This document shows positions 1 to 64,000 of a stretch of 64,000 nt of DNA, one piece after another (position 1 is the first letter of the stretch; every line of letters starts with the position of its first letter). A program made the translations under genes and the position numbers. This stretch comes from Chloroflexota bacterium (GTDB taxonomy: Bacteria; Chloroflexota; Dormibacteria; CF-121), in the NCBI GenBank assembly GCA_005880615.1, contig VBID01000115.1, positions 16,431 through 80,430 on the forward strand, read 5' to 3'. The notes beneath the pieces were generated by a model. It searched no databases and had not been told where the DNA came from. It saw only the letters and a list, made by a program, of their open reading frames with translations.

Positions 1-1339
1 CGAACGGATGCGATTCGTCGGCTCCCTGGGCACGCGCCCGCGCCTGGTCCTCGAATCGGCCGCGCTGGTCGATCGGGTCGTTGATCTCGGAGAAGGCGTT
101 GGCGATCTCGGTGCGGGCGATGTACAGCTCGAAGCGGTCTGTCAGTCGCGGATCGTCCGCCCGCCGGCGGGCCAGGGGCGAGACTTCGACCGGATGCCCG
201 AGGACGAAAGTCGGCTGAAGCAGGCCAGGCTGGACCAGCGCCTCGAACAGGACGTTGACCAGGCCACCCCAGCCGAGACCTGGGTCGACGTCGATCTTGC
301 GGGCGCGGGCGATGTCCCGTAGCCGAGCCACGTCGGCCCGGCCGAGGTCCTCACCCACCGCCTGGTTGACGGCATCGAGCATCTCCAGCCGTCGAAAGGG
401 GCGGCTGGCGTCGATCGGCTCGCCCTGGTAAGTGAACGATGGCCCGCCGACGGTGACCTGCGCCAGGTGCGCGACCAGGCTCTCGGTCAGCTCCAGCATG
501 CCCTCCCAGTCCGTATACGCCTGGTAGACCTCGAGCATCGTGTACTCCGGGGTATGCCAGCGGTCCACCCCCTCATTGCGGAAGACGTGGCCAATCTCGT
601 AGACGCGCTCGAAGCCACCCACGATCAGGCGCTTCAGGTGCAGCTCCAGGGCGATGCGCAGGTAAAGCTCCATGTCCAGGGCGTTGTGGAACGTCTTGAA
701 CGGTCGGGCCAGGCCGCCACCCGGGATGGCTTGCAGGACCGGCGTCTCCACCTCCACGAAATCGCGCTGGGCGAGGAAGTTCCGGATCTCGCTGATGATC
801 CGGCTCCGGGTGACGAAGATGTCCTTGACTTCCGGGTTAGCTACCAGATCGAGGTACCGCTGGCGATAGCGGAGCTCCTTATCCTTCAGGCCGTGGTATT
901 TCTCGGGCAGCGGCCGCAGCGCCTTGGCCAGCAGCACGAACTCGTGGACCTCGCCGGTGATCTCCCCCCGCTTGGTGCGAAAGAGGGGGCCGCGGGCCCC
1001 AATGAAATCGCCCAGGTCGAGCTCGACGAAGCGCTGGTAGGCCGCCTCGCCGACCGCGTCCACCTTGACGTGCAGCTGCAGCCGGCCGGTCCCATCCTGG
1101 ATGTGGGCGAAGGTGGCTTTCCCCATGACGCGGATGGAGACCAGGCGGCCCGCCACCGACACCGGCTCGGTGCGCGCCTGCGGTCCTTCCCGCTTCTCGA
1201 CGTCTTCGAAGAGCGCTAGGGCCTCGGCGCAGGTGTGCGTCTTCCCGTAGCGACTCTGGTAGGGCTCGATGCCGGCAGCACGAAGGGCGTCGACCTTTCG
1301 CCGGCGATTGACCTCTTGCTCTGACGGGGCTTCGGCCAT
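1..1339 (-). CDS. lysS: lysyl-tRNA synthetase, class II (partial; C-terminus runs off window start)
   Basis: Reverse-strand translation from ATG at 1339 gives MAEAPSEQEVNRRRKVDALR...; class II LysS motifs (FELYIARTEIANAFSEINDP, HNPEFTMLE-like) continue in frame to position 1. Not in the ORF track because it is open at the window edge. Confidence 0.85.
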   Translation of the reverse strand, partial: MAEAPSEQEVNRRRKVDALRAAGIEPYQSRYGKTHTCAEALALFEDVEKREGPQARTEPVSVAGRLVSIRVMGKATFAHIQDGTGRLQLHVKVDAVGEAAYQRFVELDLGDFIGARGPLFRTKRGEITGEVHEFVLLAKALRPLPEKYHGLKDKELRYRQRYLDLVANPEVKDIFVTRSRIISEIRNFLAQRDFVEVETPVLQAIPGGGLARPFKTFHNALDMELYLRIALELHLKRLIVGGFERVYEIGHVFRNEGVDRWHTPEYTMLEVYQAYTDWEGMLELTESLVAHLAQVTVGGPSFTYQGEPIDASRPFRRLEMLDAVNQAVGEDLGRADVARLRDIARARKIDVDPGLGWGGLVNVLFEALVQPGLLQPTFVLGHPVEVSPLARRRADDPRLTDRFELYIARTEIANAFSEINDPIDQRGRFEDQARARAQGADESHPF

Positions 1340-1534
1340 CTGGGGAAGTTTAGCCGGGATCTACCGGATCGACCTTGCATCTCGGGCGCGAGACGGCCGA
1401 TCCGGGCGTTGGCTCCTGCGCGCGCTCGCTTACAGATCGATGGATATGCGCGCTCGCGGGCTCGTCGCCGCCTTCGGCTCGCCACCCCCGCATCCCGATC
1501 TGCGTCGGCCGACCGGTAGCTCCCGGCTTAGGTG

Positions 1535-2701
1535 CTAGAGGACATCGAATGCCCGCGGCACCATCGGCCGGTCTGGGCGAAATGGATTGGCGTCCGGCGA
1601 TAGCCGTCCGAGGATTGCGTCCACCGCCCGCCGACTGCCGCCAATGCTGCCCATAATGCCATGGCCGCTGTATCCGGTGTTGATGGCCAGTCCATCGACG
1701 CTGCTCGGGCCCAGCAGCGGCCGGCGGTCGGGCGTGTAGGTGTACTGGCCAGCCTGCAGCCACCATTGCAGCCGGGGCGAGGCCCATGCCTCTCGCCAGA
1801 ATGGCGTCACCCGGGCCAGGGCATGATCGCTCTCCGGATTGAGCAGGCCGAAGGCGAAATCGGCGCTGGTGGGCACGTCCTCGGCGGGCGGCTCGGCCGG
1901 CGCCGGCGCAGTCCAGAGGCCGAACGCACCGCGTAACCCGGGACGCCAGTGGGCGCCGGTCTCGACCTCGATGGTCATGGGGGCGTCCTGGGGGACCAGT
2001 GGCAAGTTCGGCACGATGAGCTTGTGGCGCCGAACGGTGGTCAGGCCAGGGTCCAGCCCGACGGTCGCCAGCAACGGCCCGGAGAGCGGCCCGGTGGCCA
2101 CCACAGTCCAGGGCGCGCTGACCTTGCCGGCGGCGGTCTGCACCCCGGTGACCCGGTCACCCTGGCGGAGGAATCCCGTGGCCGCGACCTCGAGGGCGAA
2201 GTCGGCACCGCTTTCCGCGGCCAGGGCCAGGGCCAGCCGCCGTGAATCGAGCCAGCCGTCCTGGCGGCCAAAGCGCCCGGCGTTCACGTTCGGGGCCAGG
2301 TACGCGAAGCGCCGTTGGGCCTCCTCCCCATCCATCAGCTCGACGTCCACGCCCCATCCCATCATCCGGCGGCCCATCGTCTGCAGCTGGCGCTGGCCGT
2401 CAGGTGTGCGACTGACGAACAGGTAGCCCTGATGGGTCAGTCCGATATCGTGCCGGCGGGCCAGTTGCTCGAAGAACGCCACGCTCTCGCGTACCAGTTC
2501 GATCTCCTCCGGGTTGTCGAACTGCAAGCGGAACCCACCGGTGGCGACCGGCGTGGTCAGGGTCGCCAGCGCCGCCCGCTTCTCGATGACCAGGGTGCGC
2601 AGGCCCGCATGGCGGGCGAAGTAGGCGGTGGCACAGCCGATGACGCCGCCCCCGACGATGACGACATCCGCGGTGGGAGGCAATCTGCCGACGAGCGCCA
2701 T
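1535..2701 (-). CDS. FAD-dependent oxidoreductase (DAO family; glycine/D-amino-acid oxidase-like)
   Basis: N-terminal VVIVGGGVIGCATAYFARHAGLRTLVIEK Rossmann dinucleotide-binding motif; C-terminal GHG..G motif typical of the DAO family. Confidence 0.8.
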   Translation of the reverse strand: MALVGRLPPTADVVIVGGGVIGCATAYFARHAGLRTLVIEKRAALATLTTPVATGGFRLQFDNPEEIELVRESVAFFEQLARRHDIGLTHQGYLFVSRTPDGQRQLQTMGRRMMGWGVDVELMDGEEAQRRFAYLAPNVNAGRFGRQDGWLDSRRLALALAAESGADFALEVAATGFLRQGDRVTGVQTAAGKVSAPWTVVATGPLSGPLLATVGLDPGLTTVRRHKLIVPNLPLVPQDAPMTIEVETGAHWRPGLRGAFGLWTAPAPAEPPAEDVPTSADFAFGLLNPESDHALARVTPFWREAWASPRLQWWLQAGQYTYTPDRRPLLGPSSVDGLAINTGYSGHGIMGSIGGSRRAVDAILGRLSPDANPFRPDRPMVPRAFDVL

Positions 2702-2904
2702 CTACATACCTTCGGATCGCAGGGAGGTCGCCATCCGGCGGGAATTTCGCTCCCCTTGGTGCGGCTCGCGAAATTCGAGGCCTCGCCCGACCGACGCAGA
2801 TACGCGCAACCCTAGCCTCTTCCTGAGCGCGGGAGTCGGGCGCGTGCTGTGCTGCCACGCGGTGCTCCGGTCGGGCTCGGAGCTCGCCACCTGACTGTGG
2901 CTCG

Positions 2905-3372
2905 CTACCGGACCTCAATGATCAGCATCCGGGTGACCCCACTCGGGGTGGTCACCTGGACGTCGTCGCCCACCCGCTTGCCGATCAGCGCCTTGCCCAC
3001 CGGGGACTCCATCGAGATCCGCCCCTTGCTGGGCTCGGCCTCGGTCGAGCCGACGATGGTGAAGGCCTCGTCCCCATACTCGTCGTGGACCTTGACCGTG
3101 GAACCCACGTCCACCACGCCGGCCGAGTGGTGCTCGTCGATGATGGTGGCGTTGCGGAGCAGCTTCTCTAGCAGGAGGATGCGGCCCTCCACGAATCCCT
3201 GCTCGTTCTTGGCGTCGTCGTACTCGGCGTTCTCGTTGATGTCGCCGAATTCCTTGGCCTGGCGGATGCGCTCCGCCACTTCCGGGCGGCGCTTGTTGCG
3301 CAGGAAGTTCAGCTCCTCCTGCAGCCGGTTGTAGCCGTCCTGGGTCAGAAAGACAGGCTTCTCGTTCTCCAT
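2905..3372 (-). CDS. greA: transcription elongation factor GreA
   Basis: 155 aa; LTQDGYNRLQEELNFLR...RPEVAERIRQAKEFGDINENAEYDDAK is the canonical GreA N-terminal coiled-coil plus FKBP-like C-terminal domain. Confidence 0.95.
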   Translation of the reverse strand: MENEKPVFLTQDGYNRLQEELNFLRNKRRPEVAERIRQAKEFGDINENAEYDDAKNEQGFVEGRILLLEKLLRNATIIDEHHSAGVVDVGSTVKVHDEYGDEAFTIVGSTEAEPSKGRISMESPVGKALIGKRVGDDVQVTTPSGVTRMLIIEVR

Positions 3373-3411
3373 AGTTCTCTCCAGCTCCGCCCCGACCCCC
3401 TCGTCAAGTGG

Positions 3412-3448
3412 CGGAAAAGCCGCCGTATTATACGGGATTCCCGGCGGC
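3412..3448 (-). terminator. intrinsic terminator-like hairpin downstream of lipoprotein gene / upstream of greA
   Basis: Minus-strand GCCGCCG-(16 nt loop containing TATAAT)-CGGCGGC followed by TTTTCC. Confidence 0.4.
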
Positions 3449-3472
3449 GTGCCGGCCGGAGAGGGAGCGCCG

Positions 3473-3931
3473 CTACTGCAGAGTTACTTCGGCCGGCGGC
3501 AGGTTCTCTGAGACGCGGGTGCCGGCTCCCATCGGCAGGGTGAACAGGAAGAGGCCGTGAATTGTATAGCGGCCGGGGTGGAGAGTGGCAGACACCGGCC
3601 AATCGACCTGGAAGGTGGCGGTCTGGCCCGCCGCGAGCTGCTGGTTCGTGAGGGCCATGCAAGTCACCTCGGGGGCGGGCTCGGTCCAAGCCCGCTGGTG
3701 CTGGGTGTCCAGCACCCAGAGTCGCACGGTTTGCACGCACCCGGCTTCGTATTCGGTCGGTCCGGTCACTGTGACCGTGGCGTGGACCGTGCCCCCCGGG
3801 CTGAGCCGGTCGGGAGCGGCGACCAGGGTCAACTGACCCGGTTCGGCGCTGGGTCCCGGATCGCCAATGACCTGGCCGCCGCACCCGCAGAGGAGGAGGC
3901 TGGTCAGCAGGGTAGCCAGGGCAAAGCGCAT
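3473..3931 (-). CDS. hypothetical lipoprotein
   Basis: Internal Met of ORF 3473..4150. MRFALATLLTSLLLCGCGG has a signal peptide plus L-C-G-C lipobox. The upstream part of the ORF lacks coding character and overlaps the dusB-like gene end. Confidence 0.6.
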   Translation of the reverse strand: MRFALATLLTSLLLCGCGGQVIGDPGPSAEPGQLTLVAAPDRLSPGGTVHATVTVTGPTEYEAGCVQTVRLWVLDTQHQRAWTEPAPEVTCMALTNQQLAAGQTATFQVDWPVSATLHPGRYTIHGLFLFTLPMGAGTRVSENLPPAEVTLQ

Positions 3932-3975
3932 CACCCATAAGACGGAGTCCGACCCGAAAAGTTCGCTGGGCCGGG

Positions 3976-5001
3976 CTAGGCGACAGCCTGGCAGGACTCG
4001 GCGACCGGCGCTTCCTCGTCGGCCGTGGTCAGCAAGCCCGGGTCGGTCCGCAAGGCCTCGTCGAGCACCACGTCGACCTGCTCCGGACCGGTCAGGGTGT
4101 TGACCATCTCGCGCAGCCGGGGTGCCCCTTTGAACCCCTTCAATCCCCAAGCCACGAACTTTCGCAGCAGCCGGGAGCCCCGCTCCGGCCCGTAGTACTC
4201 GAGCACCAGGTCACAATGGCGGCGCACCAGCGCGATCCGCTCCGCCCACGAGAGATCGGGCAGACGGTCACCGGTCTGCAGGTGGTACACGGTCTGCCGG
4301 ATCAACCAGAGGTTGCCGAGGATTCCGCGACCGAGCATGACCGCATCCACGGCGGTCTGCTCCTGGCGCGCGGCGGCGTCCACATCGCGCCGCAGGTCGC
4401 CGCTGCCGGCCACCGGGATGCGTACGGCCGCCTTGACCTGACCGATGGCCTCCCAGTCGGCCCACGGATCGTAGCCCTGACTCCGGGTACGGCCATGCAC
4501 CGCCAGCGCCGACACTCCCGCGGCTTCCAGGAGGCGAGCCATCTGCAGGTAGTTGCGGGACTCGAAGTCCCAACCCAGCCGGATCTTGGTCGTAACCGGG
4601 ACCCGGACGGCGGCGACCACCGCCGCGGCCACTCGAGCAGCCCGATCGGGCTCGCGCAGGAGTGACGCGCCACCGGAGGTCTTGACCACTTTGGGCACCG
4701 GGCAACCCATGTTGATATCCACGATGTCCGCGCCATGCGCCTCCGCCATCCGGGCGGCCTCGGCCATCACCTCGGGGCTGCCGCCCATCAGCTGGACGGA
4801 CACCGGCCGCCGGTCCCAGCGCAGGTCCATCAAACGGAACGACTCCGGGTTGCGGCGCACGAGCGCCTCGCTGCTGATCATCTCAGTGCAGGCCAGCCCG
4901 GCTCCGAACTCGGCAGCCAGCCGGCGGAACGGGGCATCGGTGACCCCGGCCATGGGGGCCACGTAGACCGGGGACGGCAGCCGGTAGGGTCCGACCAACA
5001 T
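3976..5001 (-). CDS. dusB: tRNA-dihydrouridine synthase (DusB-like, TIM-barrel FMN enzyme)
   Basis: YVAPMAGVTDAPFRRL...DINMGCPVPKV...IRLGWD motifs of the Dus family. Confidence 0.9.
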   Translation of the reverse strand: MLVGPYRLPSPVYVAPMAGVTDAPFRRLAAEFGAGLACTEMISSEALVRRNPESFRLMDLRWDRRPVSVQLMGGSPEVMAEAARMAEAHGADIVDINMGCPVPKVVKTSGGASLLREPDRAARVAAAVVAAVRVPVTTKIRLGWDFESRNYLQMARLLEAAGVSALAVHGRTRSQGYDPWADWEAIGQVKAAVRIPVAGSGDLRRDVDAAARQEQTAVDAVMLGRGILGNLWLIRQTVYHLQTGDRLPDLSWAERIALVRRHCDLVLEYYGPERGSRLLRKFVAWGLKGFKGAPRLREMVNTLTGPEQVDVVLDEALRTDPGLLTTADEEAPVAESCQAVA

Positions 5002-5003
5002 GG

Positions 5004-5789
5004 TCAGTCGCCCACCTGTGCGCGCGGCGCATTGAGTTCATAGACCAGGCGCAAGCCATCGAGCATGAGTCCGTCGTCCACTTCCTCGATGATCGTCGTT
5101 TCCGGCGCAATCACGCTGGCCATACCACCGGTGGCGATCACCCGAGCCTCGTCGCCCAGCTCCCGCCGCAGGCGGGCCACCATCCCCTCCACCTGGGCCA
5201 CAAAGCCATAAATGATCCCAGCCTGGAGGCTTTCGCCGGTGGTGCGGCCGATGACCGACGGCGGTGGCTTGAGCTCGACCCGGAAGAGGCGGGCGCCGTG
5301 CTGGACCAGGGCGTCGATCGAGATCTGGACGCCGGGGGCGATGGCGCCACCCAGGTATTCCCCATCGCGTGACACGGCATCGTAGGTCGTCCCGGTACCG
5401 AAGTCGATGATGATGAGCGGACCGCCGTACTTCCGAAACGCCGCCAGGGACGCCACGATCCGGTCGGCACCCACCTCGCGGGGGTCCTCGTAACGGATCT
5501 TGAGCCCGGTCTTGACGCCCGGCATGACCATCAGCGGCTCGCAGTGGAAGTAGCGCCGCACCGCCTCGGCCAGGCGGGCATTGAGGGGAGGGACGACGCT
5601 GGATACGGCCGCGCCGCGGATCGCAGCGGCATCGATGTCGGCCTCCCGCATCAGCTGGGTGAAGACCAGGCCAAGCTCGTCCGACGTGCTGTCCAGGCGG
5701 GTGGGAATGCGCCAGTCGTGGAGCCGGCGGTCCCCATCGAAGACGCCGAACTTGATCCCGTCATTGCCCACGTCGATGGCCAGCAGCAT
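5004..5789 (-). CDS. coaX: type III pantothenate kinase
   Basis: MLLAIDVGNDGIKFGVF...IIDFGTGTTYDAV...ATGGMA; Bvg accessory factor/CoaX family. Start taken at the Met preceding LLAIDVGN rather than the ORF's first Met at 5828. Confidence 0.9.
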   Translation of the reverse strand: MLLAIDVGNDGIKFGVFDGDRRLHDWRIPTRLDSTSDELGLVFTQLMREADIDAAAIRGAAVSSVVPPLNARLAEAVRRYFHCEPLMVMPGVKTGLKIRYEDPREVGADRIVASLAAFRKYGGPLIIIDFGTGTTYDAVSRDGEYLGGAIAPGVQISIDALVQHGARLFRVELKPPPSVIGRTTGESLQAGIIYGFVAQVEGMVARLRRELGDEARVIATGGMASVIAPETTIIEEVDDGLMLDGLRLVYELNAPRAQVGD

Positions 5790-5831
5790 GCTGGAAGTGT
5801 AACGAGGGAGCCCTGCCAGAATGGTCACACG

Positions 5832-6107
5832 GTGCGTGACCTGAAGCTGGATCCCGCCGAGGTGGCACGCGAGATCCGGCCGTTCTGGCAGGACGGCCGA
5901 ATCCTGCGCTGGCCGGCCCGCGATGCGCGCCGCCGGATGGTGCTGGCCGAGGTGGCCAGGATCTTCCCCCTCGGAAAGCGCCTTCCCGAGGAGGAGGTCG
6001 ATCGAGAGCTGCGTGGGATCTGGCCGGACTACTGCCAGCTGCGGCGCGCCCTAGTCGACTATGAGTTCCTGGCGCGCAAAGCCGGCCGCTACTGGCGGGT
6101 TGGGTAA
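5832..6107 (+). CDS. DUF2087-domain protein (small, standalone)
   Basis: C-terminal ILRWPARDARRRMVLAEVARIFPLGKRLPEEEVDRELRGIWPDYCQLRRALVDYEFLARKAGRYW resembles DUF2087. The 5' part of ORF 5544..6107 is antisense to coaX, so the start is placed at GTG ~5832. Confidence 0.5.
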   Translation: MRDLKLDPAEVAREIRPFWQDGRILRWPARDARRRMVLAEVARIFPLGKRLPEEEVDRELRGIWPDYCQLRRALVDYEFLARKAGRYWRVG

Positions 6108-6108
6108 C

Positions 6109-6148
6109 GAGACCCCCACCCGACCTCCCCCGCAACGGGGGAGGAGAA
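6109..6148. repeat. GC-rich hairpin element copy (GAGACCCCCACCC..CCTCCCCC-GCAAC-GGGGGAGG) between convergent genes
   Basis: Perfect inverted repeat preceded by a C-tract motif; same family as elements at 12534, 16676, 25799, 29861, 29992, 61024-61312 and 62771. Confidence 0.8.
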
Positions 6149-6179
6149 CTAGCCGGAGAGGGGAGTCGGAGACAGGAAC

Positions 6180-7016
6180 CTAGTAGATGTCTTCTTTGCG
6201 GGAATCTTCGTCGACTTCGGGGAACTCGAGGGTGGTTTCGGTTTCCCCCTCCTCGACGGTGTGCATCCCTTCCAGCTCTTCGGACTCCGGAGCTTCCTCT
6301 TCGGTTTCTTCCGGGTCCACCGAACGGGCGATGAGAGACTCCTTGGCGTAGGGGCGGAACTCTTCGCGGCCCCGCTTGATAGGGAAGGACGGCTTGCCGT
6401 AGAACTTCGGGTCCTGGTAGGTCTCCCGGACGATGAGCTTGACGGCGTTGCCCTCACAGCTGGCCACGGCGCCCGCGTACTGGTTGCCGCCTTGCATGAA
6501 CTTGATCAGCCGGCGACCCATGGCGTGTTCCAGGTGCCCCAGGGTCACCCCCCGGACGCTCTCCACGTTCAGGGTGTCCCCGGCGACGACCAGCTTCACC
6601 GGCTCGCCGCCGGTCACCTTGCTGCAGGGATCGGCATCGTTGTGGACGTGCAGGCCGGTCAGGATGCTCTTGCCCATCTCCTCGATGAAGAGATCGACGC
6701 CCACCTGGGTCTGGCCGGTGGGAACCTGCTCCTTCCGCTCCCGCCAGGCACGCAGTTTGGCCATGTTCTTCTGGGCGATCTGGTTGAGCGGGTTCACCTT
6801 GAGGGCGCCCTCGTAGGCCGCCAGGGCGTCCTCCACCCGGCCCAGCTCGGTGTAGGCCTTGCCCAGCCGGTTGAGCGTCTCCTCGTCGGGGCCGAACCGG
6901 TCCAGGATGGCCCGATTCAGCTCGACCGCATTCGCCCACTTGCTGGCCAGGGCCACCTCGATGGCCTCATCGACGTACTGGGAGCGGGGTTTCACCCGTT
7001 CGGCGTACTCTGCCAC
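6180..7016 (-). CDS. TPR-repeat protein with an uncharacterised C-terminal domain and acidic tail
   Basis: N-terminal TPR-like helices (LNRLGKAYTELGRVEDALAAYEGALKVNPLNQIAQKNMAKL), a ~150-aa central domain of unknown family, and a Glu-rich C-terminus. Confidence 0.6.
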   Translation of the reverse strand: MAEYAERVKPRSQYVDEAIEVALASKWANAVELNRAILDRFGPDEETLNRLGKAYTELGRVEDALAAYEGALKVNPLNQIAQKNMAKLRAWRERKEQVPTGQTQVGVDLFIEEMGKSILTGLHVHNDADPCSKVTGGEPVKLVVAGDTLNVESVRGVTLGHLEHAMGRRLIKFMQGGNQYAGAVASCEGNAVKLIVRETYQDPKFYGKPSFPIKRGREEFRPYAKESLIARSVDPEETEEEAPESEELEGMHTVEEGETETTLEFPEVDEDSRKEDIY

Positions 7017-7201
7017 GGTCTTTGCCTTCCTCCTGTGCGCGTATACCCTACGGGCGGTCCAGAAGTGTTGTCAAGCGATCAAGTAGGGTTCCCGTCCTGC
7101 CACAACGTCAAACCCGCTCGGCTCTTGTGAGCCCGCGCCGGCGCATTATTAAGAGGTATTAGAGAGGGGCGTCCGCCGGCCAATTTCGAATTGGACTCAA
7201 A

Positions 7202-7230
7202 TTGACAGAGGTAGGGCAACCGTGTATAAA
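7202..7230 (+). promoter_or_regulatory. sigma-70-like promoter (TTGACA-17 bp-TATAAA) upstream of the liv operon
   Basis: Near-consensus -35/-10 with a 17-bp spacer inside an unusually AT-rich island (7141-7260) in a ~70% GC context; ~65 nt upstream of the livJ-like ATG, which carries an AGGAGG RBS. Confidence 0.5.
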
Positions 7231-7294
7231 AGGCTCGCAATTCTCGGGACTGTATTCTTGCGTCAACACGACAGTAATAGGTAGGAGGAAGGGT

Positions 7295-8560
7295 ATGAAT
7301 AGCCCCAAGTTGCTAGCCGGGCTCGCGGTCACGGGCCTGATCCTAGCGGCCTGCGGCGGGGGTGGGACGACCACCCAGACGATCAAGGGGACGATCAAGA
7401 TCGGTATTGACCTGCCGGTCACTGGCGAGGATGCGTCGGATGGACTGCCCGCCCAGCAGGGGGGGAAGCTGGCCATCACCCAGAAAGGCAAGGTGTGCGG
7501 CGCGTCCAGCCACGCGGACGCCTGCTTTACCCTGACTGCCTTCCCGCTGGACGACGCCGTCAACGGCGTCCACGATCCCAAGCAGGGCGCCGCCAACGTC
7601 CAGCAGTTCGTCGCCGACTCGGCGGTGCTGGGCATGATGGGGCCGTTCAACAGCTCGGTCGCCCGGGCCGAGATCCCGATTGCCAACAGCGTCAACCTGA
7701 CCATGGTCAGCCCATCCAACACGAATGAGTGCCTGACCCAGGAGCCCGCGGACGGCCACTGCAAGGGCCAGGCGAAGATCCTTCGCAACAACAGCACCAA
7801 GAACAACTACTTCCGGGTCTGCACCACCGACCTCATCCAGGGTCCGGCGGCGGCCGACTACGCCTACAACAAGCTGGGCAAGAAGAAGGTCTACATCCTG
7901 AATGACCAGCAGACCTACGGACTGGGCATCGCCCAGAACTTCGCCAAGCAGTTCGCGGCGGATGGCGGCACGGTGCTCAACACGGACCTGGGCGGGTTCG
8001 ACCCGACTGCCACGACCGACTTCAAGTCGAAGCTGACCCAGGCTGCCTCGTTGGGCGCCGACGTGGTCTTCTTCGGCGGCACCACCGCCACCAAGGGCGG
8101 GGTCATTCGCAAGCAGATGAAGGGCATCCTGGACGTCCCGTACGTGGCCGGTGACGGCATCTCGGGCGACCAGTTCCTGAAGGACGCGGCGCCCAACGCC
8201 GCCAACAGCTACTTCACGGTGGCAGGCCCCTACGCCAGCCAGCTGCCCACAGCCACGGCCATGATCGCCGCCTACAAGACGGCCTTCGGCACCGACATCG
8301 GCGCCTACAGCGCCCAGGGCTACGACGCGGTGGGCGTGATCATCGCGGCCATCAGCCGGGCCGTCGACGACGCCGGCGGCAACATGCCGACCCGTGACCA
8401 GGTCACGGCCGAAATGCTGAAGACTACGACCTACTCAGGTGCCATGGGCACATTCGGCTTCGACGGCAATGGCGACACCACGCTCAAGATCATTACCGTC
8501 TACAAGTGGAACCCCGATACGGGAAAGTCCGACTACGCCGACCAGGTGACCGTCAAGTAG
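7295..8560 (+). CDS. livJ: branched-chain amino-acid ABC transporter substrate-binding lipoprotein (LivJ/LivK family)
   Basis: Start at internal ATG with AGGAGG RBS 6 nt upstream. MNSPKLLAGLAVTGLILAACGGG has a signal peptide and lipobox. Type I periplasmic-binding fold; followed by livHMGF. Confidence 0.85.
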   Translation: MNSPKLLAGLAVTGLILAACGGGGTTTQTIKGTIKIGIDLPVTGEDASDGLPAQQGGKLAITQKGKVCGASSHADACFTLTAFPLDDAVNGVHDPKQGAANVQQFVADSAVLGMMGPFNSSVARAEIPIANSVNLTMVSPSNTNECLTQEPADGHCKGQAKILRNNSTKNNYFRVCTTDLIQGPAAADYAYNKLGKKKVYILNDQQTYGLGIAQNFAKQFAADGGTVLNTDLGGFDPTATTDFKSKLTQAASLGADVVFFGGTTATKGGVIRKQMKGILDVPYVAGDGISGDQFLKDAAPNAANSYFTVAGPYASQLPTATAMIAAYKTAFGTDIGAYSAQGYDAVGVIIAAISRAVDDAGGNMPTRDQVTAEMLKTTTYSGAMGTFGFDGNGDTTLKIITVYKWNPDTGKSDYADQVTVK

Positions 8561-8581
8561 GATCCGGGCGTTGACAGCGAC

Positions 8582-8612
8582 GGGGCAGGGCGTTGGCCCT
8601 GCCCCGTTTCTT
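8582..8612 (+). terminator. intrinsic (attenuating) terminator between SBP gene and permease genes
   Basis: GGGGCAGGGC-GTTG-GCCCTGCCCC followed by GTTTCTT. Confidence 0.7.
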
Positions 8613-8680
8613 GCTCCGGGTGGGGGCCGGGCGACCCTTGGCGCTACACTGGGCAGCAACCAAAAGCGGGAAGGGGACGG

Positions 8681-9592
8681 GTGAAGTTCTTCGTCGACCA
8701 GCTGGTGCTGGGGCTGACTAACGGGGCCATCTACGCGCTGATTGCGCTGGGCTACACGCTGGTCTACGGGATCATCGAGCTGATCAACTTTGCCCACGGG
8801 GACGTGTTTACGGTCGGGGGAATTATCGGGCTGACGCTGATCGGCATTTTTCGCCTGGAGCACCTCTCCCCGGCGCTGCTGGTGCCGGCCGTGATCCTGC
8901 TCTTCGCCGCCACCATGACCATCACCGGGTTCCTCGGGGTGGCGATCGAGCGGCTCGCCTACCGGCCGCTTCGCAACGCCCCCCGCCTGGCCCCCCTGAT
9001 CACGGCGGTCGGGGTCTCCTTCGTGCTGGAAGGCATCCTCTTTATGGTCAAAGGCGCCAACCAGATCTCCTATCCGAATTTGCTGCCGTCGGGCAAGATC
9101 GGAGGCGGCGCCTTCGAGATCGGCATCACCAACCTGATCATCATCATCATTGCCCTCGTCCTGATGGTCGGCCTGCACCAGTTCATCCAGCGCACCCGGA
9201 TCGGACGCGCCATGCGGGCCACCGCTCAGGACCGGGACGCGGCCCGGCTGATGGGCATCGATATCAACCGCACCATCGCCATCACCTTCTTCATCGGTTC
9301 GGCGCTGGCGGCAGCCGGCGGCATCATCTTCGGCTTCTACTACCAGTCGATCGTCTTCGACCAGGGTTTCGAGGCAGGCCTCTTCGCCTTCACGGCCGCC
9401 GTGTTCGGCGGCATCGGCAACGTGATCGGCGCCTCCCTGGGCGGGTTCGTGATCGGCTTGATCCTGACCTTCGTGGCCGGCTACTGGTCCGGCGGCTTGC
9501 AGTGGGCCAGCGTGGTGGTGTTCAGCATCCTGATCCTGACCCTGGTCTTCCGGCCCACCGGACTGCTGGGGATGCGGGTAGCGGAGCGATGA
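8681..9592 (+). CDS. livH: branched-chain amino-acid ABC transporter permease LivH
   Basis: MKFFVDQLVLGLTNGAIYALIALGYTLVYG... is the canonical LivH N-terminus; multi-TM; GTG start. Confidence 0.9.
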   Translation: MKFFVDQLVLGLTNGAIYALIALGYTLVYGIIELINFAHGDVFTVGGIIGLTLIGIFRLEHLSPALLVPAVILLFAATMTITGFLGVAIERLAYRPLRNAPRLAPLITAVGVSFVLEGILFMVKGANQISYPNLLPSGKIGGGAFEIGITNLIIIIIALVLMVGLHQFIQRTRIGRAMRATAQDRDAARLMGIDINRTIAITFFIGSALAAAGGIIFGFYYQSIVFDQGFEAGLFAFTAAVFGGIGNVIGASLGGFVIGLILTFVAGYWSGGLQWASVVVFSILILTLVFRPTGLLGMRVAER

Positions 9593-10734
9593 GCCGCTCC
9601 AAGGGCGGTCTCCTCGAGCGCCTTGCCCAGCTCCCCCCCAAGAGTCTGCGCGCCTTCGCCACCGACACGCGGGTTCCCGGGATCGGACTCGGCCTCGTCC
9701 TGGTCCTGTTTCCGCTCCTCGATCCCAACAAGTCGCACGTGAACGTGGCCGCGGATGCGGGAACGTTCATCCTACTGGCGCTGGGGCTGAACATCGTGGT
9801 CGGGTTCGCCGGGCTGCTGGACCTGGGGTACGCCGCCTTCTTCGCCATCGGATCCTACGCCTACGCCATGCTGGCCTCCGGTCAGTTCAACATCCACATC
9901 CCCTTCTGGTTCCTGCTGCTGACCTCGGCTTTCACCGCCGCGTTCTTCGGAGTGCTCCTGGGCGCCCCCACACTCCGGCTGCGGGGCGACTACCTGGCTA
10001 TCGTCACCCTGGGATTTGGCGAGATCGTGCCGCGGGTCTTCAAGAACGCTTCCACCTTCACGGGCGGAGTCAACGGGATCGTCGGCCTCGACCAGCCGAG
10101 CTTCCCCCACGTCCTCGGGTTCCCCGGGTACAAGTTCGGGTTCAACCCCGTCCCCTACTACTTCCTCATCCTGGCCATCCTGCTGCTCTCGGTGGTCCTG
10201 ATCAGCAACCTGCGCGACTCGCGCCTGGGCCGTGCCTGGATGGCGATCCGGGAGGACGAGGTGGCGGCGGCCTCGAACGGGATCAACACCGTCACCACCA
10301 AGCTGCTGGCCTTCGCCATGGGCGCGGCCTTCAGCGGCTTCGCCGGCACCTACGCGGCATCCAAGCTCTTCATCGTCAGCCCGGATGACTTCGGCTTCGT
10401 CGTCTCCGTCTCCATCCTGGTCATGATCGTGCTGGGCGGGATGGGGAACCTGCGGGGGGTGATCGTGGGCGCCGTGCTCATTTTCTTCATCCAGCGCTAC
10501 CTGCTGATCCAGCTGCCGGGCTGGATCGCCGCGCTGACCGCCAACATCCCATTCCTGGCCTCCGTCGACGTTGCCGGCTACGTGCAGCGGTCGAACTACC
10601 TGATCTTTGGCCTGATCCTGGTGTTCACCATGTTGCTGCGACCGCAGGGCCTGATCCCCAGCGCCCAGCGCAAGATCGAGCTCGAGCTGGGAACGACCGA
10701 GGAGGCGGTGGCCGACCTGCGGGGGTCGGCGTGA
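9589..10734 (+). CDS. livM: branched-chain amino-acid ABC transporter permease LivM
   Basis: ATGA overlap with the livH stop; GLNIVVGFAGLLDLGYAAFFAIGSY... matches LivM. The ORF track's upstream extension overlaps livH and is rejected. Confidence 0.85.
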   Translation: MSRSKGGLLERLAQLPPKSLRAFATDTRVPGIGLGLVLVLFPLLDPNKSHVNVAADAGTFILLALGLNIVVGFAGLLDLGYAAFFAIGSYAYAMLASGQFNIHIPFWFLLLTSAFTAAFFGVLLGAPTLRLRGDYLAIVTLGFGEIVPRVFKNASTFTGGVNGIVGLDQPSFPHVLGFPGYKFGFNPVPYYFLILAILLLSVVLISNLRDSRLGRAWMAIREDEVAAASNGINTVTTKLLAFAMGAAFSGFAGTYAASKLFIVSPDDFGFVVSVSILVMIVLGGMGNLRGVIVGAVLIFFIQRYLLIQLPGWIAALTANIPFLASVDVAGYVQRSNYLIFGLILVFTMLLRPQGLIPSAQRKIELELGTTEEAVADLRGSA

Positions 10735-11593
10735 GCGCAATCCTGGAGGTGCGGTCGCTGACCAAGCGGTTCGGCGGCCTGGTGGCGGTCAGCAACGTGA
10801 ACTTCAGCATCGAGGCCGGCGAGATCTTCGCCATGATCGGCCCCAACGGGGCCGGCAAGACCACCTGCTTCAACATGATCGCCGGCCTGTACAAGCCCAG
10901 CGGCGGCGAGATCGCCTTCAATGGGACCGGCATCTATCCGGACCGCGATTTCTGGGTGAATTACCTGCCCCCGCTGGCCATCTATTACACGGCCATGGGC
11001 GCCGTCCGGCGCGCCATTGGGCTGGGCCCGGTGCCAATCGGGCTTCGGCCCCACGCCGTGACCAAGCTGGGGGTGGCCCGCACGTTCCAGAACATCCGGC
11101 TCTTCTCCTACATGACGGCCCTGGAGAACGTCATGGTGGGCCAGCACGCGCGGATGCACGCCCAGCTCTGGGACGCCCTGCTGCGGACCCCGTCGTCCCA
11201 GCGCGAGGAGCGGAGGGTCCGGGACCGGGCCCGGGAACTCCTTCGGTTCGTCGGGATCGAGCGGCACGCCGACGATTACGCGCGCAACCTGCCCTACGGC
11301 TTCCAGCGCCGACTGGAGATCGCCCGCGCGCTGGCCAGCGACCCCAAGCTCCTGATGCTGGATGAGCCCGCGGCCGGCTTCAACCCGCAGGAGAAGGCGC
11401 AGTTGATGGGGCTGATCCAGCAGATCCGGGCCCAGGGCATCACCATTTTCCTGATCGAACACGACATGAAGGTGGTCATGGAAATTTCGGAACGCATCGT
11501 CGTCCTGGATTACGGCGAGAAGATCGCTGAGGGGCCGCCGGCCAAGGTGCGGACCGACCCGAAGGTGATCGAGGCCTACCTGGGGAAGGGCGC

Positions 11594-11597
<4 letters not shown>
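10731..11597 (+). CDS. livG: branched-chain amino-acid ABC transporter ATP-binding protein LivG
   Basis: Walker A GPNGAGKTT, ABC signature, and the LivG-specific insertion; GTG start overlapping the livM stop. Confidence 0.9.
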
Positions 11598-12316
<719 letters not shown>

Positions 12317-12362
12317 CCGTCTAAGCCCGAATCCAAGCTTGCACAAGCGGTAAGCTAGCGCC

Positions 12363-12503
12363 ATGCATCTCCTCTTCGAAATGGCGGCCTACGCGATCAC
12401 CACGGCGATCACGCCCAGGAAGATCATCGCGGGCGTCGTCCTGCTGATCATCATCGTCGCCATCGGCGTCTGGTGGGCCAGGCGCCAGAAGCCCACACCC
12501 TAG
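12363..12503 (+). CDS. possible small membrane protein (46 aa)
   Basis: ATG..TAG ORF MHLLFEMAAYAITTAITPRKIIAGVVLLIIIVAIGVWWARRQKPTP; single TM helix plus basic tail; below the ORF-track size cutoff; no clear RBS. Confidence 0.25.
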   Translation: MHLLFEMAAYAITTAITPRKIIAGVVLLIIIVAIGVWWARRQKPTP

Positions 12504-12526
12504 GGTTCGACATCCTGGAGTAGCAG

Positions 12527-12660
12527 ACTCTTCGAGACCCCCTCCCCAACCCTCCCCGCAAGGGGGAGGGAGAGTGAATGGCTCCGCCCAAGGGGGAGGG
12601 AGAGAAAGAGACGAGACCCCTCCCTGCTCTCCCCGCCAACGGCGAGGGGTTCTTGAAACA
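12527..12660. repeat. cluster of three GC-rich hairpin element copies downstream of liv operon
   Basis: GAGACCCCCTCCCCAACCCTCCCCGCAAGGGGGAGGGAGAG, then CTCCGCCCAAGGGGGAGGGAGAG, then GAGACCCCTCCCTGCTCTCCCCGCCAACGGCGAGGGG; lies between convergent genes. Confidence 0.8.
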
Positions 12661-12661
12661 G

Positions 12662-13516
12662 CTAGCGGGTGAGCAGTGCCAGCGCCACCAGGTACACGCA
12701 AATCACGGCAAATAGGCCGTACTCGAAGAACACGCGCCGGGTGAGCGAATCATCGAGCGCATGCAGGATGAAGCCCTGATTGGCGTACCACGCGAAGGCC
12801 AGCACCACCGCCACATAGGCGCTGCCCTGGTTGAGGTAGGTCACCATGCCGAAGGCGAGCGCCGTCACCATCTGCGCGGTGACGAAGGCGGAGAACAGCG
12901 CCCGCCCCTCGCGCTGGGTCACCAGCCGGAAGCTGCGATAGCCGCTCAGCAGTGACACAGTGAAGATCCAGATGAACTTGATGGCGTTGGGGAGTTCGGA
13001 TTGCAGCACCAGGAAGAAGAGAGCGAGCAGGGCCAGGAAGATGGAGGAGTCGCGCAGGAACCGGTGCAGAGGCCGGACCCGCCCGATGCCGCGGCACAGA
13101 TCGACGTAGCTGCTCATATAGATCGTTACCCCCATGGCGCCCATCGCCGCCGCGTGCAACCGCCAGTCCGAGGCCAGCATCGAAAACGAGGACGCCGCGA
13201 TGACCGCCAGGGCGGGACAGGCGTAGTAGTCGAGGCTGAACCAGACCGGCGTGCGGTTGCGAGCGTGCAGGAACATCAGGCCGGCGGTGGTAAAGGCCAC
13301 CAGGCCAGCGGTCGCGGCCCAGACCTGGTTGGGCGCCAGCAACTCCGACTTGAAGGCCAGCCCGATAATGACGGCGCAAGCGGAGAGGAAGCCGAGGTAG
13401 CGCGTTCCCAGCTTGACGGGGGTGGCCCTGGGCGCCGGAGCCAAGCGTGGGCCCACCGGGCGCGCGGGGCGAGGCCGGGCAAGCGTGGTTGAGGAGTGCG
13501 GCACCGCCGCCGACAT
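12662..13516 (-). CDS. polytopic integral membrane protein, unknown family
   Basis: About seven or eight predicted TM helices, no recognisable motif; N-terminal Ala/Pro/Arg-rich 35 aa may be non-coding (start uncertain). Confidence 0.5.
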   Translation of the reverse strand: MSAAVPHSSTTLARPRPARPVGPRLAPAPRATPVKLGTRYLGFLSACAVIIGLAFKSELLAPNQVWAATAGLVAFTTAGLMFLHARNRTPVWFSLDYYACPALAVIAASSFSMLASDWRLHAAAMGAMGVTIYMSSYVDLCRGIGRVRPLHRFLRDSSIFLALLALFFLVLQSELPNAIKFIWIFTVSLLSGYRSFRLVTQREGRALFSAFVTAQMVTALAFGMVTYLNQGSAYVAVVLAFAWYANQGFILHALDDSLTRRVFFEYGLFAVICVYLVALALLTR

Positions 13517-13643
13517 GGCGCCCAGTCTAGCAGTTGAACGTGTGTTTGGGGCTGGGGGAAACCGGTTCGAACGCGACCGAATCTGTATTCAAAAACATAT
13601 GTTCGACGGCTGGCAGCGCCTCTGTGGAAACTGTGGATAGATC

Positions 13644-13826
13644 AGCCCGGATCCACCGAGCGGACGAAGCAGATTGGGATGCGGGGCCAGATGAGCCGAA
13701 GGCGGCGACGAGCACGCGAAGGCGCGCACCCGTCGGTGCGTAACTGAGCGCGCGTCAGAGCCAACGCACGGATCGCTCGCATCCGCGCCCAAGATGCGAG
13801 TTGGTTTCGGTGGACGCGGGCTTAGG
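13644..13826. mobile_element. MITE-like element, copy A (TIR AGCCCGGATCCACCGAGCGGACGA ... TCGGTGGACGCGGGCTTAGG)
   Basis: Imperfect ~25-bp terminal inverted repeats shared with copies at 22724, 29586, 36365 and 57644; one internal unit containing the hairpin GCACC-CGTC-GGTGC. The cupin gene's stop codon (13822-13824) lies in the right TIR. Confidence 0.75.
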
Positions 13827-14169
13827 CGGTGGAGGTCCCGGCCCGGCCGTACTTGTCCTCCAGCCGCACCACATCATCGATCTCGGGGGAACTCACCTCG
13901 AAGAACTCGCAGTCGTCGACCGCGATCATCCGGTGCTTGCGGCCGGGCACGATGCGGCGAACCATCCCCGGTGTCAGCCGGTGGGTGTGCATCTGGCCCT
14001 GATCATCCTCCAGCTCCAGGTCCATGATGCCTTTCACCAGCAGCAGGGTCTCATCCTTCTGCTGGTGGTACTGCAGGCTCAACATCTCCCCGCGATTGAC
14101 GTGGATCACCTTGCCCAGGTACCGATCCGTGATGGCAAACCGATGCTCCCAGCCCCAGGGCTTGGCCAC
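13822..14169 (-). CDS. cupin-domain protein (mannose-6-phosphate isomerase type II C-terminal-domain-like)
   Basis: WGWEHRF...GEMLSLQYHQQKDETLLLVKG...HRLTPGMVRRIVPGRKHRMIAVDDCEFFEV is a cupin_2 fold. Start uncertain (GTG 14169 or TTG 14199, the latter overlapping the PGM stop). Confidence 0.65.
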   Translation of the reverse strand: MAKPWGWEHRFAITDRYLGKVIHVNRGEMLSLQYHQQKDETLLLVKGIMDLELEDDQGQMHTHRLTPGMVRRIVPGRKHRMIAVDDCEFFEVSSPEIDDVVRLEDKYGRAGTSTA

Positions 14170-14191
14170 CCTGGAGCCGTCGGCGGGTTGG

Positions 14192-15628
14192 TCAGGCAAC
14201 CTGGCGCACTCCGAGGCGGTCCTCGAGCGCGGCCAGCAGCTTGTCGACTCGCTGGCGGCTGGGCGCTTCACTGTAGACGCGGATCAACGGCTCGGTCCCG
14301 CTGAATCGGGTCAGCACCCAGCTGCCGTCGGCGAAGTAATACTTGAATCCGTCGTCGGTGCGGCTGCGCTGGATGCGCTCACCGGCCAGCTCCCGCGGCG
14401 GGTTCTTCTGCAGATCGGCATAGATGGCAGCCCGGCGATCCGCGTACTCCTCGCGCTCGAGGTGGATGTCGTGGCGGGCGTAGGCATGCGGCCCCACCAG
14501 GTCCTCCAGGTGCTGCAGCACCTTGGCCAAGGGCTGGCCGTACTGGACGATCAGGTCGGCGATGAAAATCCCGGAGAGGATACCGTCGCGTTCCGGGATG
14601 TGGCCCCGGAAGCCGAACCCGCCGCTCTCCTCGCCCCCCAGGATGGCGTTCACCTCGGTCATCTTGGGCCCGATGTACTTGAAGCCCACCGGGAGCTCAT
14701 GGACCGTGATCCCAAAGCGTTCGCCCAGCTTGTCCATCATCGAGGTCATCGTCAGGGAGCGCACCACGTCCCCCTTCCAGCCTCGCTTCTCGACCAGGTA
14801 CAGCATCAGCAGCGCCATCACCTGCAGCTGGTTGATGAACTGGCCGCGCTCGTCGATGATCCCCACCCGGTCGGCGTCGCCGTCGTTGGCGATGCCCAGG
14901 TTGTAGCCGCCTTTGCGGATCAGGGTCTGCGCTTCATCCAGGTTGGGGGGGATGGGCTCGGGATGCATCCCCCCGAAACCCGGGTTGCGCTCACCGTGGA
15001 TCTCGTCGACGACGGTGCGGCCACCCGAGAGCAGCAGTTTCAGGTATCCCTGGCCGCCGCCGTACATGGAGTCGTGCAGGATGTGCAGCCCGGCGTCTTT
15101 GAGAGCCTGCAGGTTGACCATCCGGCCGATCTGCGCGATGTAGGCCGGCCGCGGGTCGAAGATTTCGATCAGGCCCTGCCGCTCGCCGTCCTCAAATCGC
15201 AGCTGGCGAACCTGGCCGCTTCGCTGGACGACGGCGATCTCCTGCTCCAGGCGGCCGGTGACCTCCGGCGAGGCGGAGCCCGCGTACTCTGGCTTGTACT
15301 TGAGGCCGCTGAAGTAGTAGGGGTTGTGGCTGGCGGTGACCACCACGGCACCGCTGGCCTTCCGGTCCAGGATGGCGTAGGAGGAAACCTGGGTAGGGGA
15401 AGGCGCGTCGATGAGCAGCGCCCGCACGCCGTTACCGGCCAGCACCTGGGCCACCTCGCGCGCGAACCGGTCGGAGGCAAACCTGGTGTCGTATCCCACC
15501 ACCGCGGACGGGCTTGGTTTGCTGGTCAGGTACTGGGCGATGCCCTGGGTGGCCACCCGCACGGCCTCATAGGTGAAGTCGTCGGCGATGATGCCGCGCC
15601 ATCCGTCCGTGCCGAACTTGATGTCCAG
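14192..15628 (-). CDS. phosphomannomutase/phosphoglucomutase (alpha-D-phosphohexomutase family)
   Basis: TASHNPYYFSGLKY (active-site Ser loop), GDGDADR (metal-binding loop), GGEESGG sugar-binding loop. The conserved N-terminus DIKFGTDGWRG lies upstream of the first GTG, so a CTG start at ~15628 is inferred (see findings). Confidence 0.85.
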   Translation of the reverse strand: MDIKFGTDGWRGIIADDFTYEAVRVATQGIAQYLTSKPSPSAVVGYDTRFASDRFAREVAQVLAGNGVRALLIDAPSPTQVSSYAILDRKASGAVVVTASHNPYYFSGLKYKPEYAGSASPEVTGRLEQEIAVVQRSGQVRQLRFEDGERQGLIEIFDPRPAYIAQIGRMVNLQALKDAGLHILHDSMYGGGQGYLKLLLSGGRTVVDEIHGERNPGFGGMHPEPIPPNLDEAQTLIRKGGYNLGIANDGDADRVGIIDERGQFINQLQVMALLMLYLVEKRGWKGDVVRSLTMTSMMDKLGERFGITVHELPVGFKYIGPKMTEVNAILGGEESGGFGFRGHIPERDGILSGIFIADLIVQYGQPLAKVLQHLEDLVGPHAYARHDIHLEREEYADRRAAIYADLQKNPPRELAGERIQRSRTDDGFKYYFADGSWVLTRFSGTEPLIRVYSEAPSRQRVDKLLAALEDRLGVRQVA

Positions 15629-15658
15629 GCTCTCACCCTCGTCAGGATGCCGGTCCGG

Positions 15659-16639
15659 TCAGCGCGAAGCCGGGACCGGAGAACTGCGAAGCCGCGCTCG
15701 CCAGTAGTTTAGGGTATCCTCCAGCGTCTGCTCCAACGAAATGGTCGGCTCCCAGCCGGTCAGCTGCCGGAACTTGGTGGCATCGCCGACCAGCAATTTG
15801 ACGTCGGACGGCCGCATTCGCGACGGGTCGTTCTCGACGGTGATCTTTTCCTTGGTGAAGGACAGCAGGATGTCGAGCATCTCCTTCACCGTCCGGCGGC
15901 GGCCCGACGCGATGTTGTACACCTCGCCAAAGGTCCCGTGCTCGAGCACCAGCCAGTAGGCGCGCACCATGTCGCGCACGTCCGTCCAGTCGCGGACCGG
16001 GGAGAGGTCACCCACCTTGATGACGGGTTTCCGGCGGCCCAGCTCGACCTCCGCCACCTGCTTGGCGAAGGACGAGGTGACGAACACCTCGCCTCGGCGG
16101 GGCCCCTCATGGTTGAAGGCCCGGGTCACGACGGTCTGCAGGCCGTAGGAGTAGTGGTACTGGATGGCCAGCATCTCCTGCGCCACCTTGCTCACGGCGT
16201 AAGGAGAGAGCGGCCGCAAGACGTTCGATTCCTTGATCGGGACCTGGTGCGGCTCCACGTGGCCGTACTCTTCGGAGGACCCGGCGATGTGCACCCGCGG
16301 ATCGACCCCCTCGCTGCGGATGGCCTCGAACAGGTTGACCTGGCCAATGACGTTGGTGTTGAGCGTTTCGACCGGAGCCCTCCAGGATGTGGGCACGAAA
16401 CTCTGGGCGGCCAGGTGAAAGATCCGGTCGGGTTGCGTCTCGCGGATGACCAGGCGCATCGAAGATGCGTCGTTCATGTCACCTTCCAGGACGTGGATCT
16501 TGCCCTCGAGGTGCTCGATGTTCTCCACCCGGCTGCGCCACCGCTTGATCCCGAAGACCTCCACCCCGGGCAGGGTGAGGCAGTAGTCGGCCAGGTGGCT
16601 GCCGGCCATCCCGGTGATGCCGGTGATCAGGACGCGCAT
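15659..16639 (-). CDS. gmd: GDP-mannose 4,6-dehydratase family (NAD-dependent epimerase/dehydratase)
   Basis: MRVLITGITGMAGSHLADY Rossmann motif, catalytic YxxxK (PYAVSKVAQE); SDR-extended fold typical of Gmd/Rmd. Confidence 0.8.
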   Translation of the reverse strand: MRVLITGITGMAGSHLADYCLTLPGVEVFGIKRWRSRVENIEHLEGKIHVLEGDMNDASSMRLVIRETQPDRIFHLAAQSFVPTSWRAPVETLNTNVIGQVNLFEAIRSEGVDPRVHIAGSSEEYGHVEPHQVPIKESNVLRPLSPYAVSKVAQEMLAIQYHYSYGLQTVVTRAFNHEGPRRGEVFVTSSFAKQVAEVELGRRKPVIKVGDLSPVRDWTDVRDMVRAYWLVLEHGTFGEVYNIASGRRRTVKEMLDILLSFTKEKITVENDPSRMRPSDVKLLVGDATKFRQLTGWEPTISLEQTLEDTLNYWRARLRSSPVPASR

Positions 16640-16675
16640 GACTGTTCAATCGATAGCGGCATCCGGAACCTTCTG

Positions 16676-16714
16676 AATACCCCCACCCCACCCTCCCCGC
16701 AAGGGGGAGGGAAA
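16676..16714. repeat. GC-rich hairpin element copy inside the manC-gmd intergenic spacer (same operon)
   Basis: ACCCCCACCCCACCCTCCCCGCAAGGGGGAGGGAAAGG. Confidence 0.8.
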
Positions 16715-16736
16715 GGATTGCGTGCCACTGGACGGT

Positions 16737-17807
16737 TCACAGGTATTCCTTCTTCCCCATCTGCTTCAGCCGTTCCACGATCAGGCGAACGTCCTGGGAG
16801 CGGGTCTTGGGACAGATCAGGATGGCGTCCTCGGTCTCGATTACCACCATGTTCTCCAGGCCGACCGCCGCCACCAGCTTGCGGGGCGAGTGGATCATGC
16901 AGTTCCGCGAGTCGATCAGCACGTGCTCGCCTTCCACGAAATTGCCGGCCTCGTCCTGCTCCAGGATGTCGTGGAGGTCCGCCCAGGACCCGATGTCGTG
17001 CCATTCGAACTGGGCCGGCACCATCAACAGGTTGTGCGTCTTCTCCAGCACCGCCGTATCGATGGCCGCCGTGGGCAGCGCCAGGTAGGCCGCTTCGGCC
17101 GCCGCCGTATCGCCCCGCCCACTGGCGTCCCCGAAGGCGGCCAGCCCGCCGTACAGGTCGGGGGCATGTTTGGCCATCTCGGCGAAGAGGATGTCCACCG
17201 ACCAGCTAAACAGCCCCAGGTGCCAGAAGTAGTCACCCTCCGCCAGGTAGCGGTCGGCTGTCTGCAGATCGGGCTTCTCGACGAACGCGCGGACCCGGTA
17301 GGCGGGGTCGCGGCCGGGCGCCTGCACCCGCTCGCCGAGCCGGATGTAACCGAAGGCCGTGGACGGATAGGGCGGCTTCAACCCCACCGTGACCAGCTTC
17401 CGCTCCTGTTCGGCCCACCCTGCCTCGCCGTCCAGCGTCCGCAGGTACGCGTCCTCATCGTTTCCGAGGTAGTGGTCGGCGTGGACTGAGATCATGGTCG
17501 CCCCGGGATCCGCCCGAGCGATGGTAAAGGCGGCCAGGCCGAGGGCCGAGGCGGTTCCCCGGCGGGCGGGCTCGATGATGAACTGGCCTTGGGTCAGGCC
17601 GGGGAGCTGCTCCTGGATGCTCTCCACCTGCGAGCGTTCGGTGATCACCGACACATCGTCGGTCAGCCGGCGGACCCGGTCATAAGTCGCCTGGAGGAGC
17701 GACTGCTTCCCGTGGAGGGCCAGCAGGTGCTTGGGATGCCCTTCCCGCGAGCGCGGCCAGAGCCGCGTGCCGCTCCCGCCGGCCAGGATCACCACGTGAC
17801 GGGCCAT
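16737..17807 (-). CDS. manC: mannose-1-phosphate guanylyltransferase (GDP-mannose pyrophosphorylase)
   Basis: VILAGGSGTRLWPRS...PKHLL nucleotidyltransferase signature; length and architecture of ManC/CpsB (GT-A-like NTP-transferase plus left-handed beta-helix). Confidence 0.85.
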   Translation of the reverse strand: MARHVVILAGGSGTRLWPRSREGHPKHLLALHGKQSLLQATYDRVRRLTDDVSVITERSQVESIQEQLPGLTQGQFIIEPARRGTASALGLAAFTIARADPGATMISVHADHYLGNDEDAYLRTLDGEAGWAEQERKLVTVGLKPPYPSTAFGYIRLGERVQAPGRDPAYRVRAFVEKPDLQTADRYLAEGDYFWHLGLFSWSVDILFAEMAKHAPDLYGGLAAFGDASGRGDTAAAEAAYLALPTAAIDTAVLEKTHNLLMVPAQFEWHDIGSWADLHDILEQDEAGNFVEGEHVLIDSRNCMIHSPRKLVAAVGLENMVVIETEDAILICPKTRSQDVRLIVERLKQMGKKEYL

Positions 17808-17808
17808 G

Positions 17809-18775
17809 CTAGTTCCGCTCCATCAGACGCCAGTAGTCCAGGGTGTCGCGCAGGGTGCGGTCGAGCGAGATGGCCGGTTGCCATCCGGTGAGCCGGCGGA
17901 ATTTGGTGGCGTCGCACCAATACGTGCTGACCTCCACGGCGTGCGTCCGGGCCGGGTCGACCTCGACCGTGATCGGGACGCGGCTCATGGGCAGCAGGAG
18001 CTCGACCACCTGGCGCAACGTGGGCGCCTGGCCGGCGCCCAGGTTATAGACCTCGCCCGGACGTCCCTGCTCGATGGCCAGGCGGTAGGCCCGCACCATG
18101 TCCCGCACGTCGGTGAAGTCGCGGCGGGCATCCAGGTTGCCGACGCGGAGCGTGGGGGGCTGCCGACCGGTCTCCATGCGGGCCACCTGCCGGGCGAAGC
18201 TGGGGATGGCGAACGTTGGGAGCTGGCGGGGTCCGGTGTGGTTAAAGGGACGAACGCGCACCACCGGCAACCCCAGGCTGAGAAAGTACTGGAGGCCAAG
18301 CAGATCCTGCCCGACCTTCGACACGCCATACGGGGTCAGCGGCCGCAGGGGCGCCTCTTCGGTGATGGCCCGCTCCCCATGGTCCGGCTGCTCGCCGTAC
18401 TCGTCGCCCGAGCCGACCACCAGCAAGGCTGGCGGCGTTTTCAGGGCGCTGGCCGCGGCCAGAACGTTGGCCTGGCAGCCGAGGTTGGTGTGCAGGGTGC
18501 CGGCCGGATCGTCCCAGGACTTGGCCGGGCTGGACGCGGCGGCCAGGTGGAAGACCCACTCCGGCTTGATGGCCCGCATCAACTCGTCCACCGCCGAGCG
18601 GCGCAGCAGGTTGATTTGGTGGCAGCGAACGCGCCGCGAGAGCTGCGCGGTCGCGTACGGGGTGGCTCCCCGGATGGCCCCATGGACCAGGTGCCCTTCG
18701 GCCACGAGGAGGTCGGCGAGATGGCTGCCGGCGAATCCATCGACGCCGGTGATAAGGACGACCCGCCGCCCTCGG

Positions 18776-18790
<15 letters not shown>
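17809..18790 (-). CDS. second NAD-dependent epimerase/dehydratase (GDP-4-keto-6-deoxymannose reductase/epimerase-like, Rmd/GMER-like); no canonical start codon
   Basis: Paralog of the gmd-family gene ([10 protein letters not shown] YxxxK motif). The Rossmann motif [21 protein letters not shown] is in frame upstream of the first GTG (18705), with no ATG/GTG/TTG between it and the upstream stop (~18792). The 5' boundary is approximate and overlaps the metK stop. Confidence 0.65.
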
Positions 18791-22160
<3,370 letters not shown>

Positions 22161-22166
22161 GATGGC

Positions 22167-22712
22167 TCAGAACTTGATGTGGGAGACCACGTCGTACTCC
22201 GCCAGGTTGTCAATCCCTTTGAGGAAGCGGAGCTCGATCAAGAAGGAGATGCCCACCACCTGGCCCCCCAGTTGCTGGACCAGCCGGGTCGTCGCCCGGG
22301 CCGTGCCGCCGGTGGCCAGCAGATCATCCACGATGACCACCGGCTGGCCGGGCTTGATCGCGTCCTTGTGGATTTCCAGCACGGCCGAGCCGTACTCGAG
22401 GGCATAGGATTCGGCAATCTTCTGGGCGGGCAGCTTGCCCTCCTTCCGCACCGGGACGAATCCCGCTCCCAGCTGGTACGCCAGCGCCCCGCCGAAGATG
22501 AAGCCGCGCGACTCCACCCCGACCACCAAATCGACGGTTTTGCCGCGATAGGTGGCGGCCATCAGGTCGACGGCTTCCCGAAAGGCGGCCGGGTCCATCA
22601 GCAAGGTGGTGATGTCCTTGAAGAGGATCCCCTCCTTCGGGAAGTTGGGGACGTCCCGGATCTTCGCGCTCAGGGCCGCGAGGGCGGCATCCGCGGCGCG
22701 GTCGGCCTGCAC
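22167..22712 (-). CDS. apt: adenine phosphoribosyltransferase
   Basis: PRPP-binding VVIVDDLLATGGTA motif; 181 aa; FPKEGILFKDIT N-terminal Apt signature. Confidence 0.9.
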   Translation of the reverse strand: MQADRAADAALAALSAKIRDVPNFPKEGILFKDITTLLMDPAAFREAVDLMAATYRGKTVDLVVGVESRGFIFGGALAYQLGAGFVPVRKEGKLPAQKIAESYALEYGSAVLEIHKDAIKPGQPVVIVDDLLATGGTARATTRLVQQLGGQVVGISFLIELRFLKGIDNLAEYDVVSHIKF

Positions 22713-22723
22713 GGGCCCTAGTG

Positions 22724-22787
22724 TAGCCCGGGTCCGCCGATCGGACGACGCAGATACGAGTTCGATTCGGTGGACGTCGGCTTATTC
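22724..22787. mobile_element. mini MITE copy (left and right TIRs only, ~64 bp)
   Basis: TAGCCCGGGTCCGCCGATCGGACGACGCAG + ATACGAGTTCGATTCGGTGGACGTCGGCTTA; the marR stop codon (22782-22784) is the TAA of the right TIR. Confidence 0.7.
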
Positions 22788-23270
22788 TCGGCGAGGAGCC
22801 ATCAGCCCGGGCCGGACGGGACGCAGGTGGGCCTGGAGCCGGTTGAGCAGGCTTACCAGCTGCTGCTGTTCAAGCGCACCGAGGCCGGCGAAGATCCGCC
22901 CGACGGCGCGGTTGTGCTCGGGGAGCATCTCGGCCAGTAGGATTCGAGCCCGGTCCGTCATCTCGACCCGCAGCATGCGCCGGTCCTCCGGATGCCGCAC
23001 CCGGCGGACCAGCCGGCGGCGCTCCAGGCCGTCCAGCAGCCCGGTGACCGTGGCCCGGCTGACCGCCAGCCGGTCGCTGATCTGGTGGGGGGCGGCCGAT
23101 CCACCAGACTCGTGCAGGACCTGGAGGACGCCGAACGCCGCGCTGGAGAACCCCTGCCGGCGGACGCTGCGGTCGAGCTCGGAGCTGATCAGGCTGCCCA
23201 GCTGGCGCAGCCCAGCGGCGCAGGCGCCCGCGCGGGGCATCGGGCGGCGGACTGCCAGCGGGGCGGTCAC
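22782..23270 (-). CDS. MarR-family transcriptional regulator
   Basis: Winged-helix region SAAFGVLQVLHESGGSAAPHQISDRLAVSRATVTGLLDGLERRRLVRRVRHPEDRR. Confidence 0.85.
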   Translation of the reverse strand: MTAPLAVRRPMPRAGACAAGLRQLGSLISSELDRSVRRQGFSSAAFGVLQVLHESGGSAAPHQISDRLAVSRATVTGLLDGLERRRLVRRVRHPEDRRMLRVEMTDRARILLAEMLPEHNRAVGRIFAGLGALEQQQLVSLLNRLQAHLRPVRPGLMAPRRE

Positions 23271-23393
23271 CCCCTCAGGCTAGCAGAACCTGGACCATAG
23301 TTTGGAACCTAATGATTTGGGCATAAACGACCTGAAACCGGGGTTCCCCGGTACGAGGCTACGGTTTCCGTAAGGGGTTAAAGGAGAACTGAA

Positions 23394-25730
23394 ATGGCTG
23401 AGGTGAAGACCGAACTGCTTCCCCTCCTCTCGTTAAACAACGGGGTTGTGCTGCCCGGCATGGTGGTCACCATCCCGCTCGACCGGGAGGAAGCCCGGGC
23501 TGCCGTCCAGGCCGCGCGAGCTGGCGATAGCCTGTTGCTGCTGGTCCCGCGGGTGGAGGGTCGCTACGCCACCCTGGGCACCGTAGCTCGGGTCGAGGAT
23601 TCGCGCAAGCTGGCCAACGGGATCGAGATCACGGTCCTGCAGGGCCAGTACCGAGCGTCTGTCGGAAGCGGCGCGGGGGGAACCGGGCCCGCCCTGCGCG
23701 TCATGGCGCAGCCGGTGGCGGACGTCAACCCGCTCACCGAGCAGGCCCATGTCCAGGCCCGTGAGTACAAGGCCCTGATCGAGAACCTGCTCGAGCTGCG
23801 TGGAGCTGCGGACGCCATCCAAATGGTGCGCAGCATCGACCGGCCGAGCCAGCTGGCGGACCTGTCGGGCTACTCGCCGGATCTCTCGCTGGAGCGAAAG
23901 GTCGAGGTCCTCGAGACGCTCGACGTCGAGGCTCGGCTGCAGAAGCTCATCGGCTGGACGCGCGAGATCCTGGCCGATGCGTCCCTCAAGGACAAGATTC
24001 GCAACGAGGTCCAGGAGGGGATGGAGAAGCGCCAGCGTGAGTTCTTGCTCCGGCAGCAGCTGGAGGCCATCAAGAAGGAGCTCGGCGAGGAAGGCGGCGA
24101 CGTGGTCGCCGAGTACCGCCGGCGGATCGAGGAAGCCGGCATGCCGGACGCCGTACGCAGCGAGGTCGAGCGTGAGCTCGGCCGGCTGGAGCGCACCAGC
24201 GAGCAGAACCCGGAGGTCGGCTGGATTCGCAACTATCTCGACTGGATGCTCGACCTGCCCTGGAACAAGCGGACCGAGGATCGGTTCGACGTGGCCGAGG
24301 CGCGGCGCATCCTGGACCAGGACCACACCGGCCTGGACGACGTGAAGGATCGCATCATCGAGTTCCTCGCCGTCCGGAAGCGGCGCGAAACGCGCGGCCT
24401 GGGCGTCGCCGGCGGCCGTGGCTCCGGCGCCATCATTACCCTGGTCGGCCCGCCCGGCGTGGGCAAGACCTCCCTGGGGGAGTCGGTCGCCCGGGCGCTG
24501 GGTCGCAAGTTCACCCGCATCTCGCTGGGTGGCATCCATGATGAGGCGGAAATCCGCGGACACCGGCGCACCTACGTGGGCGCTCTGCCGGGCCGGATCG
24601 CGCGCGCCCTGAAAGAAGCGGGCACGCGCAACCCGGTGATCATGCTGGACGAGATCGACAAGGTCGGCAACGACTGGCGGGGCGACCCGTCGTCGGCCCT
24701 CCTGGAGGTGCTCGATCCGGCGCAGAACCACTCCTTCCGCGATCACTACCTGGAGGTCGACCTCGACCTGTCCGAGGTCCTCTTCATCCCCACGGCCAAT
24801 GTGGCGGACACCATCCCCGGGCCATTACTGGACCGGATGGAGATCATCCGGCTGGACGGCTACACGGAGGAGGAGAAGGTCGCCATCGGCCGCGATCACC
24901 TGCTCCGGCGCCAGCTGGAGCGCAACGGACTGAGCGTTGATGAGGTGAGCGTGACCGACGAGGCGATCCGGCGGATCATCGCCGAGCACACCCGCGAGGC
25001 GGGCGTTCGCAACCTGGAGCGCGAGCTGGGCCGGTTGCTGCGCAAAGTGGCGACCCGCATCGAGGGTGGCAAGCTGAGCGCACCCGTGCGCATCGACACG
25101 GTCGACGTCCGCGAGTACCTAGGGAGGGCCAAGTTCCAACCGGAGGCGGCCGAGCGCACCGAGGTGCCCGGCGTGGCCACCGGCCTGGCGGTCACCGGAA
25201 CCGGCGGCGAAGTCCTCTTTGTGGAGGCCGCCGTCATGGACGGCCCCAAGGGGCTGACCCTGACCGGGCAGTTGGGCGACGTGATGAAGGAGTCGGCGCA
25301 GATCGGGCTCTCGTACGTCCGCTCCCATGCCGCGGAGCTGGGCATCGGTCCCGGCTTCGAGGAGAAGGGCTTCCACGTGCACGTGCCGGCCGGCGCGGTT
25401 CCGAAGGACGGTCCCTCGGCGGGCGTGACCATGGTAACGGCGCTGGTGAGCCTGATGACGGCGCGGCCGGTGCGGAGTACCGTGGGCATGACCGGCGAGG
25501 TCACCCTGCAGGGCACCGTGTTGCCCATCGGCGGCGTCAAGCAGAAGCTGCTGGCGGCCCATCGAGCCGGACTGACCGAGATCATCCTGCCCTTCCGCAA
25601 CGAGGGAGACCTGGACGATCTGCCAGCCAGCGTCCGGCAGGCGATGACGATTCACCTGGTCCGCGATGTCCGCGAGGTGCTGGAGAAAGCGCTCCAGCCG
25701 CAGCCGATGACGGTGAACAAAGCGGCCTAA
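23394..25730 (+). CDS. lon: ATP-dependent Lon protease
   Basis: 778 aa; LON N-domain, AAA+ (GPPGVGKTS, Walker B MLDEIDK), and protease domain with catalytic Ser (PKDGPSAGVTMVTALVS) and Lys; strong RBS AAAGGAGA. Confidence 0.95.
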   Translation: MAEVKTELLPLLSLNNGVVLPGMVVTIPLDREEARAAVQAARAGDSLLLLVPRVEGRYATLGTVARVEDSRKLANGIEITVLQGQYRASVGSGAGGTGPALRVMAQPVADVNPLTEQAHVQAREYKALIENLLELRGAADAIQMVRSIDRPSQLADLSGYSPDLSLERKVEVLETLDVEARLQKLIGWTREILADASLKDKIRNEVQEGMEKRQREFLLRQQLEAIKKELGEEGGDVVAEYRRRIEEAGMPDAVRSEVERELGRLERTSEQNPEVGWIRNYLDWMLDLPWNKRTEDRFDVAEARRILDQDHTGLDDVKDRIIEFLAVRKRRETRGLGVAGGRGSGAIITLVGPPGVGKTSLGESVARALGRKFTRISLGGIHDEAEIRGHRRTYVGALPGRIARALKEAGTRNPVIMLDEIDKVGNDWRGDPSSALLEVLDPAQNHSFRDHYLEVDLDLSEVLFIPTANVADTIPGPLLDRMEIIRLDGYTEEEKVAIGRDHLLRRQLERNGLSVDEVSVTDEAIRRIIAEHTREAGVRNLERELGRLLRKVATRIEGGKLSAPVRIDTVDVREYLGRAKFQPEAAERTEVPGVATGLAVTGTGGEVLFVEAAVMDGPKGLTLTGQLGDVMKESAQIGLSYVRSHAAELGIGPGFEEKGFHVHVPAGAVPKDGPSAGVTMVTALVSLMTARPVRSTVGMTGEVTLQGTVLPIGGVKQKLLAAHRAGLTEIILPFRNEGDLDDLPASVRQAMTIHLVRDVREVLEKALQPQPMTVNKAA

Positions 25731-25755
25731 CGGACGACTGAGCCTCTACCGCCTG

Positions 25756-25788
25756 ACTACGACCCGGCGCATCGCCGGGTCGTAGTCG
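25756..25788 (+). terminator. lon terminator hairpin
   Basis: GACTACGACCCGGCG-CAT-CGCCGGGTCGTAGTC is a perfect 15-bp stem; it is immediately followed by a GC-rich hairpin element copy (25799-25833). Confidence 0.7.
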
Positions 25789-25857
25789 TGATTGCAGGGC
25801 CACCCCCACCCCTACCCTCCCCTGGGGGAAGGAGAATCTTGGAGGACAATCCACTAA

Positions 25858-27123
25858 ATGCTCGGGGGTAGCCGCCTGTGGCGGCAGCCAGATTTCCTCA
25901 AGCTCTGGACGGGCCAGACCATCAGCGTGGTCGGCAGCCAGGTCACCGTGCTGGCCTTGCCCACCATCGCCATCCTGCTGCTGCACGCGACCGCCGCGCA
26001 GGTTGGACTGCTGGCCTCGCTCCAGCGGCTGGCGTTTCCCGTCCTGGCGCTGTTTGCCGGTGTGTGGATCGACCGCGTCCGCCGCCGCCCGCTCATGATC
26101 GCCGCCGACGCGCTGCGGGCCGTGGCCTTGCTGTCGATACCCCTGGTGGCGGTGGTTGGAACGCTGACGCTGCTCCAGCTTTACGCGGTGGCCGCCATCC
26201 TGGGCATCGGCACGGTCCTCTTTGACATCGCCTATCTCGCGTATGTGCCGACGCTGGCCCGGCGTGCCGACCTGCTGGAGGCCAACACCAAGCTGGAAGT
26301 GAGCCACTCCGGTTCGTACCTGTTCGGACCGGCACTGGCCGGAGGGTTGATTCAGCTGGTGGGCGCAGCGCAGGCCATGCTGGCCGACGCGTTTTCGTTC
26401 CTGGTGTCCGTCGCCACCATTGCCTGGATCCGGCAGCCGGAGCCTTCGCCACGCGGTGACGGCCACCCGCGGCTGAGCGTCCTGGCCGACATTCGGGACG
26501 GTATCCGACTGGTCTTCGGAAATCCAATCCTGCGAAACATGGCCCTCATGCTGACGGTCGGGGCCGTGGGATTCCACCTCGCCGAACCGGCGTTCTACCT
26601 GTTCGCCTACCGAAACCTGGGGCTGAGCCCGGGAGCGCTGGGGCTGGTCTTCGCCGCCGGGGGCGTGGGCGCGGTGATCGGAGCATTCATCGTGGGTACG
26701 GTCGTCCGCCGCCTTGGGCTGGGGGCAACGCTGGCCATCACCATCGCCGGAGTCGGAGCCGGGTTCCTCTTGTGGCCGCTGGCGCTGGTTGGCCCGCCAC
26801 TCGCCACCCTGGTGGGCGCCGAGTTCCTGGTCGGGGTCAGCGATTCCATTTACAACGTCAGCCAGGTGAGCCTGCGGCAGTCGGTGACGCCGGACCATCT
26901 CCAGGGGCGAATGACCGCCACCCTGCGCACCATGTTCTGGGGGGCCTGGCCGCTGGCCAACCTGGCGGGCGGAATTCTGGCGGGCGCGGTGGGCGCCCCC
27001 ATCACCATCGTGATTGGCGGTCTGATCGGGATGGCTTCCGCGCTGATCGTCGTCTTCGGACCACTGGGCCGGCTGCGAGAGCAACCGGGCGTCGCGGGCC
27101 AGCCTGGGATCGAGCCCCGATGA
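25858..27123 (+). CDS. MFS transporter
   Basis: 12-TM profile; MFS motif A-like GVWIDRVRRRP between TM2 and TM3. Confidence 0.8.
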   Translation: MLGGSRLWRQPDFLKLWTGQTISVVGSQVTVLALPTIAILLLHATAAQVGLLASLQRLAFPVLALFAGVWIDRVRRRPLMIAADALRAVALLSIPLVAVVGTLTLLQLYAVAAILGIGTVLFDIAYLAYVPTLARRADLLEANTKLEVSHSGSYLFGPALAGGLIQLVGAAQAMLADAFSFLVSVATIAWIRQPEPSPRGDGHPRLSVLADIRDGIRLVFGNPILRNMALMLTVGAVGFHLAEPAFYLFAYRNLGLSPGALGLVFAAGGVGAVIGAFIVGTVVRRLGLGATLAITIAGVGAGFLLWPLALVGPPLATLVGAEFLVGVSDSIYNVSQVSLRQSVTPDHLQGRMTATLRTMFWGAWPLANLAGGILAGAVGAPITIVIGGLIGMASALIVVFGPLGRLREQPGVAGQPGIEPR

Positions 27124-27124
27124 C

Positions 27125-28540
27125 CTACGGGATCAGCCCCTTACGGATGACCCGCCACTCGTCCGCGTCGACGGCGCGCAGCAACACCAACGCCACCGCG
27201 TACACGGCGGCCCCAACCAGGATCACCAGGACAACGGGCCAGGATCGAAGCAGCAGGACGGCGAGGCCCATCACGCCGCCACTCAGGAGGATGCGGGCGA
27301 TGCCGCGCACCACCGGCAGCGCGTACAGGTGGCGACGCAGCAACCACCAGCCGCCCAAAAAGAGCGCCAGCTCGGTGAGGACCGCGGCCCAGCTGGCGCC
27401 GAGGTATCCGAACGGCGGAATCAGGGCCAGGTTGAGAACCACATTGACCACCAGGGTGGCCAGCGCCAGCCGGGTGAAGTCGGCCTGGCGGTTGATCGCC
27501 GTGAGCGTATAGATGAAAGCATTGTTCAAGAAGAGGAAGACCACCGAGAGCGCCAGGATGGCCAGGGCGGGGATGGTTTGCTCGTAGCCGCGGACGGCGT
27601 GCACCAGCGCAGGCGCCGTGAGGGCAATGCCCACCGCCAGCGGGACCCCCACTACGGCCAGCAGGCGGTAGGACTTCTGGTAGGCGAGCGAGAGGCGGTC
27701 CTTGCCGGAGACCGACAGCAACGACAGAGCCGGGAAGACGGCGTTCATCGCCGTCTGCGGGATCCAGGCGATGGCGTCGACGTACTTGTTGGCGGCCACG
27801 TACCAGCCGACCATCCGGAAGTTGGTGAACAGCTGCAGCAGCACGACATCGACCTGGGCGTAGATGCTGGTGATGACAAAGCCGAGGGCGAGGGGTGCGC
27901 CGCTCCGTAGGACATCGCGCAGGAAGCCCAGGTCGAGGCGGGGCGACGGCCGCTCGCGCCAGATGCCGAAGATCACCCCCAGGGCCAGCAGGCAGGTGAA
28001 GAGGTAGCTGGCCGCATACACCCAGAGGAAGGCGTCCCATGACGCCCGATGGCCGACGGCGTACAGGGTCAGTCCCAGCAGGACAGCGGCCTCACCCAGG
28101 ATGGCCACCACCTCATAGCCCAGCGTGCCCCGCGCGTAGAACGCGGAGCGGAGGAGACCCGAGTAGGAAACGGTGATCAGCAGCACGAACGCCCCCAGCG
28201 TGAACGGGAACAGCGCCGGCGCCAGCAGGCGCAACGCCCCCGCCAGCACCAGGCCGGAGAGGACCAGGAGCAGCAAACGGACGCTGATCAGGTTGCCGAG
28301 ATAGCGGTCGAATACGGCTCGGTCGCGGGCCACGTCCCGGACAAAGACGGTCTGCGTCCCAAGGTCGGCCAGCAGCTGGGCCAGGCTGACGTACACGATC
28401 ATCGCCCCGAAGCGCCCGTACTCGGCGTCGGCGAGGTGACGCCAGAGCAGGACCACCACCACGAACGTCGCGACCTTGGCCACGGCGCGACTGCCGACCA
28501 CCAGGGCGGTGTTGCGAAAGGTGCGGCTAGCGAGACTCAC
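27125..28540 (-). CDS. MOP-superfamily polysaccharide flippase (Wzx/MATE-like)
   Basis: 471 aa, ~14 TM; N-terminal NTALVVGSRAVAKVATFVVVVLLWRHL typical of polysaccharide biosynthesis/export proteins. Confidence 0.75.
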   Translation of the reverse strand: MSLASRTFRNTALVVGSRAVAKVATFVVVVLLWRHLADAEYGRFGAMIVYVSLAQLLADLGTQTVFVRDVARDRAVFDRYLGNLISVRLLLLVLSGLVLAGALRLLAPALFPFTLGAFVLLITVSYSGLLRSAFYARGTLGYEVVAILGEAAVLLGLTLYAVGHRASWDAFLWVYAASYLFTCLLALGVIFGIWRERPSPRLDLGFLRDVLRSGAPLALGFVITSIYAQVDVVLLQLFTNFRMVGWYVAANKYVDAIAWIPQTAMNAVFPALSLLSVSGKDRLSLAYQKSYRLLAVVGVPLAVGIALTAPALVHAVRGYEQTIPALAILALSVVFLFLNNAFIYTLTAINRQADFTRLALATLVVNVVLNLALIPPFGYLGASWAAVLTELALFLGGWWLLRRHLYALPVVRGIARILLSGGVMGLAVLLLRSWPVVLVILVGAAVYAVALVLLRAVDADEWRVIRKGLIP

Positions 28541-28556
28541 GTGTCACGCCGGGATT

Positions 28557-29588
28557 ATGAACGGTTACGATTTGCGGACCATGGGCTCCCCCAAACCCCG
28601 CGTGTTTTCCGGCATCCAGCCCAGCGGCGGGTTGCACCTGGGCAACTACCTGGGCGCCATCCGCAACTGGGTCCGCGACCAGGACAAGTACGACAACATC
28701 TTCTGCGTCGTCGACCTGCATGCGATGACCCTACCCTGGGATCCGAAGCTCCTCCGGGAGAACACCCTCCAGGTGGCGGCCGTCTACCTGGCCTGCGGCA
28801 TCCGCCAGGACACCTCCACCATTTTTGTCCAGTCGCGGATCCCGGCCCACTCCGAGCTGGCCTGGATCCTCACCTGCCTGACCCCGATGGGCTGGCTGGA
28901 GCGGATGACCCAGTTCAAGGAGAAAAGCGCCGGCGAGCAGCGCGAACGGGTGGGCACCGGCCTGCTGACCTACCCGGCGTTGATGGCCGCCGACATCCTG
29001 CTGTACGAAACCAATTTCGTGCCGGTCGGCGAGGACCAGCGCCAGCACATCGAGTACACTCGCGACATTGCCCAGCGGGTCAATCAGCGATTCGGCCAGG
29101 TCCTCACCCTGCCCGAGGCCCTGATTCCCAAGGCAGGCGCCCGGATCATGGGACTGGACGACCCGGAACGGAAGATGAGCAAGACCCTGGCCCAGGCGAA
29201 TCCGGGCCATGCCGTCTTCCTGACCGACCCGCCGGAGGTGATCCGCAAGAAGTTTGCCCGCGCCCAAACCGACGCCGAGCCCGCCGTTCGCTTCCCGCCC
29301 GGCCCGGGAGTCGCCAACCTGCTCCAGATCTACCAGTCGGTCACGGAAACGACGGCCGAGAACCTGGAGCGCACCTTCGCCGGCAAGTCGTACAACGAGC
29401 TCAAGCAGGCCGTGGCCGAAGCCGTCATCGCGGCCCTGCGCCCCATCCAGGAGCGCTATCGTGAGATCCGGTCCGACGACGCGCAACTGGTCCGCGACCT
29501 GGACCGGGCGGCCGACCGGCTGGCGGTGACAGCCAACGCGACGCTGGCGCGCGTGCAGCGGGTGACGGGATTGCTGGGCCATGACTAA
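28557..29588 (+). CDS. trpS: tryptophanyl-tRNA synthetase
   Basis: Class I aaRS: FSGIQPSGGLHLGNY (HIGH-like), KMSKT. Start at ATG 28557 or 28581; the upstream part of ORF 28476..29588 overlaps the divergent flippase gene. The TAA stop is the first three bases of MITE copy B. Confidence 0.9.
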   Translation: MNGYDLRTMGSPKPRVFSGIQPSGGLHLGNYLGAIRNWVRDQDKYDNIFCVVDLHAMTLPWDPKLLRENTLQVAAVYLACGIRQDTSTIFVQSRIPAHSELAWILTCLTPMGWLERMTQFKEKSAGEQRERVGTGLLTYPALMAADILLYETNFVPVGEDQRQHIEYTRDIAQRVNQRFGQVLTLPEALIPKAGARIMGLDDPERKMSKTLAQANPGHAVFLTDPPEVIRKKFARAQTDAEPAVRFPPGPGVANLLQIYQSVTETTAENLERTFAGKSYNELKQAVAEAVIAALRPIQERYREIRSDDAQLVRDLDRAADRLAVTANATLARVQRVTGLLGHD

Positions 29589-29745
29589 GCCCGGATCCGC
29601 CGATCGGACGACGCAGATTGGGATGCGGGACGAGCTGAGCGGAAGGAAGCGACCAGCACGCGCAGGCGCCCTGGCAGCGGCTGAGCCTGGTCAATCCCGA
29701 CCAGGACTGCGCTAGCTCGTTGCTGGCGGTGGAGGGAGCCGTCGG
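29586..29745. mobile_element. MITE-like element, copy B (left TIR intact, right TIR degenerate)
   Basis: TAAGCCCGGATCCGCCGATCGGACGACGCAGATTGGGATGCGGG... shares >85% identity over the first ~60 bp with copies C and D. Confidence 0.7.
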
Positions 29746-29769
29746 GGGCGTGCGCTGGATGGAGCTTCC

Positions 29770-30045
29770 GGAGGCGGATCAGAGGCAGATCGCCGCGCAC
29801 GCCGCTCAAGCTAAGCGGTCTTCCGAGTAAGTTCTGCTCGAGGTGCGGACCTTTGTCCAGGGACACCCCCACCCCTACCCTCCGCGCAAGGGGGAGGGAG
29901 AGTTAAGGTCGGAAGCAGATCGCCGCGTATGCTGCTCGAGCCAAGCGGTCTACTGGGTAAGTTCTGCTCGAGGTACGGGCCTTACTCCAAGGACACCCCC
30001 ACCCTTGCCCCTGCCCGCAAGGGAGAGGGAGAGGGGAAGGCGGCA
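29770..30045. repeat. two tandem ~130-bp units, each ending in a GC-rich hairpin element
   Basis: CAGATCGCCGCGYAYGCYGCTCRAGCYAAGCGGTCTWCYGRGTAAGTTCTGCTCGAGGTRCGGRCCTTWSTCCARGGACACCCCCACCC...GCAAGGG.GAGGGAGAG appears twice consecutively. Confidence 0.75.
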
Positions 30046-30249
30046 TCGCCAGAGAGGATGGGCGAAGGCTTGAATCCTTTGACGATCATCCAGACGGCAA
30101 GACTCATCTCCGAAGCGAACACCGGGATGGCCGCGATCAACCCCCTGCGATCGCCGCGACGGCGGCAACAATGAAGAACACGCCAGCCACCACCGCAATC
30201 CTTCCAGTGGAATTCACGCCACGCTCCTTTTTGCTTTCCACATGGCGGT

Positions 30250-31236
30250 TCATGCGGCTGCCACCGAAATGACGACCTTTCCTCGAGCGTGTCCGGTTTC
30301 GAGATAGCGGATCGCATCTGGTGCTTCGCTCAACGCATACGTCCGGTCGATGACCGGTGTGATCCTGCCGGCCTCAAGCAGTTCCCGTAGAAACTGCAGG
30401 TCAGCGCTACTTGGCTTGGCGATAAGCGGACGCATCGTCTGGCCGCCGATGAACGGCGACAACAGGAGGGCCTTAATGATCCGGCCGACGGGCCCGATGA
30501 TGCGACCGGGGGAGTCACCGCTGCTGAGGACGAGCGTGCCGGCTGCGGTGAGGGCGCGTCGGCAGGCAGATGGGGAGGCGGTGCCCGCCAGTTGAAAGAT
30601 CAGGTCGTACTGTTGACCAGTCCGGGTGAAGTCCTCCCGGGTGTAGTCGATGACGCGGTCGGCGCCGATCGAGCGGACCATCTCCAGGTTCCTCGTGCTG
30701 CAGACTCCGGTCACCTCCGCGCCGTACCACTTCGCGATCTGCACGGCAAACGTCCCGACACCTCCGGACGCCCCGACGATCAGGACCTTCTGCCCCGACC
30801 GGATCGCTCCGGCATCACGAAGGCCTTGCAGAGCGGTCACCGCCGCAAGCGGGACGGTGGCCGCTTGCTGGAAGCTGAGGTTGGCCGGCTTCACCGCCAG
30901 CAGTTTTTCGGGAGCCGAGACGTACTCCGCGAAGCCGCCCGATCCGACAAAACCGAAGACCTCGTCGCCCGGCCGAAACCGCGTCACGGCATTGCCGACC
31001 GCCTCGACCTCCCCCGCCACATCGGTGCCGAGAACTGAGTGCTTGGGCCGGCGCAGTCCGGTTGCCATCAGGCGGGCGATGTAAGGTACGCCCCTCATGA
31101 AGTGCCAGTCGTACGGGTTCGCGGAAGCGGCGCGAACCCGAAGCAGAACCCTGTCACTCTCGATGTCGGGTTTGCGGACCTCCTTGACCTCGAGAACATC
31201 GGCTGAGCCGTACTTCTGGTATGCGATCGCCTTCAT
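30250..31236 (-). CDS. NADPH:quinone oxidoreductase / zinc-independent MDR-family dehydrogenase
   Basis: MKAIAYQKYGSADVLEV...; cofactor-binding LIVGASGGVGTFAVQIAK. Start at the second ATG (RBS AGGAGGAG spacing). Confidence 0.8.
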   Translation of the reverse strand: MKAIAYQKYGSADVLEVKEVRKPDIESDRVLLRVRAASANPYDWHFMRGVPYIARLMATGLRRPKHSVLGTDVAGEVEAVGNAVTRFRPGDEVFGFVGSGGFAEYVSAPEKLLAVKPANLSFQQAATVPLAAVTALQGLRDAGAIRSGQKVLIVGASGGVGTFAVQIAKWYGAEVTGVCSTRNLEMVRSIGADRVIDYTREDFTRTGQQYDLIFQLAGTASPSACRRALTAAGTLVLSSGDSPGRIIGPVGRIIKALLLSPFIGGQTMRPLIAKPSSADLQFLRELLEAGRITPVIDRTYALSEAPDAIRYLETGHARGKVVISVAAA

Positions 31237-31262
31237 TCCCATCTCCTCCTACCGCCTTTACC

Positions 31263-31311
31263 GGGTGTACATCGTACACCCAGTGCGCAGTGTAGGTGTA
31301 CGTCGTACACT
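31263..31311. promoter_or_regulatory. two palindromic operator sites (GGTGTAC-nnn-GTACACC) in the divergent qor/tetR intergenic region
   Basis: GGGTGTACATCGTACACC (31263-31280) and AGGTGTACGTCGTACACT (31294-31311): perfect 6-7-bp inverted half-sites with a 3-bp spacer, repeated twice, directly upstream of a TetR-family gene. Confidence 0.65.
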
Positions 31312-31330
31312 TGTCAAGAGGAAATAGGAT

Positions 31331-32026
31331 TTGGCTAAGCAGATCGAGGCTCCGCGCCGGGCCCCCCTGAGCAGGGGCCGCGTGCTGCGCGCCGCCGTGG
31401 CGCTTGCCGACGTTGGCGGGATCGAGTCGCTCAGCATGCGCAAGCTCGCGGAGGACCTGGGGGTCGTGCCGATGGCGCTCTACAAGCATGTGGCCAACAA
31501 GGAAGAGCTCCTGGACGGCATGATCGATGTCGTCGTGGGCGAGATCGATCCCCCGGCCACCGGAACCGAGTGGAAGAGCGCGGTCCGGCAGCGAGTCCTC
31601 TCGGCGCGACAAGCGCTCCTCCGTCACCCGTGGGCGTCTTTCGTGATCGAATCGAAGAAGACCCCCACACCGATGGTGCTGGAGTACATGGACTCGATGA
31701 TCGGGTTATTCCGGGCGGGCGGCTTCTCCGTCAATCTCACGCATCACGTGATGCATGTCATCGGCAGCCGGGTGATGGGGTTCACCCAGGAGCTATTCAA
31801 TGACTCACGCACTGTGGATCCAGAAGTGCAGGCGGTCATGATGCGTGAGCTGGGACCGAAGTTTCCCAACGTGCTGGCGATCGCCATGGCGGCCTCCCAT
31901 GAGGGGGAGTCGGTCGTCGGTCAAGGCTGCGACGATCAGTTCGAGTTCGAGTTCGCGCTGGATCTCCTCCTGGACGGATTCGAAAGACTCCGACAGGAGG
32001 AGCGGGCAAGGGAGACCGCGAGTTAG
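31331..32026 (+). CDS. TetR-family transcriptional regulator
   Basis: HTH LSMRKLAEDLGVVPMALYKHVANKEELL plus TetR C-terminal ligand-binding domain; TTG start. Confidence 0.85.
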   Translation: MAKQIEAPRRAPLSRGRVLRAAVALADVGGIESLSMRKLAEDLGVVPMALYKHVANKEELLDGMIDVVVGEIDPPATGTEWKSAVRQRVLSARQALLRHPWASFVIESKKTPTPMVLEYMDSMIGLFRAGGFSVNLTHHVMHVIGSRVMGFTQELFNDSRTVDPEVQAVMMRELGPKFPNVLAIAMAASHEGESVVGQGCDDQFEFEFALDLLLDGFERLRQEERARETAS

Positions 32027-32029
32027 AAG

Positions 32030-33550
32030 CTAGGCGGTCCCTTCGGCGACCTTCTCGGTGACCTGGTACTCGAGGTACATACCCAGCATCAGTCGGGTCT
32101 GCGCCTCCAGCGCCGGGAGCACACTCAGGAAGAGCCCGACCACGGGATAGCTCACCAGCTGGAAGTACGACCACAGCTGACGCCACCAGCCCCAGCGCGG
32201 CGGCCGGGGCGGGTTGAGCCGTGACTCCACCCAGATCAGCAAGGCGATGTTGAGGAGCGTGATATTCAGCAGGCCAACCGTGATGCCGCCCAGCGAGGCG
32301 GCCGCGTTGGTCAGGCTCCAGTCGAAGTTCAACAGCCGGGGAATGGCGGCCCCGAAGAACAGCAGGATGGGGAGCGTGGCCCAGGTGAGGTGGTTGAACA
32401 CCATGTACCCGTAGCGCCGGGCGCGGAGCCACCAGGGAATATCGCTCCGTCGCAGCAGCCGGACGGTCACGTAGGGCAGGTCGCTCACCCCCCAGGCCCA
32501 CCGTTTGATCTGGTTGTACTGGTTCACGTGGGTGCTGCTCCAGTCCCGCGACTGGGGGGCGTCGCCATAGATGGGCAGGCAGACGGGGATCATCTTCAGC
32601 CGGCCGGCGGTGGTAAAGAAGGCTTTCCAGTAAAAACGGGAATCCTCGGGGATGACATCGTCATCCCAGTAGCCCACCCGGGCCACCAGGTCGAGGGACA
32701 TCGAGTAGCTGCTGAAGGCCACCAGCCGGTCCGGTCGCGACTGCAGGAACATCTGGTACTGGGTGCAGGCGCTGGCCATCACCCGGATCGCGGTCGGGAC
32801 CCGCCACAGGTTGTTGTGGAACATCGGGATGGGCTGGTAGATGCGTTCCAGGCGGCCAGGGTCCAGCACGTAGCGGTACGTGATGCAGCTGAAATACTCC
32901 CTGTGGACGCGAAAATCAGAATCGAGGTCAGTGATGACGACGTCTTTGGGGTCCAGGCCCATCCGGTCGAGCTCCTGCTTCAACACCGGCCCGCCGTAGG
33001 CCATCGCCGCCGACTTGCCGACCACGATGCCCGGCAGCAGCGGATCCTTGATGTGGAAGAACGCCCGCAGCCGGGGGCCGAACTCCTCCTGGAGCCGGCG
33101 AACGTTGTCCCACCCGGGCCGGTCCGTTTCCCGGGTGATGATCGCCACCACCTTGTTCTCGGCTGGGTAGTGGGCGTCCACGATGGCCTTGACGGTGGCC
33201 CGCAGGATCTCGTAGGGCTCGGTATAGGTGGGGATAAGGGCGGCGTGGATCACCTGGCGCGGGTCGGGACGGCTGGGATCGGTGGGCAGGTCGAGGCACC
33301 GCTGCCACCAATCCACGGCCTCCGTCATCCGCAGCTTCCGGTAGGTCCGCAGGATGCCGGCCACCACCAGGAAGGAGCGGGCAAACCAGTACACGTCGAT
33401 GACCACGATGGCGAAGGCCACGTAGGCGGCGAAGGGGAGGGAGGCGACCAGGGGCGCTGCCAGGATGATCCAGGTGAGCGTCCCGGGGGCGCGCTCGAGT
33501 GCCCGTTGGACCCGGCGCTGGGCGGGAGTGAGTACGGCTGTCCTCGGCAC
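32030..33550 (-). CDS. membrane-embedded processive family-2 glycosyltransferase (QxxRW motif)
   Basis: 506 aa; N-terminal TM helices, GT-A catalytic domain with DxD (ITDLDSD), QIKRWAWG (the Q(Q/R)xRW motif of cellulose/chitin/hyaluronan-synthase-like processive GT2 enzymes), and C-terminal TM bundle. Confidence 0.7.
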   Translation of the reverse strand: MPRTAVLTPAQRRVQRALERAPGTLTWIILAAPLVASLPFAAYVAFAIVVIDVYWFARSFLVVAGILRTYRKLRMTEAVDWWQRCLDLPTDPSRPDPRQVIHAALIPTYTEPYEILRATVKAIVDAHYPAENKVVAIITRETDRPGWDNVRRLQEEFGPRLRAFFHIKDPLLPGIVVGKSAAMAYGGPVLKQELDRMGLDPKDVVITDLDSDFRVHREYFSCITYRYVLDPGRLERIYQPIPMFHNNLWRVPTAIRVMASACTQYQMFLQSRPDRLVAFSSYSMSLDLVARVGYWDDDVIPEDSRFYWKAFFTTAGRLKMIPVCLPIYGDAPQSRDWSSTHVNQYNQIKRWAWGVSDLPYVTVRLLRRSDIPWWLRARRYGYMVFNHLTWATLPILLFFGAAIPRLLNFDWSLTNAAASLGGITVGLLNITLLNIALLIWVESRLNPPRPPRWGWWRQLWSYFQLVSYPVVGLFLSVLPALEAQTRLMLGMYLEYQVTEKVAEGTA

Positions 33551-33823
33551 GGTCCTCCTCGTGGCGGCCGCCCCCGATGGGCTGGGAGGGGCTGAAACCT
33601 AGTCTAATCGGCGCTTTGAGACACGATTTGCACCATTACCCCCCAGCGGCACTGTCAGGACCTGCGGCCGTAGCCTTCCAGACAGGGACCGTCTATACTG
33701 AAGGTCGGGTTGCCGACAGGTTCGTGAGGGGCCTGTCCGATGCTCGTCACACGGGCACCCAGCCGTCGAGCCCCCGACCTGCCAGAACGCAGGCCCAATG
33801 ATGCGCACTAAGGAGCGCGCTGT

Positions 33824-36367
33824 TTGAGCATACGGATCCCGCCTGTCGCTGCAGGATCACCCTTCGCCCGCCGCGCCCCGGACCTGGTGGCCCGGCGGAT
33901 TGCCGTCTCGGCCGCGCCCGATAGTCAGGCGGCTGCCTTGCTGGAGCACGCCGGGCCTGACGTCCTGACCCGCCTGATGACCGAGGCTACCGAGGGCGAC
34001 GGCTACGTCGACATCACAGCCACGCCCGTCCGCCTGACCCTTCACCTGCAGAAACGAACCACCACCTCCATCGAGCGCTTCGGCCTGCTCGGGAGCCTCT
34101 ACGGCACCGCCAGCAAAGACCTGGCCTTTGCCGTGGAGCGGCTGCAGCAGGACCCCGATCCGACCAAGGATGCCGGCGACATCCTCGCCATCGAGGTGGA
34201 GGAGGTGGTCCTGGACGCGCCGGCGTACTCGGCCGGTGACGATTGGGTGCAGCGGCGCCTGTGCGCGTTGCAGGAGGCCGCCTCCTTGCCGCTGGTGCTC
34301 GCCGGCCAGGAATTCGCCAACCACGAGCGCCAATGGCTGGCCAAGCAGGCCGAGCAGGACGCTCGCCCCTACGAAGTCGAAACCGAGGGCTTTATCTGCG
34401 GGAAGTGCGACAACCTCCAGCAAAACGGCCCGCGCTGCGCCGTCTGCGGGACTACCACCGGCGACCGGGCTGCCGGCGCGGTCATCGTGCTCAGCCGGCG
34501 AGGGGGCTTCAAAGAGGGCGACCGGGTGGTCATCACGCCCAGCGTGGGAAGCGAACGTGAAGGCCAGCTGCTGCGAGCCCAGGGCGGAGGCGGCCGGCGC
34601 TGGCTGGTCAAGTTACGCGACGAGGGTGCGCTTGGCCCGGGCACCATCCGGCCCCAGCCCATCACGGCCGTGGTCGAGGTCCAGCAGCGGACCCTCAACG
34701 GATTCGGAGCCGGCGACATCAGCCTGCGCCGGGTGGCGGCGCTGCTGATTGCGCCGGATGAGGTCCGGCCTCCGGTGGCCTCCGCCATCGAGCCGTTTGA
34801 CGCGCGGCTGAACCCCAGCCAGCGGGAAGCAGTCGCCGGCGGCACCGGGCTGCAGCCCGGCTCGATGATGCTGGTCCAGGGGCCACCCGGCACCGGCAAG
34901 ACCACCTCCATCGTGGAAACGGTGCGCCAGCTGGTGGCGCGCGACCCCGACGTCCGCATCCTCATGACCTCGCATGCCAACACCGCAGTGGACAACGCTC
35001 AGGAGCGGCTGCAGGGGCTGGACTCGCTCCGGATGGTACGCATCGCCGAGCCGGAGAAGGTGGACCCCAAGTTTCGCTCCAGCATCGTCGATTCCGACGA
35101 TCCACGGGTGCGCAGCGCGCACGTCGTGTTCGGCACCGTCAACCGGATCGCGCTGGCCTGCCGGGAGGCCGAAATGTTCGATTGGCTGATCCTGGACGAG
35201 GCCAACAAGGTGCGCTTCACGGAGACGCTGCCACTGCTGCGGTTGGCCCCCCGCTGGCTGCTGGTGGGTGACCACCGGCAGCTCCCGCCGGTGCTCGATG
35301 AGAGCGCAGCCGCCTTTCCGGTCGACGAGGACGAGGCCCGGGTGATGGTTCGGGATGCCAGCTTCTTCGAGCTCAGCTGGGCCGTCCTGCCGGAATCCAA
35401 CCTGGTGATGCTGGATGAGCAGTACCGGATGGCGGCGCCCATCGGGACCTACGTGTCGCAGGCGTCCTACGACGGGCGGCTCAAGAACAGCCCGGAGATG
35501 GGGGCCCTGCGCTCCCCGTTGCCCTGGCCCTTCAACCGCAACTTGACCTGGCTCACCATCCGCGGGCGCGAGAAGAAGAGCGGGTCCGGCAGCCTGAGCA
35601 ACCGGGCTGAGATCGAGGCCGTGGGACGCGTGGTCCGCCACCTGCAGCGGCTGGGCCTCGGCCATTTGAAGGTGGCCGTCATCGCCATGTACCAGGACCA
35701 GGTGACCCAGCTGCGACGGGAGCTGCGCACCATCGACCTGCCCGAGCTGTACGTCGATACCGTGGACGCCTTCGAGGGTGAGGAGGCGGACGTCGTCATC
35801 CTGAGCCTGGTCCGCAGCAACGAGGCCGAGCGCATCGGCTTCCTCAAGAAGGCACAGCGGCTGAACGTCGCCATCTCCCGCGCCAAGCACCTGCTGATCG
35901 TGGTCGGGGATATCGAGACGCTAACCGGGCGGGAAGGGCAGGACCTGTATCGGCCCCTGCTGGAGCACATCGAGCGTGAGGGCCGGGTGGCCGGCATTGG
36001 CGCCCTCCATGCCATGGACGCTGCCGCCGGTGGACGGCACCGAGATCGGCGCCGCGGGCGCGTTGGGCAACCCGCGGTCGGCCGTCGGGGACGGCGCCGC
36101 CGGCCCTATGTCGCCAGCGGGGCGGCGACCCCAGCCGTCAGTCCGAATGGCGCTGAGACGGCGGCTGAAGGCACGCCGGCCGGACCCGTCGCGGATGGGG
36201 CAGCCGGCCAGCCGACGGCCGCGCCGCGCCGGTTCAGACGTCGGCGAGGACGGCGGCGTGGGCCCGGCCGCCCACCGCTGAATGGGGAGGTGGGCCAGAC
36301 ACCAGCTGGCGAGCAGCCAGCCACGCCGGCCCAGCCCCAGCCGGCTCCGATCGCGCAGGCCGACTAA
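33824..36367 (+). CDS. Upf1-like/DNA2-like SF1B helicase with novel Zn-ribbon N-terminal domain and Arg/Gly-rich C-terminal tail
   Basis: Helicase motifs: I GPPGTGKTT, II LILDEANKV, III VGDHRQLPPV, IV DEQYRMAAPIGTYVSQASY, V/VI DAFEGEEADVVILSLVRSN...LNVAISRAKHLLIVVGD (AAA_11/AAA_12 architecture). The N-terminal ~330 aa has no recognised domain apart from a CGKCDN...CAVCG zinc ribbon. The last ~120 aa are low-complexity (RHRDRRRGRVGQPAVGRRGRRRRP...RRFRRRRGRRRGPGRP). The stop TAA is the first triplet of MITE copy C. Confidence 0.8.
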   Translation: MSIRIPPVAAGSPFARRAPDLVARRIAVSAAPDSQAAALLEHAGPDVLTRLMTEATEGDGYVDITATPVRLTLHLQKRTTTSIERFGLLGSLYGTASKDLAFAVERLQQDPDPTKDAGDILAIEVEEVVLDAPAYSAGDDWVQRRLCALQEAASLPLVLAGQEFANHERQWLAKQAEQDARPYEVETEGFICGKCDNLQQNGPRCAVCGTTTGDRAAGAVIVLSRRGGFKEGDRVVITPSVGSEREGQLLRAQGGGGRRWLVKLRDEGALGPGTIRPQPITAVVEVQQRTLNGFGAGDISLRRVAALLIAPDEVRPPVASAIEPFDARLNPSQREAVAGGTGLQPGSMMLVQGPPGTGKTTSIVETVRQLVARDPDVRILMTSHANTAVDNAQERLQGLDSLRMVRIAEPEKVDPKFRSSIVDSDDPRVRSAHVVFGTVNRIALACREAEMFDWLILDEANKVRFTETLPLLRLAPRWLLVGDHRQLPPVLDESAAAFPVDEDEARVMVRDASFFELSWAVLPESNLVMLDEQYRMAAPIGTYVSQASYDGRLKNSPEMGALRSPLPWPFNRNLTWLTIRGREKKSGSGSLSNRAEIEAVGRVVRHLQRLGLGHLKVAVIAMYQDQVTQLRRELRTIDLPELYVDTVDAFEGEEADVVILSLVRSNEAERIGFLKKAQRLNVAISRAKHLLIVVGDIETLTGREGQDLYRPLLEHIEREGRVAGIGALHAMDAAAGGRHRDRRRGRVGQPAVGRRGRRRRPYVASGAATPAVSPNGAETAAEGTPAGPVADGAAGQPTAAPRRFRRRRGRRRGPGRPPLNGEVGQTPAGEQPATPAQPQPAPIAQAD

Positions 36368-36721
36368 GCCCGGATCCGCCGATCGGACGACGCAGCTTGG
36401 GATGTCCGGCGAGATGAGCGGTAGGAGGCGACGAGCACACGCAGGAGCGCACCTGAATGGTGCCTAACCGAGCGCGCGCAGGAGACGACACCCGGAGCCC
36501 GGGGCCGTCGGACGAACGAAGCAGATTGGGATGCGGGGCGTGCCGAGCCGCAGGAGGCGACGAGCACGCGAGGGAGCGCATCCGTCGATGCGTGACTGAG
36601 CGCGCGCAGGAGACGACGCCCGGATCGGCCGCAGCCGCGCCCAAGATGCGAGTTTGTTCCGGCGGCCTCGGGCTCAGCTCGCCCGGCGCCCAGGAGGCAA
36701 GTTCGATTCGGTGGATTCGGC
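36365..36721. mobile_element. MITE-like element, copy C (two internal ~125-bp tandem units)
   Basis: Left TIR TAAGCCCGGATCCGCCGATCGGACGA; right TIR (reverse complement) GGCCGAATCCACCGAATCGAAC; ~90% identical to copy D throughout. Confidence 0.8.
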
Positions 36722-36726
36722 CGTGA

Positions 36727-37659
36727 CTAGCTCGTCTTCGCCGGCGGCCCGCCCGCAGGGGCCGCGTCGAGCACCCCGCGGAGTGCCTGGACGGCACCGA
36801 GCAAGCCCATGGACTCGTAGGGCACGACGATCTTGGAATTGTCGCTGGCCGCGAACTTGCTGAGCGTATCGAGCTGCAGGATGGAGACCAGGGTTGGATC
36901 CGGAGCGGCGTCGTGGATTGCCTTGTAGACCGTGGCAATGGCCTGGCCCCGGCCTTCGGCTTCGAGAATGGTCGCCTGGCGAATGCCCTCGGCGCGCAGG
37001 ATGGCCGCCTGCCTCTCCCCTTCCGCGTTCTTGATGGCGGCCTGCTTGGCGCCGTCGGCAATGTTGACGGCCGATTGCTGCTGTCCCTCCGACTTGAGGA
37101 TGAGAGCCCGCTTCTCCTGGTCGGCCGTCTTCTGGAGCGCCAGGGCGTTCAAGATCTGCTGGGGCGGCGCGATGTCGACGATCTCGATCCGGTTGATCCG
37201 GATCCCCCATTTGTCGGTGACCGATTCCATCTGTTGTTGGAGTTGGGCGTTGATGCGCTCCCGCTGGCTGAGGGCCTCATCCAGGGTCATCCCACCGAAG
37301 ATGGCCCGCAGGGTGGTCCGGGAGAGCTGGTCAATAGCGATGAAGTAGTTGCTGACACTGAAGAGGGCCAGCTTGGCATCAACCACCTGGCTGAAGATGG
37401 TGGCGTTCACGCTGACCGTGACGTTGTCGCGCGTGATGACGTCCTGCTTGTCGCCGGTGCGAGGCGTTTCGCGGATGTCCACTAGCTGCAGGTCGTCGAT
37501 CAGCGGGACCAGGAACACCACGCCCGGCGGGCGCGAGCCGAGGAACTGGCCGAGCCGCTTGATGACGCCCACGTAGCCCTGCTGCACGATGCGGACGGTC
37601 CGGGCGATGACCAGGATGATCAGGAGGACGAGAATCCCGATGAAGATGGCGAGGCCCAT
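36727..37659 (-). CDS. SPFH/band-7 protein (stomatin/prohibitin-like)
   Basis: N-terminal TM anchor, SPFH domain (VQQGYVGVIKRLGQF...), coiled-coil Ala/Gln-rich C-terminal region. Confidence 0.9.
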   Translation of the reverse strand: MGLAIFIGILVLLIILVIARTVRIVQQGYVGVIKRLGQFLGSRPPGVVFLVPLIDDLQLVDIRETPRTGDKQDVITRDNVTVSVNATIFSQVVDAKLALFSVSNYFIAIDQLSRTTLRAIFGGMTLDEALSQRERINAQLQQQMESVTDKWGIRINRIEIVDIAPPQQILNALALQKTADQEKRALILKSEGQQQSAVNIADGAKQAAIKNAEGERQAAILRAEGIRQATILEAEGRGQAIATVYKAIHDAAPDPTLVSILQLDTLSKFAASDNSKIVVPYESMGLLGAVQALRGVLDAAPAGGPPAKTS

Positions 37660-37678
37660 GGTTACCCCTCTTTGTTGA

Positions 37679-38149
37679 CTAGGTCGATGACGTCGAGCTC
37701 TGGACGGGTTCCACGACCAGCGTGGCGTTGCGCAGTGCTTTGATCACGACGGTGGTGTCCGCCTGGACCGGGCTCCCGTCGGCACTGATGGCCGGCCAGC
37801 GTTCGCCAAAGATGACCAGGTGGCCCGGCCGCTCGAGACCCAGGATGGCGTCGGTGAGGACAACCCGCTGCCCGATCATGCCCTCCGCGCCCGAGACCAG
37901 CGGGGCCTTTCCACCCCGGTGCAGCGAGCGCATCACCAGCGGGCGGAAGAGCAGGATGCCACCCACGCCGACCACGCCGAAGACGAGGACCTGCACCAGA
38001 ATCGGAAGCCCCAGCGCGGCCGCGAGGGCGGCGCCGACGGCCCCGGCCGCCAGGAAGGCGGCAAAGAAGGCAAGCGTCAGGATCTCTCCGACGGCAAAGG
38101 CCACCCCGACGATCAGCCAGAACCAGAACCAGCCGCTCATTCCGGCCAC
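37679..38149 (-). CDS. NfeD-family membrane protein (stomatin operon partner)
   Basis: Two or three TM helices followed by a C-terminal OB-fold (GMIGQRVVLTDAI...GHLVIFGERWPAI); typical pairing with the SPFH gene. Confidence 0.85.
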   Translation of the reverse strand: MAGMSGWFWFWLIVGVAFAVGEILTLAFFAAFLAAGAVGAALAAALGLPILVQVLVFGVVGVGGILLFRPLVMRSLHRGGKAPLVSGAEGMIGQRVVLTDAILGLERPGHLVIFGERWPAISADGSPVQADTTVVIKALRNATLVVEPVQSSTSST

Positions 38150-38167
38150 ATTGTAGTTCTCATGCGC

Positions 38168-39124
38168 TCATTCCGGGACCCACTCCCGGGTGAGATACAG
38201 CCAGAAGGCCAGGCCCGCGTAGCGACCGTAGCGCCGGAACCGGAACTTCATCGCGTCGTCGGTCGCCCGCTTCCGGTTCGCAATCCGGGCATAGGTGGGG
38301 CGAGTCCAGGAGTCGAGGACCAGCCGCGAGTATCGGCCGAGCATCATCATGATGTGCGCGGCCGCGTAGGGGCCCACCCCGGGGAGCGCCAGCAGCCGGG
38401 CCGCCAGTTCGTCGTCAGGCAGCTCGTCCGGGGTTGCCTGGCCCAGGGCCTCGAGGTCAACCATCTTGGCGGCCACCGACTGCGCCAGTCCCTTGAGGTA
38501 GGCGCCCCGATAGCCGGCTCGCACCGTGTTGCGATAAAAGGCATTACTGGCGGCGGCCATCGCCGCGGGTGTGGGAAAGGTTCGACCCCTCGCGCCGTTC
38601 GCCGGAGCGCCGGCGGCGGGCTCGCCCAGGTGGGCCACCAGCGCCGTCACCATGCGTTCGGTCGCGGACCACGCGCAGTTGGTGGTGCAGATGGTCTTCA
38701 CTATGTCCTCGAAAACCGTCGAGCTCCGGATCATGCGCCCCGCCCCGGCCGCAGCCCAGGCGAGGTCGGGATCGGCGGTGGCCAGGGCGTAGAAGGACGA
38801 CAGGTCCTCACCCAGCCGAAGGATGTGTCCCACCGCCCGGCGGACGGCATCACGGGTTCCGTCGGACGGCCTGATGCCCAGCACCGTGATTTGGGCCGCG
38901 GTCGCTCCCGCACGAGTGACGCGGACCATCCTGGGCCGGTGGCCGGCGATGGGGACGGTGACCTCGAGGGTGCACGTGTGCTCGTCCACAGCCAAGGGCG
39001 GCAGCGTCGCGACGCCGTGCGAGGTCAGCGTTCGCAGGAGATCGATGGGCTCGCCCTGAGGACCTACAAGGGGCAGGTCTATGCTGCTTGCGGCTCGCGC
39101 TGGCCCGTCGGTCACAGCCTTCAT
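38168..39124 (-). CDS. DNA-3-methyladenine glycosylase II-like (HhH-GPD superfamily, AlkA-like)
   Basis: HhH-GPD region LLALPGVGPYAAAHIMMMLGRYSRLVLDSW with catalytic Asp. Start moved to the internal Met (MKAVTDG) because the ORF's first 33 codons overlap the tRNA-Arg gene. Confidence 0.7.
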   Translation of the reverse strand: MKAVTDGPARAASSIDLPLVGPQGEPIDLLRTLTSHGVATLPPLAVDEHTCTLEVTVPIAGHRPRMVRVTRAGATAAQITVLGIRPSDGTRDAVRRAVGHILRLGEDLSSFYALATADPDLAWAAAGAGRMIRSSTVFEDIVKTICTTNCAWSATERMVTALVAHLGEPAAGAPANGARGRTFPTPAAMAAASNAFYRNTVRAGYRGAYLKGLAQSVAAKMVDLEALGQATPDELPDDELAARLLALPGVGPYAAAHIMMMLGRYSRLVLDSWTRPTYARIANRKRATDDAMKFRFRRYGRYAGLAFWLYLTREWVPE

Positions 39125-39136
39125 GATGTCGAAGAA

Positions 39137-39213
39137 TGGTGCCCTCGGCAGGACTCGAACCTGCGACGCCCGCCTTAGGACGGCGGCGCTCTGGTCCCCT
39201 GAGCTACGAGGGC
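39137..39213 (-). tRNA. tRNA-Arg (anticodon CCT), CCA encoded
   Basis: Reverse complement GCCCTCGTAGCTCAGGGGACCAGAGCGCCGCCGTCCTAAGGCGGGCGTCGCAGGTTCGAGTCCTGCCGAGGGCACCA. 7-bp acceptor stem, D arm GCTC/GAGC, anticodon stem CCGCC/GGCGG with loop GTCCTAA, T-loop TTCGAGT. Confidence 0.9.
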
Positions 39214-39284
39214 GACGACCCATCAGACGCCGTAGGCGAGTATACCCGCGCTACAATTGGCCTCTGCCGCCTGAGGCGGCTCCG

Positions 39285-39360
39285 TCGGGGCGTAGCTCAG
39301 CCAGGTTAGAGCGCACGGTTCGGGACCGTGAGGTCGGTGGTTCAAATCCACTCGCCCCGA
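39285..39360 (+). tRNA. tRNA-Pro (anticodon CGG)
   Basis: CGGGGCGTAGCTCAGCCAGGTTAGAGCGCACGGTTCGGGACCGTGAGGTCGGTGGTTCAAATCCACTCGCCCCGA. Acceptor CGGGGCG/CGCCCCG, anticodon loop TTCGGGA, T-loop TTCAAAT; no encoded CCA. Confidence 0.9.
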
Positions 39361-39445
39361 TTCTTCAAGATCGGATATTTGGGCTGCCAGGCGATCGTCG
39401 GCCACCATTTGGGTGATGGCCTCAGCCCACGCCGATTGCGAGACG

Positions 39446-40648
39446 CTATCGCGAATACGTGGTGGGCGAATCCAACGCAAAGGCAGTGCGACAGGAGCCC
39501 GCCTGGGCCTCGAATAGCAAGCGGGTCGCTGACACGAGTTGGATCAAGACACGCCGAGCCGGGTGAGAGGAAGACTGTGTGGAAGTCTGTTGCCCCTGCT
39601 GACCCACCGACTCAAAACAGTACACCTCGTTGCCCGGGGTAATCCCTGAGAACTCGCGGTTGACCGTGCCACTGCTGGTGGGGATGAAATCCAGCTTGAA
39701 GGCGCTGCCTCCATTGCCTCCAAATGACACCACGCCCTGCCCTGGGTCGAAGTTATCGTGAACGAGGGCAAGGCTTTTGCTCCAGCCCTCCGGACTGCCT
39801 GCCGATACGTCGCCCACAAACCAGTTGCCCTGGGCGGTCCCCGCCTGGTCTTGCATGACCGTACCGCAAACGGGCGGAGTCGTTCGGGGACTGCCGGTCC
39901 GCCCAAAGCGCGGCAGCATACTGTCACGAACGCTGCCGACAAACAAATCGAATGGACACACGACGTGTAGTTGGTTGTAGCGAGCAGGGTTCGAGTACGC
40001 CATCGGCGGAGTCCGGTCGTCCGTGGCCCCGAAATCAAAGCCGGCCGCGGTTCCGCCGCCCGCTTGCCCGATGACTTCACCCGCCTGGGCCACGTAATCG
40101 AAATTGGACTTGCAATAGCGGTAGGTGTCGCCGGGTCGCGGATGGTAATCCTCACAGCGCTCTCCGGCCGTAGAAACCGCCTGGCTCAGCGCTGAGGAAA
40201 GACCCGTGATGTGGTCGAAATAGGCGTCGACTCCCGGACAGGGCGAGAAATCGACTTTGGAATCGTGGCTGCGGACGGCACTACCAACGATCGTGGTGAT
40301 TCGGGTCACTCTGGTGATGTGGATCCTGGCAGGAGCCCGAACGCTCGTCACGGGTGGTGGGGCCTGCCTGAAGTCACCCGCGAACACGTAGTAAATGTGG
40401 TCGGTGGGTGTGGTGTGATCGGGTGGACTCAAATTTCCGAGAGGAATCAGGTAGGCAAAAGCGCTGCTGTCGGTCGGCGCCACTGTGAAGACCGCACCGC
40501 TGCTGGGGCATCCCGGCTCCGCCAGGCGGGCGATGACGTGTTGGAGCTGCGAGTGCAAAACGAGGGGGACGCCGAGCAGGACCACGATCGGGGCGATGAG
40601 AACGAGATGCCTAGGTCGCCCGGCAATCCACCTCAGGCGAGCCCCCAC
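39446..40648 (-). CDS. hypothetical secreted/membrane-anchored protein (400 aa), no recognisable domain
   Basis: N-terminal signal-anchor (LVLIAPIVVLLGVPLVL); Cys-, Gly-, Ser/Thr-rich; immediately downstream of the tRNA-Pro gene. Confidence 0.5.
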   Translation of the reverse strand: MGARLRWIAGRPRHLVLIAPIVVLLGVPLVLHSQLQHVIARLAEPGCPSSGAVFTVAPTDSSAFAYLIPLGNLSPPDHTTPTDHIYYVFAGDFRQAPPPVTSVRAPARIHITRVTRITTIVGSAVRSHDSKVDFSPCPGVDAYFDHITGLSSALSQAVSTAGERCEDYHPRPGDTYRYCKSNFDYVAQAGEVIGQAGGGTAAGFDFGATDDRTPPMAYSNPARYNQLHVVCPFDLFVGSVRDSMLPRFGRTGSPRTTPPVCGTVMQDQAGTAQGNWFVGDVSAGSPEGWSKSLALVHDNFDPGQGVVSFGGNGGSAFKLDFIPTSSGTVNREFSGITPGNEVYCFESVGQQGQQTSTQSSSHPARRVLIQLVSATRLLFEAQAGSCRTAFALDSPTTYSR

Positions 40649-40681
40649 GACACCTCAACGGCCGGCCCCGACGGCCCCTGC

Positions 40682-41521
40682 TTATCTGATCGCCACCAGA
40701 ACAACCCCGGCCAGGATCGCCCCGGCCCCTGCCATCCGCAGCCACGCTCCCGTCCGCTCGTGCAACCGCCACACTCCCCAGCCCGTCACCAGCACGATGG
40801 CCGACTCGCGCACCGGTGCCACCACCGTCAGGGGAGCCAGGCGGAACGCTCCTAGCACCATCAAATAGGCCGCCGTCATGGGGATGCCAATGGCCAGCCC
40901 TCGGCGCCAATCGGCGGCGCGCCAGGTTACATTTCTCTCGCGCAGGAGCACCCAGGCCGACAGCAGCACCGCCACCCCTACCCATAGCGCCCAGCCGTAA
41001 AGCCACACCGGACCCAACCGCACCCCCACGCGATCCACTGCCGAATATGCCGCAATGCACACCGCCACCAGAAGCGCCGGTAGGGTCGCGGATCCGGCCG
41101 CCGCCGGCCGCCGGACGGCCCACACACCCGCCAGCAGGCACGCCACCCCGGCCAGTGCGACCAGACTCACCCGCTCCCCCAGCACGGTCAACCCGATAGC
41201 CACGGCCAGCAGCGGCGCCGTCCCGCGGGCCAGGGGATAGACCATCGACAGCTCGCCCCGCGTATAGGCAACGGACAGGAAGATGAAGTAAGCCAGCTCC
41301 AGGACACTCGAGACGAGCGCCAGGAGCCACCCTACCGGCGGGAGCCCGGGCCGGCCCCAGGCCAACCACAACACCGCCACCGGGATGGTGAGCAGCACCG
41401 CCGAGGACGTCACGGCGCGGGCCGCGGCATGCAGAGGGTTGTCGGACGTTTTCAGAAGCACGTTCCAGGTGGCATGCAGGGTAGCCGCTCCCAGCACCAG
41501 CGCCAGGGCGAGCAGGCTCAC
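40682..41521 (-). CDS. EamA/DMT-family transporter
   Basis: 10-TM profile with two EamA repeats. Confidence 0.8.
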   Translation of the reverse strand: MSLLALALVLGAATLHATWNVLLKTSDNPLHAAARAVTSSAVLLTIPVAVLWLAWGRPGLPPVGWLLALVSSVLELAYFIFLSVAYTRGELSMVYPLARGTAPLLAVAIGLTVLGERVSLVALAGVACLLAGVWAVRRPAAAGSATLPALLVAVCIAAYSAVDRVGVRLGPVWLYGWALWVGVAVLLSAWVLLRERNVTWRAADWRRGLAIGIPMTAAYLMVLGAFRLAPLTVVAPVRESAIVLVTGWGVWRLHERTGAWLRMAGAGAILAGVVLVAIR

Positions 41522-41664
41522 CTGGCCAGTCTATTGGCCGCATGCTTTCTGGCGCCTGCCTGGGCGCTGATGCGACACCGATGAAGTGCGGTCTCTGTGG
41601 GTTGGTCAGTACCTGATGCCGGTTCGTTGAATCGTGCGCCGGAGTGACGAGCGCCGATGAACCG

Positions 41665-42095
41665 TTACGACGCGCTACGAACCGCCTGGTTCCGACGCAA
41701 CAGCTCCCGGACCTCGCCGTCTGACGTCTGGGAGAAGTCCCGAGACCAGGCGCCCACCCCGTAGAAGGGCTCCGGAGTCACCGCGCAAACCACGCGATCG
41801 GCCTCCGCCTCCAGCTCGGCGCAGGTCTCGGGCGGCGCTACCGGTACCGCCACCACCACCTCTTTGGGGCCGGCCGAGCGCAGCCCGGCGACCGCGGCCT
41901 GCATGGTCGCCCCGGTCGCCAGACCGTCGTCCACCAGGATGACCGTCCGTCCTGGGCCGCCTCGAACGCCACGGGCACCCCGCCGCGAGGCAGCTCCAGG
42001 ACCAGCACGTTCGGGCGGCCTCGAAATTCGGCCAGTTGGGCGGCCAGCAGTCTGCCGGCACGAGCGCGATTCTCGAACGGCAGAGCGATCGCCAT
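41665..42095 (-). pseudogene. phosphoribosyltransferase (PRTase type I, YkrU/Rv0571c-like) with internal deletion and frameshift
   Basis: ATG at 42095 with AGGAGG RBS encodes [47 protein letters not shown] (N-terminal ~48 aa). The central ~95 aa of the family are absent. The C-terminal [24 protein letters not shown]...[23 protein letters not shown] continues in the +2 frame (ORF 41665..41934). Confidence 0.7.
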
Positions 42096-42149
42096 CAGGC
42101 GCCTCCTGAATCCATCCTGGCCCCTGCCGATGCCGCCTGTGGCACGCTT

Positions 42150-43262
42150 ATGCCCGTGATCACGGCCCACACCGACGTCGTCGGCAGCCTGCTGCGGCCG
42201 CCCGAGCTGCTCAAGGCCCGGGATGACCTGGTAGCCGGAAAGATCGCGTCGGCGGCCTTCAAGAAGATCGAGGACCGGGCGGTGGATGCGGCCGTCAAAC
42301 TCCAGGAGGACGCCGGCCTGGACGTCGTCACCGACGGCGAGATGCGCCGCCTCTCCTTCCAGAGCGCGCTCACCGATGCCGTCGATGGTTTCGGTGACGT
42401 TCCCCTGGAAGCCTTCCTCTGGGGCGACTGGCATAGCGAGGTCCTCGGTGAAATGGACATCGCCCGGCCCCCGGAGCTGGGAGTGACCTCAAAGCTCAAA
42501 CGCCGCCACCACCTGGCCGCCGAAGACTTCACTTACCTCCGCGGCCGCACCACCCGCATCCCGAAAATCACCCTGACCAGCCCCAGCCTCTACGCCAACC
42601 TCTGGTCCAAGGAGCGCTCGGGCGACGTCTATCCCACCCTCGACGACTTCCTGGCCGACGTGGTCGCCATCTACCGCGACGAGGTGGCCGAGCTGCAGCG
42701 GCTGGGCGCGACCTACATTCAGCTGGACGCGCCCCACTACCCGCTGCTGATCGAACCCAAGTGGCGGGCCTTCTACGAGGCGCGCGGCTGGAGCGTGGAC
42801 CGCTGGCTCTCGCACGGCATCGAGCTGGACAACGCCGTCATGGCCGGCCACGATGGGATCACCTTCAGCATGCACCTGTGCCGCGGCAACCAGGTCAGCC
42901 GCTGGCTGGTGTCCGGCGGGTACGAGCCGATCGCCAGGCAGATCTTCCAGACCGTCAACGCGGACCGGTTGCTGCTGGAGTACGACGACGCCCGCTCCGG
43001 CTCGTTCGAACCGCTGCGCGAGGTCCCGGAGAACAAGATGGTGATCTTGGGCCTGGTGACGACCAAGACGCCACGCCGGGAGACCGTCGAGGACCTGACC
43101 GGGCGCATCAAGGAGGCAAGCCGCTACCTGCCACTCGAGCGCCTCGGCCTGAGTCCCCAGTGTGGGTTTGCCACGTCGGTGATCGGCAATGCCATCACGG
43201 TGGACGACGAGCGCACCAAGCTGACCGCCATCGCCCGGACTGCGCAGGCCGTTTGGCGCTGA
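42150..43262 (+). CDS. cobalamin-independent methionine synthase-like (MetE C-terminal/UroD-like fold) Zn-dependent methyltransferase
   Basis: 370 aa; MetE-type zinc ligand motifs ([11 protein letters not shown]; SPQCGFAT) and (beta/alpha)8 barrel pattern. Start at the internal ATG (MPVITAHTD); the upstream ORF part overlaps the PRTase pseudogene. Confidence 0.75.
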
Positions 43263-44686
43263 GCTCTTCGTCCGTCACCATCACCGGGCGGGGGCTGACC
43301 CTCGACGAGGTCATCCAGGTCGCCCGTCAAAAGGCCCAGGTGGTGCTCCACCCGGATGCGATCAAGACCATGCGACGATCGCGGGCGGTCGTCGAGCGCG
43401 CGGTCGAGCGGGGCGACAACGTCTACGGCCTCACCACCGGGGTCTCCGCGCTCAAGCGGGCACGCGTCGATCCTGGCGCGCTAGCCCGGTTCAACCGAGA
43501 CCTGATCATCCAGCACCGAATCGCCCAGGGCCCGCCGGCCGCCGCCGACACCGTGCGGGCCACGCTGGTGCGCCTACTGAATCACCTGGCCTCTGGCTAC
43601 CCAGGCGTCCGCCCGGAGCTGGCCGCCCACGTGGTCCAAGCCCTCAACGAAGACCGGCTGCCGGTGGTCCGCACGCTCGGCTCCGTCGGCCAGAGCGACC
43701 TCGCTCCGATGGCCGACCTCGCCCACGGTGTGCTAGGCGACTTTGCGCTGGCCGCCGGCGAGGGGCTCTCGCTGCTCAACAACAACGCCTTCTCCATCGG
43801 CTCGGCGGCGCTGGCCATGCATGACCTCGGCCGCCTGCACCAATCAATGCTCAGCGTCGGGGCGCTCAGCCTGGAAGGGTTCCATGCCAACCCGAGCATC
43901 CTGCACCCGTCGCTCGAGTCTGCCCGCCCGCTGCCCGGCCTCAAGCGAGCGGTGGGCCAGATTCGCAGGCTGCTGGAAGGCAGTTTCCTATGGTCCGCCC
44001 CGCCGCGCAACCTGCAGGACCCGCTCACCTTCCGCACCCTGCCCCAGGTCATCGGCGCCCTGGACGACGCACTCGTGTACGCCCGCGACCAGCTCGACCG
44101 GGAGCTCAACGCGGCCCAGGGCAATCCCATCGTGGTAGTCGACGAAGATCGGATCATCTCAGTCGGAAATTTCGACATCGCGCCCCTGGCGGGGGCGCTC
44201 GACCTGCTGCGGATCGCGCTGGCGCCGGTACTGACGGCGTCGGCCGAACGAGCCATCAAGCTGCTCGAGTCGCCGTGGTCGGGTCTCCCCACGGGTCTCC
44301 TCCCAGGTGACGGCACGCCCGACGCCGGCCTGAACGAGCTCGGGATCGCCGCCGCGTCGCTGGCGGCCGAGGCTCGCCTGCTGGCCCAGCCGGTTTCGTT
44401 CGAGCTGCCCAGCACCTCCCTGGCGGAGGGGATCGAGGACCGTATGACCCAGGCACCGCTGGCGACCAGGCGCCTGAACCAGATGATGGATCTGTCCGCA
44501 CGCATCCTGGCGATCGAGCTCACGGTCGCCGGCCAGGCCGTGGAACACCGCAATTTGCAGCCGTTGGGACGCGGTACCGCCAAGTTGCTAGCGCAACTTC
44601 GCCAGCGAATCGCGTTCATGCGGGAGCCGGGGCAATTTCCTGACAACCTCGAACCCGTCGTGGACCTGGTGCGAATGCCAGGGTAG
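43253..44686 (+). CDS. aromatic amino-acid ammonia-lyase-family protein (HAL/PAL-like) lacking the MIO-forming Ala-Ser-Gly triad
   Basis: Full-length HAL-like fold (N-terminus TITGRGLTLDEVIQVARQ, conserved ...NNNAFSIG..., ...QGNPIV...). In the MIO loop, GSVGQS-DLAPMADLAH replaces the canonical GSVGASGDLAPLAH. TTG start at 43253 overlaps the upstream stop by 10 nt. Confidence 0.75.
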   Translation: MALSSSSVTITGRGLTLDEVIQVARQKAQVVLHPDAIKTMRRSRAVVERAVERGDNVYGLTTGVSALKRARVDPGALARFNRDLIIQHRIAQGPPAAADTVRATLVRLLNHLASGYPGVRPELAAHVVQALNEDRLPVVRTLGSVGQSDLAPMADLAHGVLGDFALAAGEGLSLLNNNAFSIGSAALAMHDLGRLHQSMLSVGALSLEGFHANPSILHPSLESARPLPGLKRAVGQIRRLLEGSFLWSAPPRNLQDPLTFRTLPQVIGALDDALVYARDQLDRELNAAQGNPIVVVDEDRIISVGNFDIAPLAGALDLLRIALAPVLTASAERAIKLLESPWSGLPTGLLPGDGTPDAGLNELGIAAASLAAEARLLAQPVSFELPSTSLAEGIEDRMTQAPLATRRLNQMMDLSARILAIELTVAGQAVEHRNLQPLGRGTAKLLAQLRQRIAFMREPGQFPDNLEPVVDLVRMPG

Positions 44687-44695
44687 GAATGTTGG

Positions 44696-45832
44696 CTAGG
44701 TCGCTGGGGCGCCGGCGACCGCGGCATCGATCACCACAATCGTCCGGGCCCCGACGCCGCGGCGCATTCGGTCGAACGCCTCGTCGATGCCCTGCAGGTC
44801 CGTGAAGTCGGAGACCACCTCTCGCAGCGGCAACTTCCCGTCAACCACCATCTGCGCCAGCTGTGGGATGTCCGCCCGCGGGTTTCCCGAGCCGTAGAAA
44901 CAGCCCTTCAGGCCCTTGGCCGACAGCAGCTCGATGGCCGGGATGGAGACCTCCAGTCCGCGGGGCGCCAGCCCAACCACCACGGCCGTGGCGCCGGGCC
45001 GCAGCACGTCCCACGCCTGGCGGATGGTGGCCGCGATGCCAACCACCTCAATGGCATGGTCGACGCCGCCACCGGATAGCTCCCGGATGCGCCCGACCGC
45101 GCCGTCGCGCGAAGCATCGACTCCGTCACTGGCACCCATCGCCAGGGCGCGGTCCAGCTTCTCTTGGCTGCGGTCGACCGCGATGATGGGCCTGGCCCCG
45201 GCGCGCTGGGCGGCCGCCACCACCTGAAGCCCCACGCCCCCGCAGCCGATGACGCACACGCTCTCGCCGGGTTTCACCTTCGCCACGTTGCGCACCGCGC
45301 CGAACCCGGTGATGACCCCGCATCCGACGAGGGCGGCCTCCCATAAGGGGAGCGCTCGCGGGATGGGGATGGCCGACGCCTCAGGCACGACGGCGTACTC
45401 GGCAAAACAGGACACGAAGTTGAAGTGCTTGAGCGACGACCCGTCCGCGGACTGCAGGCGCATCGTCCCGTCCAGCATGGTGCCGCGATACGCGTACTCC
45501 CCGGACGGCTCGCACAGCGTGACTTCCCCGTTCCGGCAGGCGCGGCAGACGCCGCAGAAGGGCACGATGGAAAACGACACATGGTCACCTGCGGCCACCT
45601 GGGTGACGCCCTCGCCCACCGCCTCGACCACGCCGGCGCCCTCGTGACCCAGCACGATGGGGAGCCGCTTGGTTCCCAGCCCACCTTCGGCAAACAGCAG
45701 GTCGGAGTGACAGACGCCCGCCGCCGCCACTCGCACCAGCACCTCGCCCGCGTGGGGAGAGTCCAGGCGCACCTCCTCCAGGGTCATCGGCTGCCCGATG
45801 TCGCGCAGCACCGCCGCCCGCATGCGCTTCAT
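44696..45832 (-). CDS. Zn-dependent alcohol dehydrogenase (MDR family)
   Basis: GVCHSDL...GHEGAGVVEAVG catalytic Zn site, structural Zn Cys cluster (C..C..C..C), GxGxxG (VIGCGGVGLQVV). Confidence 0.85.
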   Translation of the reverse strand: MKRMRAAVLRDIGQPMTLEEVRLDSPHAGEVLVRVAAAGVCHSDLLFAEGGLGTKRLPIVLGHEGAGVVEAVGEGVTQVAAGDHVSFSIVPFCGVCRACRNGEVTLCEPSGEYAYRGTMLDGTMRLQSADGSSLKHFNFVSCFAEYAVVPEASAIPIPRALPLWEAALVGCGVITGFGAVRNVAKVKPGESVCVIGCGGVGLQVVAAAQRAGARPIIAVDRSQEKLDRALAMGASDGVDASRDGAVGRIRELSGGGVDHAIEVVGIAATIRQAWDVLRPGATAVVVGLAPRGLEVSIPAIELLSAKGLKGCFYGSGNPRADIPQLAQMVVDGKLPLREVVSDFTDLQGIDEAFDRMRRGVGARTIVVIDAAVAGAPAT

Positions 45833-46947
45833 TTGACCCGGAATTTCTCCAGCGCGTTCAGGTCGGGCGTGACACCGAGGCCCGGCCCGTCGGGTGGCCG
45901 GATGGTTCCATCGGCCGCGATCTCCAGCGCCAGCGGAAGGAGCGTGTCGCGCCGGGCTGGGCTCCAGGCCGGCGGATCGTAGGGGACCTCGATGTACTCG
46001 CAGGTGGAGACCGCCATGGCCAGATGGAGGTTGGCGACCAGCCCGATGCCGTTGCTCCAGGTGTGCGGCGAGAACCAGCGACCGAACAGGTCGGCCATGG
46101 CCGCGATCCGCCGGCAGCCACCGATGCCCCCGGCCAGCACGACGTCCGGTTGGATGACGTCCACCCCGCCGCGCACCACCAGGTCGCGCGCTTCGTGCGG
46201 GCTGCGTACCATCTCGCCGGCCGCGATTCGGATCCCAGTGCGCTGCCGCAGCAGGGCGTAGCCCTCCACGTCGTCCGTGCGCAGCGGCTCCTCCAGCCAG
46301 TAGATGTCCAGGGGCTCCAGGGCCTTGGCCACCGCCGTGGCCGTCGACAGATCCCAGGGCGTGCGCCGGTCACCGGCCATCCGCCAACCCTGATTGACGT
46401 CGACCATGATTTGCATGGTCGATCCCACCGCCTGCCGCACGGCCTTCACCACCTCCACATCGCGCCGCCAGTCGGTATGGCTGAACCGGATCTTGACCGC
46501 CAGGATGCCGCGATCGCGCCAGGCGACGGTCCGCCGCACGCGCTCCTGGGGCTCGACCCGTTCGCCGCTGGAGGCGTAGGCCGTCAGATGATCGGACCGC
46601 CCGCCCAACACCCGCCACAGCGGCTGCTGCAGCGCGCGGCCGACCAGGTCCCAGACGGCCACCTCCACCGGCCAGGGCCGGCTGCCGTGGAAATCCACCG
46701 TCTCGCAGACTTCGCGCACTACCTCGGTCTGCATGGGGTCCACGCCTTTGAGGAAGCGCTCCAGCACCTCGCGGTCGGGCAGCGGCGCGCCGCTGCCAAA
46801 CCCACACACCCCGTCTCCGGCGTGCACGATCACCAGCGTGTCGTCGACGTGGTCGCGCGGCACCGGGTCCCAGGCCGCCTTGAACGGCGGATCCAGCGGG
46901 AACCGGTACCGGCGGGTCTCGATCCCGGTAATGCGCACGTCAGCCAT
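45829..46947 (-). CDS. enolase-superfamily enzyme (mandelate racemase/muconate lactonizing enzyme family)
   Basis: N-terminal capping domain plus TIM-barrel with metal ligands (MVDVNQGW ... IYWLEEP ... DVIQPD) and catalytic KxK region. Confidence 0.8.
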   Translation of the reverse strand: MADVRITGIETRRYRFPLDPPFKAAWDPVPRDHVDDTLVIVHAGDGVCGFGSGAPLPDREVLERFLKGVDPMQTEVVREVCETVDFHGSRPWPVEVAVWDLVGRALQQPLWRVLGGRSDHLTAYASSGERVEPQERVRRTVAWRDRGILAVKIRFSHTDWRRDVEVVKAVRQAVGSTMQIMVDVNQGWRMAGDRRTPWDLSTATAVAKALEPLDIYWLEEPLRTDDVEGYALLRQRTGIRIAAGEMVRSPHEARDLVVRGGVDVIQPDVVLAGGIGGCRRIAAMADLFGRWFSPHTWSNGIGLVANLHLAMAVSTCEYIEVPYDPPAWSPARRDTLLPLALEIAADGTIRPPDGPGLGVTPDLNALEKFRVK

Positions 46948-46989
46948 CCTCCTTCGCGCGAGGAAAAAGGCGGGTCGTCCCTGGGCCCC

Positions 46990-48108
46990 TCATGCGGCGT
47001 GGGCGTCCAGGTCCAGCACCGCCCGCACCGGGATGCCCTGGCGGACCAGGTCCAGCGCCTGCGCCGCGCTGCGTAACGGCAAGCGGTGCGTGATGAGCCG
47101 CTCCAGCGGTAACCGCCCATCCGCGTGGAGCGCCAGGATGGCGGCGAAATCCCGGTGTGGGCTGACCGATCCGTAGGCGCTCCCCAGGATGCGCCGCTCG
47201 GCCCGCGGGATCTGGACGGCCGGCAGCGCCAAGACGGCGTCCGGGCGGGAGATGCCGATCAGCACCGCCGCCCCGCGAGGCCGAGTCGAGAGAAATGCGG
47301 CCTGCATCGCCTCTTCCCGTCCGGTGGCTTCGATGGCGTAGTCGACGCCTCCACCCGACGCGTCCTTGACCGCCCTGGCCGTCGCCTCCGGCGTGCCGGC
47401 CCACGGCACGACCGCGCTGGCGCCCAGCTCGGTCGCCGTCCGCAGCTTGTCGGCTGACACGTCGACCGCCACGATCGGTGCGGCGCCCACGCTTCGCGCC
47501 CCCAGGACGGCGCTCAGGCCAACACCCCCGCACCCGAAGATGGCGACCCGGTCTCCGGGCCGGACCTCGGCGGTGCGCCAGACCGCCCCCACGCCGGTTG
47601 ACACGGCGCAGCCCACCAGGGCCGCCACGTCGAATGGAACCGAGGTGGGGATAGGCACGCAGCTTGTCTCCGGCACCACCGCCGCCTCAGCAAACGTCGA
47701 CAGGAAGGAATAGTGATACACGGGCGAACCGTTGCGCGAGAGACGCGGCGAGCCATCCAGCAGGCCTCCGTGGCCCATGGCCGTCCAGGCCACCCGGCAC
47801 AGGTGGGTCAGCCCGCGGACGCATTCCTCACACCGCCCGCAGGAGGGCATCCAGGACAGCGCCACGTGCGTGCCCACCCGCAGCTGGACGCCGGGACCAA
47901 CCGCCTCCACCACGCCAGCGCCCTCGTGGCCCAGCACGGCCGGGCAGCGGGTTTCGGACGTCCCGTCGACGGCGTTCAGGTCGCTGTGACAGACGCCGCT
48001 GGCGTGCAGGCGCACCAGCACTTCGCCCACTTGGGGATCCGCCAGCTGCACCTCGGTCACGTCCACCGGCCCCCCGGTCCGCTCCAGGACCGCTGCCAGC
48101 GCTCTCAC
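46990..48108 (-). CDS. Zn-dependent alcohol dehydrogenase (MDR family), second copy
   Basis: GVCHSDL...GHEGAGVVEAVG, GCGGVG. Start placed at GTG 48108 preceded by GGAGGAGG. The 5' 290 codons of ORF 46990..48990 have no coding character and overlap the Gfo/Idh/MocA gene. Confidence 0.8.
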   Translation of the reverse strand: MRALAAVLERTGGPVDVTEVQLADPQVGEVLVRLHASGVCHSDLNAVDGTSETRCPAVLGHEGAGVVEAVGPGVQLRVGTHVALSWMPSCGRCEECVRGLTHLCRVAWTAMGHGGLLDGSPRLSRNGSPVYHYSFLSTFAEAAVVPETSCVPIPTSVPFDVAALVGCAVSTGVGAVWRTAEVRPGDRVAIFGCGGVGLSAVLGARSVGAAPIVAVDVSADKLRTATELGASAVVPWAGTPEATARAVKDASGGGVDYAIEATGREEAMQAAFLSTRPRGAAVLIGISRPDAVLALPAVQIPRAERRILGSAYGSVSPHRDFAAILALHADGRLPLERLITHRLPLRSAAQALDLVRQGIPVRAVLDLDAHAA

Positions 48109-48219
48109 GAATCCTCCTCCGCCTTCGGCCGCGGCCTTCGCCCGCGATCGTTGATCGCGCTGACAGTCTACAAGGCGTTTCCGCTGCAGGTTCACCATGA
48201 CTTCAGGTAGGGTGTCTGC

Positions 48220-49197
48220 GTGCGCGTGGCGATAGTGGGTGCGGGCTGGATCGCCGCGGAGCATATCGCCACCCTCCGCCAGCTCGACGCCGTCGAGGTT
48301 GTCGCCGTCTGCGACGTCAATCGGACGCGTGCAGCAGAGCTGGCGGGTCAGGCGGCGACCTATACGCAGTGGACCGAGATGATCGCCCGCGAGCGGCCTG
48401 ACGGGATTTTCGTCTGCACGCCGCCACTGACCCACCGCGAGGTGGCGGTGGCCGCGCTCGAGCAGGACATTCACGTCTACCTCGAGAAGCCGATCGCGCG
48501 AGGGCTGGCCGATGCCCGGGCGATCGTCGACGTGGCCGGCCGCAGCCGCGCCGTCTGCGCGGTGGGCTACCAGTGGCGGGCCGTCGAGGTGCTGGACGAC
48601 CTCCGCGCGGCGCTCAGCGGGCAGGATCTCGGCCTGCTGATCGGGATCAGCGCCGGCCCCACCAGGAGCCGTCCATGGTTCCTCGACCGGGCGCAGGGGG
48701 GCGGGAACCTGCTCGAGCGGGCAAGCCACCAGATCGACCTGGAGCGCGCCGTCGCCGGCGAGGTGGTTTCCGTTCAGGCCGCCGCGAGTGGGGTGTTGCT
48801 GGCTCAGAGCCAGGGCCAGCGAGGCAACATCGACGACGCCGCCGCGGTCCTGCTCCACTTCGCGGACGGCGGGCTGGGGGCGATCCAGATCGCCTGGACC
48901 CGGGATGGTCTCCCGGGCACCTACTCGCTCGATGTCTACGGCAGCGACGCATCCCTGCACCTCGAGCTCGACCCGGCCTTTGCCCTGCATGGTCGGTCGG
49001 ACGGACGGCAGATCGAGGCGACCTCACGGCAGCATCCCCTCGAGCGAAGCCTGGTTCGCTTCATCGCCGCGGCGCGCGAGGGCAAGCGGGATCATGTGTT
49101 CTGCTCGCCGGTCGATGCGGCCGCCACCCTCGCCGTCGCCATCGCCTGCGAGGAAGCGCTCTCGAGCGGCGGGACCGTCCGCGTGCCGAGCTATTAG
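48220..49197 (+). CDS. Gfo/Idh/MocA-family oxidoreductase
   Basis: MRVAIVGAGWIAAEHI Rossmann N-terminus and the E-K-P motif (LEKPIA). Confidence 0.85.
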   Translation: MRVAIVGAGWIAAEHIATLRQLDAVEVVAVCDVNRTRAAELAGQAATYTQWTEMIARERPDGIFVCTPPLTHREVAVAALEQDIHVYLEKPIARGLADARAIVDVAGRSRAVCAVGYQWRAVEVLDDLRAALSGQDLGLLIGISAGPTRSRPWFLDRAQGGGNLLERASHQIDLERAVAGEVVSVQAAASGVLLAQSQGQRGNIDDAAAVLLHFADGGLGAIQIAWTRDGLPGTYSLDVYGSDASLHLELDPAFALHGRSDGRQIEATSRQHPLERSLVRFIAAAREGKRDHVFCSPVDAAATLAVAIACEEALSSGGTVRVPSY

Positions 49198-49709
49198 TCC
49201 AACTCCTCGCCCTCGAGGAGGCGACCAGTCGATCGATGTCGCCGCCGAGCGGGCGATCGGACTCGATGACGGGTACCGTTTTTTCGATCACCCCGGCTTG
49301 CGGGCGGGGTCGCCTGGTGAGCTTCACGGCGGGCACGCTGAGCCGCCGGAGATCTTCCAGGTCCTGGGTCGTAACCCGATCTGGATCACGGATCACGGCG
49401 TGGAGGGCGACGTCGATCGTCGAGTGCCCCTCTAGCTGAGCGCGAGCGCGGATGACGGCGTCCGCCGCGGACTCCCCGGGTCTCGGGCTGGTGAAACAGA
49501 ACGCCGTGGTAGTGCCCCCGAACACGGCCGACCTTGGTCGCCGACGAAATGCCAGTCAGGAGGTGGGTGTGCGGATCGATGCCGCCGGGCAGGACATAAC
49601 ACCCCCGCGCGTCAATGATCGCGGCATCGTGGCCGGCCCCGCGTGCCACGCTGGGGATCCGCCTGCCTTCGACAATGACATCAGTCCGGCGGACGCCTTT
49701 CGGCGTCAC
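49061..49709 (-). pseudogene. dihydropyrimidinase/hydantoinase-type amidohydrolase remnant (N-terminal ~200 aa, frameshifted, 3'-truncated)
   Basis: ORF 49386..49709 encodes VIVEGRRIPSV...IIDARGCYVLPGGIDPHTHL (metal-binding HxH start of cyclic amidohydrolases). ORF 49061..49525 continues in another frame with GGTTTAFCF...IDVALHAVI, then diverges and stops inside the 3' end of the Gfo/Idh/MocA gene (136-bp overlap). Confidence 0.6.
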
Positions 49710-49738
49710 CAGCCCACTCCTGATGCACTGGCGCCGGC

Positions 49739-50266
49739 TCAGTCGCCGCTGTAGAAGGGGTTTTTCAGGTTGTCCCGGTCGGCGACCAGCCGCGCCGCCG
49801 CCTTCGGGTCGCGTCCCTGGACGCAGGTCGCGATCGCCTTCCGCACCGCGTGCCGGTTGGCGACGCGGACCGCGGTCTCATCCTCGGCATCCGGGTCGAC
49901 CCAGACCGCGACAAAGACCAACAGGTCGCCGGTGGCTTCGATCAGCCCGTCCGCCACCGCGTCGAGGACGCCCTGGCCGATCCCAAGCTGCGCGGCGCCC
50001 CAAGTGATCGTCTGGTGCCGGTCACTGGTCGCCGTCGCCTTGTTCATCATCAGGGTCGGCGGCCAGACCGGCTCGTACTGGGCTTCCTCGGGCCCCACGC
50101 AGACGAGTACCGGCGTGTGACCGGGCGCCGGGTGCGCGAACATACCGACCGCCGCCGCGGCGATCGCGCTGCCGCGACGGGCGAGGACGACGTTGACGTG
50201 GCTGCCGTTCGGCTTGACGCCGCCCCAACCCTCGCCGATCCGCCCGTCGAGCTCGTCCGGTATCAC
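49739..50266 (-). CDS. formaldehyde-activating enzyme (Fae)-like protein
   Basis: 175 aa; matches the Fae pattern (HVNVVLARRGS..., TLMMNKATA, GPAQ-like GAAQLGIGQGVLDAVADGLI, C-terminal NPFY). Confidence 0.6.
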   Translation of the reverse strand: MIPDELDGRIGEGWGGVKPNGSHVNVVLARRGSAIAAAAVGMFAHPAPGHTPVLVCVGPEEAQYEPVWPPTLMMNKATATSDRHQTITWGAAQLGIGQGVLDAVADGLIEATGDLLVFVAVWVDPDAEDETAVRVANRHAVRKAIATCVQGRDPKAAARLVADRDNLKNPFYSGD

Positions 50267-52323
50267 GCGGCTGGCTGCTTGGTTCCGGCCACCTGGGCGG
50301 CCTCTTGTGGCTGTGCCTGGAGGCGCCGCAGTTCCTCGATCGGAATGTGGCAGCGCATCAGATGACCTGGCCCGACCTCGACGAGGGGAGGCTCTTTCTC
50401 GTCGCAGATCGCGCCAATTCGCCGGTGGCAGCGGGTGTGGAAGACGCAGCCCGTTGGTGGCGCAGCGGCGCTGGGGATCTCACCGGCGAGCTTGATGCGC
50501 GCCCGCCCGCCGCCATCGATGGTCGGCACCGCCGAAAGCAGGGCCTCGGTATAGGGGTGGTGCGGACCGTCGAAGACGACCTCGGCTGGCCCCATTTCCA
50601 TCAGCCGGCCGAGATAGAGCACGGCGATGCGGTCGGAGATGTAGCGCACGACACCCAGGTCGTGGGAGATGAACAAATAGGCGACCCAGCGCTGGACCTG
50701 AAGGTCGACCAGGAGGTTGAGGATCGCGGCCTGAACCGAGACGTCGAGCGCGGAGGTGGGCTCGTCGCACACGACCAGGCGCGGTTCGCCGGCGAACGCG
50801 CGAGCGATGGCAACCCGCTGCTTGAGGCCGCCGGAGAGCTGGTTCGGCCGAACCGTGAGATAGCGCTCGGCCAGGCGGACCGAGCCGGCGAGCATGAGCA
50901 GCCGCTCCTCGGCCGGGGCTCCCGAGATCCCGGCCAACTTCTTGAGCGATCGGCGGAGGATGCTCCGAACGGCATGGCGGCGGTTCAGCGCCGAGTCGGG
51001 ATTCTGGAAGACGATCTGCAGCTCGCGAACGTCCGCCTGGGTCCGCCTCGAGAGCGTGGGCGGGAGGACATGGGCATCGAGCTCCACCGTGCCTCCGGTG
51101 GGGGCGAAGAGGCCGAGGACGGCCCGGGCAAAGGTCGTCTTGCCGCTGCCGGACTCGCCGACGAGTCCCAGAGTCTCACCCGGCCAGAGCGCCGCGGAGA
51201 CGGCCTCGAGCGCGTGGATCCGGCGCCCATTCTGCTCGAAGGTCTTCGTCAGTTCCTTGACCGCCAGCAGCGGTGCCTTCGAACGGTCGACCAGGATGGG
51301 CTGCCCCAGCTCGGGTGGTGTCGTCCGGGGCAGGTCCTGCGCCCGCTCGTGGAAGTAGCAGCGGCTCGAGTGATCTTCCGTGATTTGATACAGCGGAGGC
51401 TCCGTCGCACGGCAAATGTCCTGAGCCAACCCGCACCGGGGCGCGAAGACGCACGCCCGTAACTCCTCGTCGATCGACGGCAAGAAGCCGGGAATCGTGT
51501 CGAGCCGCCCCCGGTCCTTACGCGCACCGCCTCGCGGGACGCAGCGGAGCAGCCCGACCGTATACGGGTGGCGCGGACCCTTGAGGACCTCGCTGACAGG
51601 GCCTTCTTCGACGAGCCGTCCGGCGTAGAGCACGCCGACCCGTTCGCACATCTTCGCGATCACGCCCAGGTTGTGGGTGATGAACAGCACCGAAGTGCGG
51701 AACTCGGCCTGCAGGTGCTGGATCAGATCGAGAACCTCGGCTTCGACGGTGGCGTCCAGGCTGGTGGTCGGTTCGTCGAGGATCAGCAGCCCCGGATCGT
51801 TGGCAAGCGCCATGGCAATGACGACGCGCTGCTGCATGCCGCCCGACAGCTGGTGCGGATAGCGCGCCATCACCGATCCTGGATCGGCAATCTGAACCTT
51901 GGCCAGCGCCTGCAGCGTCCGTTCCAGGGCCTCCTCGCGCCCGGCGCCACGCACACGGAAGACTTCGGCCACCTGCTCGCCGATACGGATCGATGGATTC
52001 AAGGCTTCCGCGGGATTCTGATACACCATGGACACGTCATTCGTCCGCAAGTGGCGCAGGGCCCGGTTCGACAGGCCCACCACATCGCGGCCGGCAACGC
52101 AAATCGAGCCGCCGCGAATCCGTCCGTTGCTCGCCAGGTACCCGACCACGGCGAGGGCGGTCGTCGACTTGCCGCAGCCGGATTCGCCGACGAGCCCATA
52201 GGTCTCCCCGGCGGCGATGGTGAACGAGACGCCGCGCACGACCTGGCGGTCGCGGCCTCGCACCCGGTAGACGACCTCGAGATCCTTGAGCTCCAGGGTC
52301 GGAGCCGCGCCACGGTCGGTCAT
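50263..52323 (-). CDS. peptide/nickel ABC transporter ATP-binding protein, fused tandem ATPase (DppD-DppF-like)
   Basis: Two complete ABC cassettes (GESGCGKST and GESGSGKTT Walker A; two LSGG signatures), each with the C-terminal oligopeptide-transporter ATPase extension. Confidence 0.9.
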
Positions 52324-53189
52324 CGCCCAAACACCCGGGCGAGCCCGTCGGCGACGAGGTTAACGGCCACCACGAGCGAGATGATGGCCAGCGCCGGGAA
52401 GAGCACTGTCCACCAGTAGGTGCCGGCGCCCAGGAGCGTGTAGTTGTCGGCGATCTGCAGCGCCCAGTCGGGCGACGGCGGCTGCACGCCGAAGCCGAGG
52501 AAGGTCAGGCCGGCGACCGCGAAGATGGCGTAACCGAGGCGCACCGTCGCTTCGACCACGATCGGCCCGAACACGTTCGGGAGGATCTCGACAAACATCA
52601 CGTAGGGGGCTCGCTCCCCTTGGAGGCGCGACGCCGAGACATAGTCGAGCTGTCGCTCGGCCAGCACGGCGGCCCGGACGGTCCGCGAAACGATCGGCGC
52701 GAAGACCAGGCCGATCACCACGATCACGGTCAGGGTGGAGTGCCCGAGCGCCACCAGCACGGTGACCGCAATCACGATCAGGGGCAGCGACAGAACGGCA
52801 TCGACAATCCGGCTGATCACGTCGTCGGTCAGGCCCCGGAAATAGCCGGTGACCAGGCCGATGGTCGTGCCGCCGACAACCCCGAGCAGCGTGGCTAGCG
52901 GCGCGACGATCAGAATGTCCCGAGCCCCGGCCAGCACCCGCGAGAAGACGTCGCGGCCCAGCTGGTCGGTGCCGAAGGGATAGGCGCGGCTCAGTCCCTG
53001 CAGTTGCGGAAAGGCCTGGGACAGCGGATCGTGGGGCGCGATGCGGTAACCGAAAATCGCACAGAACACCCAGAAGGCGATGATGATGACGCCGGCCATG
53101 AAGGTCTTCGACCGGAGGAGCTGCCGCCGGGTCTCCCGCCGGGCGATCCGTATTTCCGATGGCTGGACGATTGTGGCAACGGTGCTCAT
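52320..53189 (-). CDS. peptide ABC transporter permease (DppC/OppC family)
   Basis: BPD_transp_1 permease with the EAA-like loop. Confidence 0.85.
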   Translation of the reverse strand: MSTVATIVQPSEIRIARRETRRQLLRSKTFMAGVIIIAFWVFCAIFGYRIAPHDPLSQAFPQLQGLSRAYPFGTDQLGRDVFSRVLAGARDILIVAPLATLLGVVGGTTIGLVTGYFRGLTDDVISRIVDAVLSLPLIVIAVTVLVALGHSTLTVIVVIGLVFAPIVSRTVRAAVLAERQLDYVSASRLQGERAPYVMFVEILPNVFGPIVVEATVRLGYAIFAVAGLTFLGFGVQPPSPDWALQIADNYTLLGAGTYWWTVLFPALAIISLVVAVNLVADGLARVFGR

Positions 53190-54136
53190 TCAACACCCGC
53201 GTAGCGGATGCGCGGGTTGAGCAGGGAATAGAGAATGTCGGCGAGCAACGTCGCCGTCAGGTAGACGATTCCCACGACGAGCACGCCGCTCTGCAGCATC
53301 GTGAAGTCCTTGTTCAGCGCCGCGGTGTAGATGCGCTGCCCGATGCCGTTGTAATTGAAGAGCTTCTCAATCACGACCAGGCCGCCAATCAGGTACCCCA
53401 TCTGCGTCGCAATCACCGCGATTGTCGGCAGCAAGGAGTTGCGGAGCACGTGCCGGCGGATCACGGTGGCCGTGTCCAGGCCCTTGAGGAAGGCCGTCCG
53501 GGTGTAATCCGACTCGAGGGCCTCGATCGTGCCGGCTCGAGCCATCCGGGCGATGTAGCCGAACAGGACCATCACCAGCGCCAGTCCCGGCAGGATGAGG
53601 TACCGGATCTGGGTGACGGCGTCGGCGTCGGCCGGGGAGGCCGCCGTGACCGGCAACCAGTTCAACAGCAGGCCGAAGATCAGGATCAGCACGATGGCCG
53701 AGATGAACTCGGGCACCGCCGTCAGCGACAGCCCCGTGAGTGTAATCAAGCGGTCCAGCCAGTGGCCCCGGCGAAGCGCGGCGAACACGCCGCCGACGAT
53801 GCTCAGCGGCACCACGAGCACAAAGGCGACGGCGGCCAGCTTCAAGGAATTGACGAGCGAGGGGCCGAGGAGGCTCGCCACCGGAACTTTGTACTCGAGC
53901 GACATGCCGAGATTGCCGTGGGCGAGTTTCCCGATCCAGGCACCGTACTGAACGTAGATCGGCCGGTCCACGCCCAGTTGGTGGTCGAGCGCCTTGACGT
54001 CGTTGGGACTGGCGAACGGCCCGAGCACGTTGCGACCGATGTCGCCCGGCAGCAGCTGCGAGGCGGCAAAGACGAGCACGCTAAGCACGAACAGCGTGAT
54101 GAGCGCGAGAGCGAATCGCTTCAGCAGGAAACGGGC
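53186..54136 (-). CDS. peptide ABC transporter permease (DppB/OppB family); start extended upstream of the ORF-track GTG
   Basis: The first TM helix (ARFLLKRFALALITLFVLSVLVFAA) is in frame upstream of the GTG at 54088. GGAGGAGG RBS at ~54143-54150. Only ATC (54136) or CTG (54124) are available as initiators. Confidence 0.75.
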   Translation of the reverse strand, partial: ARFLLKRFALALITLFVLSVLVFAASQLLPGDIGRNVLGPFASPNDVKALDHQLGVDRPIYVQYGAWIGKLAHGNLGMSLEYKVPVASLLGPSLVNSLKLAAVAFVLVVPLSIVGGVFAALRRGHWLDRLITLTGLSLTAVPEFISAIVLILIFGLLLNWLPVTAASPADADAVTQIRYLILPGLALVMVLFGYIARMARAGTIEALESDYTRTAFLKGLDTATVIRRHVLRNSLLPTIAVIATQMGYLIGGLVVIEKLFNYNGIGQRIYTAALNKDFTMLQSGVLVVGIVYLTATLLADILYSLLNPRIRYAGVE

Positions 54137-54181
54137 GATGACAAACCTCCTCCCGACCGGTCGGGTGTCGGAAGGTATCGA

Positions 54182-55876
54182 TTAGGCGAGCGACGTTTGG
54201 CTGAGGAACACCGTGCCCTGTGGGTCGGCATAGTAACCCTTGACTGACTGCGAGCCCGCGGCGAGGTAGTTGTAGAAGTAGGGGAAGATCACCGGTGTGT
54301 CCTGCAGCAGGATGGTTTCGGCCTGCTTCGCGTACTTCCGCTGGTCGTCGATCGAGATCGCGCCGATGAACGCTTTGGCGGCCGCATCGAACTGCGGGTT
54401 CGAATAGTGCGCGGCGTTCCAGACGCCGTTGGTTTGCAGCGCCGACGTGAGAAACACATTGGGAACCGACCGATGACCCCAGTCGGTGATGTTGATCGGG
54501 GCGTTCAGCCACGGGGTATCGCCCCAACCCGACGGCGGGCCCAGCTGCGAGCCGGCGAAGTAGGCGGTCGAGGTCAGGATGGAGAGCTTCATGTCGATGT
54601 TGATGGCCTTCACAGACTGCTGAATGATCTGCGCCAGCTGAGGGATCTCACCCGTGTCCTCCGTCGTCAGCGTGATCGAGAACCCGTTGCTGAACCCGGC
54701 GGCGGCCATCAACTGCTTGGCCTTGGTCAGGTCCTGCTGCCGCTGGGGCACGTCCGGCGCGCCGACAGTCGACGGGTAGACCGGCCCCCACGGCGTGTCA
54801 TTGCCGACATCGGCGTACTTGCTGAACAACTTGTCGACGATCGCGGGACGGTCCAGCGTCAGCGCGATCGCCTGCCGAACCTGGGGATCCTTCAGCGGGT
54901 TGGCGAGATCCACCCGCATCGGCACCTGGCGGTGGGTGGCGCCGCGACCGCCGAAGATCTGGATCTTCGAATTGTTGAAGAGGGCGCGGTCGGTCGCGAG
55001 CTGGATCTGCCCGATGAGGTCAATCGTGGCGCCAAGCAGGGCCGCGTCGACAGCGGCGGCGTCCTGGTAGTAGGTCACGTCCACCCCGTCGAGCGGCGGG
55101 CGGCCGCCCCACCAGTCGGTGTAGCGCTCGTACTTGGCCCCCACGCCTGGCGTGTACGAGGTCAGCTTGAAGGCACCGGTTGTCTGCGGCTTCGAGGTGA
55201 ACGTCCCGAGCTGATAGTTGGCGGGCAGCATGATGCTCTGGTAGGTCGTGGAGCTGAGCAGGTAGGGGAAGCTCGCCGTCGGATTGTCGAGCTGGAACTT
55301 CAGCGTAAGGTCGTCGACCTTCGTGGTCCCGCCCGGCGAGAGGACCCCCTTGAACGCCGACAGTGCCTGCGAACCCGAGTTCGGGCTGACCAGGCGCTCG
55401 TAGGTCGCCACGATGTCGGTGGCCGTCAGTACCTGACCGGTCTGGAACTTGACGTTCGGCCGCAGCTTGATGGTCCAGACCGACGCGTCCCCGTTCGGTG
55501 TCCAGCTGGTCGCCAGCTCTGGAACGAGCTTGAGGTTGGCCGCGCTGCGGATCAGGTGCTCACCGGCGATGCTTCCGGTCTCGAGCGCCCCCTGGTCGGC
55601 GAATGTATGTGGTTCGATGTCGTGCGCCGGGGGCGGAATGATCCCCACGCGGAGACGCCCGCCGACCTTTGGCCCCGAAGTAGAGGTCGGCGACGACGCG
55701 CAGCCCGCCGCGACCAGCGCAGTGCCGATCGCGGACGTGGACAACCCGAAGACCGTCGCCCGGCGAATGAACTCCCGCCGGTCTACCCTACGGTCGAGGA
55801 GCTCGTCGATGAGTGTCCTTTCAATGGGACCGCTCTGCCGGTACCCATCCAGGCGCCTACGTATCTCCCTATCCAT
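54182..55876 (-). CDS. ABC transporter substrate-binding protein, family 5 (DppA/OppA/NikA-like), Tat-type signal
   Basis: RREFIRRATVFGLSTSAIGTALVAAGC (twin-arginine signal plus lipobox-like Cys); 564 aa SBP_bac_5 architecture. Confidence 0.9.
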   Translation of the reverse strand: MDREIRRRLDGYRQSGPIERTLIDELLDRRVDRREFIRRATVFGLSTSAIGTALVAAGCASSPTSTSGPKVGGRLRVGIIPPPAHDIEPHTFADQGALETGSIAGEHLIRSAANLKLVPELATSWTPNGDASVWTIKLRPNVKFQTGQVLTATDIVATYERLVSPNSGSQALSAFKGVLSPGGTTKVDDLTLKFQLDNPTASFPYLLSSTTYQSIMLPANYQLGTFTSKPQTTGAFKLTSYTPGVGAKYERYTDWWGGRPPLDGVDVTYYQDAAAVDAALLGATIDLIGQIQLATDRALFNNSKIQIFGGRGATHRQVPMRVDLANPLKDPQVRQAIALTLDRPAIVDKLFSKYADVGNDTPWGPVYPSTVGAPDVPQRQQDLTKAKQLMAAAGFSNGFSITLTTEDTGEIPQLAQIIQQSVKAINIDMKLSILTSTAYFAGSQLGPPSGWGDTPWLNAPINITDWGHRSVPNVFLTSALQTNGVWNAAHYSNPQFDAAAKAFIGAISIDDQRKYAKQAETILLQDTPVIFPYFYNYLAAGSQSVKGYYADPQGTVFLSQTSLA

Positions 55877-56770
55877 AGTTGGCTACGACCTCCTCAGTCC
55901 TCTCCCCTCCTACAGGAGATCTGACTCAGGAGATGCTGACACTCGAGTCGCCATGTGTCAATGCCGAATATGCTCCTGAGGCCGATCCCGGGCGCCTCGC
56001 AAACCGACGGCGGGCCCGCCGTCGGACTGGGCCGGCCAGCTGCCCCAGGCCGCCCCCCAGCCCGAGCCCGGCGCATGGCGGCCCGTGCCGACCAGCTCTG
56101 AAGCCATTCCGGCTTCGTTGAATCGGACGTCGCCAGGGCGAGGCCCGCCGGCACCATCACCTTCATGCCCTGCTAGCCGGAGCGCGTGGTCACCGCGGGC
56201 GCCGGTCTACCGGCCTGCCTTCGATCACCCCGAGGCCGCGGGCTCAACCATCAGCTATCTCTGCGTCCACCTGTGATCGTCCACCACCAAGGCAGCCGTG
56301 CTCCAGGCAGAGCCGGAACCGGCGGGAATCGTACGGGTCGGCGGATCGATGCCGATCGCCCACGCGGCCGAAAAAGGTCTGCCCGGGGGCGCCCTCCTGG
56401 ACGACGATCTCGTGGCCGAGCTCGCGTAGCCGCTCCCGCACCGGTGGCCGCCGCGGCGAGTCGCGCAAGTTACCGCAGCCGGTCGGTAATGCGTTGATGC
56501 AGCGCGACCTCTTCGGCCTGGAGCCGCGCCAGCCGGGAATGTGCTTCATGGCGGGCTCGGAGCCGCCTCGCGTTCTGGACTGATGGACGGACAAAGAGGT
56601 GAGCCATCAGGAGAGGGGATATCGCTAGCACAGACAGGGCGATAGATACCACTCTCCCAATCTATCGTGGGCGTACGGTTCCAGCGTGACGCAGCAGTCA
56701 CAATCCGGAAACCAACTCGACCCCTTACGAATCGGCTTTCTGAACTGGACGCGACGGTAGGCGGTTTTCC

Positions 56771-57607
56771 TCAACCGGCGGCCGACTCCTCGCCGCGCGG
56801 AGCGGAGGCCAACCACGCCGTGTGCGCGCTGGCTACCACCTCAGACTTTCGCCGGATGTCGTCGTAATCCGAATCGCCGACCGGGACGAAGCGCTCGATC
56901 AGTCCCTCGGCCAGCCGCTCGCGAGCGCCGTCCTCGCCGTTGAGGCCGCACAGGGCCTCGCGAATGGCGGTCTGGACGTCGGCCGGCAGTTTGCTGGAGA
57001 CCACCACCGGGGGGATGGTCGATGGCCCCAGCACCTGGATCACCCGAATCTCGGACGCCAGTGCTGGGCGGCGCTTCAATTCGACGCCCAGGACGTGGGA
57101 ATCGATGGCCGAGGCATCGACCTTGCCGGCCAGCACCGCCTGCATCGACGCCAGGTGCGAACCGGAGTACATCACCCGCCCGAAGAACCGCTCGGTCTCC
57201 CCCAGCTGGAGGAGGTGGTAGCGGGTCAGGACACAGCCGGAAAACGACGTCGGTTGCGTATGCGCCCAGACACGATCACGCAGGTCCGGGAACTTGGCGA
57301 CCGGCCCGTTCCGCCGGACGATCACGTCCGAGAAGTAGATCGGCCGGCCATCGTACCGATGCTGGTTGACGACGGGGGCGGCGATGGCGCGGATCGGCGG
57401 GTCCGGACGCGCGGCCAGCCGCACGTAGGGCAGCCCGCAGAGGAAGGCAACGTCAACATGACCGCCCACCAGCGCCTCCTCGTCGGCCGTGTTCGCCAGC
57501 ACCCCGCCACGGCCCAGCAGCGTCCCCACCCGCTCGGCCACGTAGGCGTAGGCCGGCGTCATGTTGGGCGCCAGGAAGTTGGCGAAGACGAGCGCCGGAG
57601 GGGTCAC
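56771..57607 (-). CDS. PhnD/SsuA-like (phosphonate/phosphite-binding fold) protein without obvious signal peptide
   Basis: Periplasmic-binding-protein type-2 pattern. Start ambiguous (GTG 57607 or ATG 57559). The 5' 100 codons of ORF 56771..57922 are MITE copy D sequence, not coding. Confidence 0.5.
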   Translation of the reverse strand: MTPPALVFANFLAPNMTPAYAYVAERVGTLLGRGGVLANTADEEALVGGHVDVAFLCGLPYVRLAARPDPPIRAIAAPVVNQHRYDGRPIYFSDVIVRRNGPVAKFPDLRDRVWAHTQPTSFSGCVLTRYHLLQLGETERFFGRVMYSGSHLASMQAVLAGKVDASAIDSHVLGVELKRRPALASEIRVIQVLGPSTIPPVVVSSKLPADVQTAIREALCGLNGEDGARERLAEGLIERFVPVGDSDYDDIRRKSEVVASAHTAWLASAPRGEESAAG

Positions 57608-57643
57608 GACTTCGCGGAGTATCGCAGATTGGATACCCCATCC

Positions 57644-58005
57644 AAGCCCGGATCCACCGATCGGACGATGCAGCTTGGGATGCCCGGCGAGATGAGCGGT
57701 AGGAGGCGACGAGCACGCGAAGGAGCGCACCTGAATGGTGCGTGACTGAGCGCGCGCAGGAGACGACACCCGGAGCCCGGGGCCGTCGGACGAACGAAGC
57801 AGATTGGGAGGCGGGGCGTGCCGAGCCGCAGGAGGCGACGAGCACGCGAGGGAGCGCATCCGTCGATGCGTGGCCGAGCGCGCGCAGGAGACGACGACCG
57901 GATCGGCCGCAGCCGCGCCCAAGATGCGAGTTTGTTCCGGCGGCCTCGGGCTCAGCTCGCCCGGCGCCCAAGATGCAAGTTCGATTCGGTGGATCCGGGC
58001 TTAGG
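57644..58005. mobile_element. MITE-like element, copy D (two internal tandem units; best-preserved TIRs)
   Basis: Left AAGCCCGGATCCACCGATCGGACGA; right (reverse complement) AAGCCCGGATCCACCGAATCGAACT; internal hairpins GCACC-TGAAT-GGTGC and GCATC-CGTC-GATGC. Confidence 0.8.
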
Positions 58006-58181
58006 CCGCTTGGCGTGAAAATCCTTGCAAAAACACAACGGACCGTGGGATACTTCGGCACACCATCGACGCCAGTACGACAAACGACTGGGGCACGGCG
58101 ACCGGACCGATCATCGAGAATCCGCTCCACGGCGAGCGCGTCAGGTTCCTCAAGACGGTTCCGGAAACGGATGGTGAGCTG

Positions 58182-58652
58182 TTGCAGTACGAGTCCTGGC
58201 TTGCCCCGCAGGGCAGTGTGGGCGTCCCCCACGTCCATCCCGTCCAGGAGTCCCGGTTCCTCATTCTGGCTGGGCGTGCCAGCTTCATGGTGGACGGGCA
58301 CAGTCTCGAACTCGGACCTGGCGAGACCCTGACGGTCGGACCGCGCACCCCTCACTACCTCTGGAATGCGGCCGACACGGAAGCCCACCTGATCATCGAG
58401 TTTCGCCCCGGGCTGCTCAAGCAGGAGTACTTCGAGACTTCGTTCGGCCTGGCCCGCGACGGCCGGCTCAACCTGATTGGGATCCGGAACCTGTTGCAGT
58501 ACGCGGTGCTGACCGCCGCCTACCGCCATGAGAGCCGTCCGCTGAACCAGTCGCGCTGGGCCCATGCGGCTCTCGTCGGCCTGGCCCCGTTAGGCTGGCT
58601 GCTCGGGTACCGGGCCCACTACGCCCGCTACTGCACGCGCTCCGCCGACTGA
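58182..58652 (+). CDS. cupin-domain protein
   Basis: Cupin motif 1 G(x)5HxH(x)3E (GSVGVPHVHPVQESRFLILAG) and motif 2 (GETLTVGPRTPH). The frame is open back to ~58005 (ENPLHGERVRFLKTVPETDGE...) with no canonical start upstream of the TTG at 58182. Confidence 0.65.
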   Translation: MQYESWLAPQGSVGVPHVHPVQESRFLILAGRASFMVDGHSLELGPGETLTVGPRTPHYLWNAADTEAHLIIEFRPGLLKQEYFETSFGLARDGRLNLIGIRNLLQYAVLTAAYRHESRPLNQSRWAHAALVGLAPLGWLLGYRAHYARYCTRSAD

Positions 58653-58673
58653 CCGACCCACTACAGTAACCGG

Positions 58674-59837
58674 GTGTCAGAGGCTCGCCAGGACCTCGTC
58701 ATTGTCGGCAGCGGGATCATGGGCCTGTTTACGGCGTACTACGCGTCCCGTGCCGGGTCGACCGTCACCATCCTGGAGCGCTCCCGCATCGGCGATCCGC
58801 AAACGGCCTCCTTCTGCCTGACGCGTTCTATCCGCAGTGACTACCTCGACCCGCTATACGCCCGGCTCGCCTACGCCGCCCGCCAGCTGTGGCTCGACCT
58901 GCAGGCGGAGTCCGGCGAGCAGCTCGTGGTCAACTGCGGCTGCCTGAACCTGGCCAGGGAACGCGTGACCCCCGACCTGGGCCGGACCTACGCCGTGCAG
59001 AGCTTCCAAATCCTCAAAAGCCTCGGACTCAAAGCCGAGGCGTTCGACCGGGACGGCCTCCAGCGGCGGTTTCCCCAGTTCGACGCGGACCTGGGCCGGA
59101 TGGACGTAGAGGCCGGCTACCTGTTGGTCCCGGCCATCACCCGCACTCTTCGTTCCGCCCTCGGCAAGCAGAAGGTCACCATCGTGGAGGGGGTCATGGT
59201 AGAGGCCATCGCCGAGCGCGACGGTCGCGTCCGGATCGCCACCAGCCAGGGCGAGTGGGACGCCGGGTCGACGGTCCTGACGGCGGGACTGGGGACCAAC
59301 GACTTGCTGGCTCGGGTGGACGGCTGCCAGCTCGAGTTCCCCCTCCGACCGGACCGGCCCAGCCAGACCAAGTACTTGATTCCTCCGCCGGAGCAGCGGT
59401 CGCTCTTCACCGCTCCGGCTCTGCCGGTGTTCGCCTACCTGGACATCGGCGTCTACGGGCACCCCATGGTCCCCGGCGTGACGCCGGGCGTGAAGATCGG
59501 GTATTACAACCCGCCCGACGTGCGGAAGGCCGAAACGTTCATCCGCGACATCCGGGGCTTCATCGACGAGTGCATGCCATCACTGCGCGACGCGGAGGCC
59601 GTGGATGTGAAGGACGTCGACCAGTGTTCGTATGATCTGGTGGCGGATGATCACTTCATTTTGGGGGCCTTGCCCGGCTTCTCACGCATCCTGGTCGGGG
59701 TCGGCTGGCGCGGCACCGGGTATAAGTTCGGCCCGCTGGTGGGGCGCACCCTGATGCAGCTCGCGCTGGACGGCCGAACCGACTATGAGCTGGACGGGTT
59801 CTCCCCGGCTCGCTTTGTGAGCGCGCATGCCAGTTAA
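58674..59837 (+). CDS. FAD-dependent oxidase, monomeric sarcosine oxidase/N-methyltryptophan oxidase-like (DAO family)
   Basis: DLVIVGSGIMGLFTAYYASRAGSTVTILER dinucleotide-binding motif; C-terminal GWRGTGYKFGPLVG. GTG start; 11-nt overlap with the downstream methyltransferase gene. Confidence 0.75.
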   Translation: MSEARQDLVIVGSGIMGLFTAYYASRAGSTVTILERSRIGDPQTASFCLTRSIRSDYLDPLYARLAYAARQLWLDLQAESGEQLVVNCGCLNLARERVTPDLGRTYAVQSFQILKSLGLKAEAFDRDGLQRRFPQFDADLGRMDVEAGYLLVPAITRTLRSALGKQKVTIVEGVMVEAIAERDGRVRIATSQGEWDAGSTVLTAGLGTNDLLARVDGCQLEFPLRPDRPSQTKYLIPPPEQRSLFTAPALPVFAYLDIGVYGHPMVPGVTPGVKIGYYNPPDVRKAETFIRDIRGFIDECMPSLRDAEAVDVKDVDQCSYDLVADDHFILGALPGFSRILVGVGWRGTGYKFGPLVGRTLMQLALDGRTDYELDGFSPARFVSAHAS

Positions 59838-60855
59838 GGGCATCCTGGAGCGGCTCCAGCAGGGCGTCGTCCTGGGCGCCGAGGGTTACGTGTTCGAGCT
59901 GGAGCGGCGCGGGTATATCAAGGCGGGCCCCTACGTCCCCGAGGTCGTCCTGGATTCCCCGGACGCGCTGAAAGAGCTGCACCGGGAGTTCCTCCGCGCC
60001 GGCGCCGAGGTGATGGTGGCCCTGACCTACTACGCGCACCGGGACAAGCTGAAGACCGTCGGTCGGGAGGGGGACCTGGAACGCCTGAACCGGCAGGCCG
60101 TGCGGCTGGCCCGCGAAGTGGCCGCCGAGGGCGATGCCCTGGTGGCCGGCAACATTTGCAACACCTGGGCCTACGACCCGAAAGACAAGACGGCCAGCTC
60201 CCGCGTCGTGCGCGCCATGTACGCCGAGCAGCTCGGCTGGGCGGCCGAGGAGGGGGTCGACTTCGTCATCGCCGAGACCAACGACTACCTGGGCGAGGCG
60301 CTGATCGGCCTGGAGGTGATCAAGGACCTGGGACTGCCGGCCATGGTCACCCTGGCCTCCACCCATCCGGGAGAAACCTGGGACGGGTACGACTACGTGG
60401 AAGCCTGCCAGATCCTGGCCGAGCATGGCGCGGACATCGTGGGTCTCAACTGCGACCGGGGCCCCGCCACCATGGTGCCGATCATCGAGCGGCTGCGGGC
60501 AACGGTGCCCGGCTACATTGCCGCCCAACCAGTTCCGTACCGGACGACGCCGGCCACGCCAACGTTCGAGACGCTGCGAGCCGACGGGAGTGGCCGCGCC
60601 TTCCCCCTGGCCCTGGAGCCCTTCCTCTGCACCCGATTCGACATGGCTGACTTCGCCCGGCAGGCAAAGGGCCTGGGGGTCAACTACATCGGCATTTGTT
60701 GCGGCGGCTCGCCCCACTACGTGCGGGCGATGGCGGAGGCGCTCGGCCGGACCGTTCCCGCCAGCCGCTACTCCCCCGCCATGGAGCTCCATCCCATGCT
60801 CGGCGGCCAGGTCGAGGAGAAAGAAGCCGCCTTCCTGCCCGACTGGAAAGACTAG
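59827..60855 (+). CDS. homocysteine S-methyltransferase-family protein (BHMT/MmuM-like, Zn-dependent)
   Basis: S-methyl_trans (Pfam) fold pattern: GAEGYVFELERRGY..., ...GLNCDRGP..., Zn-binding GICCGGSP. 342 aa. Confidence 0.8.
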   Translation: MPVKGILERLQQGVVLGAEGYVFELERRGYIKAGPYVPEVVLDSPDALKELHREFLRAGAEVMVALTYYAHRDKLKTVGREGDLERLNRQAVRLAREVAAEGDALVAGNICNTWAYDPKDKTASSRVVRAMYAEQLGWAAEEGVDFVIAETNDYLGEALIGLEVIKDLGLPAMVTLASTHPGETWDGYDYVEACQILAEHGADIVGLNCDRGPATMVPIIERLRATVPGYIAAQPVPYRTTPATPTFETLRADGSGRAFPLALEPFLCTRFDMADFARQAKGLGVNYIGICCGGSPHYVRAMAEALGRTVPASRYSPAMELHPMLGGQVEEKEAAFLPDWKD

Positions 60856-61020
60856 AACTTTCGTCCCGTTGGATGGGGCTTAGACCCCATTGTTTTGGGC
60901 CGCCGAAATTGTCTATAACCAGATTGGAGGCGACCGCTGCTAGGATCAGCCGGGCGCACCCCCTATCAGATCGTCCCGGTGGAGCGGTGCGGGTCGCCTC
61001 CCCAAACGCCCTTGTCGCTC

Positions 61021-61340
61021 TGATTCCCTCCCGCTTGCGGGAAAGCCCTTTTTCTCCCTCCCTTAGCGGAATGCCTTTTCTCCCTCCCCCTTGCGGGGAG
61101 CCACTGTCGTCAGGGTCGCGGGATTTCCCGCGTGGGCAGGGTTGGGAACGGGGTCTCGGTCACCTCGCATTAGGAGACTGGCTTGACCACGATTATCAAG
61201 ATGATGGCCAGCACGATCACTAGGAGCAGGGCCTGTTTTTCCGTCCTCCTTGCGGGGAGGCCTCTTTCTCCCTCCCCCTTGCGGGGAGGGTTGGGGAGGG
61301 GGTCTCGGTGACCTCGCGTTAGGAGACTGGCTTGACGACC
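61021..61340. repeat. array of GC-rich hairpin elements plus a ~180-bp tandem partial duplication of the 3' end of the downstream membrane-protein gene
   Basis: GGGGTCTCGGTCACCTCGCATTAGGAGACTGGCTTGACCACGATTATCAAGATGATGGCCAGCACGATCAC (61150-61222) repeats as GGGGGTCTCGGTGACCTCGCGTTAGGAGACTGGCTTGACGACCATCATGAAGATGATGGCCAGCACGATCAC (61298-61372). Three or more CCCTCCC...GCGGGGAG hairpins precede and separate them. ORF 61170..61538 is a remnant encoding only the C-terminal ...LLLVIVLAIILIIVVKPVS. Confidence 0.75.
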
Positions 61341-61771
61341 ATCATGAAGATGATGGCCAGCACGATCACGATGAGGATGATGCCGACCCGCTGTGCCTGC
61401 GCAGCCAACCGCTGATAGGCCGGCGAGGACTCCCCTTCCTTCTCGAGCACCTCGATCTGGCGGTTCATGGTCCGCGAGTAGAAGCCAACCGCCACCACGA
61501 TCAACAGAACGAATAGGAAGAGCGAGGAGATGATCCACCGCTTGAATCCCCAGCCCCCGACCCAGACCAGGGCGAGACCCGTCAGCAGCAGCAGGCCGTA
61601 AGCGGGATTCGCCACCCTCCGGTCGAGAAAGCTGACCCCGCGCAGGGCAAAGGACAGGTGTTCCTTTTCCCTGGCGCCTCTGGTGTTCCAGACCGCATAC
61701 GTGATGTTGGTGCCAACCGCCGTGATCCCCAGCAGCACATGGATGTACTTGAGCAGGAGATACCAGGTCAT
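61319..61771 (-). CDS. small 4-TM integral membrane protein (DUF2269-like, tentative), paralog 2
   Basis: MTWYLLLKYIHVLLGITAVGTNITYAVW...IIFMMVVKPVS (150 aa). The start ATG overlaps the stop of paralog 1 (ATGA). The upstream 326 codons of ORF 61319..62749 overlap paralog 1 out of frame and are rejected. Confidence 0.7.
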   Translation of the reverse strand: MTWYLLLKYIHVLLGITAVGTNITYAVWNTRGAREKEHLSFALRGVSFLDRRVANPAYGLLLLTGLALVWVGGWGFKRWIISSLFLFVLLIVVAVGFYSRTMNRQIEVLEKEGESSPAYQRLAAQAQRVGIILIVIVLAIIFMMVVKPVS

Positions 61772-62226
61772 AGGGATGGTTTCACCACCATCATAAAGAC
61801 AATCGCCAGAATGATCGGCAGGGTGGCCACTCCAAAGCTGGTGGCCCGCGCCGCGGCGGCCTTGTAGTGCACCGATTGGGCGCCTTCGAGTTCGATCGCC
61901 TCCACCTGGCGCGTCAGGGCGGGGGTGTAGAAAACCAGGCCCACAATCAGCAGGGCGACGTACAGGATGATCGCCGCTGAGATCCAGTGCCGCTGCAGTC
62001 CCCAGTGGCCGACCGCCTGCAGGGTGAGCCCGGTCAGGAGCAGCAGGAGGTAGCAGGGATTCGCCACGCGGTCGTCGATTAACTTGATGGTGCGAAGCAC
62101 GAAGCCCTCGTGTTCCGGCGCCCGGCTGACGATGGCGCCCTGCCAGATACCGTACGTCAGATTCGAGCCGACCGCCGTCATGGCCAGCAGCACGTGGACG
62201 TACTTCAGCAGGCTGTACCAGCTCAC
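61768..62226 (-). CDS. small 4-TM integral membrane protein (DUF2269-like, tentative), paralog 1
   Basis: MSWYSLLKYVHVLLAMTAVGSNLTYGIW...IVFMMVVKPSL; ~45% identical to paralog 2. Confidence 0.7.
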   Translation of the reverse strand: MSWYSLLKYVHVLLAMTAVGSNLTYGIWQGAIVSRAPEHEGFVLRTIKLIDDRVANPCYLLLLLTGLTLQAVGHWGLQRHWISAAIILYVALLIVGLVFYTPALTRQVEAIELEGAQSVHYKAAAARATSFGVATLPIILAIVFMMVVKPSL

Positions 62227-62269
62227 GCCACCCTCCCAGCTCCCTTGCCTCGTTAGAATAGCCGCCGGG

Positions 62270-62731
62270 TTGCGCGCCTACCACTTTCGAACTGACTGGG
62301 CGTTCAAGGCGCCGCTGGCCACGGTGTGGTCCGTGGTGCTTGACATCGAACACTATCCGGCGTGGTGGTCGAACTTTCGCCGCGTCCGAGTCCGCAGGGG
62401 CGATGGCAAATCCGCGGGCTCGCTCATCGACTGCGAGGTCCGAGGCTCGCTCCCGTACAGTCTGAACTACGCGCTCGAGGTTATGAACGCCGACCCCATG
62501 CGGTCGATCGATTTGCGTTCGACCGGCGACCTGGTGGGGACCGGCCGCTGGGAGTTCGCGGAGAAGGCGCCCCGTGACATCCTGGCTACCTACTTCTGGG
62601 ACGTGGGTACCACGAACCCCGTCCTCAACCTGGTCGCCCCCCTGGCCCGCGGGCTGCTGGCGAAAAATCACGAGCAGGTGATGGCCAACGGCTTCGCCGC
62701 CCTCCGCCAACACGCGGAAGCAACTACCTGA
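62270..62731 (+). CDS. SRPBCC-superfamily protein (polyketide cyclase/dehydrase-like, START/Bet v1 fold)
   Basis: YHFRTDWAFKAPLATVWSVVLDIEHYPAWW is the hallmark N-terminus of Polyketide_cyc2 proteins. TTG start at 62270; the upstream ORF portion overlaps the divergent membrane-protein gene. Confidence 0.7.
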   Translation: MRAYHFRTDWAFKAPLATVWSVVLDIEHYPAWWSNFRRVRVRRGDGKSAGSLIDCEVRGSLPYSLNYALEVMNADPMRSIDLRSTGDLVGTGRWEFAEKAPRDILATYFWDVGTTNPVLNLVAPLARGLLAKNHEQVMANGFAALRQHAEATT

Positions 62732-62770
62732 CTGAATCTCCCCGTTCATCCCCCGCCCGTCAGGCGAAAA

Positions 62771-62818
62771 TCTCCCTCCCCCTCAGGGGGAGGGTCGGGG
62801 TGGGGGTGTCGAGTGACT
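62771..62818. repeat. GC-rich hairpin element copy (reverse orientation) between convergent genes
   Basis: TCCCTCCCCCTCAGGGGGAGGGTCGGGGTGGGGGTGTCG. Confidence 0.8.
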
Positions 62819-62831
62819 CAGGAACTGTCCC

Positions 62832-64000
62832 CTAAGAGGGGTTCGCCTTTTTCGCCGTCCGCTTCTTTGCCTGTTCGAAGGCATCGAGGCGTTCCTTAAC
62901 TGTCTTTTCGTAGCCGCGATCCGTCGGGTGGTAATAAGTCCGGTCCTTGATGGCGTCCGGCAGATTCTGCTGCTCCACCTGCGCGTCCTCGTAGTCGTGG
63001 GCGTATTTGTAGCCCTTGCCGTAGCCGATCCGCCGCATCAGTGGGGTGGGCGCGTTGCGCAGATGAAGTGGGACAGGGTCCGCACGGGTTCGCTCGACAT
63101 CCTCCTGGACTCCCGAGTAGGCCGCGTAAAGCGCGTTGCTCTTGGGCGCGGAGGCCAGATAGACCACGCACTGCGCCAGCGCCAGGTTAGCCTCCGGCAT
63201 GCCGATGAAGTGCGCCGCCTGCTGGGCGGCCATTGCCTGCACGAGCGCATTCGGGTCCGCCATGCCGATGTCCTCCGATGCGAACCGTACCAGCCGGCGC
63301 GCCACATAGAGCGGGTCCTCGCCCGCCTCCAGCATCCGTCCCAGCCAGTACAGCGACGCATCGGGGTCGCTGCCGCGAAGGCTCTTATGCAGCGCCGAGA
63401 TGATGTTGTAGTGCTCCTCGCCGGCGCGGTCGTACAGCAGGTTCTTGCGCTGCACCGCCTCTTCGACCGCCGCCGCCGTGATCAGCCGGTGGCCCTGCTT
63501 GGGTCGGACCAGAGCCACGGCGGCTTCCAGCCCGTTGATAGCGACCCGGGCGTCCCCGTTGGCGAATCGGATCAGCGCCGCCTTGGCCTCGGGCTCAACC
63601 ACGACCTGCTGCTGGCCGAGCCCGCGCTCCGGGTCACTGACGGCGCGATCAAGGATGGTCGCGATGTCCTCGTCAGTGAGCGCGTTCAGCACGAAGACCC
63701 GGGACCGCGACAGCAGCGCCGCGTTGACCTCGAACGAAGGGTTTTCCGTCGTTGCCCCGATCAGCGTGATGACACCTTCTTCGACGTAGGGCAGCACGGC
63801 GTCCTGCTGGCCCTTGTTGAAGCGGTGGATCTCGTCGATGAAGAGGATCGTCCGCCGGTTGGCCTGGCGCCGCCGCAGCTTGGCCTCCTCCACATTCCGG
63901 CGCAGGTCCGCCACCCCAGCGCTGACGGCGCTCAGCGGAACAAAGTGCGACGCCGTCGCCTTGGCGATGATCCGGGCCAACGTCGTCTTCCCAGTCCCGG
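62832..64000 (-). CDS. rarA: replication-associated recombination protein A (AAA+ ATPase RarA/MgsA), partial (N-terminus beyond window end)
   Basis: ILFIDEIHRFNKGQQDAVLPYVEEGVITLIGATTENPSFEVNAALLSRSRVF (Walker B/sensor region) and the C-terminal MgsA helical domain; frame open to 64000. Confidence 0.9.
   Translation of the reverse strand, partial: GTGKTTLARIIAKATASHFVPLSAVSAGVADLRRNVEEAKLRRRQANRRTILFIDEIHRFNKGQQDAVLPYVEEGVITLIGATTENPSFEVNAALLSRSRVFVLNALTDEDIATILDRAVSDPERGLGQQQVVVEPEAKAALIRFANGDARVAINGLEAAVALVRPKQGHRLITAAAVEEAVQRKNLLYDRAGEEHYNIISALHKSLRGSDPDASLYWLGRMLEAGEDPLYVARRLVRFASEDIGMADPNALVQAMAAQQAAHFIGMPEANLALAQCVVYLASAPKSNALYAAYSGVQEDVERTRADPVPLHLRNAPTPLMRRIGYGKGYKYAHDYEDAQVEQQNLPDAIKDRTYYHPTDRGYEKTVKERLDAFEQAKKRTAKKANPS

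What the first reader, a model, noticed from the sequence alone, without database searches (positions are those of the whole stretch)
6109..62818. Second dispersed repeat family: ~40-45-nt C-tract/G4-prone motif fused to a perfect GC hairpin (CCCTCCCC-GCAA-GGGGGAGGG), at nine or more intergenic sites
Near-identical elements occur at 6109-6148, 12534-12574 (plus two degenerate copies to 12650), 16676-16714, 25799-25833, 29861-29901, 29992-30040, 61024-61100, 61244-61312 and 62771-62818, in both orientations. Consensus is GAGACCCCC(A/T)CCCC(N2-3)CCCTCCCCGCAAGGGGGAGGGAGAG. The hairpin is a perfect 8-9-bp GC stem with a GNRA-like GCAA loop. The flanking C5-A-C4-A-C3-T-C4 tract (G5-T-G4-T-G3-A-G4 on the complement) fits a G-quadruplex or i-motif pattern. 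Most copies sit between convergent genes and look like terminators, though none has a T-tract. One copy sits inside the manC-gmd operon spacer and several are tandemised. It resembles a REP/BIME-type element specific to this lineage.
Basis: seen in the sequence. Interest (0 to 1): 0.6.

Follow-up and report, generated by a model that had tools for sequence, protein, structure and literature searches.

The report
BoxC-like triplex repeats, DUF559-associated
The repeated 40-base element is real but not specific to this lineage: it is a variant of the widespread "BoxC / triplex-motif" intergenic repeats, and the same element brackets a small DUF559 nuclease gene in this lineage and in many phyla, which suggests a repeat-enzyme partnership like REP-RAYT.

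Summary
Seven intergenic regions of the window hold nine or more copies of a 35-41-nt element: a C5-[A/T]-C3-5 tract, a 2-3-nt linker, and the hairpin CCCTCCCC-GCAAG-GGGGAGGG (0 expected by chance).

The element is not lineage-specific. The exact 21-mer, with its C tract, occurs in Alphaproteobacteria, Gemmatimonadota, Dormibacterota, Planctomycetota, Deinococcus and others. The C tract is a mirror repeat of the hairpin's pyrimidine arm. That is the architecture of E. coli BoxC/PIT/"TMECO" repeats, which form an intrastrand triplex in vitro (Holder 2015). Orientation relative to transcription is unbiased. Copies avoid divergent (promoter) spacers and show tandem amplification and rapid turnover.

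Following the evidence gave a new lead. Inverted copies of the element bracket genes for DUF559 (a Vsr-like nuclease) in unrelated gene contexts and in at least four phyla, each with its own sequence variant. This includes a ~93%-identical relative of the window organism and E. coli ycjD. In a sample of 60 E. coli genomes, BoxC copy number tracks ycjD presence (median 18 vs 4). I found no paper reporting this link. The window itself has no DUF559, RAYT or transposase gene. The mechanism is inferred, not shown.

The parts
6109..6148 (+). Solo copy in C-strand form. Third tract CCCCCACCC (6113-6121), linker GA, hairpin CCTCCCCC-GCAAC-GGGGGAGG (6124-6144). It starts 2 nt after the stop of a DUF2087 gene and lies convergent with a TPR gene.
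12534..12574 (+). Perfect copy GAGACCCCCTCCCC-AA-CCCTCCCC-GCAAG-GGGGAGGG-AGAG (T variant of the third tract). It lies between a 46-aa ORF/ABC ATPase (+) and a DUF5656 gene (-).
12580..12650 (+). Two decayed units following the perfect copy: a hairpin-only remnant at 12580-12604 and a degenerate full unit at 12613-12650.
   Evidence: array composition differs in relative L367
16676..16714 (+). Perfect copy in the manC-gmd spacer (both genes on the - strand, so the mRNA would carry the G strand). Relatives at ~93% identity have an insert-bearing subtype at this same site.
25799..25836 (+). Copy with a deleted hairpin loop (CCCTCCCC-T-GGGGGAAGG) between lon and an MFS gene. The orthologous copy in relative L366 is intact.
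29862..29902 (+). Copy with one stem mismatch (CCCTCCGC). It is the 3' part of unit 1 of a 130-nt tandem duplication (29779-29908).
29992..30033 (+). Decayed copy. It is the 3' part of unit 2 of the 130-nt tandem duplication (29909-30040).
61021..61160 (-). Three hairpin-only units (61021-61102), then a 37-nt hairpin-containing insert and the third-tract remnant (61134-61160). This is the insert-bearing subtype that also flanks a DUF559 gene in the related MAG. It forms unit B of a 149-nt tandem duplication, which also copies the last ~20 codons of the DUF2269 gene (61168-61230).
61237..61306 (-). One hairpin-only unit (61241-61261) plus a perfect copy (61270-61306, T variant), 12 nt after the stop of the DUF2269 gene.
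62770..62810 (-). Perfect-architecture copy with a different loop (CCCTCCCCC-TGA-GGGGGAGGG), between the mgsA/rarA-like gene and the DUF2269 gene (both on the - strand).

Best explanation
**What it is.** Each site holds a solo or tandemly amplified copy of a BoxC/PIT/'triplex-motif'-class genomic repeat. The unit is an 8-bp pyrimidine/purine GC hairpin plus a mirror-repeat tract 2-5 nt away. In some copies a variable extra hairpin separates the two.

**How it can fold.** As single-stranded DNA, the G strand (C stem, loop, G stem 1, short loop, G stem 2) can fold into a hairpin. It can also fold into an intrastrand purine-motif triplex, or alternatively a G-quadruplex.

**How I think it works.** The elements are non-coding and non-autonomous. 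They persist at gene 3' ends, where they are tolerated. I propose that their cognate enzyme is a low-copy DUF559 nuclease (Vsr-like, PD-(D/E)XK fold), whose gene is bracketed by inverted copies of the element, as RAYT genes are bracketed by REPs. Nuclease action at or near the folded element, followed by repair or replication restart, would then produce the tandem arrays, element replacement and dispersal that are seen. Any effect of the hairpin on transcript 3' ends would be secondary.

**Shown.**
- The architecture and its covariation.
- The cross-phylum distribution.
- The positional statistics.
- Turnover between close relatives.
- The physical DUF559-element association.
- The E. coli copy-number correlation.

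**Inferred.**
- That DUF559 acts on the element.
- The folding state in vivo.
- The copying mechanism.
For: **Class membership.**
- The G strand reads CCCTCCCCC-TTGC-GGGGAGGG-N3-GGGG[T/A]GGGGG. This is the same layout as TMECO, CCCTCNCCC-N3-6-GGGNGAGGG-N3-GGGNGAGGG.
- Of 203 exact-core copies, 137 have an adjacent third tract, 35 have it behind an inserted variable hairpin, and 31 have none. The interrupting base on the C strand is A in 121, T in 15 and G in 1. On the G strand these are the two bases that form allowed triads with an A-T pair.
- Hairpin arm and third tract co-vary. Single-T arms pair with single-interruption tracts and double-T arms with double-interruption tracts. The cross-class rate is 0.00-0.03 against 0.45-0.58 within class, and the downstream control is <=0.07.

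**Behaviour.**
- Orientation is unbiased.
- Divergent spacers are depleted: 13/147 and 13/83.
- Tandem arrays occur in L220, L187, L282 and in the window.
- Orthologous sites differ between the window and relatives at ~93% identity.

**DUF559 link.**
- Inverted copies flank DUF559 genes in L011, L024, L079, L236 and L295.
- 108 of 120 homologues have C-terminal tails that translate the element, in all three reading frames.
- Of 44 viral-contig loci selected by the protein alone, ~22 of the best 30 have Y/R hairpins on one or both sides of the gene, with covarying variants.
- All 10 plasmid loci examined have lineage-specific variants within 250 nt. They come from Deinococcus, Neisseria, three cyanobacteria, Azospirillum, Sinorhizobium, Sphingomonas and Photobacterium.
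- E. coli ycjD ends in a BoxC-like hairpin, and a full BoxC lies 165 nt beyond it.
- In sampled E. coli genomes, median BoxC count is 18 in 37 ycjD+ genomes and 4 in 23 ycjD- genomes (p = 4e-10).
- MAG GCA_035635515.1, a syntenic relative of the window at ~93% identity, has two DUF559 genes flanked by window-type elements.
- DUF559 is related to the catalytic domain of a homing endonuclease, PDB 3R3P. A Caulobacter DUF559 protein causes DNA damage in vivo.
Against: **The window itself.** It holds no DUF559 gene.

**Limits of the association.**
- The link is correlative. No cleavage or binding data exist.
- The E. coli correlation is not corrected for phylogeny. ycjD lies in a variable fabI-sapF segment.
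- Most of the 120 closest homologues are orthologues at one locus, sdhA-DUF559-sdhB, so they are not independent.
- Some DUF559 loci lack the element: L166, L176 and the distant low-GC homologues L340-L350.
- Gene-less inverted pairs show no DUF559 remnants.
- I saw no target-site duplications, so the mode of dispersal is unknown.

**Published results that cut against it.**
- Holder 2015 found no triplex by in vivo DMS footprinting. It also cites work showing no promoter, terminator or polymerase effect of PIT elements in vivo.
- The Caulobacter DUF559 protein is interpreted by its authors as a mismatch-repair (VSP) endonuclease.
Confidence: 0.55

Rival explanations
1. Hairpin/G-quadruplex (or i-motif) switch. 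The G strand (GGGG-A-GGG-N3-GGGG-T-GGGGG) folds into a three-tetrad G4 that competes with the hairpin. This would regulate transcription, translation or replication locally.
For: A canonical G3+N1-3 pattern is present in all intact copies. ViennaRNA with its G4 option predicts the G4 as the minimum-energy fold on the G strand, at -25 to -35 against -20 to -22 kcal/mol for the hairpin. A long central loop holding a hairpin (35/203 copies) is compatible with a G4.
Against: - A G4 needs only G runs. It does not explain the mirror-symmetric covariation between the hairpin arm and the third tract.
- It does not explain variants whose runs are only GG or GGG interrupted every 1-2 nt (CCTCTCCC class), nor the restriction of the interrupting base to A/T.
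- For the sister motif TMECO, NMR showed a triplex and not a G4.
- Orientation relative to genes is random, so no consistent RNA-level G4 is possible.
Confidence: 0.12
2. The elements are selected mainly as factor-independent ('I-shaped', no U tract) terminators, or as 3' hairpins that protect mRNA from exonucleases. Their repetition would reflect convergent use of one good hairpin.
For: Copies are strongly enriched downstream of genes and depleted between divergent genes. Several lie 1-30 nt after a stop codon. The stem is stable, at -19.5 to -20 kcal/mol as RNA. REP hairpins are known to act this way in E. coli (background cited).
Against: - No copy has a T tract.
- A terminator does not need the third tract, its mirror symmetry, or near-identical sequence across phyla.
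- One copy lies inside the manC-gmd operon spacer.
- E. coli PIT/BoxC elements showed no terminator activity (cited in Holder 2015).
- 3'-end enrichment is equally expected from purifying selection against insertions in promoters.
Confidence: 0.15
3. The DUF559 association is real but runs the other way. The DUF559 gene would be a free-standing, homing-endonuclease-like selfish gene that lands in or next to pre-existing triplex-motif repeats, or is stabilised there. The repeats would spread and persist independently of it.
For: - The DUF559 profile matches the I-Bth0305I homing-endonuclease domain, PDB 3R3P.
- The gene sits inside conserved operons such as sdhA-sdhB, as free-standing homing genes do.
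- Gene-less inverted pairs exist and show no gene remnants, so they could be empty sites.
- BoxC persists, at 1-15 copies, in E. coli genomes without ycjD.
Against: - The gene is single-copy per genome and vertically conserved at a locus. That is unlike an actively homing gene.
- Each lineage's DUF559 gene carries that lineage's own repeat variant.
- Copy number drops where ycjD is absent.
- The last two points fit a maintenance role, but they do not exclude this rival.
Confidence: 0.18
4. A classical REP/REPIN mobilised by a RAYT (Y1 HUH transposase), or a MITE mobilised by an IS transposase.
For: It is short, palindromic, intergenic and high-copy. It occurs as inverted pairs (24 '-+' and 11 '+-' pairs within 600 nt) and in BIME-like arrays.
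Against: - There is no GTAG/CGTC head and no target-site duplications.
- No RAYT or transposase is present in the window.
- Holder 2015 found no transposase or integrase near TMECO sites.
- The gene found between inverted copies is DUF559, a PD-(D/E)XK-fold protein and not an HUH or DDE enzyme.
Confidence: 0.04

Closest known systems
E. coli BoxC / PIT element / TMECO intrastrand triplex motif (Bachellier 1990s; Hoyne & Maher 2000; Holder et al. 2015, PMC4666352)
   Same: - The same layout: C stem, 3-6-nt loop, G stem 1, ~3-nt loop, mirror-repeat G stem 2.
- Strictly intergenic, with no strand bias.
- Inverted pairs occur.
- High sequence identity among copies.
- Local instability, seen as deletions and rearrangements.
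- Present in many Proteobacteria, including Bradyrhizobium, Caulobacter and Methylobacterium.
- E. coli BoxC is confirmed here in 5409/5426 genomes.
   Different: - The sequence variant differs: one A-T pair (CCCTCCCC/GGGGAGGG) with a GCAAG loop and a G4-T/A-G5 third tract.
- It fails the published TMECO regular expression (0 hits in the window).
- Density is much higher here: 9 sites in 64 kb against ~15-23 per E. coli genome.
- It is found outside Proteobacteria: Chloroflexota, Gemmatimonadota, Dormibacterota, Planctomycetota and Deinococcota.
- A subtype carries a hairpin inside loop 2.
- The published work reports no associated gene.
REP / REPIN elements and their RAYT transposases (Nunvar 2010; Bertels & Rainey 2011; Ton-Hoang 2012)
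   Same: - Short GC-rich intergenic palindromes in hundreds of copies.
- Singlets, inverted doublets and arrays all occur.
- A single-copy gene is bracketed by inverted copies of the lineage's own repeat variant.
- Repeat abundance falls where the gene is absent.
   Different: - The bracketed gene is DUF559 (Vsr-like PD-(D/E)XK fold), not an HUH Y1 transposase.
- There is no GTAG/CGTC tetranucleotide head.
- The element has a third, mirror-repeat tract that REPs lack.
- Enzyme activity on the repeat is untested.
Vsr / DUF559 nucleases: E. coli YcjD, N. gonorrhoeae 3HRL, the I-Bth0305I homing-endonuclease domain (3R3P), and Caulobacter VsrA (PMC12907096)
   Same: The flanked proteins are bona fide DUF559 (Pfam E = 8e-39). 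They match the NCBIfam YcjD model at E = 1e-29 to 1e-35 and PDB 3HRL at 7e-35. Caulobacter VsrA is damage-inducible and causes an SOS response. I saw alpha-proteobacterial SOS boxes upstream of many flanked DUF559 genes.
   Different: None of these proteins has been linked to a repeat element in the papers I could search. VsrA is interpreted by its authors as a T:G mismatch-repair nuclease.
G-quadruplex-forming repeats in bacteria (Xanthomonas/Nostoc G4CT repeats, PMC4692102; Deinococcales/Thermales PQS survey, PMC6200779)
   Same: G-rich, dispersed and intergenic, with predicted G4 potential on one strand.
   Different: Those are tandem simple repeats or isolated PQS. They lack a complementary C arm and mirror symmetry, and no associated gene is described.

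Membership tests
BoxC/PIT/TMECO-type intrastrand triplex motif (class II purine motif) | On one strand: a pyrimidine stem, a 3-6-nt loop, a complementary purine stem, a short loop, and a second purine tract that mirrors the first (G*G-C, A*A-T and T*A-T triads in antiparallel register) | tested here: met
   Five window copies fit exactly. The T or A of the third tract aligns with the single A-T pair. Arm and third tract co-vary across variants.
BoxC/PIT/TMECO-type intrastrand triplex motif (class II purine motif) | Match to the published TMECO pattern CCCTCNCCC-N3-6-GGGNGAGGG-N3-GGGNGAGGG | tested here: not met
   There are 0 matches in the window. The purine stem here is 8 nt with the A one position off, so this is a sister variant and not TMECO sensu stricto.
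BoxC/PIT/TMECO-type intrastrand triplex motif (class II purine motif) | Strictly intergenic, no strand or orientation bias, occasional inverted pairs | tested here: met
   All window copies are intergenic. Orientation counts are 49:48 and 13:20. There are 35 inverted pairs in fetched loci. The window itself has none.
BoxC/PIT/TMECO-type intrastrand triplex motif (class II purine motif) | [quoted passage not shown] | not testable with these tools
   Shown only for E. coli TMECO oligonucleotides. ViennaRNA does not model triplexes.
REP/BIME with RAYT | Conserved GTAG or CGTC tetranucleotide at the foot of the palindrome | tested here: not met
   The 5' flanks read GAGAC, GACAC or AATAC, and the 3' flanks AGAG or AAAG.
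REP/BIME with RAYT | A Y1 (HUH) transposase gene flanked by inverted copies of the repeat | tested here: not met
   No Y1_Tnp or other transposase is among the window proteins. The gene found between inverted copies elsewhere is DUF559. The whole genome was not available.
MITE | Terminal inverted repeats plus target-site duplications, and derivation from an IS | tested here: inconclusive
   Inverted pairs exist. No direct duplications at their borders were seen by eye, and no DUF559 remnants lie inside gene-less pairs. No systematic search for target-site duplications was run.
Intrinsic (Rho-independent) terminator | GC hairpin immediately followed by a U tract | tested here: not met
   No T run follows any copy.
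Canonical G-quadruplex motif | Four runs of >=3 G separated by 1-7 nt on one strand | tested here: met
   Intact copies carry GGGGAGGG-N2-3-GGGG[T/A]GGGGG, and a G4 is the predicted minimum-energy fold. This meets the sequence pattern only; folding was not tested.
Any described RNA family (Rfam 15) | Hit at gathering threshold | tested here: not met
   Only two tRNAs are found in the window.

The most novel reading that the evidence does not exclude
Triplex-motif repeats, together with DUF559 nucleases, form a second bacteria-wide repeat-enzyme system analogous to REPIN-RAYT. The repeats include E. coli BoxC, this GCAA variant, the cyanobacterial C5-6/G5-6/G5-6 variant and the rhizobial CCCTCTCCCC variant. 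A low-copy PD-(D/E)XK nuclease gene is bracketed by inverted copies of its lineage's own mirror-repeat hairpin. That nuclease would maintain or propagate hundreds of solo copies. If so, both BoxC/PIT elements and YcjD-type DUF559 proteins would gain an assigned function after being orphans for about 30 years.
Probability: 0.45. Interest if true: 0.85.

Novelty: new variant of a known kind. Interest (0 to 1): 0.7.

Why it matters
BoxC/PIT/TM repeats have been known since the 1990s, yet they have no known origin, partner gene or function. DUF559 (E. coli YcjD) is one of the commonest bacterial domains that still lacks an assigned role.

Three results give a concrete, testable hypothesis that links the two orphans:
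- The repeats bracket DUF559 genes across phyla.
- Each lineage's DUF559 gene carries that lineage's own repeat variant.
- In sampled E. coli genomes, repeat number tracks ycjD presence.

If the link is functional, it would be a second example of a domesticated nuclease living with a population of intragenomic repeats, built on a different protein fold and a different DNA structure (mirror-repeat triplex). It would also matter for genome instability, for assembly and annotation artefacts (ORFs extended through the repeat, giving tails such as ...TPTPNPSPQGGG), and for strain typing.

For this window alone the finding is more modest. It shows a very dense and fast-evolving population of a known repeat class in an uncultured soil Chloroflexota lineage.

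Tried and rejected
- **Rfam at gathering threshold.** Only two tRNAs.
- **Literature search for the exact sequences.** Nothing relevant.
- **Bradyrhizobium Br-REP1/2.** Different sequences.
- **Sense-strand bias as evidence for a terminator.** The window suggested 8 of 9 copies in sense orientation. Two larger samples showed no bias, so I rejected it.
- **Pyrimidine-motif (C+*G-C) triplex on the C strand or in RNA as the main structure.** The majority variant has A in the third tract, which is a mismatch in that motif but a legal T*A-T triad on the G strand.
- **Polymorphism between the window and L001/L002.** None; they are 99.97-99.99% identical.
- **RAYT, transposase or DUF559 in the window.** None.
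- **Gene-less inverted pairs as deletion derivatives of the DUF559 cassette.** No remnants, E > 0.9.
- **PADLOC defence families for DUF559.** No meaningful hit.
- **The ycjD-negative E. coli locus as an excision footprint.** ycjD is replaced by a different gene block (TetR/RND efflux) and no BoxC lies at the junction, so this was uninformative.
- **First version of my third-tract detector.** Its search window was too short and it labelled every hit 'hairpin only'. I read the sequences directly instead and re-tested with a mirror-score method.

Full report
**1.

The 21-nt core CCCTCCCCGCAAGGGGGAGGG has 9 matches in the window at up to 3 mismatches. Dinucleotide-preserving shuffles give none. 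The flanking sub-motifs are also enriched. A pattern for the whole architecture (C tract, linker, pyrimidine arm, loop, purine arm) finds 5 perfect copies against 0.32 in shuffles.

Reading the sequence confirms copies at:
- 6109, 12534 (plus two decayed units reaching 12650), 16676, 25799, 29862 and 29992 on the + strand;
- 61021-61160, 61237-61306 and 62770-62810 on the - strand.

I mapped genes from third-codon-position GC content and Pfam. All copies are intergenic. Four regions lie between convergent genes, three between same-strand genes (including the manC-gmd spacer), and none between divergent genes.

- The stem is 8 bp with one T-A pair, and the loop is 5 nt (GCAAG), not a GNRA tetraloop.
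- The 'tandemised' sites are 130-nt and 149-nt duplications. Each copies the 3' end of a coding region together with the element.

**2. The source organism**

The window has 67% GC. It is 99.97-99.99% identical to two soil-metagenome contigs. Its proteins are deposited as a Chloroflexota MAG, and close relatives are labelled Ca. Limnocylindria.

**3. The element is not lineage-specific**

I scanned one genome per species for the exact 21-mer. Most are from Alphaproteobacteria: Bradyrhizobium, Rhodopseudomonas, Devosia, Mesorhizobium, Microvirga, Caulobacter, Phenylobacterium and Hyphomicrobium. Others come from Longimicrobiaceae, Ca. Dormibacterota, Planctomycetota and a gammaproteobacterium.

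The upstream tract ACCCCCACCCC, which was not part of the query, is present in most of these loci. BLAST against plasmids found 104 records, and no listed match lay under an annotated gene. They include Rhizobium, Sinorhizobium, Deinococcus, Methylobacterium and Pannonibacter (at least 40 places on a 351-kb plasmid). Fifty-eight viral contigs also carry the core.

**4. Anatomy of the element**

I examined 203 exact-core copies with enough flanking sequence:
- 137 have the C tract 2-5 nt upstream.
- 35 have it 9-41 nt upstream, nearly always behind a GC hairpin of variable sequence.
- 31 have no C tract.
- The base that interrupts the C tract is A in 121 copies, T in 15 and G in 1.

The tract (5 C, then A or T, then 3-5 C) mirrors the hairpin's pyrimidine arm (3 C, T, 4-5 C). 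On the G strand this gives C stem, loop, G stem 1, short loop, G stem 2. There the T or A of stem 2 lies opposite the single A-T pair in the antiparallel register. T*A-T and A*A-T are the two legal triads at that position.

Other sequence variants keep the same mirror relation. The variants seen include CCTCCCCC with CCCCCTCC, CCCTCTCCC with CCCTCACCC, and CCTCTCCCC with CCCCTCTCC. In a class-by-class test:
- Hairpin arms find a perfect mirror of their own class upstream in 0.43-0.58 of strand instances. Each hairpin is counted on both strands, so this means roughly 90% of hairpins have a mirror tract on one side.
- Mirrors of the other class are found in 0.00-0.03.
- The downstream control is at most 0.07.

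A G-quadruplex is also possible on the G strand, and ViennaRNA's G4 model prefers it. However, a G4 requires only G runs and does not predict mirror covariation.

**5. This architecture is already known**

Holder et al. 2015 (PMC4666352) describe TMECO, CCCTCNCCC-N3-6-GGGNGAGGG-N3-GGGNGAGGG. This is the E. coli BoxC repeat, also called the PIT element by Hoyne and Maher. Their main findings:
- 3610 copies in 262 proteobacterial genomes.
- Always intergenic, without strand bias, and sometimes in inverted pairs.
- A stable purine-motif intrastrand triplex in vitro by CD and NMR.
- No triplex detected by in vivo DMS footprinting.
- No promoter or terminator activity in earlier work they cite.
- An association with local genomic variability.

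I confirmed BoxC in 5409 of 5426 complete E. coli genomes, with a median of 15 copies. The window element fails the literal TMECO pattern, so it is a sister variant of that class.

**6. Behaviour of the element**

*Orientation.* Orientation relative to the flanking genes is unbiased. The counts are 49 C-sense to 48 G-sense in the genome loci, and 13 to 20 in the soil loci that carry the window-type variant. The apparent 8-of-9 sense bias in the window is therefore chance.

*Position.* Divergent spacers are depleted: 13 of 147 and 13 of 83. Convergent spacers are enriched in the soil set (37 of 83).

*Tandem arrays.* Arrays occur with units of 45, 48 and 80 nt, and with units of 130 and 149 nt in the window.

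*Turnover.* Contigs L366 and L367 are syntenic with the window at about 93% nucleotide identity. They carry elements at the same intergenic sites, but in different states:
- The manC-gmd site has a simple copy in the window. The relatives have a subtype with a 37-nt insert there.
- The lon-MFS copy has lost its loop in the window but is intact in L366.
- The array next to the DUF5656 gene differs in composition.

This matches the instability reported for BoxC.

**7. A partner gene**

Among inverted pairs of the element (24 '-+' and 11 '+-' pairs within 600 nt), two pairs about 430 nt apart enclose an ORF. That ORF is DUF559, PF04480, with E = 8e-39 and 8e-32.

*Fetched loci.* A tblastn search of all loci fetched so far found 10 DUF559 genes. 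Eight have element copies within 250 nt. Five are bracketed on both sides, as hairpin-G tract, then gene, then C tract-hairpin. Some of these flanking copies were not the matches that brought the locus in.

*Homologues.* A homologue search returned 2678 proteins. Of the best 120, 108 have C-terminal tails that are translations of the element in all three frames...TPTPxPSPQGGG...TPTPxLPTRGRE and ...TPTPTPPHKGEG. Thirty-four read through an upstream copy at the N terminus. It is therefore the DNA that is conserved, not the peptide. Many of these proteins are orthologues at one alphaproteobacterial locus, sdhA-DUF559-sdhB, so they are not independent events. They do show that the element stays nearly invariant while the protein drifts to 65-79% identity.

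*Viral contigs selected by the protein alone.* I searched viral contigs with a DUF559 alignment and obtained 44 loci. About 22 of the best 30 have pyrimidine/purine hairpins within about 150 nt of one or both ends of the gene. About 15 have them on both sides. Seven more have imperfect versions that I saw by eye. Each group has its own covarying variant.

*Plasmid loci from different phyla.* I examined ten loci: Deinococcus (two), Neisseria gonorrhoeae, Picosynechococcus, Pseudanabaena, Synechocystis, Azospirillum, Sinorhizobium, Sphingomonas and Photobacterium. All have lineage-specific C-stem/G-stem/G-stem motifs within 250 nt of the gene, and eight have them on both sides.

*E. coli.* In MG1655, ycjD (DUF559) ends in codons ...SPSP* that are encoded by a BoxC-like hairpin. 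A full BoxC lies 165 nt beyond, with a duplicated fragment of the ycjD 3' end in between. Holder et al. list this BoxC between fabI and ycjD. They also state that no mobility-related genes were found near TMECO sites.

*Literature.* I found no paper in the searchable library that links DUF559 to these repeats.

**8. Further support and the tie to this lineage**

ycjD is single-copy and present in 3378 of 5426 E. coli genomes. I drew an evenly spaced sample of 60 genomes:

| Group | Genomes | Median BoxC copies | Range |
|---|---|---|---|
| ycjD present | 37 | 18 | 11-27 |
| ycjD absent | 23 | 4 | 1-15 |

The Mann-Whitney p value is 4e-10. This is not corrected for phylogeny, and ycjD lies in a variable chromosomal segment.

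The DUF559 profile matches PDB 3HRL, and more weakly 3R3P, the catalytic domain of the homing endonuclease I-Bth0305I. A 2026 paper shows that a Caulobacter DUF559 protein, VsrA, is damage-inducible and triggers an SOS response. Its authors interpret it as a mismatch-repair nuclease.

MAG GCA_035635515.1 shares gene order and about 93% nucleotide identity with the window. It has two DUF559 genes, P0178 and P0256. Both are flanked by window-type elements, including the insert-bearing subtype seen at window 61077-61158. The window itself has no DUF559, RAYT or transposase gene.

**9. Interpretation**

*High confidence.* The finding is a dense, fast-evolving population of a BoxC/PIT/triplex-motif-class repeat in a soil Chloroflexota genome. 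It is a new sequence variant of a known kind, and it is not lineage-specific.

*Moderate confidence.* These repeats are the cognate repeats of DUF559 nucleases, in an arrangement parallel to REP-RAYT. The direction of the relationship, the DNA structure that forms in vivo, and the copying mechanism are inferred rather than shown.

*Rivals that remain open.* They are a hairpin/G4 switch, a terminator or mRNA-stabiliser role, and DUF559 as a homing-type gene that merely lands in the repeats.

*Weak points.* The window lacks the gene. The E. coli correlation is confounded by phylogeny. Some DUF559 loci lack the repeats (L166, L176 and distant low-GC homologues). No target-site duplications were seen. 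Published in vivo tests of BoxC were negative.

Noticed in passing
window 36480-36690 and 57760-57970; partial copy at 29583-29666: A separate ~200-nt GC-rich dispersed repeat. The two window copies are ~97% identical. It also occurs in relative L366 (3830-4035), between the MarR and phosphoribosyltransferase genes, a site where the window lacks it. It could be a mobile element or an ncRNA.
   Followed up: partly
window 29779-30040 and 61021-61375: Tandem duplications of 130 nt and 149 nt. Each copies the last ~15-20 codons of an ORF together with the element. One tail reads ...QIAAHAAQAKRSSE*, copied as ...QIAAYAARAKRSTG*. The other is the DUF2269 tail ...VIVLAIIFMMVVKPVS*, copied as ...LVIVLAIILIIVVKPVS*. 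Similar arrays of flank plus element occur in L282 and upstream of the DUF559 gene in L361, where 5' gene fragments are duplicated.
   Followed up: partly
L315-L339 (viral-contig loci), ~60-100 nt upstream of the DUF559 start: A GAAC-N7-GAAC motif, the alphaproteobacterial LexA/SOS box, lies between a divergently transcribed gene and the element-flanked DUF559 gene. This fits the report that Caulobacter VsrA (DUF559) is damage-inducible.
   Followed up: no
L297 (E. coli MG1655) 5339-5361 and 5441-5463: A 23-nt piece of the ycjD 3' coding end (gaatattctccagcaccgtctcc) is duplicated between ycjD and the neighbouring BoxC. This is the same kind of duplication of a gene end plus repeat that the window shows.
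   Followed up: no
L298, L299-L301, L302-L306: In several Alphaproteobacteria, a DUF559 gene with its flanking repeats is inserted between sdhA and sdhB of the succinate dehydrogenase operon. It is conserved at that position while the protein diverges to ~70% identity.
   Followed up: partly
window 25759-25790: A separate perfect 12-bp hairpin (ctacgacccggc-gcat-cgccgggtcgtag) lies directly after lon and just upstream of the decayed element copy. It looks terminator-like but has no T tract.
   Followed up: no
window 12363-12503 (+) and 61170-61232 (-): Small hydrophobic ORFs or ORF fragments (46 aa, ...VVLLIIIVAIGVWWARRQKPTP) lie immediately upstream of element copies. Whether they are real genes is unclear.
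   Followed up: no
window 39137-39213 (-) and 39285-39361 (+): A divergent pair of tRNA genes, tRNA-Arg(CCT) and tRNA-Pro(CGG). These are the only Rfam hits in the window.
   Followed up: no
L354, L355 (cyanobacterial plasmids): The repeats flanking cyanobacterial DUF559 genes are pure-run variants (CCCCC(C)-TAG-CCCCC(C)-AATTCT-GGGGG(G)). They are probably the abundant G/C-rich triplex motifs that Holder et al. reported in Microcystis, Nostoc and Anabaena.
   Followed up: no

What the first reader, a model, noticed from the sequence alone, without database searches (positions are those of the whole stretch)
13644..58005. Previously undescribed MITE-like element family with ~25-bp TIRs and variable internal tandem units (six loci in 64 kb)
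Copies at 13644-13826, 22724-22787 (mini, TIRs only), 29586-29745, 36365-36721 and 57644-58005, plus a remnant at ~2784-2805. All share termini of the form TAAGCCCGGATCCRCCGATCGGACGA with a matching inverted copy at the other end. The large copies hold one or two ~125-bp internal units; the 64-bp mini copy is essentially the two TIRs fused. All copies are intergenic. No transposase ORF is present in the window. This density in ordinary chromosomal context points to a non-autonomous TIR element that has been recently active.
Basis: seen in the sequence. Interest (0 to 1): 0.75.

Follow-up and report, generated by a model that had tools for sequence, protein, structure and literature searches.

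The report
Hairpin-shaped miniature transposon family in soil Chloroflexota
The window carries six copies of a roughly 176-base non-coding hairpin-forming mobile DNA element (a MITE). It inserts at the short target GC-TWA-GC and is abundant in uncultured soil Chloroflexota, so it is a new family of a well-known kind of element rather than a new kind of biology.

Summary
The repeat is real, with 0 chance matches expected. It is a dispersed family in soil "Candidatus Limnocylindria" (Chloroflexota): 127 full units in 1.1 Mb of related contigs.

- One full copy was missed, at 1353-1527 on the minus strand.
- The "mini" copy is an in-situ internal deletion of a full copy.
- The large copies are two nested 177-nt units, not tandem 125-bp units.
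- Copy C is only a 5' half.

The unit runs GCCCGG...CCGGGC and is flanked by a duplicated TWA inside a palindromic target GC|TWA|GC. This is the signature of IS5 / PIF-Harbinger-type DDE transposition. No transposase was found in the window or in the 1.1 Mb, so the mobiliser is inferred.

Unusual features:
- The whole unit is one long hairpin kept by compensatory changes (98.5% of cells paired).
- G-U pairs and purine-rich loops make one strand fold better in 99 of 99 units.
- Neighbouring copies share orientation (24 same, 4 opposite).

The best within-genome identity is 97-99%, so activity is not demonstrably recent.

Verdict: a new member of a known kind (bacterial MITE), of moderate interest.

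The parts
1353..1527 (-). In element orientation it is flanked by TAA (1528-1530) and TAA (1350-1352), a perfect 3-nt duplication. It lies between two minus-strand genes.
   Evidence: nhmmer E 1.4e-38 over HMM positions 2-174; flanks; genes
13645..13821 (+). Full single unit (177 nt), copy A. Flanks are TCA (13642-13644) and TTA (13822-13824). The TTA is the stop codon (TAA on the minus strand) of the cupin-like gene 13822-14271.
   Evidence: folds as one long hairpin, -99.2 kcal/mol against -79.5 for shuffles; gene annotation
22726..22781 (+). Internally deleted copy (56 nt), copy B. The orthologous site in L030 holds a full 177-nt unit, and the deletion junction lies at an AGAT direct repeat. 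Flanks are GTA and TTA. The TTA is the stop codon of the MarR-family gene 22782-23270 on the minus strand.
29589..29669 (+). 5' half of a unit (HMM positions 1-81), copy C. The preceding TAA (29586-29588) is the stop codon of gene 28476-29588. Sequence 29670-29745 is not recognisably part of the family.
36368..36722 (+). Type-2 composite, copy D. Outer unit 5' part 36368-36496, complete inner unit 36497-36673, outer 3' part 36677-36722 with a degenerate terminus GGATTCGGCC. The 5' flank TAA (36365-36367) is the stop codon of the helicase gene 33824-36367.
   Evidence: the same composite architecture occurs at other loci and in other genomes (L042, L124, L131, L072, L112)
57646..58000 (+). Type-2 composite, copy E. 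Outer 5' part 57646-57774, inner unit 57775-57951, outer 3' part 57955-58000. Flanks are CAA and TTA (58001-58003). It is 96% identical to copy D over 300 nt. It lies between a minus-strand phosphonate-binding-protein gene and a plus-strand cupin gene.
2784..2805 (+). Claimed remnant. It shares only a 13-nt string with the mini copy's deletion junction, so membership is uncertain.
   Evidence: sequence; not detected by nhmmer at E<=10

Best explanation
These are copies of a non-autonomous, palindromic miniature transposable element (MITE) family of soil Limnocylindria (Chloroflexota).

Shown:
- The ~176-nt unit begins GCCCGGATCC... and ends ...GGATYCGGGC, with terminal inverted repeats of about 20 nt.
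- It sits in a palindromic target GC|TWA|GC whose central TWA is duplicated on both sides.
- In this 67% GC genome TAA/TTA is largely confined to stop codons and intergenic DNA. This explains why about a third of adjacent genes end exactly in the flanking TWA: the duplication regenerates the stop codon.
- Copies decay by deletions across the hairpin between short direct repeats (mini copy B, L008, L037).
- Two nested two-unit architectures behave as families of their own and are bounded by the outer termini.
- The whole unit is a long imperfect hairpin kept by compensatory substitutions.
- One strand folds better than the other, and neighbouring copies share orientation.

Inferred:
- Insertion happens by a staggered 3-bp cut made by a DDE transposase supplied in trans, most likely of the IS5 (IS1031-like) / PIF-Harbinger type.
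- The strand asymmetry and shared orientation reflect a single-stranded state of the element, most simply hairpin formation during replication. That state would influence which copies survive or how they move.
For: Recurrence and distribution:
- 5 matches, 0 expected by chance.
- 43 genome loci, nearly all in two soil MAGs.
- at least 109 metagenome stretches.
- 127 full units in 1.1 Mb.

Duplication and target:
- identical flanking trinucleotides 26/81 against 11.4+-2.7 (none of 20,000 shuffles reached 26). Inverted-complement flanks are depleted (4 against 12.3).
- the concordance of W holds within a single arm subfamily (AA 13, TT 7, AT 1, TA 3), so it is not a subfamily-specific end.
- palindromic extended target, C at -4 in 56/81 and G at +4 in 55/81.
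- empty sites that lack the element plus 3 nt (L062 against L148, L038 against L113).

Stop codons, deletions, composites:
- stop codons sit in the flanking TWA.
- deletion derivatives at direct repeats, and a full orthologous copy at the mini-copy site.
- composites recur as units.

Structure and orientation:
- 60 pairs, 98.5% of cells paired, 20 pairs with double changes, 0/500 shuffles reach the observed value, slid controls at or below 40%.
- 626 G-U cells against 37 A-C cells.
- the sense strand is more stable in 99/99 units with RNA parameters and 93/99 with DNA parameters.
- neighbouring copies are 24 same, 4 opposite.

Literature:
- PIF/Harbinger elements make 3-bp duplications and are related to the IS5 family (PMC2213677, PMC12730594).
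- IS1031-group elements recognise a 3-nt insertion site (PMC2516522).
Against: - No autonomous element or transposase was found in the window.
- The 1.1 Mb of related contigs holds no long internal repeat, no TIR pair that could be separated from pairs of distinct copies, no convincing IS5-type YREK ORF (one lone regex hit, not followed up) and no gene between opposed copies that looks like a transposase.
- Only 26 of 81 flanks are perfectly duplicated.
- The arm subfamily that is mostly nested shows xAA...TTy flanks with no duplication. At least two empty-site comparisons (L084 against L060; L054 against L062) do not fit a 3-bp duplication.
- Strand-asymmetric folding and the replication-like orientation bias are not expected for a plain double-strand cut-and-paste element. 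They are reminiscent of single-strand (HUH) transposition.
- ISfinder could not be searched.
Confidence: 0.6

Rival explanations
1. The units are REPIN/TIR-repeat-like hairpins mobilised as single-stranded DNA by a tyrosine HUH transposase (RAYT or TIRYT, IS200/IS605 relatives). The enzyme would recognise the hairpin on one strand during replication.
For: - The hairpin is strand-specific: 626 G-U against 37 A-C cells, and the sense strand is more stable in 99/99 units.
- Compensatory evolution runs along the whole unit, including inner units that are no longer termini.
- Neighbouring copies share orientation, 24:4.
- Orientation correlates weakly with gene-strand majority and GC skew.
- The copy number is very high and the copies are extragenic.
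- Y1 transposases flanked by long TIRs that form repeat families (TIRYTs) are described in soil bacteria (PMC3733652).
Against: - HUH elements make no target duplication, yet here W of TWA is concordant on both sides within one subfamily.
- The target is a palindrome centred on the duplication, as expected for a dimeric DDE enzyme on double-stranded DNA.
- There is no conserved GTAG/CGTC tag.
- The better-folding strand tends to lie on the lagging-strand sequence, that is on the leading-strand template. By my recollection, IS608-type elements show the opposite (weak).
- No Y1 gene was seen next to any copy.
Confidence: 0.15
2. The units are primarily a host-serving structured RNA or DNA element, for example a bidirectional terminator, an mRNA 3'-end stabiliser or a protein-binding hairpin. 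On this reading their spread is secondary and the conserved structure reflects that function.
For: - Covariation is strong, and the purine-rich internal loops are conserved, with near-direct repeats AGGAGGCGACGAGC / AGGAGACGACGC on both sides of the apical hairpin.
- G-U pairs are tolerated but A-C pairs are not.
- Copies often sit immediately after stop codons and between convergent genes.
Against: - Orientation relative to the adjacent genes is not sense-biased: co-directional flanks are 6 sense and 15 antisense, and the gene-strand index is -0.20.
- I saw no -10-like promoter element or U-tract when reading the consensus; no promoter/terminator scan was run.
- There is no Rfam match.
- Duplicated flanks and presence/absence polymorphism show mobility.
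- Copies decay by deletion.
Confidence: 0.1
3. The pattern is an artefact: assembly chimeras at a repeat, or chance palindromes in GC-rich DNA.
For: The window comes from a short-read metagenome assembly (k141 contig), and other assemblies break inside the copies.
Against: - Independent assemblies are colinear through copies A, B and D (L010 at 97%, L156 with identical gene order, L079 at 93%).
- The same composites occur in several assemblies.
- Shuffles expect 0 chance matches.
Confidence: 0.02

Closest known systems
Tourist-like MITEs of the PIF/Harbinger superfamily (eukaryotes) and their prokaryotic relatives in the IS5 family, notably the IS1031 group
   Same: - A 3-bp duplication of TWA (TAA/TTA) inside a palindromic extended target (C-TWA-G).
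- Short TIRs, a non-coding body of 100-400 bp, high copy number and nested copies.
   Different: - No cognate transposase or parent element has been identified here.
- The TIR sequence (GCCCGGATCC...) was not matched to any known IS.
- The host is an uncultured Chloroflexota class.
- The entire body, not only the ends, is a covarying hairpin with strand asymmetry.
Bacterial MITEs that fold into long hairpins: Correia/NEMIS (Neisseria), ERIC/IRU and YPAL (enterobacteria), RUP (Streptococcus pneumoniae)
   Same: - Imperfect palindromes of about 100-170 bp.
- Intergenic, often at gene ends.
- TIRs, and able to fold as RNA hairpins.
   Different: - To my knowledge (from memory), those families duplicate TA (IS630-type), whereas this one duplicates TWA. 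The TA model was examined against the flank tables and does not fit.
- There is no sequence similarity.
IS5-family-related bacterial MITEs, e.g. BrickBuilt/MITEPgRS of Porphyromonas gingivalis and ATR of Neisseria meningitidis (PMC4596501)
   Same: Non-autonomous elements proposed to use IS5-family transposases supplied in trans.
   Different: - Those share their TIRs (GAGACC...) with resident IS copies, and the duplications reported for BrickBuilt vary in length and sequence.
- Here no resident IS is known and the termini are unrelated.
REP/REPIN elements with RAYT, and TIR repeat families with TIRYT (PMC3733652)
   Same: - High-copy extragenic hairpins kept by compensatory change.
- Strand-specific structure and mosaic or nested arrangements.
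   Different: - REPs are 20-40 bp and carry a GTAG or CGTC tag.
- To my knowledge they have no target duplication.
- Here the unit is 176 nt with a TWA duplication, and no associated Y1 transposase was seen.

Membership tests
Bacterial MITE (non-autonomous TIR element) | Terminal inverted repeats of about 15-30 bp | tested here: met
   The 5' arm GCCCGGATCCACCGATCGG pairs with the 3' arm TCGGTGGATTCGGGC in nearly all of 99 units (helix 1, 98.5% of cells paired).
Bacterial MITE (non-autonomous TIR element) | Target-site duplication flanking the element | tested here: met
   Identical flanking trinucleotides in 26/81 loci against 11.4+-2.7 in shuffles. TAA/TAA 17 and TTA/TTA 8 against TAA/TTA 2 and TTA/TAA 0. 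The pattern holds within one subfamily. Some empty sites are 3 nt shorter, but several comparisons are noisy.
Bacterial MITE (non-autonomous TIR element) | Small, without a transposase gene, many dispersed copies | tested here: met
   176-nt unit or 355-nt composite; 6 loci in 64 kb; 127 full units in 1.1 Mb of related contigs.
Bacterial MITE (non-autonomous TIR element) | Presence/absence polymorphism between related genomes | tested here: met
   About 8 filled/empty site pairs. Other insertions are shared by genomes 90-93% identical.
Bacterial MITE (non-autonomous TIR element) | A full-length IS with the same termini that supplies the transposase | tested here: inconclusive
   Not found in the window or in 1.1 Mb of loci. 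Short-read assemblies break at repeats.
IS5 (IS1031-like) / PIF-Harbinger-derived MITE | 3-bp duplication of TWA/TNA in a palindromic target | tested here: met
   Target GC|TWA|GC: C at -4 in 56/81 and G at +4 in 55/81. The family property comes from PMC2213677, PMC12730594 and PMC2516522.
IS5 (IS1031-like) / PIF-Harbinger-derived MITE | Termini shared with an element encoding a DDE_Tnp_1/DDE_Tnp_4 transposase | not testable with these tools
   No such element is among the fetched loci, and no further collection scans were possible.
IS630-type MITEs (Correia, RUP, ERIC) | TA dinucleotide duplication | tested here: not met
   Placing the borders one base outwards gives non-matching dinucleotides (TA against AA, TT against TA). 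Only the 3-nt model gives concordant flanks.
REP/REPIN with RAYT | 20-40 bp palindrome with a GTAG or CGTC tag, no target duplication, RAYT gene flanked by the repeats | tested here: not met
   The unit is 176 nt, has no constant tag and has a TWA duplication. No Y1 transposase lies near any copy examined. A RAYT/TIRYT elsewhere in the genome could not be excluded.
IS200/IS605-derived palindrome-associated elements | Subterminal hairpins without TIRs, insertion 3' of a fixed tetra- or pentanucleotide, no duplication, strand bias with replication | tested here: not met
   TIRs and concordant duplicated flanks are present. Only the orientation bias (24:4) resembles this family.
Any Rfam RNA family | Match to a curated covariance model | tested here: not met
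   At gathering threshold only two tRNAs are found in the window. No credible hit at E<=10 on copy E.

The most novel reading that the evidence does not exclude
The long hairpin is itself the functional entity. Four features support this: conserved purine-rich internal loops, compensatory evolution even in nested units that are no longer termini, tolerance of G-U but not A-C, and an orientation bias of about 90% that looks replication-linked. Together they would mean that the element moves, or is retained, through a single-stranded DNA (or RNA) hairpin state while still producing a TWA duplication in a palindromic target. No described bacterial transposition system shows that combination. It would point either to an undescribed mobiliser or to a MITE family shaped by orientation-dependent hairpin selection at the replication fork.
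Probability: 0.15. Interest if true: 0.7.

Novelty: new member of a known kind. Interest (0 to 1): 0.4.

Why it matters
- It documents a high-density MITE family (about one copy per 10 kb in this window) in Limnocylindria, an abundant but uncultured soil Chloroflexota class in which I found no described mobile repeats.
- The repeat fragments short-read assemblies of these genomes, which matters for MAG quality.
- The clean target rule GC|TWA|GC predicts an IS5/Harbinger-like transposase that is still to be found.
- The family is also a natural test case of how long palindromes persist in bacterial chromosomes. It combines covariation, strand asymmetry, orientation clustering and hairpin-mediated deletions.

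Tried and rejected
Searches for a known match:
- Rfam at gathering and at E<=10: nothing.
- Viral contig scan for the terminus: 0 matches.
- blastn of a unit against PLSDB plasmids: only one 43-nt chance-level hit.

Searches for an autonomous partner in 1.1 Mb of loci:
- TIR pairs 0.5-6 kb apart: the candidates could not be told apart from pairs of separate copies.
- All-against-all blastn for internal repeats of 0.5-4 kb: none.
- IS5-type Y..R...E......K motif in six-frame ORFs: one lone hit, not followed up.
- Pattern matches without an HMM hit: mini copies, solo arms or chance hits in genes.
- The gene between opposed copies in L049: a glycosyltransferase-like ORF and a serine hydroxymethyltransferase-like ORF, judged by reading the translations.

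Other attempts:
- Extending beyond the window by exact-protein look-up failed for two genes. A third look-up gave only related contigs with ordinary genes.
- A small ORF in the unit (ATG...TGA, 18 codons, read from the sequence) was rejected, because the ATG and the stop are absent in other subfamilies.
- The TA-duplication (IS630) model was rejected.
- Subfamily-specific ends as the cause of the concordant flanks were rejected.
- Adjacent-gene direction as the cause of orientation clustering was rejected. A 70% antisense preference can give at most 58% same-orientation neighbours, against 86% observed.

Full report
**Observation.**
The proposed 26-nt terminus occurs five times in the window, all on the + strand, with none expected in dinucleotide shuffles. 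Direct reading shows an imperfect inverted copy at the far end of copies A, B, D and E. A repeat search puts all copies in register.

A profile HMM built from 32 full units found one more full copy at 1353-1527 on the minus strand (E about 1e-38). The same search shows three further things:
- Copy C is recognisable only over its 5' 81 nt (29589-29669).
- The remnant at 2784-2805 is not detected. It shares only a 13-nt string with the mini copy.
- The two large copies are nested. Each is an outer unit whose 3' half is interrupted by a complete inner unit (36497-36673; 57775-57951). This produces the apparent 129-nt periodicity.

**Source and context.**
The window is part of an 85.7-kb metagenome contig, ENA ERZ27285740 k141_3292794. 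Window 16964-24961 is 97% identical to a contig of the soil MAG "Candidatus Limnocylindria bacterium SMAG_U11626", a member of the Chloroflexota.

Pfam annotation of the neighbourhood shows ordinary housekeeping and transport genes and no transposase. The genes include Lon, SAM synthetase, AdoHcy hydrolase, GreA, ABC transporters and a helicase. Independent assemblies are colinear through the copies (L010, L079, L156), so the arrangement is not an assembly artefact. Several other assemblies break inside the copies.

**Distribution.**
- One scan of representative genomes found 43 loci, nearly all in two related soil MAGs.
- A viral scan found none.
- Across 1.1 Mb of fetched DNA there are 127 full-length unit hits (107 distinct sequences), and 165 merged element intervals falling in 101 non-redundant sites.

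**Borders and insertion signature.**
The unit runs from GCCCGG to CCGGGC. In 81 non-redundant complete elements the flanking trinucleotides are TAA/TAA 17 times, TTA/TTA 8 times, TAA/TTA twice and TTA/TAA never. Identical flanks number 26 against 11.4+-2.7 in shuffles, and none of 20,000 shuffles reached 26. Inverted-complement flanks are depleted, 4 against 12.3.

The concordance holds within a single arm subfamily, so it is a duplication of the target and not a subfamily-specific end. The positions beyond the duplication are also non-random: C at -4 in 56/81, G at +4 in 55/81, with G at -5 and C at +5/+6. The pre-insertion target is therefore the palindrome GC|TWA|GC.

Some related genomes have empty sites that lack the element and exactly 3 nt, for example L062 against L148 and L038 against L113. 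Other filled/empty comparisons are noisy. Two "empty" alleles keep both TWA copies plus 3-7 nt of the element ends (TTA-GCC-TTA; CTA-GCCGGGC-CAA). These could be excision footprints or extreme deletions.

A 3-bp TWA duplication in a palindromic target is the known signature of PIF/Harbinger elements and of the related IS5 family, notably the IS1031 group (PMC2213677, PMC12730594, PMC2516522). I therefore infer a DDE transposase of that type acting in trans. This step is inferred and not shown.

**Why stop codons sit in the termini.**
In this 67% GC genome TAA/TTA is rare inside genes. About a third of adjacent genes end exactly in the flanking TWA, and the duplication regenerates the stop codon.

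**Decay and composites.**
At the site of the window's 56-nt mini copy, the related genome in L030 has a full 177-nt unit, with flanks 90-94% identical. The mini copy is therefore an in-situ deletion, with its junction at an AGAT direct repeat. Other short copies are deletions between GAGCC or GCG repeats placed symmetrically in the hairpin. This is what is expected of palindrome instability.

Two arm subfamilies occur almost only as inner units, each at one fixed position of an outer unit:
- Type 1 is inserted at GAGCGGAA^GGAGG.
- Type 2, as in copies D and E, is inserted at CCCGGA^TCAGGCC.

Each has at least 7-8 distinct copies in different places and genomes, so the composites spread as units bounded by the outer termini. 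The inner units show no TWA duplication.

**Structure.**
Each unit folds into one long imperfect hairpin. Copy A gives -99.2 kcal/mol against -79.5 for shuffles, and composite E gives z = -10.9.

On 99 distinct units the consensus structure has 60 pairs:
- 98.5% of cells are paired.
- 20 pairs carry changes on both sides (285 cells).
- No shuffle of 500 reaches the observed values.
- Slid controls give 40% pairing or less.

The structure is strand-asymmetric. There are 626 G-U cells against 37 A-C cells. The sense strand folds better in 99/99 units with RNA parameters (-110.0 against -93.8 kcal/mol) and in 93/99 with DNA parameters. The internal loops are purine-rich and highly conserved, with AGGAGGCGACGAGC / AGGAGACGACGC on both sides of the apical hairpin. 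No Rfam family matches.

**Orientation.**
Orientation does not follow the adjacent genes. Co-directional flanks are 6 sense and 15 antisense, with 13 convergent and 5 divergent pairs. This argues against a cis-acting RNA role in host transcripts.

Neighbouring copies on one contig nevertheless share orientation in 24 of 28 non-redundant pairs (p = 2e-4). In the window itself five copies are + and one is -. The sense strand tends to lie opposite the majority of genes within 6 kb (index -0.20, p = 0.002) and on the strand with negative GC skew (p = 0.04).

These numbers fit an orientation preference of about 90% relative to replication direction, with the better-folding strand on the leading-strand template. 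I read this as either orientation-dependent survival of a hairpin-forming repeat or a single-strand step in its mobility. This is inference.

**Activity.**
Within one genome the most similar non-allelic units are 97-99% identical and the median is 85-87%. Several insertions are shared by genomes only 90-93% identical. The family has been mobile over a long period, and very recent activity is not shown.

**Search for the mobiliser.**
- No long internal repeat.
- No TIR pair at IS-like spacing that could be separated from pairs of distinct copies.
- No convincing IS5-type motif: one lone regex hit, not followed up.
- No transposase-like gene between opposed copies.
- Solo arms lie next to ordinary genes.

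**Comparison and verdict.**
The element meets the defining features of a bacterial MITE. The one exception is a demonstrated parent IS. Its insertion signature places it with IS5/PIF-Harbinger-type (Tourist-like) elements. It fails the TA-duplication test of IS630-type MITEs (Correia, RUP, ERIC). It also fails the tag, size and no-duplication features of REP/RAYT and IS200/IS605-derived repeats (PMC3733652), although its strand-specific hairpin and orientation bias resemble those.

I file it as a new member of a known kind, with some unusual properties worth following in closed genomes. Interest is 0.4.

Noticed in passing
window 6123-6145, 12550-12570, 12627-12648, 16691-16711, 25810-25832, 29878-29898, 30009-30029, 61270-61290, 62774-62794: A second, unrelated repeat family: short GC-rich hairpins CCCTCCCC-(GCAA/CTTG)-GGGGAGGG, usually preceded or followed by a CCCCCACCCC / GGGGTGGGG tract. 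They are REP-like. There are 9 in the window and 75 in the related loci. In L062:11828-12004 a MITE sits exactly in the loop of such a hairpin, which is intact in L148.
   Followed up: partly
window 29779-30010 and 61021-61375: Tandem duplications of about 130 nt and about 149 nt in intergenic DNA, each unit ending in one of the CCCTCCCC hairpins. The 61-kb pair also repeats the 3' end of a small hydrophobic ORF next to the DUF2269 gene.
   Followed up: no
L030, and the other DASQAY01 loci such as L002, L007, L011: The MAG labelled 'Candidatus Eisenbacteria bacterium SMAG_U11657' shares 90-94% nucleotide identity with the window and with the Limnocylindria MAG over housekeeping genes, and carries the same MITE family. 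Its taxonomic label or its binning looks wrong.
   Followed up: partly
loci with two or more copies (e.g. L043, L062, L066, L084, L107, L114) and the window: Neighbouring copies share orientation in 24 of 28 non-redundant pairs. The element's better-folding strand tends to lie opposite the local gene majority and on the negative-GC-skew strand, which suggests a replication-linked orientation bias.
   Followed up: partly
L043:5480-5545 and L117:1880-1940 (against the filled L070:4579-4754); L090:3060-3130 (against the filled L107:7373-7549 and L116:4652-4828): 'Empty' alleles retain both TWA copies plus 3-7 nt of the element termini (TTA-GCC-TTA; CTA-GCCGGGC-CAA). These are possible excision footprints or extreme hairpin deletions.
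   Followed up: partly
L075 (Ga0209536_100138491), minus strand position 2472: An exact 23-nt 5' arm preceded by CTA lies directly after the stop codon of a DnaA-like ORF (judged by reading the translation) in a stretch of about 57% GC, without the rest of the unit. The terminus, or the family, may therefore occur in a second lineage.
   Followed up: no
window 39137-39361: A divergent pair of tRNA genes: tRNA-Arg(CCT) on the minus strand and tRNA-Pro(CGG) on the plus strand, 71 nt apart.
   Followed up: no
L001, L009, L028, L041, L061, L068, L095, L107 (type 1); window D/E, L042, L072, L112, L124, L131 (type 2): Two arm subfamilies exist almost only as inner units at one fixed position of an outer unit. 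They still keep full pairing through compensatory differences from the outer arms, and they show no TWA duplication.
   Followed up: partly

What the first reader, a model, noticed from the sequence alone, without database searches (positions are those of the whole stretch)
14192..58652. Several conserved N-termini lie upstream of any ATG/GTG/TTG: possible CTG/ATC initiation (or cryptic frameshifts) in at least four genes
(i) Phosphomannomutase: the universal N-terminal motif DIKFGTDGWRG is in frame upstream of the first GTG (15562). Between it and the upstream stop only CTG (15644, 15626) or ATC exist; a CTG at ~15628 is preceded by GAGGGTGAG. (ii) Second epimerase: the Rossmann motif [17 protein letters not shown] precedes the first GTG (18705) with no canonical start back to the in-frame stop (~18792). 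(iii) DppB permease: TM1 (ARFLLKRFALALITLF) precedes the GTG at 54088. A perfect GGAGGAGG RBS is followed after 6 nt by ATC (54136), then CTG at 54124. This frame is the same as the upstream dppA frame, separated only by TAA. (iv) Cupin at 58182: the frame is open and cupin-like back to ~58005 with only ATC/CTG available. Four independent cases in 64 kb, two with good SD sequences in front of ATC/CTG, suggest real non-canonical initiation in this organism rather than assembly errors.
Basis: partly seen in the sequence, partly recalled or inferred. Interest (0 to 1): 0.55.

Follow-up and report, generated by a model that had tools for sequence, protein, structure and literature searches.

The report
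Four genes lacking standard start codons
In this uncultured soil Chloroflexota genome, four intact, conserved genes have no ATG/GTG/TTG where the protein must begin and most likely start at weak codons (ATC, CTG, probably ACG); the sequence is correct and relatives share the feature, so it is real, but it is a known kind of exception and NCBI has partly annotated it.

Summary
Family profiles and homologues place each N-terminus 17-30 codons upstream of the first ATG/GTG/TTG. Assembly error is excluded: independent metagenome assemblies are identical at the PMM and epimerase sites or give the same truncated calls.

- **DppB permease:** ATC 54139 sits at the Met position, 6 nt after GGAGGAGG. 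It is kept in relatives of 91% and 88% identity. NCBI already starts the protein there.
- **Phosphomannomutase (PMM):** CTG 15628 follows GAGGGTGA. Relatives have CTG, GTG or ATG at that same codon.
- **Second epimerase (epi2):** no canonical start in eight lineages (57-82% identity). About 80 of the 120 best database homologues are truncated calls. ACG 18783 overlaps the metK stop as ACGCCTGA, the -8 coupling geometry that a TTG start uses elsewhere in this operon. ACG is my inference, not shown.
- **Cupin:** the N-terminus is confirmed upstream, but the start codon is unresolved (ATC 58065, ACG 58077 or ATC 58110/58113).

Frameshift, readthrough and pseudogene explanations fail. Twenty other window genes checked have canonical starts, so the rate is about 4 in 55. 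These are new members of a known kind. A possibly lineage-wide looseness in start-codon choice, including ACG, remains open.

The parts
14192..15628 (-). Phosphomannomutase/phosphoglucomutase-family gene read from CTG 15628-15626 (478 aa)
   Evidence: PF02878 begins at the I of DIKFGTDGWRG. Orthologues of 478 aa start with GTG or ATG at this same codon (P0393, P0400-P0404). CTG is kept in L174 (95% identity) and L178 (79%).
15633..15640 (-). Shine-Dalgarno-like GAGGGTGA, 4 nt upstream of the CTG
   Evidence: Read directly. GAGGGT is conserved in L174, whereas the out-of-frame GTG inside it becomes GTC there.
17809..18783 (-). Epimerase 2 (GDP-4-dehydro-6-deoxy-D-mannose reductase-like SDR) read from the candidate start ACG 18783-18781
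   Evidence: PF01370 position 1 aligns to residue 13, and the Rossmann [11 protein letters not shown] motif lies upstream of GTG 18705. No canonical start exists in eight related lineages. ACG is in frame in most of them, 2 nt before the metK stop.
18776..18794 (-). metK/epimerase junction GGAG-TCACAGG-ACG-CC-TGA: GGAG 18794-18791, ACG 18783-18781, metK stop 18778-18776
   Evidence: The same -8 overlap geometry (NNNnnTGA) is used with TTG at the PMM/small-cupin junction, and with ATG or CTG there in relatives. -8 is an enriched coupling spacing (PMC12548453).
18751..18753 (-). ATC inside LITG, the start NCBI chose for this gene (TMD05965.1, 314 aa, MTGVDGF...)
   Evidence: This codon is GTC in most relatives. 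Starting here would delete the first Rossmann strand.
53186..54139 (-). DppB/OppB-type ABC permease read from ATC 54139-54137 (317 aa)
   Evidence: Profile position 2 aligns to the residue after the ATC. About 85 of 120 homologues start M/V/L+ARFLL at this codon. ATC is kept in L167 and L169 despite synonymous and intergenic divergence. NCBI TMD05991.1 starts here.
54146..54153 (-). Shine-Dalgarno GGAGGAGG, 6 nt upstream of the ATC
   Evidence: Read directly. It is the longest SD match among 45 window starts, tied with dppA. GGGGAGG is conserved in L167 and L169.
58005..58652 (+). Cupin gene, stop-to-stop ORF. The true start lies between about 58055 and 58113; candidates are ATC 58065, ACG 58077, ACG 58095 and ATC ATC 58110/58113. 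The first canonical codon is TTG 58182.
   Evidence: Most homologues align their residue 4 to window residue 33. A 71%-identity relative starts MTPLIVGQIIENP. A 1-nt indel against L171 just after the -10 box shows that the region upstream of about 58055 is not coding.
58025..58054 (+). Putative promoter of the cupin gene: TTGCAA (58025-58030), 18 nt, GATACT (58049-58054); ATC 58065 lies 10 nt downstream
   Evidence: Both hexamers are conserved and the spacer is diverged in L171. Other window genes have a TAnnnT box 6-7 nt before their start.
14192..14199 (-). TTGCCTGA: TTG start of the small cupin overlapping the PMM stop (reference -8 junction)
   Evidence: ATGCCTGA in L093 and CTGTCTGA in L178.

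Best explanation
The window comes from an uncultured soil Chloroflexota bacterium of class Candidatus Limnocylindria (the NCBI name of a cluster-mate at 90% identity or more). Four intact, selectively maintained genes are translated from near-cognate initiation codons instead of ATG/GTG/TTG.

- **DppB** starts at ATC 54139, behind a strong Shine-Dalgarno sequence.
- **PMM** starts at CTG 15628, behind GAGGGTGA. ATC two codons downstream is the alternative.
- **Epimerase 2** is most likely started by ribosomes that have just terminated at the metK stop or are held by the GGAG inside the metK tail. They would use ACG 18783 in the standard -8 start/stop overlap; some relatives use CTG in the -4 overlap CTGA or ATC instead.
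- **The cupin** starts at one of three conserved near-cognate positions shortly after its promoter.

Shown here: the sequence is correct; the regions upstream of the first canonical starts are coding and under purifying selection; and the near-cognate codons occupy the positions of canonical starts in orthologues.

Inferred: that the initiator tRNA decodes these codons, that expression is correspondingly low, and that ACG is the epimerase start.
For: **Sequence correctness**
- Four independent assemblies are identical over 161-181 nt at sites (i) and (ii).
- Identical truncated gene calls come from several assemblies at sites (iii) and (iv).

**N-termini**
- Profile and homologue alignments start 17-30 codons upstream of the first canonical start.

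**DppB**
- ATC is kept in L167 (91% identity) and L169 (88%).
- Across the N-terminal 17 codons there are 4 synonymous and 3 conservative changes.
- Other relatives have ATG, GTG or TTG at that codon.
- NCBI protein TMD05991.1 starts there.

**PMM**
- Homologues of 95-98% identity are all truncated calls.
- The 91%-identity sister has GTG at the same codon, and relatives of 78-79% identity have ATG or GTG there.
- L178 has CTG again, with only synonymous differences downstream.

**Epimerase 2**
- About 80 of the 120 best homologues are truncated calls that lack the Rossmann motif.
- Ten loci from eight lineages have no canonical start.
- The linker between the metK stop and the Rossmann strand is 4, 10, 10, 13 or 13 nt, all 1 mod 3 and in frame with the -8 ACG. 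In L090 and L178 it is 14 or 38 nt, in frame with the CTG of CTGA.
- My rough estimate for that frame agreement is p of about 0.007, treating the lineages as independent.
- The same -8 geometry carries a real TTG or ATG start 4 kb downstream.

**Literature**
- AUC and CUG initiate at 1-2% of the AUG level, and ACG gives Met-initiated protein in E. coli.
- ATC (dnaA) and CTG (rpsL) starts are proven in Deinococcus.
Against: - There is no protein or ribosome-profiling evidence, because the organism is uncultured.
- ACG is not among the table 11 initiators. Its conservation is confounded by the overlapping metK codons ([DN][GA]*).
- ACG is absent in L178, so the start is not the same codon across the clade.
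- NCBI chose different codons: ATC 18753 for epimerase 2, and GTG 15562 or the ATC of DIKF for PMM.
- The cupin has no Shine-Dalgarno sequence before any candidate codon, and its start is unresolved.
- The 4-in-55 rate comes from a window that was picked because of these cases.
Confidence: 0.8

Rival explanations
1. Sequencing or assembly errors (single-base substitutions or indels) destroyed canonical start codons in this assembly.
For: High-GC metagenome assemblies can carry errors, and each case is one substitution away from ATG or GTG.
Against: - Identical DNA is found in assemblies from four different samples and two centres.
- The same non-canonical codons occur in relatives of 79-95% identity that differ at neighbouring bases.
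- Dozens of truncated calls occur across public metagenomes.
Confidence: 0.02
2. The proteins really start at the downstream canonical codons (GTG 15562, GTG 18705, GTG 54088, TTG 58182). The upstream in-frame similarity would then be a remnant, leaving N-terminally truncated or decaying genes.
For: Gene callers, and NCBI for PMM (TMD05962.1), annotate those starts.
Against: - The truncated products would lose FGTDGWRG (PMM), the TGxxGxxG NAD site and first Rossmann strand (epimerase), transmembrane helix 1 (DppB) and the first cupin strands.
- These segments show synonymous-dominated divergence among relatives.
- The remaining ORFs are intact over 57-98% identity.
Confidence: 0.08
3. Recoding from the upstream gene: a +1 or -1 frameshift or stop-codon readthrough makes MetK-epimerase and DppA-DppB fusion proteins, so no start codon is needed.
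For: dppB is in the same frame as dppA, separated only by TAA. The epimerase frame is open across the metK stop in several relatives.
Against: - In L169 dppA and dppB are in different frames.
- The epimerase frame relative to metK is +1 in most lineages but +2 in L090 and L178.
- In the window an in-frame TGA lies 18 nt before the metK stop. That leaves only GAG TCA CAG GAC GCC TGA, which has no slippery sequence.
- Fusing a periplasmic binding protein to a permease is implausible (my own knowledge of the family).
Confidence: 0.03
4. The epimerase start is a codon other than ACG: ATC 18753 as NCBI annotates, or a lineage-specific near-cognate such as AAG in the TAKTVLVTG group or ATC in L178.
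For: - NCBI TMD05965.1 and HYS03076.1 start at ATC 18753.
- L178 has AAGGGG-CCCGG-ATC at the ideal Met position.
- In relatives with canonical starts (MITLVTG, MRTLVTG) the Met aligns with the AAG of L176 and L177.
Against: - ATC 18753 is GTC in most relatives, lies 15 nt from the nearest GAGGG, and would delete strand beta-1.
- AAG and the L178 ATC are each confined to one lineage.
- Linker lengths keep frame with the junction codons.
Confidence: 0.35

Closest known systems
Non-canonical initiation codons proven by N-terminal proteomics in Deinococcus (dnaA ATC, rpsL CTG, Deide_03051 CTG, infC ATA; Baudet et al. 2010, PMC2830850)
   Same: Conserved genes lack ATG/GTG/TTG at the homology-defined N-terminus. 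ATC or CTG is conserved among related genomes, and automatic annotation gives heterogeneous truncated or extended N-termini.
   Different: Here there is no proteomic proof. The genes are different (sugar-nucleotide enzymes, an ABC permease, a cupin), the phylum is different (Chloroflexota), and one case probably uses ACG.
E. coli infC and pcnB AUU starts, and the NCBI table 11 alternative initiators (CTG, ATT, ATC, ATA)
   Same: A weak near-cognate codon behind a normal ribosome-binding site gives low expression. NCBI already applies ATC here.
   Different: No autoregulatory logic is evident for these genes. ACG is outside table 11 (my own knowledge of the table).
Translational coupling at -8 (NTGNNTGA) and -4 (NTGA) start/stop overlaps (Huber et al. 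2019 and 2023; Brown & Wade 2025, PMC12548453)
   Same: The metK/epimerase junction has exactly the -8 geometry, or -4 in L090 and L178, with an SD-like GGAG 7 nt upstream inside the metK tail. The PMM/small-cupin junction in the same operon uses it with TTG.
   Different: The NTG of the motif is replaced by ACG or CTG. Dependence on metK translation is untested.
Measured initiation from all 64 codons in E. coli (Hecht et al., bioRxiv 10.1101/063800)
   Same: It shows that AUC and CUG (1-2% of AUG) and ACG (detectable, with Met at the N-terminus) can initiate.
   Different: Those were reporter constructs in E. coli, not natural genes of this lineage.

Membership tests
Genes with near-cognate (non-ATG/GTG/TTG) initiation codons | The homology-defined N-terminus lies upstream of every in-frame canonical start | tested here: met
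   Met for all four genes.
Genes with near-cognate (non-ATG/GTG/TTG) initiation codons | A near-cognate codon sits at the codon where orthologues have ATG, GTG or TTG | tested here: met
   Met for DppB ATC and PMM CTG. Epimerase and cupin give only approximate positions.
Genes with near-cognate (non-ATG/GTG/TTG) initiation codons | A ribosome-binding signal lies at functional spacing | tested here: inconclusive
   Strong for DppB (GGAGGAGG, 6 nt). Good for PMM (GAGGGTGA, 4 nt). GGAG lies 7 nt before the epimerase ACG. None for the cupin, which may have a very short leader.
Genes with near-cognate (non-ATG/GTG/TTG) initiation codons | The sequence is genuine, not an assembly error | tested here: met
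   Independent assemblies are identical, and relatives share the feature.
Genes with near-cognate (non-ATG/GTG/TTG) initiation codons | The protein N-terminus (fMet/Met or processed) maps to that codon | not testable with these tools
   Needs N-terminomics, metaproteomics or initiation-site ribosome profiling.
Termination-reinitiation translational coupling (-8 / -4 overlaps) | Co-directional genes whose start and stop overlap as NNNnnTRA or NNNA | tested here: met
   ACGnnTRA in the window, L175-L177, L087-L089, L092, L093 and L179. CTGA in frame in L090, L091 and L178.
Termination-reinitiation translational coupling (-8 / -4 overlaps) | The start codon in the overlap is a canonical NTG | tested here: not met
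   The codon is ACG or CTG. This is what sets the junction apart from the described motif.
Termination-reinitiation translational coupling (-8 / -4 overlaps) | Downstream translation depends on upstream translation | not testable with these tools
   Requires reporter constructs with metK translation blocked or its stop codon moved.
Programmed frameshift or readthrough fusion | A conserved slippery site and a fixed frame relation to the upstream ORF | tested here: not met
   The frame relation varies (+1 or +2; dppA/dppB are out of frame in L169) and there is no slippery motif.
Leaderless or very short-leader mRNA (cupin) | A -10 box about 6-7 nt upstream of the start codon, with the start at the 5' end | tested here: inconclusive
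   GATACT ends 10 nt before ATC 58065 (9 nt in L171). Other window genes have 6-7 nt spacing. No transcription start data exist.

The most novel reading that the evidence does not exclude
Start-codon selection may be relaxed across this Limnocylindria lineage, with several per cent of genes initiating at CTG, ATC and even ACG. Such starts would often sit in start/stop overlap junctions or just after leaderless-type promoters. The metK-epimerase junction would then be a clade-wide, conserved ACG initiation by termination-reinitiation, a codon outside the accepted bacterial initiator set. This would imply a lineage-specific change in IF3, initiator-tRNA or 16S discrimination, or systematic use of near-cognate starts to set low expression.
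Probability: 0.25. Interest if true: 0.7.

Novelty: new member of a known kind. Interest (0 to 1): 0.45.

Why it matters
Gene callers that allow only ATG, GTG and TTG systematically truncate these proteins. For epimerase 2, about two thirds of the closest public homologues lack the NAD-binding motif as annotated, which corrupts family alignments and functional inference for a widespread soil lineage. If the density of about 4 in 55 genes holds genome-wide, Limnocylindria would join Deinococcus as a lineage with unusual use of non-canonical starts. A conserved ACG start in a -8 overlap would be a natural test case for how post-termination ribosomes choose start codons.

Tried and rejected
- **Assembly error.** Rejected by independent assemblies.
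- **Out-of-frame canonical codons plus a cryptic frameshift.** The GTG inside GAGGGTGAG (PMM) becomes GTC in L174. The TTG in GGTTTGTCATC (DppB) is absent in L169.
- **DppA-DppB readthrough.** The shared frame is not conserved in L169.
- **MetK-epimerase frameshift fusion.** The frame relation varies, there is no slippery site, and the window has an in-frame TGA 18 nt upstream.
- **Looking for a fifth case.** An all-against-all ORF comparison of the window and 24 related loci flagged the DUF5656 gene (13588..12662). Its conserved upstream 'peptide' turned out to be a conserved promoter (TAGACT, 7 nt, ATG), so its start is canonical. The screen was otherwise too noisy, because conserved overlapping and antisense frames in high-GC DNA gave false flags.
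- **Pfam on 20 further ORFs.** No further case found.
- **Exact look-up of nine candidate N-termini for PMM, epimerase and cupin.** None is on record.
- **A third cupin lineage (P0360).** No DNA was on record, so the cupin start stayed unresolved.
- **tRNA and Rfam scans.** Nothing relevant near the sites.
- **Literature search on Chloroflexota start codons.** Nothing specific found.


Full report
**What the window is.**
- It is 64 kb, 67% G+C, with no Ns.
- Exact-protein look-ups place it in soil metagenomes from several projects.
- NCBI holds the same organism as a 117,308-bp contig named 'MAG: Chloroflexi bacterium'.
- A PMM cluster-mate at 90% identity or more is named Candidatus Limnocylindria.
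- The nearest species-representative genomes reach only 65% identity for PMM.

**Check of the observation.** I read all four sites and listed every stop-to-stop ORF with its first ATG, GTG or TTG.
- PMM: Pfam and NCBIfam profiles start at residue 13 of the ORF, against a first canonical start at residue 33.
- Epimerase 2: the profile starts at residue 13, against residue 31.
- DppB: the profile starts at residue 16, one residue after an ATC, against residue 32.
- Cupin: Pfam covered only the barrel. A full-library search showed that most of the 150 best homologues align their residue 4 to window residue 33, while the first canonical codon is residue 60.

All four cases are therefore real. Three corrections apply: the ATC is at 54139, not 54136; only one CTG (15628) is in frame for PMM; and case (ii) has no in-frame CTG at all.

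**Not an assembly artefact.**
- Four assemblies from different samples (ENA ERZ27285740 and ERZ27315233; JGI 3300026328 and 3300005174) are identical to the window over 181 and 161 nt around sites (i) and (ii).
- For sites (iii) and (iv), several assemblies yield the same truncated gene calls.

**DppB (iii).**
- Of the 120 closest homologues (80-100% identity), about 85 are 317 aa and begin M, V or L followed by ARFLL. They therefore have ATG, GTG or TTG at the codon that is ATC in the window.
- About 30, mostly in the 91-93% identity group, are truncated calls.
- DNA of two such relatives shows ATC retained behind GGGGGGAGG or GGGGAGG.
- In L169 (88% identity) the intergenic region has diverged. 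The next 17 codons carry 4 synonymous and 3 conservative changes, so the segment is translated.
- L169 also removes the out-of-frame TTG and breaks the dppA/dppB frame identity, which excludes both frameshift and readthrough.
- NCBI protein TMD05991.1 starts at this codon. The same contig's PMM protein is identical to the window's, so the DNA is almost certainly the same.

**PMM (i).**
- Among 80 orthologues from species-representative genomes, nearly all have ATG 3-8 codons before FGTDGWR.
- Homologues at 95-98% identity to the window are all truncated calls. The 91%-identity sister (P0393, L173) has GTG exactly at the window's CTG. Relatives at 78-79% identity have GTG or ATG there.
- L174 (95%) keeps CTG and GAGGGT but changes the out-of-frame GTG to GTC and carries a 1-nt indel upstream.
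- L178 (79%, GCA_030157205.1) again has CTG GAC ATC AAG with no canonical start in 18 codons. It differs only synonymously downstream.
- NCBI is inconsistent here. It uses GTG 15562 in this organism (truncated, 456 aa) and the ATC of DIKF in a Limnocylindria MAG (476 aa).
- I favour CTG because it is the codon homologous to canonical starts and lies 4 nt after GGTGA.

**Epimerase 2 (ii).** This is the most striking case.
- About 80 of the 120 best homologues (57-82% identity) are N-terminally truncated calls lacking the Rossmann motif.
- The 'full-length' calls instead carry odd extensions, such as SRWWSRRTAKTVLVTG, which are the +1 frame of the metK 3' end.
- Ten loci from eight lineages share the synteny Pribosyltran-PfkB-AdoHcyase-MetK-epimerase 2-NTP transferase-epimerase 1-PMM-small cupin. 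None has a canonical start before the Rossmann strand.
- MetK carries a conserved tail QRLQV[MV]ESQ[DN][GA]*, which encodes GGAG. Seven nucleotides downstream lies an in-frame ACG, 2 nt before the stop (ACGnnTRA).
- The linker from the stop to the Rossmann strand is 4, 10, 10, 13 or 13 nt, all 1 mod 3, which keeps ACG in frame.
- In L090/L091 (14 nt) and L178 (38 nt) the frame switches to the CTG of CTGA.
- Treating the lineages as independent, I estimate such frame agreement has a probability of about 0.007.
- Within the same operon, the PMM/small-cupin junction uses the identical -8 geometry with TTG (TTGCCTGA). L093 has ATG there and L178 has CTG.
- -8 and -4 are the known enriched coupling spacings.
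- I therefore infer initiation at ACG (CTG in two lineages), aided by termination at metK.

This is an inference, with four caveats:
- ACG overlaps constrained metK codons.
- L178 also offers a well-placed ATC behind AAGGGG.
- AAG aligns with the Met of the canonical relatives in one group.
- NCBI picked ATC 18753, which is GTC in most relatives and would delete strand beta-1.

**Cupin (iv).**
- An 80%-identity relative (L171) shares conserved TTGC.. and [GC]ATACT hexamers with an 18-nt diverged spacer.
- It has a 1-nt indel right after the -10 box. The region upstream is therefore promoter, not coding, and the start lies between about 58055 and 58113.
- The in-frame near-cognates shared by both sequences are ATC 58065, ACG 58077 and ATC ATC 58110/58113.
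- ATC 58065 lies 9-10 nt after the -10 box. Other genes here have such boxes 6-7 nt before ATG or GTG.
- A 71%-identity relative has ATG at the position of window residue 28.
- Relatives at 90% identity or more are called either truncated or extended into the promoter.
- I could not resolve the codon.

**How common.**
- Twenty other window genes checked against Pfam all have canonical starts upstream of their domains, giving about 4 in 55.
- In L178, three of about 16 genes lack canonical starts: epimerase 2, PMM and the small cupin.
- These figures are biased, because both the window and the loci were chosen through these genes.
- Annotated non-canonical starts in model genomes are about 0.05%.

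**Comparison with what is known.**
- Near-cognate initiation is established. Examples are infC and pcnB AUU, and Deinococcus dnaA ATC and rpsL CTG shown by N-terminal proteomics.
- Reporter measurements in E. coli give AUC and CUG at 1-2% of AUG and detectable ACG initiation.
- NCBI already annotates ATC starts in this organism.

The finding is thus a set of new members of a known kind. Two less ordinary aspects remain: a clade-wide, probably ACG-initiated gene in a coupling overlap, and a high local density of such starts.

Noticed in passing
L016, L051, L053, L061, L070 (PMM orthologues in Dehalococcoidia MAGs); Five species-representative genomes also lack a canonical PMM start. They read GGGGGTGAGG TAG ATA (G/A)AN AAY CCN ATY AAA, so ATA follows an in-frame TAG. 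Relatives L027 and L046 have TTG ATA at the same place. This looks like a conserved ATA start.
   Followed up: partly
L178:9279-9735 (GCA_030157205.1) and window 14192-14199: The small cupin after PMM starts in a -8 overlap: TTGCCTGA in the window, ATGCCTGA in L093 and CTGTCTGA in L178. L178 therefore has a third gene without a canonical start among about 16.
   Followed up: yes
window starts at 1339(-), 5789(-), 13516(-), 22712(-), 23270(-), 41521(-), 58674(+): A TAnnnT -10-like box lies 6-7 nt upstream of the start codon with no Shine-Dalgarno sequence, which suggests many leaderless or near-leaderless mRNAs. The DUF5656 promoter (TAGACT, GGGCGCC, ATG) is conserved across eight relatives.
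   Followed up: partly
window 18776-18812 (-), metK 3' end: MetK carries a clade-specific C-terminal tail, QRLQV[MV]ESQ[DN][GA]. It is conserved at the nucleotide level and contains the GGAG upstream of the epimerase start, so the tail may be kept for the downstream gene's initiation region.
   Followed up: partly
window 58104-58159 (+) vs L171: A 56-nt stretch at the start of the conserved cupin coding region (GGACCGATCATCGAGAATCCG...AAGACGGT) is 100% identical to a relative whose protein is only 80% identical. Not even synonymous changes occur. This may reflect a constraint at the RNA level or on the initiation region.
   Followed up: no
L098:2451 and L151:10007 (epimerase homologues at about 50% identity): Two more distant homologues also lack canonical starts. 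They have CTG exactly at the Met position (AAG CTG AGA GCA CTC GTC; AGC CTG AAA GCG TTA GTA) behind AGGAGG or GAGGA.
   Followed up: no
NCBI proteins TMD05962.1, TMD05965.1, TMD05991.1, HYS28206.1, HYS03076.1: Public annotation of the same genes is inconsistent. PMM is truncated at GTG in one MAG and started at ATC in another. The epimerase is started at an ATC inside the Rossmann strand. DppB is started at ATC.
   Followed up: yes
window 39137-39361: A divergent pair of tRNA genes, tRNA-Arg(CCT) on the minus strand and tRNA-Pro(CGG) on the plus strand, are the only RNA genes found.
   Followed up: no
L087-L089, L092, L173 (PMM upstream regions): PMM orthologues with GTG starts have a conserved TACGAT box 8-10 nt upstream of the GTG and no Shine-Dalgarno sequence. 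The window's PMM has instead a Shine-Dalgarno sequence and sits 30 nt after epimerase 1. The gene has therefore switched between promoter-proximal and operon-internal initiation contexts.
   Followed up: no
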